Below, one piece after another: positions 1 through 64,000 of a DNA stretch of 64,000 nucleotides. Location: assembly GCA_017499595.2 (NCBI GenBank), contig CM039003.1:620001-684000 (forward strand). Reading direction: 5' to 3'. Every line of letters begins with the position of its first letter. Position 1 is the first letter of the stretch. The stretch is from Psilocybe cubensis. Its lineage: Eukaryota. A program made the position numbers and the translations under genes. The notes beneath the pieces are model-generated. The model worked only from the letters and a program-made list of their open reading frames with translations, made no database searches and was not told where the DNA came from.

Positions 1-2325
1 AGATAATTCAAAATGCCAAGATAAGAAGTATATTTGGACCTATATGGCGGAGGCTGTAGCAATTGCCCATGATGCTATTTACCATTTAGCAGCACTAATC
101 AAATCTATGGTGACTAACCGCTTATTAAAGCATTTTTCTGGAGTGCCCACAGAGGTATGTCATATGGATTGATATTCATTTGTTTACTTTCTCAATATAG
201 TGCTATAGAATGCATTTGCCACTCAACTGGACACATAGTTTAATCCTTTAAGAATGCTGACAGTAGATCTACTTCATGAATTTGAGCTTGGATTATGGAA
301 AGGCCTTTTTACGCACCTAATATGCTTGCTATACACTGCTGGTCAAGGACCTAACCATCTTGTTATAGAGCTTGACAAACAGAATTATATTATTCACTTG
401 TATATTTGTTGAGCTAATATATGTGTATAGGTATTGCCAGGTTTTAACTTTTGGTGATGAAACAATCCAAAGTTTTGTAGAAAACTCTTCAGAAATGAAA
501 AAGCTTGCAGCGCATGACTTCGAAGATCTTCTTTAGGTATTTTGAAATTGATTTCTAGTATTCTTAATCTCATGTATATTCTTAGTGCGTGATTTTTATC
601 TTTGAAGGCTTATTTCTACCAAAGCATAATTGACAAACTGCCAAACTTCTTTACCATACTGCGGAATAGCACGGACTAGCCAAAATGCTAATTCATACTG
701 AAGGAATATTAGAATTGTTAGATGCACTTACCGCTGAGTTTGGAAGGTTAATGCAAGAGTTTCATGATTTTATATATTCCCAATTTGATACCCAAGAGCT
801 TCCACAAGAGACTGAAGCATGTCAACAACAACAGACACAAAAGCATGCTCAATCCATGAGTACTCCATCTTTGTCATCTTTAAACAATACAAACCAACAG
901 CCTCGGCAAAAAGGAGGATGTTGATTGAAATTATTCAATTTATCCACCATAAAATTTCACTTTTTAGGTGACTATGTTTAACATATACGCTTATTTGGGA
1001 CTACTGACTTGTACTCAACACAACTTGTAAGTTGCATATAAATGAATATTGGAAGTTGACACATACTAAACAGTTTGTATAGGGCAAACTTGCACATTGT
1101 CTGCTCAAAGCCTTCTATCACTTAACAAACAAAAAAGATGCTAATAAACAAGTTGCTCAGAAGTATGATTGTCTTAGTTTCCTCTGTATACACACATCAT
1201 ATCATGCGCAATGCATTGCTGAAAAGGCTAAGGCCTTGAACCATAGCCTGGCTGAGCAAACACACTATATCTTGAAGTCTCAAAACGTGGTCCTCAATAT
1301 CTTTTAGTTTATTCAGTCTGACAATGATCCCGCAAAAGAGGTATTTGTTTTTTTAGATTTGTTTACAAAATTTAAATCCTAAAATTAATTTTTTTTAAAT
1401 AATAGAACTTGCTACCAGGCCTTAAAAACCATTTGCTTGGACAACTTCTTGGACTTCCATTTGAAGACAATGACACACAGAATGTATTTACAAATGAGAA
1501 TCAAAACAACCTCCAAATCATTAATAACACCATGTTCCATGTCAATACTGCTTGTATCAACTATACAATCTATGATATGTGGCGTGTGTATGACACAATT
1601 AATACCCAAAACCATCCTTTTGTTATGGTTATGTCTCCAGAAACTGAGCCAGGCTTGCATCCATTTTGGTACGCTTCTGTGATGGGTGTTTTTCATGTTG
1701 ATATTGAGCATGTGGAACCACAATCTTTAAATTTTAGCCAACGTCACATGGAATTCTTGTGGGTCCAATGGCTTGGTGTTGAACCTGGTCATTGAAGTGG
1801 CTGGAAGTTTGTCTATTTACCAAAAATTGGGTATATTCCTGAATCAAATGAGTTTGCCTTTAATTTTCTTGATCTATCTCTGGTTCTTTAGGAATGCCAT
1901 CTTTTACCATTGTTTGTTAATGGAAAAACAAATGACCTTTTGAAAAGCACAGAGCCAACTGAAGCATGGGCTCAACAAGACAGTAATAATTGGGTAAACT
2001 TTTATGTCAACATGTAAGTTTTTGCTGGACAAATTTACCTATTTATCACAATGCTAATTTACTATCATAATTCACAGCTTTGTGGACCGTAACATATTGG
2101 CAAGATACCTTGGTGTAGGGATTGGACACCAAGATATAGCTCAATATTTTGATGTGGCTATAGATCAGCAAGGTCATAATGATAAAGAAGTAGAGAAAGA
2201 TACTCATATTCTAGAGGTGGAGCTTTAATCTAGTGATTCTGAAGATGATAGCAATAGTAATGACCAAAATGGCTTTTTGGATAATGACTTAGAAGATGGT
2301 GATAATGGATTTGACAATTTGTAGC
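1..2325 (+). pseudogene. Degenerate intron-containing fungal transposase, Plavaka/CMC-like
   Basis: Translated fragments VDLLHEFELGLWKGLFTHLICLL (~263-330), SEMKKLAAHDFEDLL (~488-533), KFHFLGDYV (~952-978), HPFWYASVMGVFH and MEFLWVQWLG match my recollection of basidiomycete Plavaka-like transposases. Many in-frame stops, GT-AG introns and strong CpG depletion. The 5' part runs off the window. Confidence 0.7.
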
Positions 2326-5300
2326 CCAGACATTTACTACAATTTAGATACCTTGCTTAAATTTGGACCCATGTGACTCATTTCAAACATGACTGACATA
2401 CTTAAGACATCTTGCTTCTGACAACTTACCCACTATAATGGCTAGCACACCAGACTTTTGCAACCCTGCTGTATCTCCCAATATATTTCTGACTCTTCAG
2501 AGTAACAAAGCAGCAGAGACAAGCTTCTCTTTCAAAATTAATACTTCTACTCTTGTCATGCCAGACTTAGACTTGAATGTCGAAGTTATAGTCAATAAGA
2601 TTATACTCCAAACATTTATGCATATTATAATATGTCCATTAGATTTCTTCTCCAACACCCTCTAGCCATGACATCTTTAATACAGCATCAGGCACTATAG
2701 TTCCTGTGAGGTTTATTTATTTATATATATGTAATGTGGATTCTAAAATCCTACATATAGTATGTACTACAGAATCCACCAAAACCATAGCTGGATACTA
2801 TAAAGAGCTGTCCACAACCTTACAAGGAAATCTATAAAGAGATCATCAGGGACCGTGTTGACACCTATCTTATAATGACCATATAATAAAATCATATTGA
2901 GATGTACAATCTATAACTACAAATAATTGATGTACTATAGACTACAATATATAATGTTGTATAATAATTATCAAATCATGTATGATCTTATAATATCTAG
3001 TCACATTGGTGGCACACTGTAAGTGGTATGTTCTGGTGTCTAACTTTCCCAAAATTCCTGATGTTGAGTATCATGGATGCAACAGGAGGAGCGGAAAGCT
3101 TTACCTTTGCTTTTAAAGCCATTTCTAAGGTATGCACTTGACTTATAAGGTTGTTGTTGAATGAGTTGGTATTGATCAATAGTGGCTCTTACATGACGGT
3201 AGTATTATCTCCTATCGGTACGAGTAGGCGTGACCTAAGTACTATATTAAGTGTCCCAGACTCCATCCTCTTTTAACGTTACATCCTGTGCATCTTTTTA
3301 CTATACATAGTGCAGCCTTGTGACAGGCAGAGTTCCAATGATCCCCGTACTCCTTCTACTCCCAGTCCTTTCCCACATGTGCAGTCAGTCCAGCACACCC
3401 TAGTGGAGCTGTTGCCGGCGGCAGTGATTAGTGTGCATCCCTTTTATTTGGCAATTGACCAAAGAGAGCCCATAGCAACCTAACTGACTTGTCCAAAGTC
3501 TCCTTTGGGTTGGCTTTAGCCGTCTCCGCCCGTGGGTTCCGTTCTACTCTTTGGTACTGAATGGTCTTGCAGTCGGGGGCCGGCTTTAGCCGTCTTGGCC
3601 ATTAGGCCATCACTTTTGTGCTTGTCCCAAACCTCCCAGTCCTCCCTCTTTGGCATTGCTCCCTTTTTAGAAACAAAGAAGAATAGAGCTACCATGTTGT
3701 CATTGCACTGGAGGGCGTAGGTACATCCTGTTTGGCCGCTTTGCCGCAAAAGCATTCTTAAAGCCTTCCTAGCGGATCCCCAAATCAGTGCCTGGTGTCA
3801 CCCGAGTGGCGTTGAAAAGTCACATGGTGTCTAAATCATTTTATCCATGCAACCGGCAAGGTTTGAATTTGCGTCCTAACCATCAGCCTAGGGTTAAGTA
3901 CGCAATGGTGCCTCCTGAGCCACCGTGCCCCTGACTTATAAGGTAGACTATTGTAATGCATAGTATAGAACAAGTCCTTAGCCTTTCCTTCTGTAACTTG
4001 TCAATCTATATCAATATATTTGGCTCAAGCTAATTGGAAAAATAGTAGTATCACCATAGAAGTTGGACAGTCATGTTCAATAGCCTACTAAATTTCACAA
4101 TACTAACTGGCAACCCTTGTCTTTTTACCAAACTTAAAAAACATAGATAATAGAAACCAAAATATTAATGTGAATTTTTCCTAGACATAAATAAATTTTT
4201 AAGCCATACACAATACCACCCAGACAAAATACTAGATAAAGACAAAGACAACTTTGAAATCATTATACAATCTGTCAATGCTGCCCTTAGTACCAACACA
4301 AGGTCAATACACCTTGAATGATAATAGTAAGATTTAATCCACAAGGAAACCCTTATCTTGTTTACCAGATTAGACCAAACCACCGTGGAGCTTATCAAAC
4401 ATGTCAGGCAGCAACGGAAAGTAGACCAACACCTAGCGCCATGCATTGATAAGGGCAGAAATTGTGGCAGGTGGCGTGAAAAGCATGACACATAGACACT
4501 TACCATGTCAATACCCAGGATAGAGATGGCAGACAATATAACATGCAATACTGTGCATATTGTTATAGGCTAAGAAAAAGAACAGTGTAGAAGGCAATGC
4601 CCTATCTATTATTATAACAGGAGGAGAGGATCTGAGCAGCAGAAGTTTGTGATAAAAAAAGGTAGAAAGAAAACATTCTCTCTGTAGTATGCCATGCATA
4701 TTATGCAAAGTATGGTGGTAGAGAGGCAGGGGACATATGGCACGGCACAAAGCCCTGTAGATATTATTTAGGCATATTGTTGGGGCGGCAAGAGTACTGT
4801 GGCATATCAATGCCCTGCATGTTGATTTGGGTAGAGGAGTATGATGCCTCTATGCTATTGTTGGAGGTGAGAGAAATGGTGGGTGCAGTGGCTGATGGAG
4901 CAAAATTCAACACTATATGCATTGTTGTGAATGGAGAGTGATGAGCGTGAAGGGCATGGTGTGTATTTTCACTGTGTTGCTATATTGTTGTAAGGTAATT
5001 ATAACAACCTTTGACAACGCTATGGACATAAGATAATGCTAAATAGAACAACTAATTATTAAAGCTGAGAATAATCTCCAAAATCTAAACATTCTCAAAG
5101 AATATATGACAACTTTTTATAATGTCTATTATTGCAAGAACATTGAACAATTGGCAGTCAAAAAAGAGGTCCTTGCCAAGCATTGAATAATTTTAGGAGG
5201 AAATTAAAGCAGCATATAAAATTTTAATAATTATCTGGAATTGTTGAAAGATTTGGCAATGTACAAAGAAGCCATGGTGTATATTGTTGCAACTTTTAAG

Positions 5301-6080
5301 TAATGAGATGGAAGATATAAAAGAGTAAATTGCTATACTGCATCTACTTGGAGAGAACATCCTAGCAGATATGCACATAAAAAATATTAAATTAGGGCTT
5401 AAAAAGCAAAAAGTGGGAGAAGGTAATATGGAATATGAGCAACATACTGAAACAATTCCTGCAAGATCCACTATATCATCAACAAGGATACCAAACTCTG
5501 TGTTGACTTTCTTATTACATTTTTTCTCAATTGTATCAAGATATTCAATGGAGTTTTGTTTAACTAAAGCAGAAGGAATGCTTCTATACTACAAAAGATT
5601 TGCAGTGGGAAGAGCAAAAGGATGGAAAACATCTATTTGGAAAATAGCATCCACCATGTTTTTTTTTTTTGCAAGTCGTGGTAGGCAGAAAGCAACGGGG
5701 TAGGGAGGAAACTATAGCTGCAAGTTTTGGTGGGCAGAGAAGTGGGGCAGTGGGTAGAAAGAGCAATATGTGCAGTGTGAATGCAACAATGTGCATATTT
5801 GAGTAAGCAAAGAGCTGCAGAAGCTTTTGTGGTAGCGGCAAGGGTGGTTTTGAGGACCATAGCATACAGTGCTATGCATGTATTAGTAAAAGATGTGGCA
5901 TTATGTATATAATAAGATGGATACAATGGAGAGAGCTTATGTGTCATGCAATGGGATGGTTGTTGTGCTGGGTGGAAGCAGCTATAGAGGTAGTGTAAAG
6001 TGCTATATGATGGGTGTCACAGTAAGCAAAAGGTTTAAATGCTACAGTGTGCATATTACAGCAAACAGAAAGCAAAAATA

Positions 6081-6291
6081 CAGTGGGCAAAAAAACCATT
6101 TGAGTATTGGTCACGTATGAAAAGATTAATTTATAACTTTGAAATTAAAAATGTTAAAAATATGAAATTATTCACAGGTATACTAGAGGGTATTAGCTAA
6201 AGGATGGCACACTGATCATGTGATTTTTCCAAGGATTCACCAAACAGGAGCATATACAGTTTGCTAAGTCATTTGAACAGTTTTTTTGCTA
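6081..6291 (+). repeat. Tc1 terminal inverted repeat (3' end of the transposase), ~211 bp
   Basis: Reverse complement of 52088-52298 with scattered substitutions; starts CAGTG after TA. Confidence 0.93.
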
Positions 6292-6320
6292 AACACTTGA
6301 GTATCAATAAATCATATCTA

Positions 6321-6734
6321 CTAGTACTTTGTATGTCCACCCTTGCCCTTAATCACTGCTGCACACCTTCTAGGCATGCTAGCAATCAAATTCTGCACCA
6401 CTTCCTTGGGTATTCCATTCCATTCCTTCTCAACCCTCTTCCAAAGTTCATGGATACCCTTTGGTGGGACTTCATGTTTATTAAGTCTTCTTTTGAGGTA
6501 TTCCCATAGATGTTCAATGGGGTTAAGATCTGGAGATTGTGCAGGCCATATGAGGACCCTAAAATTCTGCTCTTCAAACCATTTCCTGGCCAATTTTGAG
6601 GTGTGCTTGGGGTCATTGTCTTGCTGAAAGTGGATATCTTCTACCTGTTGACCATACCACTCCAAGGATTTTAGGAGCTTATCATCTAGGATCTCAGTGT
6701 ATAACTGAGCATCCATCTTCCCATCAATTCTAGT
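6321..6734 (-). pseudogene. Tc1 transposase, C-terminal half (DDE_3 catalytic region)
   Basis: TRIDGKMDAQLY...FQQDNDPKH...WPAQSPDLNPIEHLW...GGHTKY, with 34 residues between the second D and the E (DD34E). Confidence 0.95.
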
Positions 6735-6758
6735 CACTGCGGACATTGGCTTCAATAA
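6735..6758 (+). repeat. Left TIR of the giant CACTA element (CACTG terminus)
   Basis: CACTGCGGACATTGGCTTCAATAA, preceded by the TSD AGT. Confidence 0.95.
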
Positions 6759-6762
6759 CGAC

Positions 6763-6940
6763 TGAGTATATTTTGAATATATGATAATCTTAGTATTTTA
6801 ATTTTTCAACATTTATTCAAGACATAACCCCTAGTTAATTGCAAAACAAAATTTCAACCTTTTTTCAACATATACCGAGGGACAAAATTTGATATTTATT
6901 CTAATTAACACAGCCGATCAAATGTTGAATAAATTTTGAA
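6763..6940. repeat. Left subterminal repeats, consensus approx. TTCAACATTTA(T/C)TCA in both orientations
   Basis: TGAGTATATTTTGAA (~6763-6777), TTCAACATTTATTCA (6805-6819), TTCAACATATAC (6864-6875), AATGTTGAATAAATTTTGAA (6921-6940). The same motif occurs at the right end. Confidence 0.7.
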
Positions 6941-7919
6941 CTCGAATATACTATACATGGTAGACTATTTTTTACCATATACATGTTTGACCGAAACGTA
7001 CTCAAAAGGGTAATTAATCATCGGACTGGTTCTTACGAGTATATATATTGAATTTGTAGAATATCAGACAGGCAAAAGAGGTACTAATTAACGAAGCAAG
7101 TGAAATAGCTCGATATCACATCTCATATTATTATAACAAATGATACTCATGATCAGACGGCTCGCCGCCAAAAGTCCGTTGATGCACGGATAGTGAATCA
7201 TAATCAGGTATATATACGGGTTATATGCATCGAGAGCGCGCAAAACTATGCCCTAGGACGAGCGAGCCAGGTTAGCAATTAAGAAGTGATAAAATCTCGG
7301 ACTCGCCTTTCTATAGGATGTGGATATCTAGTTCTAGAGTGGTTACAAACTATCGGTATATAGACATTCCATTTCCACGGAGATCGGTGGCACTAGGTGT
7401 GGGGGGTGGACGACAGTGCACATGTTCTTTTAATTTTGAACTATGGGTGAATACGTTGGCGTTGCTGCCAAATGTGGTCGCTGCATCCGCGCATTCATGA
7501 ACTGGAACGTTGTACGCTGATCAATCTGAGCTGCAGAACTACATAAAAAATGTTGCATACTCACTTACAGTGACTATGATCAACAAGAATGTGCGAGATA
7601 TTGGTGACGAGAACTATTAAACTCAATTAATCAGCGCTTACACCCGTTTTGCTGCGATTGATGCCACATCAATCACAGATCACTCTAGTTTCTCGCGTTC
7701 TTTCTTCCAATTAACACTCACACACAGACACTTTGCCTCCCTCATCAAGTCGCATTACTAGGCTATTCATGATGATGGGCATCATTGATTCATACTCTAA
7801 GTCTGCCCATCTCTTCATCCTGCTTGTCTGTTTACTTCTCAGTTTTGGGTGGACGGCTCTCTATGCAGCAATTTTCCTAAGCTTCATACTCCATTATATA
7901 TCGGCATTCCTCTCCATAG

Positions 7920-8370
7920 TTTTTAAAGAAAGCGGAAATTTTTTAGACGGCTTACTCGTCTCGCCACTCGAGCTGTACAAGAGCGCAAAAGGCTATGGAA
8001 ATGGGAGAAAAATCCGGGTTTTGGGGCGCGTTTTCGGGGAAACAGGTGAGTTACTACAAAAACTACGCCCAGACTTTTCATGCGAACCTTTTTAGTGGAA
8101 GAAAGAGCGCGACCATTCCTCAAAAAACGTCACGACATCACCATCCGTAAAATTGGTATCGAAGGCCAACGACTTCGCTTGTCCCCCGGTTCTCAAGCTG
8201 ATCACGATCTGGAGGTCGATCTGGAGATGCTCAACAATGAATTCAAGCTGAATGATATACTCTTCGAGCGTGTCATACGCAAGCACGCTGCCGCCCATGA
8301 ATACGACTTCCTTTGCCTACGCTATAACATTACTCCCCACCGTGTCACTGCTCCCGATCGTGAGGTCTAG
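7920..8370 (+). CDS. Small hypothetical spliced gene (cargo), 5' end uncertain
   Basis: Basic exon (KRKFFRRLTRLATRAVQERKRLWKWE), a GTGAGT...TTTTAG intron at ~8046-8095, then the 8080-8370 frame ending ...APDREV*. No recognisable domain. Confidence 0.35.
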
Positions 8371-10282
8371 GTTTTTTGCGGGCGTTTGCCTCTTCTTCTT
8401 CATCGTTCTTATCGCTTTATTTTGGACACATTTTCTTGTCACATCATCTTGGACGTGCTTTCTGCATAGATATCTTGCTGTTAAACTTGTGCTGCATTCT
8501 AAATGTTTTCCTTGTACATAATTTTTTTCTTGGGACGTTTTTATTTGTATTTCATGTCACCGCCGTATTGCATCTCTATTCTTGTGTAGAAGTCGCCGTC
8601 TGGATATCGTTGAAGGTGGCCTGTAGTTGATGTCTTATCCTTCGACTAATGTAGCATACCCATTGAACTTTATAAGTATTCCAATATAGCCAAATATTCA
8701 TGTCGTATATTCAAAACACAATAATCATGGGACTTCGATTTCATAAAATAGATTTATTCCTTGATCATGACGTTATGTATACAACCTATATATATTATAC
8801 ATCTAGAATAAATCAACCCAAGTTCAATTCTCTTGTACATTCAATGCACTTACCAGTATGATTATGGAGTGCCTCCATCGAAAGTATCAATTCAGTTCTT
8901 CCTATATATAGTTCTCCAGCACGATTGACTTCTAGTCTCTTGAGAACGGGATAGTTCCACAGCCACAACTCCGGCGTGCCCAATCATGATCAAGGGCACA
9001 AGGAGTGCTTCGATGTCACGATTACGAGCAACTTGCTTAGAGTCAGTGCAGAGAGAATACGATGCAGCCGTTAACGTTGGAATTGAACGAGAACATGAAC
9101 TGCGGGATTGCGCGACTCGACCGAGTCCCACTGAAATCTGAGATTAGCACTGCTAAATCAAATAAAATAAAAGAAGCACACCGTAGTTCAAGGCATCTTC
9201 ACAATGTTAAACAACTTAGCATATCCGCGCATGACAATGTCCGAGAGCCCCACCGAGTGCGATGTGTTTCAGGACAGGCGGGCACAGGAGGAGAGTACTG
9301 GAGAAGTTGACCTTGCTTACGCTGATATTGGATTCAAGACACCTGACGCTGATGATGAGCCGAATGAGCACCGCGGAGACCGCGAGCACTGTTAGGAGTG
9401 AGGCGGTGGAAGTGTGGTTCTTCAGTTGAGTAACTGCGCTTGTGTCCGGGTTGAAGGACTGGGTGTTACTGATGGTATATCAGATTTAGATGTAGAAAGT
9501 GTTGACTTTGTGGCTGCTGTAGAAGCAGACCTCTGAGCGTCGAAAAAGCGTGAGGCAAATATGAGTGAGTATCTGATGTGTGCTGACAGGTTGTGTATGT
9601 TGGCAACAAAAGCTGTATCGCCAAATCCTGTGTGGTAGAGCGCGATAGCGGACAGAATGTCGAGGAAAGAAAACGCAACCATCCATCTGTACTTGCGACG
9701 AGAAAGAAAAAAAAATCAGCATACCATAATATACAACATAAAAATATGCAGCCGCTTACCTGCTCTGCGAGTTTAATTCCTGAGCACTCGCCACGCTTGC
9801 CATGAATGCCTCCAAACCTCCATTGACCGCCAGAACGGGGATATACCAGAACCACACAGCGAGGACGCGTACGCGTGGGCACTGGTCGCATGGTACGCGG
9901 GAGGAGCAGAGGTGCGTATGTGGAGGCGAAGAAAGGGAAAATAGAGCAGAGGTCAGTTGGTAGGTCCTTGATAAAGATCGGCTCCTCTTTTCCGTAAAAT
10001 ACCATAAACTGCTAGCTAGGTCAAACTGATCATGGATGGTGGTGTTCACGGGGCGTTGCCAGTGCCTCCGTTCAAGTTGATGACCGAGTACATCCGCCTG
10101 CGGGCGGTCAATATTGCTCTGCACGATTCTCTCTCATGGTCGACACTACGCGCATCCTCAACCTCGTTGTGGTCCTTCACATTGTCCGAAGACTCTGCCT
10201 ACATCTTTATTCCACCAAGTTTGTCGCCAAACCATCCTTGTCGCTCTCCTCCGCCGTTTAGCTCAAACTCCGTATTTCATTC

Positions 10283-12595
<2,313 letters not shown>

Positions 12596-13693
12596 GACGG
12601 GAAATGGATGCAGGTGGTTTTGTTGCAGGTTATGTAAATATGGCCAGAGAATCCATCTTCTGGTGCGCTACTAAGTCCTTGTCAATCGCCGCGCGTCACC
12701 CTCTCCGGCTACCCGTGCTGGTAGCGTGTTTAAAAAGTTAGAATGGCTATGGAAGGAGCAGACGACCGCTGGATTGTGCAGATGACGACAAAATGCAATG
12801 TTATAATAAAGAACGTGGAACGTGTGCATGGTAAAAGGGGTTGTATGCGTCTGTACAGACAGAGGATGGGAATGCAGGCGTAGGTGTTTGTTATAATGAT
12901 GTCCGTTGCCGGTGTTTGTTGTTGTTGCTAGGACCTTTTGAACATTGGTGTTAGCATTCCCATCGAGTCGCGATCGGGCGTTGGTCGATGTGTTACATGC
13001 GCACTTATAGGCGGCAGGAACATGTACAGGGTTTACAATCTCAAATTGAATTTCAACCCCTGTAATATGAACGGCAATAAACGCAGTTTAATAATCCCAA
13101 AATTAAGAACAATACCCCATGGCCAACTTCATCACTTTTCTCTCCCGCACTGTCCGCAAATCGCCCTTCCGGCCTCTGTTCTGCGATGCCGAAAACACTA
13201 GCGGCGGGTGTACCTTCCGTCTGCTGCGACGGCAACAGCGAGACTGCATGCGCACTCCGGGAACCTGCGACGAGGTATAAATATGAGATCGAGGTTTGGG
13301 GTCCAATTGATCACGGACGCAGTCGTTATATGTCGATGTCGATGTGGGTGTTGGAATCAGATCTTCACAAAAACTATGCCACGAGTGACAAGGATGAGGT
13401 TCTGTCTTTCCAAATGCCTGGCCTAAATGTGGGCATCGTCATAGATCCGGAAGGTGTGTAATGTGACAAATTGTACCTATTCCCCAGGATAAAGACCCGC
13501 GTCTGGACGTATCCACAACGCTGTCATGATCATGATCAACTCAGAAAATATTTTAAAAAAGCAGACTTATCCATTTTGGTTACACAAGGTCTCTAGATGT
13601 TTACACTATTGACAGGAAAAAGTAAACGATATATGTAAATCCTAACCCGATCAATGCGACGTTTGGTGGGTATGACTGCTGGCCATGATAAGA

Positions 13694-13883
13694 GAAATGA
13701 AGTGGGAAATGAAGTGTTTGACATCCTATTTGACGAATAATTGGATGTGCTAATCTCTGTTAAAGTCGTCAAATTGTTGGTAGATGGGGAAATGAAGTGG
13801 GAAATGAAGTGTTTGACGTCGTATTTGACGAATAATTGGATGTGCTAATTTCTGTTAAAGTCGTCAAATTGTTGGTAGATGGG
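13694..13883. repeat. Tandem duplication, 2 x 95 bp
   Basis: GAAATGAAGTGGGAAATGAAGTGTTTGAC...TTGGTAGATGGG repeated at 13694 and 13789 with few mismatches; overlaps the 3' end of the first membrane-protein gene. Confidence 0.9.
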
Positions 13884-14959
13884 GTTGTCTCGGCAATCCT
13901 AGGCCTAAAAAGATTAACGTGGTGCAAAATTGTCCCAAGAATGACAGAGATATTAAGGGTAAGGACTGAAATGGTTGCCTACAAGGAGTGATGAGAGTAA
14001 AACTCGGTTTTAAAATAGATTCCGCTCACCGAAGAATGAAGAATGTACACCAGTACACGGGGGTCATTCATTGCGCGTGACAGATACAGTATCAAACAGA
14101 TAGCACTGGTAATAACCAAGATGACGTTACTGCGAAATCCCAATAAAACGACGCGCAAGCGATGGTCATTGTTTCGCAGTGCGGCCCAGCTTCTATCGAG
14201 CGAAATGGATTGTGTGTGGTAAATCAAAAAGAAGTCGATGGTGAGCTCGGCTTTAATTAATTTAGGGATTGAAATGTCACAATCACAAAATTCATTGACC
14301 AATAGGATATCTTGCTTACTAATGAAGGCGAAAATCAACAAAAGGCAAGGAGGGTAACAGACACAGAGGGGGGCACTGTCGACGCAAAGGAGAGAGATGC
14401 GGCATAGAACATACGACAGTGTACCGTATCCGGCTCCACACGCAAGTATAAACAGTGTAATGTAAATGGCTCGTTTGATCTGGGGCTGCTGGTCCTGGAG
14501 AAGGCGATTCGGTGCCATGAACAAGCTGGCGCGTGAAAACCTATTCACAAGGTACGAACACATGAGTCTCTGGTATATAGACAAGCATAGAGACATATAA
14601 ATGCATCACCAGATGGAAAAGGTTGCAAACATCCATTCCATGCGGTAATAGTCAGAGATATGTCGAGTTGTATCTAGAATCGTTTAGGAAGTCTAGTCCA
14701 GAACAATCAACAACACTGTATTAGACACTTACAATAGAGGAGAAGTCTACAAAGTAAGACTATGTTTGAGGTTGCTGCAGCGCCTGCCAAATAATCATCC
14801 GACCAGATATTTGCATATCTTAACACCAGACGGGAAACCGTCGTGGCGAGGGCCACACAGTGCAGAGAAATGAGAAGAGCGAAGGCAGCTATCAATATCA
14901 GTTAAATATAAGAGAGTTGGCGAACAATGCTGGCCAGACTTACTCGGACTGATGTTCAT
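13769..14959 (-). CDS. Multi-exon integral membrane protein, PTH11-like fungal rhodopsin domain (paralog 1)
   Basis: LHCVALATTVSRLVLRYANIWSDDYLA resembles the RL...WxDD motif of PTH11-like proteins. Several hydrophobic segments and GT-AG introns. Clear homology to 21737-22837. Confidence 0.6.
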
Positions 14960-17751
14960 GTTGAGCGGCTGAGTGCGCACGGTCCAGGAAAAAATGTTGG
15001 TGGAAGTATATGGGAACAAACACGTTTCAAACTTGTGACCAGCGGCCTAGTCGCACAAGCGCGGTTACGACCTTCGCTTATAATTATGTATTTGGATCCA
15101 TCGCCAGCAACCTGATCATGAATCGCATTTTGAAGTTTGAGTTTATGGTTACCAGTAAGCCAGGTTCAACTTACGGAAAATACTATGCATGCTGACGAGG
15201 AAGAAAAATACTGCAGGTAAACCTGCCAGCCACATTTCCTTAGCTATTTTTCTTCGGTTGTTCCTGCCTTGGTTGAGGAAACTATGATATTGGCAGGTCC
15301 GTTATTGTCGTCGAGGAGTCAAGTTCTACCTGAATTCCCATTCGAAGATCCAGTATCGCTGACAAGGTGAATCTAGCAGTCGCTCCTGAAGAAATTGGGC
15401 ATCACTGTGGCCATGCTTGTTTCACTGGACCCTAAATTATCAATGCACAATTTGATCCTGCTATGAATTTAACGCTTTTACCTCAATGAAACCAAATCCT
15501 TCAAAGCGCCGTAAACTGACACAAAAGGCCTCTACCCGGTCTCATTCATGACGCCAGGATGTACATAGCAAGATAGAGTGTGTAACTGGAGATTGTTCGA
15601 ACCTGGCCATGGCCAGTAATTATAACTCGGGTAAGTTACCTAACTTACTTTCAAAATATCATGTACTGACCGTGGAGTTTACGTTCGCAACCTGCTCTCC
15701 ATGGCCAAGCACAAAGTGAAATTAAGCTGTCCTGTTTAGACCTTTTGAGACGCGTCCGTGATCTTGTAAGCTTCTACCCTTATCAAGGGGTCCAAGCACA
15801 TGCCGCATCGCACTTCAGACGATCTGGAAGATACATGAATAGACATTATAACTCTTGAAATATAGATCAATACCTATGTTCCAGAGAAATGGTACACCTC
15901 AGGTATTGGCCCCACATAGCTATAGGTGACCCCTAATCCCTTCTAACCTATTTTGTCGCAATTGTTATGGATTTGACTTGCATTTCGGAGTCGTAGATTA
16001 ACACGTCGATATCTTTGTTGGCGCGCCTTTCAACATGAGGGGAAATATCCTACAAGAGCCTGAAAATGTGTGCATGTGAGTGGGTCGCGTATATTTTCAA
16101 ACACGGTACTGACATGCATCCCATCCACCCATCAAGTCCAAAACTATGTAGAAGAAATTCCATGATGAAAATTGAAATGAAGGCAGTCCCAAATACCCAT
16201 CCATGAAGGCCCCAAACTTCAGACTATGTATTCTGTGCCACTCGACGCGCAATCTTTTTATATGGTGATCATTCGCAGCATCGTTCATAACTTCGGGGAC
16301 TATTTTAAAGTACTGGGAGCAGGAGCATCATCAAGAATAAGATACAAATAGGTAGGAGGTTCGCTCACCCTGGGGGTATCACACCATGAGATGTTGGAGC
16401 TTTTAACTTCCGAAGTGGACTGGACGAGAACTTGGGATTGACTGTGCTATGCAAAATCCGTTGTTGTGGGAGTTATACGGAACTGGAAGGGATAGATCTA
16501 GAGATATCTGTCGGTTGGTTGGATATGTCGAAGGGTGATTATATTATGAATTATGAATCTGGAAGGGCGGACGGGTCGTTGGCAATAGGTCAAACAAAAA
16601 ACTGGTCATGATCATGATCACATGCCGGGTTGGGTCGCCGCTTGCCATGATGAAGTGGCTCAAATTTTACATGTATTCACCTTTCCCATATATATATATA
16701 TATTCGTGATAACTACCTGATCTACCTGTCTTTGGTTTCTTCATCTTTACGAGTCAGTCAGTAAAATGTGAGGTCTAAAATGCTAGGCCTGGTTGAATTT
16801 GACTATGGACTAACCATAGAATGTCTCCCAGGTGCCAAGTTCTCTCTTCTTGGTTCTCACATCTCTGACTCGTCGATCGCGAACCACCTCATGAGCTCCT
16901 GTCTTCTATGTACTACGTGATCAGCAGCCATTTCCATTAGTTCTACTATCACTCGAATGAAACACTCTTCTTCGTAGTCTCAATTCTCAACTTTCATCAC
17001 CCTAATACTCAACACAATGATGCCCTGGTTCACGCATCAAGCCGATGACACGGTTACTTTGGCGTACAGTTGGAAAGAGTGGGGAACATATATGTGCGAC
17101 CCTGTTTTGGTCATTCTTCCCATTTATTAATCGTATTAATTTTCCTAGTTTTGCAATCGGGCCCACATGAAACTAGTTGACAGACGGGACGACTGTCATC
17201 ACCATAGTTGTGCATGCGGCTGGATCCAAATCCGATGAGGTGGTGGTTGTATTTCATGACAGCTGACTCCGACTTATTTCTAGATCTTGCTCCCTCACCA
17301 AGTGTCTAACATTCAAACCTTAACATGTACGAAAACTTCGCACTTCATTCACGTAGATGTCTATTTTGCAGGCCACTCATGGTTAGGCTTGTTGTTTCGG
17401 TCCGATATCTCAAGCAATTGGGTTTTCAAATAGGGGGATATATATTGTTTCATCCATGCTTATACGGACAGGCAGTCAAGGTGATCATGAATGAACATGG
17501 TGAGTTTGATCCTCAGATTGTGTTACTTGGATACTTTAATTCTTACCCCAAATCCTAGGGCCTATTAAGACCATTATCCGTGGCCTTTGTATCCCACCAT
17601 ACCTGATATTTGAACAACTCTGTGTTGTAAAAACTTTTTTCTGTCAGGATTCACAACGCGCATTGATCAACTCCGGATCCAGATCTGGCGATTATGGACA
17701 TCATGAGTCCAGCGCTTATTGACCCCCTTTCCCAACAAGGTGTCTGCCACC

Positions 17752-17779
17752 CATCAGGGCTCGGCCCGATGTGTACATG
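17752..17779. repeat. Dispersed hairpin-forming repeat, copy 1
   Basis: CATCAGGGCTCGGCCCGATGTGTACATG, identical at 26754-26781; variant at 43217-43238. Confidence 0.8.
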
Positions 17780-17996
17780 GCTACATCCCTGCACTTCTAC
17801 ACACGTACAATGCAGAAGTATATGTCGCAAATCCACTGTCCTGTAACACCCTCACATTAACTATATAACAGGCAATTGTACATATCCATTAATCATGATG
17901 ATGTCAATGCTAGCGCTGCTTCCTTTCCACATTGCGGGGTAACCATCATGATCAAGAGCACTAGCGCTAGCTTCAATGGCCGCAAGCCTTTTCATG

Positions 17997-18069
17997 AATC
18001 ACCTCGGTCGTCTTCGCCATTGACCTCAAGCCTTTTCAATCACCTCGGTCGTCTTCGCCATTGACCTCA
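17997..18069. repeat. Short tandem duplication, period 41 bp
   Basis: AATCACCTCGGTCGTCTTCGCCATTGACCTCA occurs twice. Confidence 0.85.
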
Positions 18070-18323
18070 CGACAATCGATATCACTGCACATTATCGCTC
18101 CTGCAGCACATCTTCCCTTCGTTTTGAATTTCCTGTGTTTGGAGGCCGATTACTTGTTGATTTAAATTCTGCGACGCTTCGATCATGTCCAACCAAAATT
18201 TATTGTACAAAAAATGCAAATACAAATTTAAACAGTATTATTAGCTATTGATGAGCTAGCCAGAACCTATGCGCGCATACAGAATGTTAATATCGCTTTG
18301 CTGCAATAATTGAATGGAAATTC

Positions 18324-20185
18324 TTACTGCATCAGTCCCGGTGAATATGTGAAGTCGTACATAACAGGGTTGTATTGTGTATCGTTCCCCGCCGGGCTTG
18401 TGATCCATGGAAGATCATAGGCATTATGATGTAAACCCTGTACGATAGGGGTGTCGTAACTGACAGTATGGATCATACGGATTCGAAACACGGGCTGCTT
18501 TCCGCGCCCGTCCTCCTGAACGTCACGCCTGTGCGCCCATAGAAGGTCAAAGATATGAATCCATGGTGTAATCTCTCGTGCTCGCCATATTGGGCGCAAT
18601 ACAACAAACTGCTTTTGGCTGGGTATGCGAAGAGGCACATCTGGCGACGGGGGGTAGTCCGAATCTTCACTCGACATTCCATTGAGCCCTAAGCCTTGCA
18701 TTATCCCTAAGTGTGGCCTTGCCAGCGGTTCCTCTTCGCAAATCGTGATTTGACGACGGAGTTTCTATGGATGATCAACAAGATTTAAGTTTTCTATAAA
18801 GGCTTGAAGAAAGTAACACGTACATCCTTCTTTCGGTTCAACCTTCGGTGGTATTTCTGCAGCTTCGCTTTCTCTTCGTCGTTTTCCAGATAGACCTTGA
18901 AGCTTCTCTTAAGAGAACGCATCCGGGTGATGAAGTGCCTTTGAATGTCCTGGACGCTGAAATCGGTTTCGACTTTGGCAGCATAATGGCGAGCAAACAC
19001 CCAACCCGCTGAATTGTTCCAGCCGCTGCTCGGATTAGTGTACAAGTCAACTTTAAAATCGTCAATATCGCAACATTCCAAAGAGTTGTCCCGTCGGTTT
19101 CTCCAGAGAGGTTCAAATGTCTCGATGTCTTCCTGCGTCGCCAACCTGGTAAACTTGTACTTGTTCGGATGGCCCAGGAGATCATCGATCTCCTGGCGAA
19201 CGGCAGCCTGATGAATAGGACGTGAGTGATTATGGCGCGCGACAGCACAGAAAATGGTTGACCATGAAAATTAATCTCTTGACAGGACGAACTCTGGATT
19301 TCTTGCCTAATTTTTGGTTTAGCCCTCCTTTGCTTTGCGTAGTATCAGTGGTTAGATTTGCTTGAGAAATGCTGCTGGCATTGATTATGGACTTTAATTC
19401 GACGACTTGCTGCCTCAACTGTATCATCTCCGAATGCAGGGCGATGACATCAACCTGATCATGAAAACGCAGAAATATGAAATTAGTAAATGTATCAAAC
19501 AGAGGTCAAAAGGCATACCGTAGCTTCTCCAAGACGCTGGGAATGGTGCATATGATGACGAGGATTTACATCAAGACTTGCCTCTGAGAGCCAGCCCTGA
19601 GCTCTTCTGGGAACCTCTCCGAACGACCGTTGCAGTCTTGCTCCACGCTTCTGTCTTTCGGGAGCTCGGTATCGAGGTATAGGAATACCCACATCGACAC
19701 CTTGACTCTGAGAAATCCCGCCATGTGTAAGAGAAGAACCTCCTGCCGCGGCTTGAAGCTGGGCAATGTGGGCTTGATGAATCAAAGATGAATCAGTAAG
19801 GTCGAAGGTTGGCTGATCTTCCTTCACAAGATGACGGTTGTCGCAATTGCCGTCTATAGGCAGATCATGAGGGTGGTTGTACTCTGGATATTCGACTGTC
19901 ATTGGGTCTACGGGCGCAAAGCTAAGGGCAGTCCGGAAGCTTCCCGTGATCGTAGAAATATTGTCCTCTAGTTGGTGGCCATGCGAAGGTGGGATTGTGT
20001 TTACACCTGCCATATATTGTATTCATTTTGTTTGAACAATGGAGCATAATTACGAACGCACCAGTATAAAATGATTCGGCAGTAGTGTCGGATTGTGAAG
20101 ACGAAGATGTACTGCTAGCACTGGCCGTGGAGTGATGTACTGGCCACATAAAGTCATGCTGAGAGTCTCTGAGATTGTTGTACAT
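18324..20185 (-). CDS. Multi-exon hypothetical protein with LGLNGMSSEDSD...WR...GLxxNAYD C-terminal region
   Basis: Consecutive same-strand ORF segments 19922-20185, 19495-20013, 19230-19427, 18794-19144 and 18324-18701 separated by intron-like gaps. The motif resembles a recurrent agaricomycete hypothetical family (from memory). Confidence 0.65.
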
Positions 20186-21736
20186 TGTGGGCTAATAAGG
20201 TCTGCTTCGTACAGTCATAGTTAAATATCTAGAACTTTTAGATCTGCCTTGCACTCCTTTAATGAACGGGAACCATGATCTGGATACACATTGCATGCAA
20301 GGTACGCGCACGAACAAAGGAAGGATTGACAAGGCATGTACCAAGCACCACGGCTCAGGAAAAAAATACAACGTGTTTAAGCATGTGCTAGATATCCACT
20401 GTTGCAGCATTTGCGGCTCTTTTATCAGAGGTTACATGGCGGAAATACCGTGGGGACACGGGGATTTCTCATGAGACCGGGCCAGATATTTTTTCCAACA
20501 ATTTCGAATTCAGTGATTTACAGACAAAAAATTAAAGGAGACTACGAGGTTATAATTATAATATATAATGCGCAACCCGTACATGTACAATGTACAGCAT
20601 TTGGCTACATCAACGCAGATAGCAAATTCGATAGTACTTATTACTGTATGTGAACATGTAGTACATCTAGCTTGGAAAAATTCTAGAGGATCCGTATCCA
20701 GCAGCATGTACATGCAACACACATGCGGCCGGCTACATATACACAGAGACCAGGACCAGTTCACTCGAGTCCCATGATAACCATCAAACAAGACCATGGA
20801 ATACCTATGCTGTGAACAAAGCAATAGGTAGTATATTATATATATGTCATCCTGAGTCACGATTTGGATTATAATGAGCCAGAAGTACTCATGCAGAATG
20901 TATATTATTCATTTACATGCGCCACGGCCATGAGAGTCTGTACATCGTACACATGTGTACCCGTTTCTTCGCTTTTGTTGGTTAATAAGACGCAAGCCTC
21001 ATGATCAACACATGGCCACCTCATTGCGCACGGTCAATCTAGTAGTATAGCTTATATTATATATTAGGGTCGGGTACATGTCTACCGCGGACGTCCGTAT
21101 ATATCTGATCCCTGTATGATTGATGGGGGTTCTTCTAGATCTATGGGAATTCGCGAAGACGCAACGGTGCGCCGGCCTGCGCACATTGCTTATTTCATGA
21201 AGATCTAAGAACTCGTCAGATCTAGAATCCGAGTCTGTTCGAATTCCTCCCTCCAAACGACGGCCAATATGCAGGTTGTTTTAATTTAGGTTCCGCCGCC
21301 TCCACCTACTGCCTGGCCATGGGAGGATGACCTCAATGTGTAATGAATGATTTCGAACTGCATGCACAAGTATATATATATAATTACCAGTAGTAGCACT
21401 AGATACTTAGATTTTACGAGGTGAATATGCCGCATTCTGACCTTTTTATGTTATAAGACATGTAGTTCATTCATTAGATATCTTGGAATTAACTTCAATT
21501 ACATAAATTATGAACAGCGTAAAGCGTTGCCACGAATTCGATAATTCTCTAGTGGATCGTTCAAGTAATTTGATACTGGTTTTGATCATGATCAAAATAG
21601 ATAAAGACAGGCATGTAGGTCTACAAAAAGACAGTGACAGGAGGAGGAACCGTCGCTCTAACTGAAGTTGAGCGGATCCTGATCAAAGGGTAATCTGCTC
21701 CTAGTGTTGATAATATTAATTGATGAACCCGGACTA

Positions 21737-22837
21737 TTAACTAGCGGAAATGGTAGACGAACCAAGAAGATATGGAATGACTGACTCGCCAACATTGGGC
21801 GATAAATAATAATATACGTCACAGATGGCGTTAGGCAAGTGCGGTAAGAGAAGTGATGCAACAGACTGGGCGGGATGTTTTAGTACGTACAAATATTGAC
21901 ACAGAGAGCACCGGCTTACCATTGAATGAAGAATGTAGACAACCACACGAGAATCTTGCATTGGGAGTGATAAGTATAGAATTAAGAAGACCAAGCTGCT
22001 TAAGAGAAGTAAGACGCTGGCCCGAAAGTGAAAAATGGCAAGATACCACCTGTCGTTATATCTTTGTGGCAAGTTCCCAGATTCAGGAAGAAAAAAGTGG
22101 CTGTAGACGAATAGGACAATGTCAACAACAACCTCAGCTGTATGAAAGAACATAGTGACTTTTATTAGACTATTAGTATGATTGAGAACAAGGCGACACT
22201 GACCAATGAAGGCAAAAATCATCACAATTCGAGAAGGATGGCAAACACATAGTCCCATGTTCAGATCGGTGCATTGTGTAGCAGGGCGGCATTGGAAACA
22301 AGAGAGCATGGCAAACGACACACCGCATGCCAATATTGCAGAGACAATTGACAACAATTGTCTTACCCCAGCTGTCCACCCTCGATAAAATCGAGCCTGA
22401 GATATCAATAGGCTGGTTCGTGTAAGCCTGGAAATTAGAATGAGCTCCACAGAAACGCAATGGTGAGAAGATAGAACGAACCAGATAGAGAGAATAAAGA
22501 AAGCCCATTCGACACGGTATTGTTGAGAGGTGTGTTGCGTTTTTGCTACATAGGGTGCAGTCAATCAAAAAGGTCATAGTCAAGGGTTGGCTAGGCACAC
22601 ACTATAGATTATCAACCTTATACAGAGCACTGCATCTGAGAATGTAGCGGCAGTGGCGAAGAAATCATCCCACCATAAGGTGGCATAATGGGTAGCCACA
22701 CGGAACAAATTGGTGGCGAATGCAACAGTGTGAACCACAATGAGTAATCTGACAGTAGCTGGAATAGATTAACCATGAGCACAGACGAAACGCCAGAAGG
22801 CAAGGTTGTGGAAAGGCATACATGGGTTGAGGTGCAT
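21737..22837 (-). CDS. Multi-exon integral membrane protein, PTH11-like fungal rhodopsin domain (paralog 2)
   Basis: VHTVAFATNLFRVATHYATLWWDDFFATAA, LCVCHPSRIVMIFAFI and FRASVLLLLSSLVFLILYLSLPMQDSRVVVYILHS align with paralog 1. Similar micro first exon (MHLNP vs MNISP). Confidence 0.6.
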
Positions 22838-24581
22838 GTAGTCCGAGATTTTCGTGCAGATGGGAGCGAAGATTATAATCCATGACGGGCATGATTGCGG
22901 GTAGTGACAACATGCCAAAACAATTCGGAAAATTCTTGCCACGCTATTATACGACCAACGACGACTCATTCAACGTGCAAATTCTGAGAATGTATCTGTT
23001 GATACTATGCTCTGAATTGCCAGTTGTGCAATTTTATGGCCGAAAAAGAAAACCTCAGTTGCCTTCGAATTCGCTATAAAGAGATGCAATGTAAGTTGCA
23101 CAAACATCAAGCCAGAAGAATATCACACTTACTTCATGATCAAAGCAACACTAGTTCAAGGCAGTCGTCGCGAAAAGACTTGAAAGATGTGAGACCTCTC
23201 GAAATGTGGTTGCGCATCCACTTGAATCCTAGCTCATAGGTGCGGGTAGAAACGTCCGAAAACCAAAACAAAGTACTGCCTTGCAATTGGGCAGTGGTGT
23301 CTGCGCCGAATCTCTGACGAGCTTCTGGTTCCAGATATCGATATTTGAAAGGACATGGTTTAGATGTTCGCATATACGGTGTACATTAGAAATTGCCTAG
23401 AGCTTGAACTGTTAACGTCGGTGAGAACCATTTGTCCTGGAAGACAAACATGACTTACCCATTTCGCTAGCGCTGGTCCAAAGTGCCCAATGAACTGATC
23501 ATGACTTCATGCGATCTATCAACGACGTGGCTAAACCTCAGATTCAGACCCATGTCCGTATTCTTCCACAGTGTAAGTTTTCAGACGGCGTGACGCTAAG
23601 CTTGGTTGGACGATATGAATACAGACGAGCTAAAACTTGGGAATTCCGGTGCCTTTCGTGATTCAAGGTTGGTCATAACAAACAAATTCACCGTACCTCT
23701 TGCAGTTCCTTGTAGCTCGCAGTTCAAGCCAGAAAGAGACCACCAAACATACACCAATGATGTCTTGAACTTAGGAAGAGCGACTTTCTGATCAAGTCGA
23801 TGTGCTAGACCCTCTTGGCGGACATTCAGGGACAACTGAGGATGCAATCAAGTTTGCTTAGAATTGAGAGCAATTGTTTGCACTAGATGAACTAGTGAAT
23901 AGGGCGAGGTACGATTATAATATTGTTGACCTCGTGGAATACTTGCAATTGAATTTTCTACTGATCATGTTGTTAGATATTGGTGTTCTTTGACCTGAAA
24001 ACCCAATCATTACTCAATTGTCCCTCAACGCATGAACTACCAATGCCATTGAAACCATGATCACTCCGTCTGGTTGGAACGTCACATCAAATTGCTACAC
24101 TTATTGTCGAATCGTACTATGGTGACGATAACCTGGTTTCCTCCATCGCAAGGGTTGCCTCAATGGGGCACAAAAACTTGTTGACTTCGACGATGAGGAA
24201 GGGGTGCTTCAAGCCTGGGGTTCATTTAAGTTACAAGGTCAAATTATACGGTTACAGTAAAACTCGCCGTGAACTAAACTGCTAGTAGCACCTTCTACAG
24301 GAACGGAAAAACAGAAGATTTCTAGGCGCTTATAATACTGAACAGATGTGGTGTATTGAATTTGACAGGCTGGAACATCTGATGAGATTTGTGGCGTTTT
24401 CTGATCATGAAGCTTAGTTTCCGACTCACCTCCATGGCCAGAAATGTCATTTCACCACCTGCCGGTCGGGTTGTCATTCACATTTGATCATGAACACCTA
24501 ATTCTAGCTTCGCTGGCCTTACGGACCTCTCTCTCTGTCGCTTGTGTCTGTAATCTGATTCTTTGGTTTGATTCTTGAGTT

Positions 24582-24991
24582 ACGATGTGGAGTTGGAACG
24601 TTGAAGTTAACTCACCGTGACCTATATTTTCAACATTTCCCCCACAATCTAGCCAGTCAATTCGTTCTTCCCCTCCACAATCTGGCGAGTCAGGACATGT
24701 TCTCAGAATCTGGGCGCTTGTACGGTGTGATGTGGCCCCTTGTTGGTTGTGGCATAGTCGGCAGGCTAAACATTTGGTGAGATTTGTGGCGACGATGTGG
24801 AGTTAAACGTTGCAAGTTAACTCACTATATTTTCAACATTTCCCCCACAATCTGGCCAGTCAATTCGTTTTTCCCCTCCACAATCTGGCGAGTCAGGTCA
24901 TTCTCGGAATCTGGGCGCTTGTACGGTATGATGTGGCCCCTTGTCGGTTGTGGCATAGTCGGCAGGCTAAACATTTGGTGAGATTTGTGGC
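24582..24991. repeat. Tandem duplication, ~2 x 205 bp (period 210)
   Basis: ACGATGTGGAGTT...AAACATTTGGTGAGATTTGTGGC at 24582 and 24792 with a few indels; explains the near-identical ORFs at 24568 and 24784. Confidence 0.9.
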
Positions 24992-26750
24992 TTTTGCTGA
25001 AGACGCAGGGCCATCCAGACTCACCATGGTAAGCAATTACTCGGGCAAATGTTCCTTCCAAGGCTCCTTCCACCATCTACTGCCCATTAACCCTGTTGTC
25101 ATTGAACGCCTATATCTTGCTCTGGCTCCGTAGCTACATCTGGCCGTATGAGCACAAGAATTGTGTTCCAAAAACCATTTGAAAACGACGTGCTCCTATT
25201 AACACGGGTCCAAGTAGACAAGTAAATTGTTAGAGTTCATTCTGATAGTAATGGTGAGAAAGGGGAAGTACCAGATTTTTGCTCTATCTCGAATGGGTGG
25301 TTGTAAAACGTTGACCATAATCCGCAGAGTGGGAAAGGTGGCGCATATGAGAATGAAAAAAACCGCGACACGCTGGGGTATCTAAGGTGTCTCTGTCCGA
25401 CTGAAGATATTTACTGGTAAGATGGGAGGGCCCAGCCCTGTGGTAAGTAAGGATTGGGCATGTAGAGTTTGGTGTGGAAGAGCATCATCATCACAAACCA
25501 TGTCACATGTACGTGCCAGATGTACAACGCCGCGTCTCAAATTATAATGATTATAAAATGTTCCACATTGTGTAAAAGCATGAAAGAGCACACAAGCCAC
25601 CTTACCAACCCATGCAGGTCATTCCACCTCTAAATCTCAATTTTCTTCTACGCTATTCGCGACATATGTTTTGAGATTTCAACAATGTCAGTACATCTGC
25701 ACACCAGACCCCCACATCCGGATTTTCGCATTCACACTCCTGAATGCTGAATGTCTGAGTATCCTAACACTTTTTTTTAGTCCATAGACTTCGAAAGCTC
25801 TTCTACGTGGGTATTACTTTCTTTCTTACCGTCTTATAAACCCTCTTAATTGACCGGCCAGGCCGACTTACGCGTCAACCCGCCACCCCAGTCAAGACTC
25901 AAGGGCGCAAACGGTTCTTCCATGACCACCTATATCTTCGATCGGTCGTGTCCATGTACAGTTTAGTGGCCACCACTCTATTTGAGCCATGGGATTAACA
26001 TGTCATCTCCGGCGCAACTCCGTTGTAAATTTGCAAGACAAAACACATCGCTCACGTACGGTGGCCCCATCGATATTCGGGCAGAATTCAACTTCATGTC
26101 AAGGCCTGCTTATAGTCGCGGCACTGCGGTGGATATGTATGCTGTGAGCATGCACCTGGACCACTAGAAGATAGACATGATAAACCCCTGTACGCGTACG
26201 TGTCGTCTACAACTGCATACACACGTTTGCCTTATTATCATGCAGGATTACAGTTGCTTGTGTGGCCATGGTTGGGGCCTCCTATTATCAGAATGTTGTT
26301 TGCGCGGTCAGGCCTCACGTTGCCGGTTCAATAAATCCCAAGTGCTCTCGGTGTGGAAATCTATGGTGAGCGTTTATAATATATATACCTACACTTATTC
26401 ATTGGGGCCTTTAACTGTGTTTTATGTCGTTTTCAGGTCCAGAAATAAAACTCATATCTTCTTTTATGATTTCGTCCTCTTTCTCCTCCTTGCAACCCAC
26501 ATCTTGCTTTGTGTAGATGTCTGTGGGCCAGCGATCGAATTATGTTTCAGTCGTATCGCTACCACCGCACCAGGTTCTATAGAATCTTACTTGTAGCCCG
26601 CAACAATGGCACGGAACCGGTCCCAACATCTATTGCAATCAAAGGGAGCGAGGTATGTTTATGTTTAATTATATGAATAGCATGACTTACCGGCGCTTAT
26701 ATCAGACAATGTACGTACAGGGTCCTGATCATGATCATCGAACTACTCAT

Positions 26751-26781
26751 ACACATCAGGGCTCGGCCCGATGTGTACATG
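26751..26781. repeat. Dispersed hairpin-forming repeat, copy 2
   Basis: ACACATC-A-GGGC-TCG-GCCC-GATGTGT stem-loop; 28 bp identical to 17752-17779. Confidence 0.8.
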
Positions 26782-27299
26782 ACTAGATCATGGATCATCT
26801 CTTAGACAATTGCAAACATGGCGAGATTTGCCTATAGGGACATGTATAACCTCCAGCGTTGCCAACCTTTCTACCTTTTTTGCTGCGTCATAATCAAGAC
26901 TGTCGTTGGGCAATAATTCTTACACAACGCGGCTTGGATATCTTCGCCGCGAATAGTGCCTCATTTCCTATGTACATTCCTCGAAGATTATTGACAAACT
27001 GTTGGCAAATACTGGATGTGTGTACGACGACGGGGCTCATGGTTGATCACGTAGGCGGTGGATCTAGGGAAACGTGTGCTTGTGCCGCTTTTAGTGTAAC
27101 AGCTTCTACCCATGCATTGTAACGATTGAGGTTTAATGCGCGAAGTGTCGACAATCCAGGTTCACGTGACTGCAATTGCCAGGTCAAGTTCAAACGCTCA
27201 ACGTCAACCTCAACATTTTCTCTCAAAATACATTCTTCGCCGTAAGCTTACACTTCTCACACTTTATTCCGGTACCTATGAAATTATTAACCAATATCT

Positions 27300-28400
27300 C
27301 TAGATCTGTCTTGCGATTGTCTGGATGCCTGTACATCATATACAACACAATCGTTATTCCGTGCCAGAGGCATCAACCGTATGTGCATTTTACGCCAACT
27401 CCCAACTTTATATATATCTGATTCAGAAATAGCCCTTACAGATACCCGCATTGGCTATATCTTGGGATATACTCCCCCCACCGACACATCTATTATTATC
27501 TGGAAATTCTTGGGAAAAATGTTGGGCCCTTGCTGCCCACGCTATGAGTGTACATGTAAATGGTCTGCGCGGTCAGTTGTACTTACTTTGAGAAACTCTT
27601 GCTAGTCTCATACTCTCTTACCACTATTAGATGCTTATGCGAACATCAAGGAGGCCATCACACGCCATATTCGCGAGGCAACTACGTTATGCATTAGACA
27701 GGTTGTCATGTTCAACCAGATCATTGTATTGAATATTGGCAGGCATTTTCAAGGAATAAGGATCTCATCCTCTGAAGGGTTTCATCTCGCCTTGTCAAGG
27801 TTCGAGGCATTTACTGCCGAAGCAAATAGTCTCTTACGGGCACTCTCGGCTTCCCAATGTGTTGAAGGTGATGTGATGCCTTTCATAGTCAAAGCGTGCG
27901 TATTTTTCCCTATTAACTGCTTATATTTTGCCGAAGACATATTATTCTTAGACAAGGAGACGTTACTCAATGCCTTGCAATCGGTAATCGACACAACCAT
28001 AAACGCTATCAGACACTGATGGGGCGTGCCCATGCACAATACTACAAAAGCTATGACTTGACTTTCAATATCAAGATAAGGCTACCTGCGTTCCATTCCG
28101 CTCGTCTCATGGCAAGTGATGCCATTGCTCGCTTCATGTATTATGCATGTTGCGACATTGGCAAAGCAATCCGATTGGCGACAACTGCACGCCAACGGGC
28201 CAAAAAGCAGGTGGTGGAAACTACGATTACAATGAATGAATTGGAATCGGCACATTTGGATTATCTTACCCAGAATATTTCTTTCTGGAAAGAAGATCTG
28301 GCACAAAAACGCCAAACTGTGCGCATTACATTGACTTCACATCTTATACCAGATTATATTTTCCACTAGCACCTTCTGCCTTTAGATTTACCGTATTCAA
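27300..28400 (+). CDS. Probable multi-exon hypothetical protein (cargo)
   Basis: Series of + strand ORF segments (27381, 27708, 28019) separated by intron-like GT...AG stretches. Predicted helical. No known domain recognised. Confidence 0.35.
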
Positions 28401-28806
28401 TGTCTTTATAATAACCTATAACGCCTTGAAAAATATTTCAAACTTGCTGCATTATATTTTGGATTCAATAATAGGGCAGAAATTGCAATTTTAATATATG
28501 GGACTTTGAGGTTAATTATATGGCCCATAATATATGCTGAGCGTCGGAGTGATCACGCTCATGTGGATCATATATATACGCATCTCCTTTCATGTACACA
28601 TCATGGTCATGATGATATGTATATCGCTGGAATCTCTAAATAAAATTGTCGCTAAAAATCTTCATTACGAATTCGAACATGTACATGATCATGAGTAAGA
28701 TGCAAATCATCACGATTTATTAAGTATCGACGTATCCAATCTAATACAAGTTGTAAAAAATCGCGCATAACGAATACAATTATGCTGTGATCGGAGTGGT
28801 GGATGA

Positions 28807-30801
28807 TCATGATGTAGTCTGGAGATTGTGAATTGTACCAGTCATAGTACAGAGGCAAGCAGTTTCATGATCAGGCTTGATGGTACTTTCTGGCCTTGGG
28901 AAGCTGGTGACCGTAAACGTGGTAATCTCGGTGACTGGTTCCATGGTCTCAGTAATGGAGATTGTTGTCGTTGTTGGGCTGGCCGTCAAAATGCTGGTAC
29001 TCGTATAAGTCATTGACGATGTCTCTGTCATTCTCTCCGTGATCGTAGAGGTTGAGACTGTGGTTTCTGGGGCGCAAGCCGCTGGCGTGTGAAACAACCA
29101 AGAAATTAAAGCATCTTGGTCATGAGATGTCTGCGCCGCAATAGCCAGGCCCAGCGCTAGTATCCCAATACAGATCCATATTGTCGACGAAGCAGGTCCG
29201 GTAGGCTGATAATATAATTCCGAAATTAAAATTCAACATAATATATTACTGTGGGTCATGGATACGCACCGCGAGCAGCTCGGGATCAGATAGAGAACCT
29301 GGTATCTGAATCTGCCTTGAATCTTCAAGGACAAACGGGCGGTGGTCCGAAAATTGAGGCTCAATTCGGGCAATATGAATGATGGCATTCCTGCCATTGG
29401 TATTTCCAGCTCTGCGAGGGGACACGGAAAGGATGACAGGATACTTAGAGATTATGCCGCATGCCTGCCAGTAAATGGTCAACCATAAAGCTGACCAGTG
29501 AAGGTTACACTCAACGTACTACGGTCTGAACCGACTCTGAAAATAATATGGAGTATAAGGAGTGAATATGTCATTCACACTGTAGTCGAAGAAAGCCTTA
29601 CTTGAATAGTAGTCTTCAGTATTGAAAACTCCGGTAGGACTGTTGAAGCCAAAAGTAGCGAGAAGGACAGATCCTTGGGATCCGATTGCAACGGTTTCTT
29701 CATCCAAGAACGCAATGTCAACTATAAATTGATGCGTATTCTCCAACAATGTTGTACCGACGTATCGTTGGTGCGAAGTCGAGTACCAATCGATGCCGTT
29801 GGCTAGATTTTTTACGGCGAGTCTCTCACGGGATGGTGATATGGCGCATGAGCCAATCCTAATAATGATTCAGAGTGATGATCATCCGAAGTGCAAAATG
29901 AGACTATACATTGAGTTAGGTGCAAGAGATATCCTCCACTTTAACACTCCCGTGGACGTCGAGAAAGCCCTTCAGAAGTTCAGCATAATAAAGCGTCTGA
30001 AAACCATGACTGTCACCCACAAAATCCCACAACTCCCAAGGAGAATAACGAGCAATACATTATCGTTCAAGTAGAATGCAGCTCGAGGGACTGGGCAGTC
30101 TACGATTCTCCCCGTCTCGGAGAACTGCGGCAGGTCTAGCGGTACAATTCTTCCAAGAATCTTGGGGTCTAATATCCAAATAAGAATCACAAATTGTGCA
30201 CGCGGGACTCTTGAATTATCGTACCGTGAAAAACATCTAGAACTATGGCCACGCTGTATCCATAGCATATGGATAATTTCTCGCCGTCTTCACTCAAGGA
30301 TAGATGGTGGATAAACGCGGGGACCTCTCCACAGCAAATATCATCGTCCTGATCATGAGTTAAAAGTTTTAGTTGTCTTCGGATTCCGATGAGGGACTCT
30401 CCATCTACGCACTTTAGGGTCCTTTTTTATTTCAATTCGATATATATTTCCATTGGCTGAGCCAGAAAAAAGAATGTTTGGGTGCATGGGATGCCACACA
30501 ATAGCCCGCACGGCCCCACCGGTGTTGTAAAGTCGAATGCTTTCCCAGCCTCGGCCTTGACCTTCAGGGTATCTGAATTTGATCTAATTAAATTGCGATG
30601 AGCAGCGTTTCGAAGGTAGATTTGCAGTGAAGATCCACGCACGTCCAAGAGACCAGATTCGTCGCCTATGGCCAACAGGCTTCCGTTCGGTGAAAGCTTG
30701 AGCACCTGGATATCGATAGAATTTGTTCTCATAGAGGACAACTTTGTCGGGATCATATAGCCATCGTATAGCCTTGGATAAAAGCGGGTCTGATATGACA
30801 T
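28807..30801 (-). CDS. Multi-exon WD40-like repeat protein with C-terminal hydrophobic segment and Thr-rich tail
   Basis: IQVLKLSPNGSLLAIGDESG, VRAIVWHPMHPNILFSGSANG and IVDIAFLDEETVAIGSQGSV are WD40-like blades. Hydrophobic stretch at ~29140-29190, then Thr-rich ETTVSTSTITER... Confidence 0.6.
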
Positions 30802-32040
30802 ATTTCCTGGTATGGTAGTAACCACGGAAGTATGCACATTAGCTATACATGCGCACAAAGGAAGAGTTATTTGACTCAACTTGGACTTGACTGACTGCTT
30901 AAGACTCCGGCCAATGGATCCAGATACTGGTTGGTGAGGTTTGAAATATCAATCAAAGTTGGGAACGGTAGGCGTTCGTTTCAAACAGTGAGGTGCTGTG
31001 AATTCACGAGTAACCAATGTATACGCATTTACAAGGCGGTTATATCATGCGGATTCATGGTCCCCGGACTTGGATAAGTCTGCAATCGACGCCGTGATGA
31101 TCATGGGACCACATACAAGCCATGGCCACATACCAGCTACTCTGTTCCGTACAGGATACATTTTGATGACTCCTCAGTAAATTTTGAAAAGGGCGAAGCG
31201 TTGGCAAGGCGTGTTATAATTAACGCCACGAAAGTGTACGTGTTTTTCTAGTATGATACAATATGATATGGATCTTTGATAAGATCCGGAAAGGTGGACC
31301 GCAATAACCGATATCACCACCGATACCGATGAGTGGAAGTCGCGATTGAAAGCTCCTAGTTGTACATACAGATGTACATGTACATGTACTCTAGTACTGG
31401 TGCTCATGATCATCGGTTAATACGGTCAAAAATCTTTCGACGCACAACGTACTATATATAATATAGTAATAAATTGTCCAAGCAGTATGAATATTAAATT
31501 GGCGCGCTATCTCTGATAAGTAAATATGTGAAGAAGGAGGCCGACTAGTGGTGCGTGTACAATGTACAATGCATATAATTATAATAATGTTCTAGATCAT
31601 CTCATGGCGAACTTGATCATGATCATGACTTCCTTTGTTCATCAACCCTTTCCACCCTGGTCCGTATAGGTAAATCTTGAATGTCCTTTGAACAGTGAGT
31701 GTAGTTCCAAACTCTAGAAAAAACGTGCCGTTTGAGGGTCCCTCTGATAGGTGGGTCCATCGGGTTAAACACCCGGCTACGTATACCGAATTCGAGCATG
31801 CTAACTGGTGAAGGTATAAAATATGATCTACTTTGGCGTAAATACTCAGACTATCAGGCAGTATTCCTCGCACGCTTACTATGGTCACTGTCAGAGTTGT
31901 TAAGAGCACCAACGGCGCTACCAGGACTACTTCTTCTACAAGTGGGTCTTCCGCTTTCCCTCTCAGGGGAGCTCAGGAAACGGTATCGTAATATTCAACC
32001 TCTTCTATGTACATTTGTCTCATAGCTTTTCCCTGTTAAT

Positions 32041-32868
32041 ATGTTACAGGCGCCCAGGTTGACTCGTTCTCGAGCGAAGCAGATTACTCAAGCGCAACCT
32101 CCATCGACCCAAAATCAGGCCATCTCGCGATTGAATTCGGATGCCGCCGTACTCACTGGATCCCGTCCTACGCATGCGCAAGAGGCACAAGGACCTATTG
32201 TTCATGGAGGCTTTCGGTTGCCCACTGTTGGCAACCGGCTGGTCCCATTGACTGGGGACCCGTATTATCCTCCCTCCTGGCCCTGGACCACTCCTGCACA
32301 AGCGGGTCCGAGATTCGTAAGTAATATTCGAGCTGTTATTACGCTGATAAGAACTCCACTTATATATTGTCCTTCCCAGACAATCCACCTCAAAAAGGGA
32401 TATATCTACCCTTTTGCACCTTTAGGACGAAGTCTACAACCTCTCAAGATTTTCGTCGACGAAGATATGAAGAGCAGGCTCCCTGTAGCGGACATCTCTT
32501 TCTTTAGTAATCGCGACGGAATGGCGCAAACGACGGTTGTTGATTACAACCACAAGACGTACCTTATTATGGGGTACTGGGACAACAGCTGCCCCGTCAA
32601 TGCTAACTTAATTCGGATTTGCTCTATCCCCTGGAAAGGACAATTGGTCGTTTTCGGTCTTGGAAGTAGGACACGTATCCTCCAGCGACCCGCCGGTTCT
32701 GTTGCAGATGTTGAACAAGCCCTACGTTTGTGAGTCTTAATTGTCAAGTGCAAAGAATGTTTCTCACAAGCGACGGCTTAATTTGATGCAGTTTCATTCG
32801 CGACTGCGTCGTCGCGATGATGCAGAATAGGAGATGGCCACGTCTTATCTCTTTACGCGTCGATTTGA
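32041..32868 (+). CDS. Hypothetical protein (spliced, cargo)
   Basis: 230-aa ORF containing an in-frame intron-like segment, plus a GTGAGT...GCAG intron and a short last exon. C-terminal motif PVNANL...PWKGQLVVF. Confidence 0.5.
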
Positions 32869-35503
32869 AGAGCATTGTTATGTAGTGTTGTTATTGCACT
32901 AGTTTTTGCTGAATGATGATAAATCGGGTTCATGATCAATGATCATTGCAGTGTTCGAGTCGACTCTGAGGAAATTATAATTAGCAAGGACAACATTTGC
33001 TGGCTCTAGATCTTCTGTGTAAATTGTTGCGGGCGCTTCTGCGAATCTGCATTCATTGCCTGCTGGCCATGGACTAGGCATTAAATGCTTCGCGATCGGC
33101 CCTTCCAAATTCGGATGCGATGGATTTGGGATTCGAATTCTCAATGATAGTGTCTGGTAGTACTACAATACATGTAATTAAGCAGTAGTTAATTATAAGT
33201 GAGATTCAGACTAAGTTTATAACATTGTAAATGACTCAAATTAAACTCCCAAAACCAACTTAAATATAATTATAAAATGCCCAGTTGATGATCATGATAG
33301 ATCTAGCGTGAAGTACTAATTATAAAACGCGACCTGTTTTAATTTGGAACTTGTTGCCATGTTTGGAAATCAGGTTCAAAGTCTGCGCGTGACACTCATG
33401 ATCATTAATATAATGCTGGCGGATTGCTGCTCGTCGCCGTCCATCCATCGACGACCAAGCAATCGCGAGCGCAAATGTAAATGCCCACCTCGCCGACCAC
33501 CCCTCCTTCACGACAACCAACACCACCCCCCATCAGACGGTCAGCAGCGTCATGGTCATGAGCTGCTGGTCATGTTGTCTGCTGTCTTTGCTGCAGCCTC
33601 CCTCAACAGCAATGTAGATCGTTTGATCGTAGTCGTCGTCGTCACCGCCTCCAGATCCGAATCCCTTACCCTTGACCAGCAGCAGAAAATGCTGCTGGTG
33701 TCCTCATGACTGCGCGGGCGCTGGATCCAATTTCCGGATCACTTTCGTGGCGATCGACCCAAGGCTGCTGGTCTCGTCTCTCGCCGCCGCTGCTACCTCT
33801 CGACGATCATCAACAGCTGATCTTTCCGCCTCCCCGCCGCCCCCTCCGGCTCCTAATTATAATTCCCATCGAGCGCAGTAGCTTGGACGCTGCTGGTCGG
33901 CCTTTCCTCCACCTCCTCACTCCTCATGCCCTGGGGCCGCCGCCGCCGATCATTTTGATCATGAACCAGCGTGGATCTCCATCCCACTGGCCATTCCCCA
34001 GACGGCCAGCAACCCTGTCTCCCTCCCTTGTCTCCGGATCCGTCCGCGACATCCAGGAACACTAGTGTGCTACTGGTCCGCTGATCACTGGCTTCCCCCC
34101 TTCTCCTTGCTGCTTGTCTCATTTGCCAGTCCCGGGGGCCGACTCCCGACGGCTCCCGATACGAGGTTGTCCTCGTCGAAGTCTTCTTCACCTTCACCTT
34201 CCTCGATCAAGGCGGCATTTCACCTCTGCTTAGATCGCACCTTTAAATTTGGCATGCGCAGAAACAGATGATCATGATTCGGTCACGGACAAGAAGAACC
34301 CGGACTAGAGCAGAGAGGAAGAAGCGAGGCGCGCGGCGAGTGAAGACCTCATTCGATGGGTTGATCATGATCATGAGAAGTCCGGCGAGAGTTTGGTTTG
34401 CGGGAGCCAGCAAGGTGTTTGATCGTTACCGATATCATGATGCTCTATGGCGAAGGAGGTATGTATATGTCGTTGCGCCTCTATATCTCTTTCCACTACT
34501 AGTTCTGAGCTTACAGTGTATATTGCCAAAAAAGATAAATCAGAAGCTACTTCAACACTTTTGAAAGCCTTGTCGTCACCAACAATAGCGGAACCTCATC
34601 CCATTCATGATCACCTCCCACCAACATCCAGATCCCGTGTTTACAAAGTTCGCCTGTTGCGGAACTTTGTGAGGCCTTGATCAGAGCTGCAGCTTCAGAT
34701 GGGCGGAGGACCTTGAAGGCCTGGTTTACGGATGAGCTGGTAAAAGAGGTTCGTGACGCACAGGGTGGCAAGAACTGCGTAGTCGTTGATCATGACGACC
34801 AGGACATTTTATAATGTGCACTGTTGTTATTTGGGATGTCACAACGGTTAAATTTACCTGAAGTAACATGTCTGTGTAATGCAACAGGTGTCTACGTTTT
34901 GAAGCTCCCGGTCAATTTATTTTCACGTTACTGCACATGTACCATGGTAATTTATGTTGTTCAAAATGCTATAGATCTAGAGATGCTTGGGAAGAAAACG
35001 TGCGTTAAATAATATAACATTAATATTATAATTGTGATTTATACTAGACTTCTGACCGGTTGATGAATGGAGAAGTTGTTGGTGTACTCGTAATTTGGAC
35101 GACCAAGTTGTTCCCACACCATGTATAATTGCTTACCGTCTTTAGCGCCGAAACAGACAGTCAACATACACAACCGGTACACGGTATACTCTGTTTGGGT
35201 GAAAAATACCCCTCGAGAATCTAGATCTAGTCCTTCCGGATCCCTCATCGATATCGAAGTTCATGCCGGCGTCGCGGTCGTCATCAGCATCACTCTTTGG
35301 ATTCTAGATTTAATTTTACAATGTTTTGTACATGCTTTACACGGCTTATGATATTGGAACATTCAAACTTGTTCGAATAGTACATGTTTTTCATATCTCC
35401 GGATCTGGACCAACCATGGAATATACATTACATGTACACATAATCCTGCTGCTATACTGCTATTGGGCATAAAAATTACAGAATACAGATGCATACTGTT
35501 GTA

Positions 35504-36892
35504 TCAATGGTCAGTGACTGTATTCATCAGCTTCCATATATACCTGGCCTCCTTATAGCTGATCTTGCGGGAAAGGGAGGCGAGTGCCTTTGAAAACCCA
35601 TCGCACGTCAAATGTTCACGATATAAGCGAGCAATGGTGGTTCGAGCAAGCGTGTTGTAGCCAAAGGCATCGAAAAATTCTGTCGCAGCTGCACTCACGG
35701 CATGAGTGCGGTACGATGGACTAGCATCCGAGTCCGACTGTATATTTTCATAAAGGGTTCCAACTATCCCGTCGATGCTTCTGATATGCGCGTATATGGC
35801 TATTTCATGATTGATAAAAAATGGTGGTATGTATGAACAACAAAAGGCTCACGTCTGTTGGTCTGTGCCTCACCTCGAGCCACAGGGGATGGAGAAGACT
35901 GCGGGCTTAAAGGAGTGTCTGGGGGGGCTTGACCAATGCTTGAAAATGTGCTAGAAATGCTGTCAACGCCGCTTCGGGATCGATTGAGAGATAAAAGAGC
36001 TGATCTCGCTGGTGCCACCGAACGTGTTGAGTCGACGTTAGAATGGGGCAGCCACGGTAATGGCGTATATACAGGAGGAGGCATGTCTTCATCACCGTAA
36101 GTGATGGCTTGGGTAGACGAAGATGTTCGTGTAGGTGACGTGCTTTGTGTTTGCCCGTTAAAGCTTCCACTTGAGCTACCGGCTCGACCAAGGCTACCGG
36201 TAGAAATCCCTTCCCTCGATAGAGAGTTACTGAGCCTTCGGGTCGGTGTGCTAGGAATGGTGTGAATGGGGGTGAATTGAAACCCTTCCACTTGCGAGCG
36301 TAAGAGCATATAGACCAAGGCCTGCTGTAAATTGACGGTATGTTTGACAAGCCTTGGGCCTACGAGTCCGGCAAGAACAGCGTCGTAATCACTAATTATG
36401 TGTAAATGAGGATTTCTGATCTCTACATATGCCCTCGAATCATTAGACAACAAACATACCTCTCATTGCTATAGATCATCGCACTTTTGTTTTTCCCCGC
36501 CCATACAACGGCAAAATAAGGCCCAGATAATTCTGGGTTCTCAGAAATATACTCTGAGATAGCCTGATGATTCCAGATATCCCTAGCCATCCTATCTATT
36601 GGGGTGTTGAAACCTAATACATCGAGGATCGAATGGAGCCCAAGCATCTGGATTGCCTTTCTCTCATTAGTGCCGCAATGAATACAGATTGGCCATGCAA
36701 CCTCATCGAGGTCGTGATATTTTCCAGGCTTGATAAAGATTCTGTATCAACGATCATAAGGGTTAACTTCGAATTCGATGCATTTGGGAGCAAAATAATC
36801 ATGAACGGCGACGTACGGAGAGGAATACACTCCCGGGTTATCACCTCTGAGGAGGGTGTAATAGACAGGAGAGGCGGAATTATTGGAATGGA
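35504..36892 (-). CDS. Multi-exon hypothetical protein with possible RNase H1 N-terminal (Cauli_VI)-like motifs and a Ser-rich middle
   Basis: YYTLLRGDNPGVYSS and YFAVVWAGKNKSAMIYS resemble the FYAVxxGrxPGIY pattern. Collinear ORF segments 36747, 36423, 35800 and 35504. Confidence 0.5.
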
Positions 36893-37389
36893 TATTGGTG
36901 CAAGTGGACATTGTTATAGAGCTGTGAATTGTTGATCGTGGAGATTGACCGCAAACTAGAGGAGTTTGAATCGATTGTAGGCTTATATATATCACAAAGG
37001 GACTACAAAAACACCCGAGCTGAACTGGAACGGACCACTTGCCATTGTTCCATGGTCATGATCATGATCAGTACCAGGCTTAGGGCGCTTTAATCAATGT
37101 GACTCCGCAAGGACCCCGAACTGGTTCGTCAACTACCAGAGTTGACCTAGCGCTAGTACTAGTGAGTTCAAACAGTACATGAGCACGGTAAAGTTATATT
37201 GACTCGAAAGGGCGGAGAAGGAATTGTACATTGTGCATGTACTAATTTGATTATGTATGGCAGAGTCTATGGAAGATTCAACTCGTTGTAAACTTGCGGC
37301 AATTGATCATGAAATAGTTTGTCACAATTCAGGAACTACATATGTACACGCACACCTCAAATTCAAGGATTGAAGAGACGGCGCAATGT

Positions 37390-39480
37390 CCCCCAATTAG
37401 TGAAATGCCTTGCCAACGACGACGGTGGTTCCACAGGTCCAAACTGGCGATAGGCATTGACCTCCCAATCGCCTTCGGTGATCGGGCTGAAGCTTCCTAC
37501 AAATTGCCGACCTGGATTATCTTCAATGAAGCTACAGTTAAAGTTAAATTATCAGGAGGTGATATTAAAAGTGGTCGATAACAAAAATTCGAACCTGATT
37601 CTGCCTCTAATATATCGTGTCGACTCTTCTTGTACAATGTTCTTTTCTTCGTCAGTTACTGGAGGCGGACAGTTCTGAGTTCATGCCATTTGTGAGTGAG
37701 TATGTTAATACGTCTATAAGGCCTGGCGTACTATACAATTGATCCCGTTGATGCACTGTTGCATCGTCCCATACGAAATAAAATGGCGATGAATGCGGCG
37801 TTGATACTTGCTTTGTTTGTAGGGTGAATTCATCAACACGTTCTAAAGGTTCATTAAAATAAATAAAAGCACGAAAACGACAAAAAGCATGGCTTACCAT
37901 GTTATCGATATGACGGACGATCTCGTCGGCAGAGAAGTCGACCCCAGGAAGACGAGCCCAAACTCTATCATATGAGCTATTCTCTACCGGCGTAAAATCC
38001 ATCACCCGCCCAAAGAGTACCCGAGCTCTTCGAATCCGTTTTCCCGGATAGTGAAGGTTAACATAGTAGAAGGGGTCGACTCCTAAATACTCGTAGATGA
38101 AGAGGCGAACCAAGCCCGGAGGAAAATAACGTATCCACTGATTATAAACCTATAAAAATGACATATGAGCTTAAAAGCGATATCAATTAACATAAAAATT
38201 GCGACGTACAAATGCGACGTCGATCCGCTCTCGTTGTAAGCTTGGTATATACACCTCAAATCCGCGTTTTCCATACTTTTGGTTTCGTACTTCATAAGAA
38301 GGAGAGCGGCGTGACAGGTCAATGGTATTAGCCTGCCGCATGCACGCCATCAAGCACCTGATGTTGGCCCAAACATTGGTTCCTGAATGGCGTCTCCGTG
38401 TCAGAATTTCTTCAATCAACGAGAAATAGTAGATTGTTATACCGTCGTACAAACAGCACGCGGCATCAATGTCAAAGCCGCATAATATTTCTGAAATACC
38501 ATGGTATAATCTAAGGATAATTTGAATAGGCCTGACGCCTTTGGCTACGCGTGTCATCATTAGATTATAATTAGGAGGCTTAGAAATTTAATAAGACCTA
38601 CCACGAATGGTGATGTTACCAGCCTTGCGAACACAAATCGCTGGTTGCAGGAGAGCCGAAGTAATATCCTGATATACTTCAACCATTCTCGCCTCGGCCT
38701 GATGAAGATGATCAGACTCAGAGAGTAGTACAACATAGGCTGAGTATATATAAGCTCACCTCCTCTGCATTAAGACCATAAATGAAAAGATCCACGTCGG
38801 AGTCAGGGTAAAAGTTTTCAAAATACATGTTTGCCTGCAAGGGAGTCCAAGGCGAAGCGTCAAACGATGTTGGCTGCATGCAAGCAAGGACGGCCCCGCC
38901 GGCGACAGCGATGTTGTCCCAATGCCGCATATTGATAAACGCGCGATTGGTGAAGATGTCGAAGTTCTGCAGGAACGCAGCCATGTCGGGGACAATGGTG
39001 GGCGATCCTTTGGCCCTTTTCATATCATCGGGGAGGGCAAAGAGATGTTTGCGGGGAAAGGAGTGTACAAGCCCAGTGGCGGGTTGTATGACGACTGGTA
39101 CGTCCGGTTCCTGATCACTCGATAGGCGGGGGAAAGCCCGTTTGACCTGGTCTGGGACTTGGTCGAAGACGTTGAGGAGACCCTCGGCGTGATGCAAGAC
39201 AGAACCATTGCGATGAGACCTGTCGTTGCGAGCAAATACCCGGCGTATCACTTGCTCCTCTGCAATCGCGAGCTCCAGGATTGTGTTGACAGGGTCCGTG
39301 AAGGAGTGGGCCTCGGTTGATTGTACAGAGATCAACTTGTCGAGACACCACTGCATCGAGCGGTGGATATGGGCGTATGGCCTCAATTCATCCGGGTCGA
39401 ACTGCATTGTGGGTAGCACAAGCTGTACTGATGACTTTCGAGCTCCCCGCTCATCATGGTCAGTATATACTCTTTTGGGT
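37390..39480 (-). CDS. Multi-exon protein with pol-beta-like nucleotidyltransferase motif
   Basis: WDNIAVAGGAVLAC...SDVDLFIYGL...IQIILRLY...EILCGFDID...YDG...RQANTIDLSRRSPSYEVR...KYGKRGFEVY, giving the GG...DxD signature. Resembles a domain of fungal ankyrin-repeat proteins (from memory). Ends approximate. Confidence 0.65.
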
Positions 39481-40009
39481 TCCTGGATGGGGAAACAAAC
39501 GGTTGGGTCAACCTACCACGCTTAGCACATGAAGCGGCATGCAGTTTGGCCAAGACCACATTCCTATATGATCAAAGGTTCTTTCATTGACGGCCGCGCG
39601 AAGTTTGTAATCTTTGCTCAAGGATTTGTCGAAGTGGTTCTAAGTAATTGTTGAACTGACTTTGAGTAATTGTTGAAACGGGTTTAACTTATTGTTCTTT
39701 GTCTGAATGGGTAAAAAGAAGACTCACGCGCTTTTTTTAATTTGCCTCGTGCTGATATGTACATGTACACCAAGTACGATTGCAGGAACACTTTTGATCA
39801 TGACCCTAGATATATCGTATGCACTAATAAGTACGGTCATGATTCAAAGATTCGCACATGTACATGGATCAATGAACATATCCACACATATATATATAGC
39901 AAGTACTAGATCTAGACGTATAATTTATAATTATCGGGCAGCTAGATATGTCTAGATCTAGTAGGAAGTTTAATTTGTAGGAAAATTAGTGCCGAATCGG
40001 CGCGAGCAC

Positions 40010-42766
40010 TTATTCATGAGCTGAAAATAAATCGGATGCCAATTTCTCCAACTGCTGCCTCCCTCGACGAAGTTGTCCGCTGCCCCGCGTTCCGTCGCGC
40101 CATTTATTGGAAGACTGTGGTTGACGTTGGATGTTTGTGAGGCCTTTGATGGCAGATGAATTTCGATTGTCAAATATGTCAAATATAACTTCAGAATTTT
40201 CTGTCCAACGGCCGTAATCTTGACCGGAAAGTTGATATATGCTGTGCAAAGGGAGCCATGATTTTCTTGCAATAGTATTTCCTTGTCCTAGATGCAGTTA
40301 TTAATGAGTGACTGCTGAAATGGGATACGAGAAGCTAGTAGGTCAAGAGGTACGTACCAGTGTAACATTCATATAAGCCACTGAGGACCTCTTCTTCAAA
40401 TTCAGTCAATTTGTTGTCAATATAGACATCCCCGTTGCAGTCATTGGCAGTAAAGTACTTGCCAGATTGTGGAACAGGTCCGCTGAAGACAACCTCAAAA
40501 CTGACAATGGGGGCGGCAATCCTCCAATGATATCCTCCTGCCATCAACGCGGCTCGGCCGGCTGGATTATGCAGTAATACTTGAGCAGATCGTTCTCTAT
40601 ATACTGCATAATCGGTTACATCGAATTTGTAGTGTGGGGGTCGTGTCGGGTGCCTTTGTTTAATAGGCTTGGGACCAAGGGGTTGATACCAAAGAGCATC
40701 AGACGAGAGCTGGAGAGTATGAAAAGGTATGCCGTGTTGTAACAGAAAATGAGCAATTTCAGTTTCAGACCACCGAGCATCCAACCGACAAATTGTTGCA
40801 GCAGCTGAAGCTGAAGCGACTGCGAGGTTCCATTTCATGGTTCGGTCAGACCCAAAATGGAACATGTAGATCTTTTGACCGTTAGACGTTGTAAGGTTTC
40901 TTACACACTGTGATCGCTTGTTGAATCGGAGGTATTCTCGATGATTTCGACCAAGGTCACATTTGTCGTTCAATGTCAGGGGCATGTTCTGACACAAACG
41001 AGTCAAGAATTCGAAGGCTGCGATGACTCGAGGTCTTTTAAACACTTTTTGTGGGCAAGAGCTCCAACAAATACCAATGTATTTGAGAAAATTTTTTTGA
41101 TCTGCCTCTGCAGAGATAGGTTTATTTGAACTGACCAGGACAGGTGGAAGGGGTGACGTATAGCCAAAGTAAAGACGTAAGATATCGAGAATTTCACTTT
41201 CTGCGGTGTCGACTATGGTTTCCCCCTCTTCGCCATAATGTGGGAGCCAGTCAGAGACATTGTTGTCATCGTATCCAGGGATAATCAGTGAGATTTTTGG
41301 AGCATCATGAACGTCGTGGAAAAGAGTACATGAGCGTTCAGACAACTCTGCGGCAGTCACTTCTAAGTTCAAAGAATTTTCTCTATTCTCAATATTGTCC
41401 TCATTGTAATCATCTCCGGGTCCAAAAAATTGCGAGCAGTCGTATTCATTGGCGAAAGAGTCATAGCGCACTTGATGAACACTGAACATAGCTAATACAT
41501 CACCACGCTCTTGAGGAGATACTGGAACGCGGACATATATCCCCGAATTACCTGCCTCTTTCCATACAAAGACTTTGGCACTATGCGGGGGATTTTTGGT
41601 CCTCTCTTCACGAGAACGGCGTTTGATCATTGTCTCTGTCTCCATTTGCTGTTGATTTCGTTTTTCTCGAGATTCGAAGAATTCTTGCCAAGCATAGGCA
41701 AATAACTCATCGTTTGCTTTGCTCCGTTCTCGAATTGTTGATGGCTGTGGTGCGATTGTTGTGGTGGACAGTTGGAGCTGGTGAGAGAGAGGTGCCATAT
41801 ACTGCTTTGATGGGTCTTTGGCATATACCCCGTCCCAAATATACCAGACAGGAATGCCCCATTGGCAAAACCATTCAACAGAAGGCTGCAGGCAGTCGAC
41901 TTTTCCAAGAGATTGTAAGTCAATGAATACTCCCACCCGGCTTCCTCTGGTATAGTCACAAATTTCACTACAAAGAAAAGACTCCAGCCAGGCCTCCTTA
42001 CAGTGTTTCTCCAACAGATATTCAACCCAAGTTGAGGATGAGAGGCCCGGGTACTCTTGCAACTCTTTTCCTCTCGTTTCAGCCACGGTAATCAAATATG
42101 ATAACAGGCCCATCCATAAAGCAAACCAGTCCCTGGAGCGTTCAAGTGCATGAATTGCGTTAGCTCGCGACGTGTGCCTTTTGCTGTAACCGAATGCCCA
42201 AGGTCCGACAGGCTTTAGGACGTTGCATTTTGTCAAGGTCGACAAATAATGTGACATACGCGATAGATCCTGTTCAAGTGAAGACCATTGCCTAATTTTC
42301 TCTATACGCATAGAGTATTGAGGTGGGTCGACGTCTGTATGTTCATAAAGGTCGTACGATCGAGGAATGTTTGAAAGAATTCGAAATATGTAGCCACTGA
42401 ACTGCGGTTGTCGAGGTATGAACGAGACCCAGCCCCAATGTGGGTTCCACCAAAACGGATGTCGATAATTGTCAGCGTTGATTTTGGAAAAATCATATCT
42501 TATATCTGTTGATTGTGAGTTGTTTCCATGGGCCGAGAGCAACAAAGTTGGCGAGGGCAGTAGAATGTTTTTGGTATTGTCCACGACTTCAGGGATTGTG
42601 ACAGATCTTTTACAATTCGGCGAGTACACAACCTTCCCGTTCAGAATCAGCACCCTACCGTTGGAACGATCAACAAACCTGGATTTATTGGCGCATTAGC
42701 ATATTGGACACATCGCGGAGGGAAGAAGATTGGCGAACTTGGGACTTACTGGGCACGAGTGCTCAT
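40010..42766 (-). CDS. Large hypothetical protein (~870 aa, 3 exons) with C-terminal SWxP...SG..YG.WT..SE motif
   Basis: Uninterrupted 772-aa ORF (40335-42653), short upstream exon MSTRA with a GTAAGT intron, and a downstream exon KSWLPLHSIYQLSGQDYGRWTENSE...AHE* ending at 40010. Confidence 0.7.
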
Positions 42767-43216
42767 TTCAGAATCCTGAAGTCGAAATTCAATGAGCCTG
42801 CGGGAGCCTATGCAAAGGCCAATAATGCGTTACTATCTTCTGATAATTCGGGGTGGCGATTAGTGATCTGGACGAATCCAAAATCACGAATATACGCGAC
42901 GCGACGCGATCGAGCAGCGTACCCGGATGGGAATCCACTGTACGTAGCTATAGCTAAGATACCGATCGCACATGAACATGTACATGTACCTGTACATACT
43001 GATCATTAATATTAATGCGGCATTCAAAAAATTCAATACTTTTTGTTAGACTGAAAATTACGTAATATATTCCGTTCCGCGTTTCACCGCGATTCTGTAC
43101 ATCGAAAAGTACTAGTACTACATGGAACAGTATAGGCCATGGCCAGACAGATGGCCATCGCTCTTATCTTCCTCTATGGATCCATGCATGGCCAGTACTA
43201 CTAGTCATGTTTTACT

Positions 43217-43238
43217 CACATCTGGGCTCGGCCCGATG
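43217..43238. repeat. Dispersed hairpin-forming repeat, copy 3 (variant)
   Basis: CACATCTGGGCTCGGCCCGATG. Confidence 0.7.
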
Positions 43239-43962
43239 GGAACGCTCCTCAGGTGGCTATCATGATTGCTTGCGTCGACCATGGCCATGGCCATGTACAA
43301 AATTTTAATTGCGCATGCGAATTCCACTGCCAATGCAACCTCAATGGCACCTACTCATGTGCCGATCAGCTTCGATACACGTACGCGTACGGACATGGCC
43401 TCTACTAGATCTACTAGATGGATCCGGAGGTAATTAAGCAATTTTTGATTCCCTGAATAAAATCGGCAATAATTATATACATAAAAGCTCCACAAGGGTA
43501 CAAGCAGGTACATGTACAGATCTATTATATATATCCAACTCCGGTTTCCCTTATATTAGGTGATCATGATCCCTTTCATGAGGGATCACCAATTCAAATG
43601 CGCATGCGCATGCCCAGGCGTGACGAATTCGAAAGGCCGCGCTTCGACCTCATGATCATAATATATAATCACCAGCCGGAATATTAGTTCAAATGCAATC
43701 GCAAATGACAACAGTGAAAGACTAACGACCCTCCCCTAGGCATCTTTCTCTGATTACCACCATGTCAAACGGAAACCAAGAAGTAAATTATACACGGGAA
43801 GCTGGAGACGTTCATCTCTGCGATCTACCAAATGCAGACCGTCCATCCTTTGCACCGTTGCTCGGATTTGAGGCTGACCTCGAGATGGATGTAAGAGCCA
43901 TGATCTTATACTTCCTTTGAACTTTTGACATTCATATTGCGCCATATACCACAGATTTATAA

Positions 43963-46313
43963 GATGTCCATCATGGAGATGAAGCGCACCCGCACCCCTA
44001 GGAGCTCTAGGAACTCTACGTATGCTTATATATACTACCGTTTCGTTCTTACACGGGTTCACTGATGCTCGTTTTCAGTACTACACATGTCGCTCGAACC
44101 TCTTCGGAGCTGACTATGACAGTGGAACCGTATACATCTCCGGAACATGCTGGGGACGCCATTCTTTGGTACGTAGATCTAGGCATAGATTTTATTTGAG
44201 CCATGAACTAATTGTACTTCTAGATTCATCAATACATTGTCCGATCCAACAGAACGTCCAAACAGATTGCAACTCTTTGGACAATTCTATCCTGACATGG
44301 GTACCAAGCGTGCAAGCTTGATGCGGCTTTTTTATCTTTATTGCCCTCAAGCTACCGTTGGCGAAATTGTACAAGTCCTTGACAAACTCACGGGCGATAT
44401 CTCGGATTATCAAATGTTAACGACCGATGGGTTCTCCGTACTCAGACCCTTCGCTGACTACGCGGATGAGGACTCAATGGCAAACGCTTGTCACTATATC
44501 TTGACTGGGGAAACGAGGACGATAGGTTCGGGAGCTATGAACCTGTAAGTTCAAGGAATCATTTTTGTTTTACTATGTTAAGCTGACCTTTTGTAGACTA
44601 CATCATAGTAATCATGACGCCACAATTGCAAGATGCGCTGCTCAGCGTGCAGCTCGACTTCGAGTGCCAGAAGCTCCTGCACCTATTGCGCAAGCTTCTC
44701 TGGCGTCATCCCTTCCACTTGTGTCTTTACCAGTGTCTGTGTCTGATGCTCAGCCGTCGTCGTCACCACCCATCCCTCAGCATGCATTGTCTCCGCCACC
44801 ACCGGAGTCATTACGCATTCGTGCGGATCAAGCTCCTCATCAACCACCATTGGCGCGGCCAGAATTGGTGGAACGTGTATCTTTGTCGTCACCCCCGCCG
44901 CCGCCTCAGCTGGAGCCCATATCTTCAATTCAACCTCCGCATCAGCCGTCCTTAGCGCAGACGGTAACAGCAGCACCCCAGAATATTCCCCATGTATCTT
45001 CACCACCACCGCCTCAGCCAGTGCCCATGTCTGCAGTCCAACTGCCATCATCAGCACAAACAGTATTGACAGCACCTCAGCCCACCCCTCATATAGTGTC
45101 GCCGCCACCGCTGCCGGCGGCTCAGCCTGCGCCCATATCTGCAGTTCAACCATCAGAATCATTGGCGCAGACAGTTTCAGCGGTGCCCCAGTCCACCCCT
45201 CATGTATCATCGCCACCGCCTCAGCCAGTGCCCATATCTGCGAGTCAACCTCCGCATCAACCATCCTTAGTGCAGACGGTATCAGAGGCACATCAGCACA
45301 CCCCTCATATAGTGTCGCCACTTCCGCCGTCTCAACCAGTGACCATGTCTGCAGTTCAGCCATCAGAGTCATTGGCACAGACAGTATCAGTGGCGCCGCA
45401 GTCCACCCCTCATGAAACATTACCGCCTCAGCCGGTGCCCATATCTGTAGTCCAACCTCCGCATCAACCACCCTTAGTACAGACGGCATCACAGGCACTT
45501 CAGCCCACTCCTCATGTATTGTTGTCGTCGTCGCCACCGCCTCAGCCGGTACCCGTGCCTATGGTTCAACAGTTACATCAACCCTCTTTGGCGCCGACGG
45601 TATTGGCAACACCTCTGCCCATATCTCATGTATCGGCACCGCCGTTGTCGCATCAACCGTTGTCTATACCTATGGTTCAACCCCTACCGGTACCTCAGTC
45701 ACTCTCTGCTCCGCCAGCTGTCGCGACCGTTCCTCCACAACAGCCTCAGCATGTTCTTCCACCTCAACAACCTCAGAGTATGCCGCAAGCTCCTTTGCCA
45801 ATGTCTACTTCCACAATCAATTCTACCACTACTTCGGCAACCCAGCCAACCCAACACTCGTGGTCATCCTCCATCTCGACATCAACCTCCCACCAATTAC
45901 TATTGGATCAAGACAACGCTCTCTTTGGCGTTTCTATGGTCGAGCTGCACAGAAATTCTGGGACGTTTTCATATGAGGGCCAGATGCATACGTTCCGCTG
46001 GTTTCTTTCAACAGGACCTGCACGACTTGTGACTCCTATCTATTCGCAGCAAATGGACCCGCAACCTGCAGTTGGGGACATTTTCTTCCATAAGACCGCC
46101 CCAGAGCAGACTTTTTTCAACTGTCAAGTCTGGTACAAGAAATCCGAAACCCAATGGCAGGATATCACACGTAGATATGCAGTTTATAGGGACGTTGAAC
46201 CCATCACCCATCCTCTATGTCAGGCAAGAGTTCTTAGTGCCAAGAGGTCAGATGGTTCTCCTAACTGGATCTTGAGAGAGACGTGGTTGAACTACAGAAG
46301 GACGAGAGCATAA
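43963..46313 (+). CDS. Multi-exon Pro/Gln/Ser-rich repeat protein directly upstream of the transposase
   Basis: Exons near 43963, 44080, 44224-44544 and 44597-46313. About six imperfect 35-45-aa repeats (PPPQPVPISAVQPPHQPSLAQTVS...PHVSS). Globular C-terminus GDIFFH...QVW...HP...PNW. Confidence 0.65.
44895..45690 (+). repeat. Coding minisatellite, imperfect ~110-125-bp units
   Basis: Recurrent CCGCCTCAGCC(A/G)GTGCCCAT(A/G)TCTG...GCAGAC(A/G)GT...CCCCTCAT units. Confidence 0.8.
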
Positions 46314-46532
46314 TATAACAGGGCAGGGCATAGTTCTCGAGTACAATTAGATATTGAATGTGTATATCGATATCATGATGACGTGTAAGATTTCTTATGA
46401 TCAATGACGTTTTTTGATGTTTGGCGACCGTGATATGGTGATCTGTAAAAGACCCAACATTCATTGATCATCACTCTAGATCCATGTCTAGTTCACGCTT
46501 GACCCATACTCCTGCACTAGTATATTCCAGTA

Positions 46533-49500
46533 ATGGATCGCCCTGTTGCAAGCAATCCTCGCAGACAACCAAGAGGAAGAACAGTGTTGTGCAAGTGCAA
46601 GACATATTGTACCGTTTTAAATCCCGCAACGGGCCTCTATGAAGGTGAAGGAAATCGAATTTCCCGATCGCAGAGGGACCGGCATACCAGGAGCGACAGA
46701 AGCCATCCCGAATCAACATCCTCTGCGAATTTGCTTCCCATGCTTAATGACTCTTCACAACATCTGGACGTCAGCAGCTTGATTATGAGGTCTTCGCTGG
46801 AGCTCGAAAACCTGCTGTCTTCTCCAGTCATACGCATTGATCAATTATTGCGATTTAAACACGACCCTAGGACAAATGGTGCCTTTGTTTTCCCATCTGA
46901 CAACGACTTGATGCTGGTCAATCAAGGTCTTTACGCTTTGGCTGATGAACATGTCAACCGGGCATATCTTCACGCTGAACGCGAACTTGTTCGCCTTATT
47001 TCCTCCGCAATGGTGCTAGATAGTGACAATCTGGACGTCGCTGAACACCTTCACCGGCTTTGGGTCGAATTGAGAAACCTTACGCTCCTCAAAGAAGCAG
47101 AATGGACCAGCCAAAGAAGTGAAGGGACAGGACGCCCTGTCATAAATACAAGTAATGTGCATGTACCATATCGTTGATCAATTTGACCTTAATCTGTGTC
47201 TCCTCTGTAGATGCATATTTTCAGCCATTTCCAATTAGAGGAAAAGAAAAAAAGGCGGCAAGCATCCTAACTCTGGTGATGCAGAACATCTATTTTTCGC
47301 CACGTCGCGCATTACGAAGCTTACTGGGCGGAATCCAAAGTATATTAGAGTCTTCAAGAGTCTCTACATCTTCATCTTCAATACATGAATCAATGCCAAA
47401 AGATCCTCGCCCGTTGTCGGGACATTTCCGCTTGAACCCCATCACACGAACGTATGTGGCATGTCCTTCGTGCCACAGCCTTTACCCTTATCGCAAGGGA
47501 GACAGTCCGCTCAAAGATGTTGATCCTTTTATACTTGATTGTACCAACAAGCGCACCCCTACCAGCACTGCTTGCAGTACTCCTCTGTGGACACTGACAA
47601 CGCAGCCGAATGGGACCACCAAAGCATGGCCTAGAAGAAAATACATCCATCAAGATTTGAAATCCTGGGTTGGGCGCCTGCTATCACGAAAGGATATAGA
47701 AGAGCACCTCGATCGCCCTCTGCATGACGATTTTGCAGGCTCGTTCCCTGTCGATGATATTTGGCGTTCTTCGGTGTTTCGGAACCTCAAGGACTCACAA
47801 GGAAACCCTTTTATCCCTGGGCCGGAAAACGAAGGTCGGCTTATATTCAGTTTATCAGTGGACAGTTTCAACCCATTCCATAATAAAACAGCAAAGCAAA
47901 GCGTCTCATCTACGGGAATATGGTTAGTTGTACTTAATTTACCCCAACATCTCCGATACCTTCAAGAAAACATGTATTTGGCTGGCGTTATTCCCGGACC
48001 AAACAAACCTTCAAAGGAAGACTTATACCCATATCTGGACCTAGTGATAGACGAATTAGAGGTGTTTTACTACGAGGGTGTCAGGTTTTTACGGACGTAT
48101 CAGGAGTTTCTGGGTCGTATTTTCTGGGCGATCCTTGTTCCGTTGGTTTGCGATATGTTGGCTGCGCGTCAAGTTGCTGGCCTGGGAGGCTCAAGTTCGC
48201 ACTATTTCTGTTCGTTCTGCAGTATTGACGTCGACGATATTGATGTCCTGGATAGGAGGGAATGGCCCCCAAAGGATGACCAGCACATGCGAGCCATTGG
48301 CCAGTTATGGAAAGATGCTGAAAGCGAAGCCAGACGTCAGCAAATATTCCAAAGGTATGGACTACGATGGTCTCCACTTTACCGCCTCCCATACTGGAAT
48401 CCAGTTCTTTACACTGTTATTGATCCCATGCACGTACTCGACCTTAATCTTCTCCAGAACCACTGTCGGTCAATCTTTCAGATAGATGTTGAACAAGATG
48501 GGGGGGATGGGATAACTGATGCAGTATTAGCTCCAAGCACCCGGAGAGACGGCACCATCCAACAAAGAGATCGTCCTTCACATCGAAGGTGTTGCCAATT
48601 AATCAATCAGGGTGGAGAAGACTTGCTGGAAGAACTAATGTTGTTTTCAAGGCGTATTCTGTTCAAAATCTGCCTTGACAACCATATATTGGGACAAAAT
48701 CACACACTCGTAATCGGTACACGTTGGATCCTTGCAAATAATATAGTCGCCTGGGTAGGTGTTTTGTTATACCGCCTTTTCTTGGCCTTTGCAAAAAATC
48801 TGTTTACCAACATTATAATTACAGAGAGCCATGATACCTGACAATGAAGATGTGGAAGTGATTGAAGACCCATCGGTAAACAGCGATGAATCAGAAGTCG
48901 ATGAGCCTGAAAGCAACCCAGCAGGGCACGAGCTTGATCATGAGCAAGTTGATCGACATCCAGAGCTCCCTCCCAACGAGAATTTGAATATGACACTTGT
49001 CACACGAGTAATCCGACATATAGTGGATACCGACAATCCAGCTGTCTCTCATCGGAGAGCCTACGAGCAAGGTTCTGCTGCTATCTTTGCCTACGTGTGT
49101 AGCATTTTGGAGATAGAACATGATGTCGATGAAAGGAGGCGGAGTGCAAAGAACGCATTGTTTAATTTGATTATAGAAGAGGTCAGCATAAATATTCTGA
49201 AAAACAGTAATATATCCGGTACTGATAACATTGCCTTCAAGATCGATGATGATACCGAGAAATTTTTATATCTGGAAAATCTCACAAATGATTCTGGAGT
49301 ATTACGTCGTCGGCCAGTTTTGGGTAAGGACGTAATGGAATGTGTCTGGAAAGACATGAAATCTACCCAACTTCCTACATGGATTACTCCTGCGCCATCA
49401 AATTGGGGTACAACTCAGAGAGGAAAGTTGAGTGCCGACAACTGGAGGGTCATTTGTACAATTCATCTTCCTTTTACTCTTATAACGCTCTGGGGATCAG

Positions 49501-50727
49501 GCTCCAACCGCAAACAAGCAATGCTCAGGCACTTTATGGATCTAGTCAGTGCAATACGTATAGCAAACATGCGTGTCACCACAGCTAGTCAGATAGCGCG
49601 GTATGACACCTTCATGGATCGTTATATATCAAATCTCCGAGTACTTTACCCCGACCAGCAGTTGAAGCCCACCCACCATGCCGCTCTTCATATTGCTGAT
49701 ATGCTTAGGCTATTTGGACCAAACCATTCCCATAGTGGCCCTCACTATGAACGTTATATCAATTTCTTTCATAGAATCAATACAAATTCAAAAATAGGTA
49801 TGGTTCTCCTGAATATCCTTGCTGTACAGAACGTAACATTAAAGATATACTTCACGATAATCATCAGGTCAGCTCGAGTCCACACTATTTCATGTTGCGA
49901 CACGAAGCGCGAACCTTCGCGCATTGCTTTCGGATAACGACGATATTCGCGACAGTGTCCTCAGACTTGTACAGGTAATGGATTGCATAGATCTGGAGGA
50001 CGCTCGAGGTTTCCGCCTTGCTAGTGTATTGGATCCCAACTCCCCATCGTTTGCTCCTCGGTCCGAGACCTTGCGGCTCAGGCTTGAGAGTGGAGTTCAT
50101 CAACAAGTTTGCGATTTACTCGATCGAAGCATGGAAATTGATACTATGCCACAGCAAGCCGATTTCATGACAGAAGTTTCGCTGCGCGGAGTTTGCTATG
50201 GTACATCAACTGCACCATCTAGTGCCTCTATTCGAAACAGTAGGATTGTATACAAGCATCGAGTCTTGTCAGCGGATGACCTTGACGAAATACGACCAGC
50301 AATTATCGAAGACATTTTCCAATATCATTATACAAGAGAAGACGGGCATACCACATACGAAGTATTTCTGAGGTTGAAATCACTCGCACCTTTCGACATT
50401 CAAACAGATCCATACAGACGTTACGGCGAATTTGCGGGATTCCTTTGTTATCCTAATCGATACCAGATGCTGGTGATCCCTCTTTCGAGAGTTATTTCTC
50501 ATTGCGCCTCTACAAAAGTAATTGGAGGTGAATATGACGGCCTTCTTCATATGCTACCTGTTGATCGTGTAAGTTGTGACTTATATATATATTACGAGCG
50601 GGTGACTGATTATGATTATGTGGATTGACACGCGCAGTTAATGTTGGAGTTTTCAATTCCGTCAGGTAGTGAATTCCAGGATACAGAAGACTCGTTAGAT
50701 GTCGAAGAGGAAATCGAATATGTATAA
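46533..50727 (+). CDS. CACTA/En-Spm Tnp2-family (Transposase_21-like) DDE transposase, multi-exon, apparently intact
   Basis: Motifs CPSC, DDIWRS, LIFSLSVDSFNPF, LNLPQHLRYLQENMYLAGVIPGP, VCDMLAARQVAG, HYFCSFC, RWSPLYRLPYW...IDPMH, GKLSADNWR, HAALH...FGP, YERYI. Long open exons joined by GT-AG introns (approx. 47152-47210, 48755-48823, 49182-49241, 49798-49867, 50568-50637). Stop at 50725-50727. Confidence 0.9.
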
Positions 50728-51148
50728 GAACCAGAGTAGCCTTATATATCTATATATATTATTACACGAACATAGATCTCGCAAATCTGAATATCATGAT
50801 CATGATAACACCTTATGACCAGTCGCGGCTTATGTTTATAATATTCTGAACGTGTAAATCTATGGATTATTGGGTATATATACATACATATCAAGTCCTA
50901 GTACAATATTGTTAGTGGGCCTCTGACACTGACGGGCCAACCCATGCGCCCAGAATTAAAACTAGTGGCGAGTTGATCACATCGATGATCATGAGCTACG
51001 ACGATATATCGCTAGGTTTTGGCCTCTATCATCAAACAAAATAAAATACTAAGAAAAAGCTGTGTAAACGCCATGGTACATACTTACTATATTACGTAGT
51101 TGTCAGCTGAAAACATGAAACAATATAAATAAGCAACTTTACTAGTCT

Positions 51149-51315
51149 TTCAACATGTATTCAAGCATTAATCAGGATCAGAATTGCTTGTTTTGGATGC
51201 TGATTACATTTTAAAAAAAAACTAAGTAAATGTTGAATATTTTAAACCTTTAACGAGCCGTGATACATATTGAATAATTATTGAAAATATCGAAGTACAT
51301 TTCAACATTTACTCA
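51149..51315. repeat. Right subterminal repeats of the CACTA element
   Basis: TTCAACATGTATTCA (51149-51163), TAAGTAAATGTTGAA (51223-51237), TGATACATATTGAA (51261-51274), TTCAACATTTACTCA (51301-51315). Confidence 0.75.
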
Positions 51316-51320
51316 TGTGA

Positions 51321-51344
51321 TTATTGAAGCCAATGCCCGCAGTG
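51321..51344 (-). repeat. Right TIR of the giant CACTA element
   Basis: TTATTGAAGCCAATGCCCGCAGTG, followed by the TSD AGT (51345-51347). Confidence 0.95.
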
Positions 51345-51950
51345 AGTGGCAAATCCAATTCCTTCCCATCCCATACAACCCCACATCATCAAGTTTCCTC
51401 CTCCAAACTTCACAGTTTGCTTGATCCTCCTGGGGTCCTGTCTGTTTTCCTTGTCTATCCACACCTAATCTCTGCCATCTGAATCCAATCTGTTGATTTT
51501 GGTCTCATCTGACCACCAGACCCTTGCCCAGTCATCCACAGTCCACTCCAAGTGCCTTTCTGCAAACTCCAATCTAGCCCTCCTATGCTTTTTTGATAAC
51601 AAAGGCTTCTTTTGTTTTGCCACTGAGACTATGCCAGTTGATTTGAGTGCATTCCTAACTGTTTGAGGACTGATATTCTGGCCATTAATAGTAGCCAGAG
51701 ACTTGGCAGCTTGCACAGCATTCTTGATTTGTCCAGTTTGAATTCCACGCTTGGTATAGGTGATATTGACACCAGTCAGCTTCTTTGGGCGTTCTCCATG
51801 GGAAACCACTGCCTCAGGACAGTAGTCTTGGCAAATCTTGGTAATAGAACCAGCACTAGCTCCAGTCTGGGCCTTGATAGAGGCATAGGAGTGACCAGAA
51901 GTAAGAAGAGAGACAATAGTAGCAATGGTTGCTTTAGAGAGGGGTTTCAT
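51345..51950 (-). pseudogene. Tc1 transposase, N-terminal half (HTH region and first catalytic D)
   Basis: MKPLSKAT...KKPLLSKKHRRARLEFA...VWWSDETKIN..., an in-frame TAG at 51465-51467, then KFGGGNLMMWGCMGWEGIGFAT up to the insertion site. Confidence 0.93.
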
Positions 51951-52087
51951 GCTTGATTGGGGGGATAAAGAGGTTGGTTGTAGCTATTATATATTTATTC
52001 AACATGTAGTCACATGATTTTATTGATAGTTGTTTGGTATATCAACAAAGTCATGTGATAATACATAGTTTATAGCATTTAAATTAC

Positions 52088-52298
52088 TAGCAAAAAAACT
52101 ATTCGAATGACTTAGCAAATTGTGTATGCTGCTGTTTGGTCAATTCTTGGACAAATCACATGATCAGTGTGTCATCCTTTAGCTAACACCATATAGTATA
52201 TCTGTGAATAATCTCATATTTTTAACATTTTTAATTTCAAAGTTATAAATTAATCTTTTCATACGTGACCAACACTCAAACGGTTTTTTTGCCCACTG
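52088..52298 (-). repeat. Tc1 terminal inverted repeat (5' end of the transposase), ~211 bp
   Basis: Reverse complement of 6081-6291; ends CACTG followed by TA. Confidence 0.93.
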
Positions 52299-55200
52299 TA
52301 GCTTCTGCCCAAAATTTTCTGAGCCTTTATATACCTTTTCCTATGCTTACATAATCACAATAGCAATTTCTATATAGAAATAGGCTGACTAAACTCTAAA
52401 CCTCATTATCAATCTGTTTCTATTATTTTGGCTAATTTTGGTAGAGCAAGTAAGTGCCGGGTGGTGGTTTATAAGTGTTTCTATTGTGTTCACTAAGCAC
52501 CAAGTAGGAGATTACTAATATGTATCATTGTTATTAGTCAATAGAATGTTCAAGAATGTTGCCTTGACAACACATCAAATAGGCTGTGCTGATTATCTAT
52601 TTTTAGATTTAAGGCTATGCACTGTCTGATTGCTGCTCCCATAGCTGTGCTGGGTGCTGATTATGCTTGTGAATCTTCAATCTTATCTGATTTGAGTGCA
52701 GTTATCATGTGATCATACACAATCTTATCTTTACAGATAATGTATCTTTCCCAACAATGTTGACTTAAGGCATTCTATGAGTTTTGCCTATTTTATTATT
52801 ATTGATTGGTGCAAGGAATATTATATTTTCATTCAAAACATTTTGCATGCTTTACAATGTAATCAATGGACTTTAAGAGTAAGTGTGCTTGCTAGTAAGC
52901 CTAGCAAGAATACAGGAACACTGCCCTCGCCAACTAACTTGGAAAGGCACAGTAGTAGTATTATTAAGAGTTTCATTTTCATTTGTAATTGTGTCTTCAA
53001 CTTTCTCTTCTCAGTAGCTAGCGTAGTATAAATTAAGCCATACATTGTAGTCTAAAGACAAGTAATCTCATATTCAAGAATTGAGAGTATAGATTTATTC
53101 TAAACCCACACATTTGAACAGTATGATAAGTTGTTTTGCGGATAAGCTTGTTGTCTAAGTAAAGAAAAACACAAGTGTAGATTTAGTTACTATTTTAGCT
53201 TTCTTTTTAAGTTTATCTGAACTTGGATATAAAATACTCTGGTGCTTAAAAGTGCTTGTATTGCAAGTCATTTCTATATGTTCTGAGTTAGCACTCAGGA
53301 AGTGACTAGGGCAAGAAGCCACCGGTGTGGGTTTGCAAATTCTTCTCCAAGGAAAGAGCTTACACTCTGTTTCTGTTATAGCCAAGAGGATACCTGTGAC
53401 CAAAAGGATTGCAGTTTCAATTACTTGTTAGCCAAGAGAGCATCTGTAACCAAGAGAATTGCAGTTTGATTATTAGGACTTTGAGAATCTAGCCCCATAC
53501 CTATTAAGGGAGAATCTCATTTTTGAATGAGACTGTTTATACTAAGAAACTTGAAGAACAAGTATGCACACACAATTTTGACAAGTGCTCTTACTTGTAC
53601 TTGTGAATTAGAGGTGAAACAGCCTCTTTACATTTCAATAATGGGTTATAATAAGCCACATTTGGGCTGCTAGTGGGCTTGAGTGTGGATGGGACACATA
53701 GTTTGCGGAGAGGTACAGTAGTCAATGACTACATCAACAAAAGTGCTAAAAGAATGGCATGCAATGCGGGTCTTAGACGGTTATAGAAAAATCAAGTCAC
53801 AATAGAAGGCCATGGCATTGTAGCCGGAAAGCTTTTTGCCACACTCCAATGAGGTAGATAGTTTATTTTTTATTGTTATAACTGGATAAGGCAGTACAAT
53901 AATTAAACCACCTTCTAGAAAAATATTCATACTTGTGAACAGATTGGAATCCATATAAAAAAAATTGAAAATGTATTATATTAAGTCAGTAATTATTGAA
54001 ACGGCAAGGATCAAAATCCAATCTTAAGTAAACAATTGATTATATCATCTGTTCTATATTAATTTCTTGCCAATAGTATACAAGATCCTATAATTTTTTA
54101 CCCGGTATACATTTTTGCTTCAAGTATAACAAGAGCATGGAATTTTGTGGGGACTTTTTATATAGTATTAAAATGCAACTGAGATTAGTAAATTTTATGC
54201 AGGAAGGCACATTATATTTGACTGGTATTCAGCTGTGTGTTGCCATGAGTTGATAACTGGCTTCTACACCATGTTGAAACTGAATCGGAGATTGAATATG
54301 AATGCTGATCATTGCTTATGAAAACACATAAAAAGTCACAGGACTCAATGTAAATGGTGACCGGTAAATGGTGAACTTGGAATGAAATTGTGAACTACTT
54401 TTCTCTTTCCTACCTCCATCATTCCCTTTCCACCTACTTGTTTCCGCCCATCCCTCTGTAATATCAACGAAGATTAAGACCTTGCCCAACTGTACAAAAA
54501 TGAAGGAATTGATAAGGCATTAGAAGAACGTTGGACTTTGAAGCAAACCTTATAAGTTTCTCCAATCATTGTCTCCGGTACTGCTAAGTTTTCTACTTGT
54601 TTTTTTAGGGAAGTCCTTCACTTCTATGTACTTCTTCTTTGCTTACCCAACCTTTTTATATTCAAGGGCATATAAGCAGGTAAACATGCTATAATATGTA
54701 CATACTTTATCTTGGATTTTAAAGCGCATACATCCACATCTGTCACACAGTGTTATGCTTATGCTGCTGCTAGTGAACCTTATGCTAAACATTTGGTAGG
54801 TTTGAAACATATATTATTTCATGCCATTGACTAACTTGTTATACGTTATCATACCCCAATCCTGATTGGAGATGAGATGTTCATTTTGGATCTACACACG
54901 ACGCCCTCAACCCAAGCAGTCATTCTTTCCATAAGTCATCCACACATCTTATCTTATCAACACTTGTCACATGGGAGCCACGTTATTCCGGATCATGTCA
55001 CTTCGTTGGATCATCAAGGCTATGCGACGGATCAGTCAACCATCAAACTGCACAGCTTTCTACACTGCCTTGCACAGCCGGACTGTCAACTCTATTTTTA
55101 TCAATTCAATGGTCTTACTCAGCGTCAGGCTGCGGATTACTCATTCCAACTTATTTTTGGTTTGTCTTACTCATCCTTTTGTGTTTATTTATATCTTTTC

Positions 55201-56596
55201 TATTGTCTGTTGCGCTTTTATTATCTTTGTCTTACCAATCTTCTATGCTTTCTGACTCATCCTTGCTTCTTTTATCTAATCTGTATTACCATTCACCTTC
55301 GTCATACACTTCTTTCTTACTCATCCTATTCATTTCTTGGTCGATATTGACATGTCTTATTGTTCTTGCTTATTGTTACACTTGCGTAGCCTCATTCTTG
55401 ACACTTTGTACAGTATATGACTCGGTTTTCAGTAGCTCAGATTGGTATTTCGTTCACGTAGCTTTTAGTATAAAAGCTGTAGTAGAATTACACGAAATGA
55501 CAGGAAAGTTACACCCAGTCCCCACTTTCTTCAAAGCAAGTCAATTTTCATCCAAGTCAAGTCAATTTCAAGTCAATCCACATCGATTCATTTCAATTCC
55601 AAGCTCAAGTTCAAGCCAAGTCCAAACCCAAGTCCAATTCAGTCATCAGTTCCACCCTCCATCGAGACCAAGTTTACTTCCATTCATCCAAAGTCATCTC
55701 GCTTTCCATTAAGAGAGGATTTCATCCGAGACCAGTCATCCTCCTCATCCAACGCCTCTTTTTCTCAGCATTGAATATCCAACTTCTATCCAGACCTCCA
55801 GTACTTCCCTACTTCCTCTCCTCCATTCAATCCGTCACCGCTCCTATTCCTTCTACACCTTCCAACCATCGCCGTTAGGAGTGAATTCAAGACATCCTTT
55901 CCCTCCGTCAACTCATCTGGAGCAATTTTATTCGAGACAGACTTAGTCTTTCATCCTCGATTTAGTGAATACTCCTGCGACGTATAGCTTCATTCCAAGC
56001 TTCAGAAAGATTGTCAATTTAAAGACACTTTCACCATTCTCCAAGATTTAGCCCGTTAACGACATTCCAACCCCTAGTCATCTTCTCATCTCCCCTCGGA
56101 ACGTTCCCCACTCACTTCAGACAACCCCTCTAAGATTCACATTTATTGATTTCTCATACGCATTCTACGCATCTTCTTCACGCTTTCCATATACACCCGC
56201 CATCCAATTCCACGGTTCCATCCCATTTTCGGAAGGCTTATTTACTATCGTACCCAGACGACCCGGTTATCCTCTTCTTACTATTTCGCTTTTGTTACCC
56301 TTCACAATCCACACCATCCTAATCTACTTAAATCCTAGGCAGCGTCCTCCCTTAAGAAACTTAGGAGAAGGTTTTGTCCTATCCAGTCTGGACCACTCTT
56401 TCCCTGGGGTTTGTGTTTGTTGGATTACATATAGTTTATAACCAATCACAAACTTCGATCTTCATCTGGAGCCCACCGCGAGGGAGGGTTAATTAGGATT
56501 TTGTATTAGGAACACAGCAATCTACCACTTTATCACTTCCATTCCATCCATTTCGACTCTTTTTCTTTACAGGTTATTTTGCTTCGCTGGTCTATT

Positions 56597-56640
56597 CTCT
56601 AGGCAACTCTAGGCAACTCTAGGCAACAATTCTAGGCAAC
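56597..56640 (+). repeat. Four copies of TCTAGGCAAC just upstream of gag
   Basis: TTCTAGGCAACTCTAGGCAACTCTAGGCAACAATTCTAGGCAAC. Confidence 0.85.
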
Positions 56641-56669
56641 ACTTTCTGACTCTGTAACTGGTTTACGCT

Positions 56670-58856
56670 ATGACTGATTCTGGCAATCCGCTTCCATCCT
56701 CTACTCCCACTATGGCTACTACCATCATCCAACGTACTCCTGTCGATATGCCCGTTCCTAAATCTAGTGCTGCTCCAAAATTCACTGGATCTTACGTCGA
56801 CGTCAAGAACTTCTTGGATCACTGCGACCACATTTTTGATCAGTACAATGTCACTCTCGACGATGACAAAGTACGATACATGGTTCAATGCTGCAACCAA
56901 GAGAGCAGAGAAATCATTGAAGGTTTACCCAGCCACCATGCCAAGCAATGGGAACGACTCAAGACTGATATGCTCAAGATCTTTGACCATGCTAGGACGA
57001 CGCAGAAGTTCACGTTGAGTACTCTTCGTGCTTACGCTTTCCAACACTCCAATCTCTCTATGCGCTCTCTTGATGACTTCCGCGAGTATCAGAAGCAATA
57101 CATTCGCATTGCTGGTTGGCTTCTCAACAACAACAAGATATCCAAGACGGAATACAATCAATACTTCTGGCTAGGAATCAATGAATCCCTCCGACCTGCG
57201 CTCAAAAGCAAGATCATGGTTTTTAATCCTCATATTGATCTCTCCTCACCTTTTTCCATTGAAGACGTCACCAAGGCAGTTGAAATCATCTTTAAACGAG
57301 ACCGCTTTGACGTTGGAATCTTTGACAATCCTTCTGCACGCCCCTTCACGTCTCTTATTCCTCCAAAGGATTCGTATCCAGAGCGTTCATCAGTCTTTGA
57401 CGAGATCAAGAAGTACTTACAGGAGATGTTTCCTAACATTGAGACACGCGATGCCCGTGAACGTCCATACAATCCCCCGGAAGAGACCAAGCGCATCTTT
57501 CAGGATCTAGACAAGAAAGAGAAGCAAGCACACAAGGACGACGAAGTAGAGAACTTGATCAAGCAGATGTCAAAGCTCACCATCCATGATTCTTCGTACG
57601 CCATTTACTATCTTCGTGCCATCAAGTTGGAACCCGCTCTTGCTAACATGCTCATTGCTCCGGCCATTATGAATCCAAGTGCACAGCCAGCTCAGCCAGT
57701 CCCAATCGCAAGTCAGACAGCACCTCCAGCACCACGAGCACCACGTCAGTCCGCATCCGAGATCATCTGCTATGGTTGCCATCAACAAGGCCATGGAATC
57801 AACAACTGCCCAACGCTCATTGATCTTACAAACCGCAAGCTCATCTCCAGAGACAGTAGCAATCGAGTTGTCTTTCCTGATGGATCCCGCATTATTCGCC
57901 AGAATGGAGAGTCAATCGCACAAGCAGTCCTTCGTCAACAACAGCCTCCTCCTCCTCCTCCTCAAGTCGCTACCACGAGCATAGCCGTATCCGAAGCATA
58001 TTATGGTCAGATGTTCAAGAACTACAGAGCCATGGTTGCAGAAGAAGAAGAGGACGACATTGGAACCTGGGATGGAGAAGACGAGTTTGAATTTACGCTG
58101 GCAGGTCCTGGTAATCGAATCCCAACTGAAAAGCAAACACGTGCTGCACGCAAACAGGTCATGGACGCTGTAGTACCTCCGGAACCCGCGTATCTCAAAG
58201 GAAAGCGAGCGGAAATGAGTAAAGCTAAGGATTCTTCTCAGATCCCATCTATTCTTAAACGTCCGGCTAACTCTGGATTGCCGAACAACGTGCCTAGCTC
58301 CACTTCCATTCAACCTGTCCCAATCCCGTCAATTAATCAACCTTCTGCCGAAATGAATCCATCAATTCCTGTCAAACAAGCTCAACCCAATGTCCCGATT
58401 AGGGCAAATCCAACGGAACATCCCGAGACTGCACAACGACACGAGGTTTTTGATCCGGCCGATGATGATCAAATCATGGAAGATGTCACTCCTAGTCTAG
58501 AACGAGGCAAATCAGTTACCAAGCCACGTGCAGCCCCTCAGAAACATGTCTCTGACATATCCCAAACTGTTGACACTATGGCCATTCTCAGACGATGCCT
58601 TAATCAACCCGTTAATGCGACGTTTGGCGAGTTACTTGGAGTTTCAAAGGACCTTAGGACCCTTCTTATCAACAGCATCAAAGGCAAGACCCTTACTGTC
58701 GACGAATTCAAAGCTTCATTGGCAAACGGCAACTTAAAGCTTTCCGATAAGGAAGTTCTAGACATCATTCGCAGTGCCAAAAAGGACGTACCTGTTCAAT
58801 ACATGCACGAGACCAATTCAGTTGAATCCCTTCGCGCTCACGAGCCCCTTCTTTGA
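56670..58856 (+). CDS. gag: Retrotransposon Gag with CCHC zinc knuckle
   Basis: 728-aa ORF; APKFTG...FL capsid-like N-terminus; CYGCHQQGHGINNC fits CX2CX4HX4C. Confidence 0.85.
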   Translation: MTDSGNPLPSSTPTMATTIIQRTPVDMPVPKSSAAPKFTGSYVDVKNFLDHCDHIFDQYNVTLDDDKVRYMVQCCNQESREIIEGLPSHHAKQWERLKTDMLKIFDHARTTQKFTLSTLRAYAFQHSNLSMRSLDDFREYQKQYIRIAGWLLNNNKISKTEYNQYFWLGINESLRPALKSKIMVFNPHIDLSSPFSIEDVTKAVEIIFKRDRFDVGIFDNPSARPFTSLIPPKDSYPERSSVFDEIKKYLQEMFPNIETRDARERPYNPPEETKRIFQDLDKKEKQAHKDDEVENLIKQMSKLTIHDSSYAIYYLRAIKLEPALANMLIAPAIMNPSAQPAQPVPIASQTAPPAPRAPRQSASEIICYGCHQQGHGINNCPTLIDLTNRKLISRDSSNRVVFPDGSRIIRQNGESIAQAVLRQQQPPPPPPQVATTSIAVSEAYYGQMFKNYRAMVAEEEEDDIGTWDGEDEFEFTLAGPGNRIPTEKQTRAARKQVMDAVVPPEPAYLKGKRAEMSKAKDSSQIPSILKRPANSGLPNNVPSSTSIQPVPIPSINQPSAEMNPSIPVKQAQPNVPIRANPTEHPETAQRHEVFDPADDDQIMEDVTPSLERGKSVTKPRAAPQKHVSDISQTVDTMAILRRCLNQPVNATFGELLGVSKDLRTLLINSIKGKTLTVDEFKASLANGNLKLSDKEVLDIIRSAKKDVPVQYMHETNSVESLRAHEPLL

Positions 58857-60551
58857 ATCACATTAATGTGTAATGGTCACGAACTCAATGCCTTGATTGA
58901 CAGTGGATCTACGCAGAACATTCTAAGCGAACAGGCTTGGAAGAAGATTGTCAAGTTGCCGATGGACAGCCGGAATACTATTGTTATGGTCGATATTCAT
59001 GGCGGCAAATCCCACATGCTTGGATTTGTTGGAAATGTTCAACTTGATATTGGTACAGTCAGGACGCGTGCTCATTGCTATGTATCCGACAAAGTCCAGT
59101 TTGATATACTCTTAGGACGTCCATGGACCCGTGACAACTATGTGGACATTCTAGAACAACCCGAAGGGACCTTCATTGCCTTCTATGACGTCAAAGATCC
59201 TACACGTGAGCAGAAATTCCTTGTGACACCTGATACTCAGCACGACCGGCGTTACTTCACGGATACCATTTACGACAAGACCCCCCACACAATGTTAGCA
59301 CACAACAACCTCTCCTTAGCTAATCCGGATGCCGAAGAAGGTGAAATTGAAGAAGATCTAGAACCCGGTGAATTATTAGATGACCTTTGCTATCCATCAC
59401 CTACCCCTTCTATGATCGAGTTATCTATCCTTACTAGGCAACAATCTCTGAATCGGGACGAATCTGCTAACCCAAATGAGGACTTATCCACTTCACAAGA
59501 TGCACCCTCTTTCTCTGACTCCAACTGCAAACATGACTCGACTCAGGACTCCTCTCACGGTCTCTACGCTTCCGATTATGACTCAATGTATCAAGATGAC
59601 TCGGGAACTTCTCAATTCAATGCGACAGCCCATTATGGTCATATTTCCACACCACCTTACGATTCCACACATGAGGCCCCACAAATAGAACAGCCACCAT
59701 CACCATCTGTCAATCCGTCCATCAAATCCCACACTTCAGACAATAACGACCCACATGAAGAAGAACCAGCTGATGATGATCCAGAAATGGAACAATTGAG
59801 CTCACCCGAAGTAGAAGCTATTCAATTCTCTTCTGACAATACTCACCTTACGGCTATGGGAATGCTCAACCCCCACTTGCGCTTTGAAGACTGGATTCTA
59901 TACGACGCCACTTATTCTTCTCCTACTCGTGTTGTTTCTGACCGAACAGGAACGGCCTTTGTCCATTATGTTTATCTGCAGAGAGACAGCCATATAAACT
60001 TGACGACGACTCCAACTATTCTACACTTCAGTCGCACTGGTATCTCGTCTCAATCTAACCACTCTGCTTCAGTCAGTGCCTATCCAATGGGCCAACGTCA
60101 CTCAGCATCCTGGACTCATTTTATTCCCCAATCCATTCGCTCTCAAAACGCTTCTCCTATTCCCCAACCTCATTCCCGAAGTTCTGCTCTTCCAGAGACA
60201 CCTCTTTCGATTATGATTCACCAAGAAACACGTGTATCATCGACGGTCACCGCAAATGTAGACGAGCATCATCGAGGCCCAAAAGCTTTGGTACATCCTC
60301 TGCGAGTAGCCCACGACAGTCCGAAGGAGCCATTAAACGAGGATGAAGAAGAGCTACAAATAGCCCAAAATGGCAAAGAGGTCGACCACAATTCTTCCCT
60401 TTTACCTCTTTCCATAACCAGCACAATGCACGAATCGCGAGCTTCAAATATGGATGATGGAAACGAATGGTACTATCAGTATGGAGAAGAAAGTCCCTTT
60501 GGTATCGACAACACAGAAGAACATCCCTTGGACGCCAACACATTGTACTGA
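58857..60551 (+). CDS. Retrotransposon aspartic protease plus long acidic/Ser-rich spacer, same frame as gag
   Basis: ALIDSGSTQN active site and DILLGRPW flap motif. Confidence 0.85.
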   Translation: MTLMCNGHELNALIDSGSTQNILSEQAWKKIVKLPMDSRNTIVMVDIHGGKSHMLGFVGNVQLDIGTVRTRAHCYVSDKVQFDILLGRPWTRDNYVDILEQPEGTFIAFYDVKDPTREQKFLVTPDTQHDRRYFTDTIYDKTPHTMLAHNNLSLANPDAEEGEIEEDLEPGELLDDLCYPSPTPSMIELSILTRQQSLNRDESANPNEDLSTSQDAPSFSDSNCKHDSTQDSSHGLYASDYDSMYQDDSGTSQFNATAHYGHISTPPYDSTHEAPQIEQPPSPSVNPSIKSHTSDNNDPHEEEPADDDPEMEQLSSPEVEAIQFSSDNTHLTAMGMLNPHLRFEDWILYDATYSSPTRVVSDRTGTAFVHYVYLQRDSHINLTTTPTILHFSRTGISSQSNHSASVSAYPMGQRHSASWTHFIPQSIRSQNASPIPQPHSRSSALPETPLSIMIHQETRVSSTVTANVDEHHRGPKALVHPLRVAHDSPKEPLNEDEEELQIAQNGKEVDHNSSLLPLSITSTMHESRASNMDDGNEWYYQYGEESPFGIDNTEEHPLDANTLY

Positions 60552-63500
60552 CTATCTGGACGGTGCATGGACATCAGCTTGCTTCCTCAACGCCCTCTCT
60601 TTGTTCTCCAATCCCCTCAATTTTTCTTTGTCACCTTTGCTGTTGCTGGTGTTTCTTCTTCCTCATTGTTATGCCTTTATCCCACCTCCCATTTTATTTC
60701 CACATTTTGCGTTTCTCTTTTCCATTTCACGGACACTTATGTAGATTTTTCATTTGTGCAACGAGTTCTTGAATGCCTCCACTTTTCTTTTATGCGCCTT
60801 TTCCTCACATTCACACTCTCAATGGCAACTCCACGCCATACAACCTTTTCCTTTACCTTTTATTTCCATTTTCTTTCCACTTTATCCATTTGTATGTACG
60901 TCGACCGAAAAGTCGTTAAACTAACCTTTATTTATTCCTCCCTTTTATTTATTTGTTCCACCCCCGCTTTACCACTTCAGTCCGCAAACGAATCCTCAGG
61001 TCACCTATTGCAGAGTTCTTGGAGAAACACACGCAACCTCCCAAAGGAATGCTATACGGAATCTCTATCTCCAATATACACCACCATCACGCCTCCAATA
61101 CACCTCAAACTCCTACAGAATCGGGAAGGGCTTCATCTTATCCACAAAGAGCAAAAAATCAAGCTTACGGACAAGATAAGAAGGACGACCACTCCATTAC
61201 CTCTGATGGGTCAAGACCTACAGAAATTTCGGATAGATCAAAGCATTTATGCGAGATCATGGTCACTCAATTCAGATATTACTGCTAAACCCACCGTCAA
61301 CCGAACTAATTCGGCAAGGTCGTCAAGCTCTCCTACAATTGGTTTTGTATTCACTGCCGCGTCAGGATCAACACTATCAACCTTTCGAGCCTCCATGAAT
61401 CAATTCATATCACCTATTCTTTCCCCCTCTTCTGCCAATACTGCCTATAAACGAGTTGATCGGAAAGTTAGACCTATAAATCGGGTTACTCCAGAATCGG
61501 CCAAAGTTATACGACGAATTCCTGTTGATCCCTTATTATCTCTCCCACCTCTCCCGCTCCATCCCCCTGCCTTTACACCAACAACCAGACTTACTCTTGA
61601 ACGCATACAATCAATGAACATTAACGCCAACAAATTCCTATGGCCGGAAGAAGAAAAGCTTTTCCTTCATATTCTTAAACTCAATGAACACTCACTCGCT
61701 TTTCATCAGTCCGAACGTGGAACATTTTCTGAAGAATACTTCTCTCCATACATCTTTCCTGTTGAGGATCACGAGCCCTGGGTAGTCCGAAATATTCCTA
61801 TTCCACCCGGCATCAAGGATCAAGTTATCAGTCTCTTACGTGAAAAGATAGACGCTGGAGTATACGAACCAAGCCAAGCTCCGTATCGCTCTCCAATTTT
61901 CTGGGTCAAGAAGAAGACATCTGGTGCTATCCGTCTAGTTCATGATCTGCAGATTCTTAACTCTATTTCCTATCGCGACGCAGGAGTTCCTCCAGTTCTT
62001 GACGACTTTGTGGTTCCCTTTGCTGGTCATTCTATTTACACGGTCTTTGACTTATATTGGGGATATGACGCACGCAAAATCCATCCTATAAGCCGAGATC
62101 TTACCACATTCCAGTCGCCTATTGGACCTCTTCGACTTACTTCAATGCCTATGGGATATACGAATGCAGTAGCGGAATTTCAAGCCTGTACCACCTTTAT
62201 CCTTCGTGACGAGATCCCTCACGTAGCCAATGTCTTTATCGACGATGTTCCTATCAAAGGCCCTCCAACACAGTACTTAGACAAGGACGGCAATCCAGAA
62301 ACACTTCCAGAAAATCCAGGAATACAACGATTTGTCTGGGAACACGCTCAAGATGTTCATCGAGTTATGCACCGCATGGGATGTGCTGGTGCTACATTTT
62401 CTGGACCAAAGACTCAGCTCGCTCAGCCTAAAGTTCTTATCCTTGGACAGTTATGCACTCCGGATGGACGACTACCCAATCAGAGCAAGGTACAAAAAGT
62501 CACTGATTGGCCACGACCAAAGTCTGTGCACGACATCCGATCCTTTCTAGGTCTATGCGGAACAATGCGTGTTTGGATCAGAAATTACTCAGCCCTTGTC
62601 CGACCACTCACAGAACTCTATCGTAAGGACGAACCCTTTGTCTGGACCCAACAACGAGAAGACTCTTTCCAAACTCTCAAAGAAATCATTTCCAATCCTC
62701 CTGTTCTCACTTCTATTGACTATTCATCCGATCGCCCAGTTATTCTTGCCGTGGACACTTCTCACATTGCTATTGGTATCATTCTCTATCAACTTGACAA
62801 AGGAGGCATCCGACGACCTGTCCGCTATGGTTCTATCTCACTTAATCCACGAGAAGCACGATACAGTCAGCCCAAGCTTGAGTTATATGGTCTTTTCCGT
62901 GCTCTTCGAGAATTCCGCCTCTATCTTATTGGAGTCAAGAACCTCTACGTTGAAGTCGATGCCAAGTATATCAAAGGCATGCTCAATCAGCCTGACTTGC
63001 AGCCTAGTGCTAGTATGAATCGATGGATACAAGGCATTCTTCTCTTTGACTTCAAGCTCATCCATGTAAAGGCCGGTAATCATCGTGGACCTGATGGACT
63101 TTCAAGGCAACAACCAACTTCTGAAGAGTTAGAAGAACCTCAAGAAGACGATGACTGGCTCGACAATATTGCTCTTCTTAATACGGTCAAATTTTTCCCT
63201 ACTTTTCTTTTTACTCCCTCTTCTATGCCATCGTATGACTCTATCTCGCTTCCTTCTTTTATTGCTTCTTCTTCTTCTCAAGAACGGACACTTCGACAAA
63301 TTCTTCAATTTCTTACAGACCAAACTATACCCCCTTTTCCCAATTTGCAGTCCCGACGACGATTCCTTGCTCGCGCTACTCAGTACTATCTCAAAGATGA
63401 TCAACTCTATCGACGACGACAAGGAAGACCTCCACTCTTGGTTATTCTAGATCCAGACAAGCGACGTCTCATTCTTACTCAAGCTCATGAAGAATTCGGA

Positions 63501-64000
63501 CATCGAGGAATATATGGTGTGTTTGGAGTTATTCGCATTCGGTTTTTCTGGCCATTTCTTTTTCAGGATATCAAGCATCATCTCGCTACTTGCCATGAAT
63601 GTCAGATCAGATCCACCAAGAAAAGCGAAGTTCCTATCACTATCACAGCTCCCCCAACTATCTTCACTATCATCAATGTCGACGTCATGTACATGCCCAA
63701 ATCTGGACGCTTCCGATACGTAGTCCTAGCCCGAGACGACTTATCACGTGCACCTGAAGGACGTGCCCTCAAGTCTTTACGTTCCGAAGAGCTGGCTACT
63801 TTCTTTTGGGAAGAAGTCATATGCCGATATGGTGCTATTGCTATTGTACGCACGGACAATGGAGTAGAAGTCTCTGGCGCTTTCAGTCTTTTGATGGAAA
63901 AGTACGGCATTCCTCAAGTTCGCATTTCTCCTTACAACTCTAAAGCCAATGGATCTATTGAACGTGGTCACATTGACTTCCGTGAATCCATTCTCAAAGC
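60552..64000 (+). CDS. pol: Pol (reverse transcriptase, RNase H, integrase), open to the window end
   Basis: Same frame as gag. I translated 60552 to ~61800 without a stop, and the ORF track lists no closed ORF in this frame beyond that. Motifs RLVHDL, DLYWGY, MPMGYTN, VFIDDV (RT); AVDTS, ELYG (RNase H); H-H-C-C zinc finger, RTDNG and NGSIER (integrase). Confidence 0.9.

Follow-up and report, generated by a model that had tools for sequence, protein, structure and literature searches.

A 44.6-kb CACTA/EnSpm transposon with passenger DNA, very probably mobile as a whole, in Psilocybe cubensis

How does a segment of 44.6 kb, bounded by the termini of one DNA transposon, come to lie inside another in a mushroom genome, and did it arrive in one piece? 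The size generally ascribed to cut-and-paste DDE transposons is a few kilobases to about 20 kb, and where tens of kilobases of passenger DNA move in fungi, the tyrosine-recombinase Starships of Pezizomycotina are held responsible. In this study, we examined such a segment within a 64,000-nt stretch of Psilocybe cubensis DNA (hereafter the window, to which all positions refer). An initial annotation had proposed a DDE-driven element that moved as one unit with its cargo, possibly representing an undescribed class. Our findings strongly favor an autonomous CACTA/EnSpm transposon of 44,610 bp in a P. cubensis-type genome, the whole element, passengers included, being mobile, young, and polymorphic. 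It is unusually large, yet of a known CACTA kind rather than a new class, since all CACTA/EnSpm features tested are present.

The ends of the element are sharply defined (table 1). Its terminal inverted repeats (TIRs), which enclose positions 6735–51344, agree at 23 of 24 nt and give the termini CACTG...CAGTG, just as initially annotated. The 24-mer occurs at two sites only within the window when up to three mismatches are allowed, and none of 100 shuffled controls held two or more matches; an exact 24-nt scan of metagenome contigs returned no match. The AGT present on both sides is a true target-site duplication (TSD), because other copies of the host Tc1 element carry AGT once: in these uninterrupted copies ...CTAGT runs directly into GGCAAATCCAATTCC, identical to the window from 51348 onward. 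This empty site, whose search had been proposed as a check, is supported by 530 raw reads in sequencing run X21 and by contigs in X1, X2, and X5. Subterminal repeats shared by both ends were likewise recovered: of the 14 TTCAACAT sites counted on both strands of the window, 6 are no more than 200 nt away from one end or the other, against about 0.09 expected by our own arithmetic. One further TTCAACAT site falls in the host Tc1, outside the element.

Table 1. Coordinates of the CACTA/EnSpm element, its genes, and the interrupted Tc1/mariner element in the window
Feature	Position	Strand	Basis
Left TIR, CACTGCGGACATTGGCTTCAATAA	6735–6758	+	Inverted-copy match to right TIR
Right TIR, CACTGCGGGCATTGGCTTCAATAA (minus-strand reading)	51321–51344	-	Inverted-copy match to left TIR
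Left TSD copy, AGT	6732–6734	.	Single AGT, then GGCAAATCC, in uninterrupted Tc1 copies
Right TSD copy, AGT	51345–51347	.	Sequence and uninterrupted Tc1 copies
Left subterminal region, three TTCAACAT motifs	6735–6935	.	Motif count
Right subterminal region, three TTCAACAT motifs	51149–51344	.	Motif count
Captured host MCM3 genomic fragment	10308–12631	-	Pfam MCM_N, MCM_OB, MCM, MCM_lid; tblastn; contig divergence points
Orphan ORFs, paralogous to 21740–22768	13982–14901	-	blastp
Orphan ORFs, paralogous to 13982–14901	21740–22768	-	blastp
Unknown gene downstream of 786-aa ORF	37366–39512	-	Linkage conserved in metagenome locus L042
786-aa ORF, candidate accessory gene	40335–42695	-	Agaricales-wide family of unknown function, 18 homologs
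Proline-rich ORF, about eight tandem repeats of about 35 aa plus C-terminal nonrepeat part	44541–46313	+	Direct repeat families D1–D5
Transposase gene, four exons (46533–47151, 47211–48801, 48884–49797, 49868–50628)	46533–50628	+	Transposase_21; stop-free GT-AG model
Tc1/mariner left TIR, 213 nt, starting TACAGTG beside TA	6079–6291	.	92% complementary to 52088–52300
Tc1/mariner right TIR, 213 nt	52088–52300	.	Pairs with 6079–6291
Tc1 transposase, C-terminal (DDE_3) half	6321–6734	-	Pfam DDE_3, E 7.7e-14 and 3.5e-14
Tc1 transposase, N-terminal half	51348–51983	-	Pfam HTH_Tnp_Tc3_2, E 2.1e-14; frame continuity

The insertion splits a transposase gene of a Tc1/mariner element, recognized by its HTH and DDE_3 transposase, its TIRs, and ends reading TA-CAGTG. 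After in silico removal of the insert and one AGT the two halves share a single frame, the N-terminal half carrying one in-frame stop near 51465. The host Tc1 belongs to a multi-copy family, with very high contig depth. By itself, the 39-aa Tc1 piece beside the right junction gave no DDE_3 match in Pfam, a test made unnecessary by the read-through reads.

A Tnp2-type transposase had been placed near the right end, and this identity stands: the profile Transposase_21 (PF02992), named at the outset as a check, matches at 43.7 bits against a cut-off of 28.6. The gene boundary had to be moved, its stop codon lying at 50628, 716 bp inside the right end, rather than about 600 bp inside at 50727. The predicted product has about 1,294 aa without internal stops, its exons are colinear with residues 6–1241 of a 1,247-aa Galerina homolog, and it retains every one of the 53 alignment positions conserved at 90% or more in the family. 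Among the retained residues, D424, D521, C540, C543, H1002, H1006, and E1026 are probably the catalytic ones, judging from the motif order in PMC12730594. Among proteins of 983–2805 aa, 23 homologs were matched, all from other Agaricomycetes at no more than 55% identity and none from P. cubensis; a search of representatives yielded 3,606 clusters at E≤0.001, the best match being 54% identical, and no Psilocybe-specific representative.

Did the segment move as a whole? In contigs of X1, X2, and X5 a different flank, ...GGCAGGACT, is joined to CACTG exactly at 6734/6735, and a third flank, ...CACAGAGA, occurs at the same left terminus in contigs of X1 and X2. Two P. cubensis proteins correspond to the 786-aa ORF, KAH9480143 (copy A) and KAH9477325 (copy B), on the same two contigs that hold truncated MCM3-like proteins; the accession numbers of the two genes lie 7 and 8 apart, respectively, a spacing that serves as a proxy for gene order in the second copy. 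That copy is known from its left junction and interior markers rather than from its right junction or transposase, reads and contigs having been compared over one 9-kb stretch. Contig word depth rises about twofold from flank to interior (9.8 versus 19.9 in X1; 62.5 versus 112.6 in X2), a rough guide to copy number since contigs collapse variants, and X1 and X2 are possibly the window's own source and thus not independent. The CpG observed/expected ratio stays at 0.86–1.07 across the element but falls to 0.27 in the left flank and to 0.04 and 0.13 in the two halves of Tc1; the element appears young because its CpG content is normal. From the second copy, the left-terminus junction, the near-doubled depth, and the normal interior CpG, we therefore conclude that the segment transposed recently as a unit, at least 36 kb of it and most likely the whole 44.6 kb. 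The element is presumably active at present.

The element is also polymorphic between sequenced samples. Run X21 bears the same species label as an element-holding run, yet has no reads on the left 6.8 kb of the element except the 2.3-kb MCM3 piece: none map to 6908–10218 (apart from one bin with about 2–4 reads) or to 12627–13500, in a mapping that would overlook a copy more than 5% diverged. Since the same reads do cover the flank and the genuine MCM3, the interior is not ordinary chromosome; an interior of syntenic chromosome would have overturned the initial annotation. The annotation's central claim, a DDE-driven basidiomycete element that moved as a unit, is thus upheld by the precise insertion, by interior markers recurring at a second locus, and by the absence from another run.

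What the element carries is less familiar. The initial annotation had counted about a dozen other genes, of which only one has a recognizable domain, a truncated copy of MCM3; inside the element Pfam detects Transposase_21 and MCM domains only, and a further 122 interior ORFs, each 75 aa or longer, match no Pfam family. Nor is any known transposon nested in the element, where scans showed neither long internal repeats nor LTR pairs nor a third TIR copy. The MCM3 fragment comprises five exons with introns (CDS from 12595 down to 10286) and is truncated at its 3' end, lacking the last ~135 aa. Positions 10308 and 12631 mark the points at which contigs of the genuine MCM3 part from the window sequence. 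The genuine protein (KAH9487045, 843 aa) is encoded on a third contig, whereas the truncated copies have 695–703 aa; two of these, KAH9480136 (3.62-Mb contig) and KAH9477333 (3.13-Mb contig), are truncated identically, with 5 of 695 aa differing between them. Both copies are present in each of two independent P. cubensis protein sets.

The remaining ORFs are harder to place. Those at 13982–14901 and 21740–22768 have no Pfam family and resemble each other (34% over 177 aa, E 4e-17; 46% over 56 aa, blastp); Atlas look-ups with the latter gave only scores below 0.9, and those with the 275-aa and 786-aa ORFs reached at most 0.88, providing leads only. The 786-aa ORF has no Pfam match, and its AlphaFold model (15-sequence alignment, pLDDT 69.9, pTM 0.44) found no Foldseek match in the PDB at E≤0.001. 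Its relatives occur in 57 metagenome loci, two of which (L001 and L042) also hold a Transposase_21 relative. Since these are 2 of the 12 loci with the full 10 kb upstream, association with CACTA over that distance is not obligatory for the family. In L042, the gene downstream of the ORF, itself without a Pfam family, has tblastn matches (55% over 105 aa, 31% over 204 aa, and 54% over 28 aa) whose order and strand agree with those in the window. Interior ORFs from 13–37 kb have no relatives in the 57 loci. The proline-rich ORF lies immediately upstream of the transposase gene and has no Pfam family. On sequence grounds, then, the putative cargo is one truncated host-gene copy plus ORFs without a recognized domain.

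These observations suggest a simple course of events. The Transposase_21 DDE transposase presumably recognizes the 24-nt CACTG TIRs together with the TTCAACAT subterminal repeats and, by analogy with its family, would excise the whole interval and reinsert it with a 3-bp duplication, the window copy having landed inside the Tc1/mariner transposase gene. The right block of about 14 kb (37–51.3 kb), with the transposase, the proline-rich ORF, the 786-aa ORF, and the linked gene, looks like a lineage core. The left ~30 kb is passenger DNA, namely the 2.3-kb transduplicated, 3'-truncated MCM3 and ORFs without known domain, and was already aboard at the element's last move, because the copy at the second locus carries the same markers.

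Other histories can be envisaged. An ordinary-size CACTA might have entered Tc1 and grown in place, its 44.6-kb form never having transposed and the second locus sharing part of it through another duplication. The second copy is indeed observed without its right end or transposase, and the linkage conserved in relatives spans only the 37–51 kb block; yet homology in the second copy stops exactly at the left CACTG terminus, beside a different flank, and a segmental duplication would not stop at a TIR. Given also that this copy has both the MCM3 fragment (10–12.6 kb) and the 786-aa ORF (40–42.7 kb) at equal gene spacing, and that interior depth is about twofold from 6.9 to 13.5 kb, we consider growth in place very unlikely. 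Extremely improbable, in our view, is a macrotransposition in which a stretch of normal chromosome lying between two separate CACTA ends was mobilized on a single occasion by the pair, bringing ordinary host genes into Tc1. Host-derived MCM3 sequence with introns, within an interior that is mostly nonrepetitive, would suit such an event; however, the MCM3 piece is a 2.3-kb truncated paralog of a genuine gene located elsewhere, the DNA on either side of it is absent from X21, no third TIR copy occurs inside at up to three mismatches, none of the 122 ORFs is recognizable by Pfam as a host gene, and two copies exist rather than one relocated segment. As for an assembly artefact joining unrelated repeats, both junctions lie in multi-copy Tc1 and none of the contigs listed bridges the window's own left junction at 6734/6735, but a chimera would leave neither TIRs that match nor an exact 3-bp duplication, nor would it split one gene in frame; with both MCM3-like copies in each of the two protein sets and k-mer depth fitting two copies, its probability is close to nil.

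A recently transposed CACTA element thus remains the favored reading, and comparison with described systems, as far as the accessible text of the sources goes, refines its placement. EnSpm termini are given as 5'-CAC(TA/TG)...GTG-3' in short TIRs (PMC12730594), and the Psilocybe element combines CACTG...CAGTG TIRs, a 3-bp AGT TSD, Transposase_21, and subterminal repeats at both ends. Together with the lack of any Starship tyrosine-recombinase captain in the Pfam search of the element (which took in the 122 additional ORFs), this leaves the idea of an undescribed class unsupported. Its termini set it apart from PlavakaA (TGT..ACA, 2 bp) and PlavakaB (CATCA..TGATG) as described in the same source. 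Fungal EnSpm/CACTA elements (CNIRT6 of Cryptococcus neoformans, PMC12810828; Kojima 2025, PMC12730594) resemble it in their CACTG or CAC..GTG termini, their 3-bp TSD, their DDE transposase of the CMC type, and their occurrence in a basidiomycete; yet the transposase gene annotation of CNIRT6 covers about 6.9 kb (PMC12810828), whereas the Psilocybe element measures 44.6 kb, about 30 kb of it noncore. Like plant Pack-CACTA (Pack-TYPE) elements, it holds a captured host-gene fragment between CACTA ends and carries this chromosomal sequence to new loci, but Pack-TYPE elements are described as nonautonomous (PMC6379663), whereas here a full-length, stop-free transposase gene is kept and the fragment makes up little of a very large fungal element. 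In the red alga Bostrychia, "giant" Plavaka elements of the EnSpm superfamily, 17.4–19.1 kb with three accessory genes, are likewise DDE elements enlarged by accessory genes (bioRxiv 10.1101/2025.02.11.637652). The Psilocybe element is more than twice as long, with EnSpm-type rather than Plavaka-type termini and TSD, and is present in two copies with accessory ORFs lacking recognizable domains, while those of Bostrychia make up a third of the genome (bioRxiv 10.1101/2025.02.11.637652). With Starships it shares a size of tens of kilobases, a fungal host, DNA unrelated to transposition, and presence/absence between strains (PMC11162782; PMC13066641); it differs in having a DDE transposase rather than a tyrosine recombinase, in its TIRs and 3-bp TSD, and in a cargo that is only putative.

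No such element was found described in Psilocybe or other Agaricomycetes in a literature search that left many subscription papers and supplements outside its reach. A bolder and, we think, improbable proposal is that this is the first recognized member of a group of DDE-driven, cargo-mobilizing giant transposons in mushroom-forming fungi, the lineage-specific genes of its ~30 kb being functional passengers. Such passengers, the 786-aa ORF family and the truncated MCM3 included, might for example act against silencing or on host replication, and might be shuttled between chromosomes, possibly between strains, as a CACTA counterpart of Starships. Short of that proposal, ordinary CACTA machinery has here moved no less than 36 kb, and most likely the full 44.6 kb, within the genome of a member of the Agaricales, and the element has doubled its copy number. 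It makes two processes accessible to concrete tests: the mobilization of cargo by a DDE transposon of Basidiomycota, and the transduplication of a host gene, MCM3, by a fungal CACTA element that is autonomous. For annotation, two entries named "MCM DNA helicase complex subunit" in the P. cubensis protein sets represent truncated copies carried by a transposon rather than replication genes.

At 44.6 kb and with termini at 6735 and 51344, the element is very probably a real, well-bounded and recently mobile giant CACTA/EnSpm transposon, which carries a transduplicated MCM3 fragment and ~30 kb of passenger DNA and is unusually large rather than a new class. The CACTG TIRs, AGT target site duplication and shared subterminal repeats of the initial annotation were all borne out by inspection of the sequence, a mismatch scan and an octamer count: the left TIR, CACTGCGGACATTGGCTTCAATAA, recurs inverted with one mismatch at the right end, AGT lies immediately outside each end, and, even with up to three mismatches allowed, these are the only two sites of the 24-mer in the window (0 of 100 shuffles gave two matches), the same scan revealing no third copy inside the element. 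With both strands counted, the window contains 14 TTCAACAT octamers, six of them at most 200 nt from the element ends. A Tnp2-type transposase does lie near the right end, since the Transposase_21 profile, proposed at that stage as a check, matches ORF 47156-48841 at 43.7 bits (Pfam cut-off 28.6); only the distance, put at ~600 bp, needs revision, the stop codon at 50628 being 716 bp from that end. The gene model (four exons, GT-AG introns, no stops, ~1,294 aa) aligns colinearly with a Galerina homolog of 1,247 aa over residues 6-1241 of the latter, and belongs to a large family of 3,606 clusters (E<=0.001). When aligned with 21 homologs, the window transposase carries the consensus residue in 53/53 columns conserved at >=90%; the kept residues include D424, D521, C540/C543, H1002/H1006, and E1026, and follow the order given for CMC transposases, D, D, C(2)C, H(3)H, E (PMC12730594).

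Features of the element and its surroundings (window positions)
Feature	Position	Strand	Evidence
213-nt inverted repeat	6079-6291; 52088-52300		92% identity
Tc1 ORF with DDE_3	6321-6797	-	Pfam
Left TIR	6735-6758		
MCM3-like gene exons	12595 down to 10286	-	98-100% identity to P. cubensis 'MCM3' proteins
Tandem duplication, 95-nt unit twice	13694-13884		97% identity
Paralog pair	13982-14901; 21740-22768		34% identity
Near-palindromic motif, three copies	17749-17787; 26751-26789; 43216-43254		core GGGCTCGGCCCGATG after CATC
Tandem duplication, ~200-nt units	24560-25000		89-97% identity
786-aa ORF	40335-42695	-	
Right TIR	51321-51344		one mismatch to left TIR
Tc1 ORF with HTH_Tnp_Tc3_2	51465-51983	-	Pfam
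Ty3/Gypsy-type polyprotein, past window end	56658-63998	+	DUF4100, aspartyl protease, RT, RNase H, integrase

The insertion itself can be read from the host sequence. Outside the element, the 213-nt inverted repeat begins TACAGTG and adjoins a TA, and a single Tc1/mariner transposase is split between the HTH_Tnp_Tc3_2 ORF, its N-terminal half, and the DDE_3 ORF, its C-terminal half. Upon in silico removal of 6735-51347 the two halves share one frame, and a 176-codon ORF crosses the junction. Uninterrupted members of the Tc1 family run from 6734 directly into GGCAAATCCAATTCCTTCCC..., that is, window 51348 onward, as seen in 530 raw reads of the public run X21 and in contigs of the public runs X1, X2, and X5. 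The empty site predicted earlier was thus found exactly, in uninterrupted copies of the host transposon, and therefore AGT is a true target duplication and the insertion precise. The host family (6079-6734 and 51348-52300) is highly repeated, with a contig depth ~20-120x that of the flank, and nearly free of CpG (o/e 0.04-0.13), as if repeats in this genome had long been decaying through methylation; part of its copies diverge just past the 213-nt TIR, leaving loose ends at 6291, as expected of short derivatives.

Several lines of evidence place the element at more than one locus. Two P. cubensis proteins, grouped together in a 90% cluster, represent the 786-aa ORF: KAH9480143, on a 3.62-Mb contig, is identical to the window over the aligned parts, and KAH9477325, on a 3.13-Mb contig, differs at two residues; they lie 7 and 8 accession numbers, respectively, from the MCM3-like genes of the same contigs, in opposite numerical order. 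A different flank, ...CGGCAGGACT, is joined to the CACTG terminus at 6734/6735 in X1, X2, and X5 contigs, and a third, ...GCACAGAGA, occurs at this terminus in X1 and X2 (junction ...CACAGAGA followed by CACTG). For the second copy, the sequence flanking it on the left predicts a target duplication other than AGT, namely ACT. Contig word depth is about twofold higher in the element interior than in the flank (X1, 19.9 vs 9.8; X2, 112.6 vs 62.5). In X5, the window flank has a depth of 0 and the interior one of 14-16, equal to that of the other-flank junction contig (15.8), which suggests that X5 carries the second copy only. Raw reads of X21, a run that shares its species label with X2, cover the flank and genuine MCM3; none fall on 6908-10218 and 12627-13500, save for one bin with ~2-4 reads in 6908-10218. 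Every element segment has a CpG o/e of 0.86-1.07, compared with 0.04 and 0.13 for the Tc1 halves and 0.27 for the left flank, both TIRs marking a sharp compositional boundary; this CpG content suggests an unmethylated element. Together, accession spacing, flank junctions, depth, the X21 gap, and CpG show a young unit that has the TIR as its left boundary and markers at 10-43 kb, present at at least two loci and absent from some samples; movement as one unit, as first proposed, is upheld for this extent.

The data show that the element inserted precisely, occupies a second locus, has an intact transposase gene and is present in some samples but absent from others. As to mechanism, by analogy with the family, the DDE transposase would bind the TIRs and subterminal repeats, synapse ends 44.6 kb apart, and excise the element, which would reinsert with a 3-bp duplication. 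Because copy number went from one to two, either the donor copy would have been restored after excision or transposition would have taken place during replication.

Among 30 interior ORFs of >=100 aa, four have Pfam matches, every one a piece of a single MCM gene, and a further 122 of >=75 aa gave no Pfam family. Identity of the MCM3-like exons falls to 94% in P. cyanescens, 90% in Galerina, and 89% in Flammula, which marks the host as P. cubensis or a species very close to it. A search across the window for the conserved final ~135 residues of MCM3 found none. Genuine P. cubensis MCM3 (KAH9487045, 843 aa) resides on a 4.68-Mb contig, and truncated copies of 695 aa on the 3.62-Mb (KAH9480136, which the window copy matches) and 3.13-Mb (KAH9477333) contigs; the latter two share an identical end point, and differ at 5 residues between themselves and at 18-20 from the genuine protein. 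Another P. cubensis protein set holds a second pair of truncated copies (703 aa). In contigs with genuine MCM3, agreement with the window breaks off at positions 10308 and 12631, so the captured piece is a 2.3-kb genomic segment, introns included, beginning only 36 nt upstream of the ATG. The MCM gene of the element is therefore a truncated copy captured from the host's MCM3; on a reading of the codons, a single transition could explain each of the five copy-to-copy differences. In public P. cubensis protein sets the transposon-borne copies are labelled 'MCM DNA helicase complex subunit' or 'MCM3'. They bear substitutions in conserved stretches (e.g. GRGSWGVGL vs genuine GRGSSGVGL).

The size of the element is not due to nested known transposons, since no LTR pairs, reverse transcriptase, or integrase were found in its interior, nor a third TIR; a search for long internal repeats returned only tandem arrays. 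The 786-aa ORF has relatives at 57 metagenome loci. At one of these (L042) a Transposase_21 fragment precedes the relative, which is followed by relatives of ORFs 38721-39512, 38186-38587, and 37366-37548 in the order and strand of the window; at another (L001), the relative adjoins a Transposase_21 gene. Of the 12 loci whose upstream DNA extends for a full 10 kb, only 2 show a transposase, and the link is thus recurrent, not obligatory. Relatives of the 13-37 kb ORFs were sought in the 57 loci and none found. We take 37-51.3 kb to be the core of the lineage and regard 6.7-37 kb, where the paralog pair and both tandem duplications lie, as passenger DNA. The 786-aa protein has no Pfam match, Atlas scores of at most 0.86, and a predicted model (pLDDT 69.9) with no PDB fold match. 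The three copies of the near-palindromic motif, two of them 92% identical over 39 nt, all lie within the element in like orientation, and GGCCCGATC also occurs in the sequence flanking the element's second copy; the motif may serve as a binding site or be left over from small elements.

The Pfam-scanned interior ORFs include no tyrosine recombinase, the enzyme on which Starships rely. The element shows every CACTA/EnSpm feature tested, and the suggestion of an undescribed class is accordingly set aside. Literature searches on CACTA/EnSpm elements, cargo, gene capture, and giant transposons in Psilocybe, Agaricomycetes, and Basidiomycota turned up no such element, although supplementary family tables, Kojima's among them, may give lengths. 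The termini and target duplication given for PlavakaA and PlavakaB (PMC12730594) are unlike those of the element, and the active CACTA elements described in the basidiomycete Cryptococcus (CNIRT6) share its CACTG ends (PMC12810828). Plant Pack-CACTA elements, which are non-autonomous, are known to capture gene fragments (PMC6379663), as with MCM3 here, and the red-alga EnSpm-superfamily elements termed 'giant' are given as 17.4-19.1 kb (bioRxiv 10.1101/2025.02.11.637652).

Elsewhere in the window, the Ty3/Gypsy polyprotein comprises three consecutive ORFs with single stops between them. On fungal metagenome contigs of 28-86 kb, 786-aa relatives are often paired ~10-30 kb apart (L015/L026, L024/L039, L025/L038, L046/L057), with no Transposase_21 gene in the stretches of these four contigs examined. 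Two inverted relatives with identical scores flank the Transposase_21 gene of L001 and may be a hairpin assembly artefact. L022, L025, and L026 have ORFs in common with the left flank of the window (670-921, 1406-1792), a hint that a further family of repeated elements exists.
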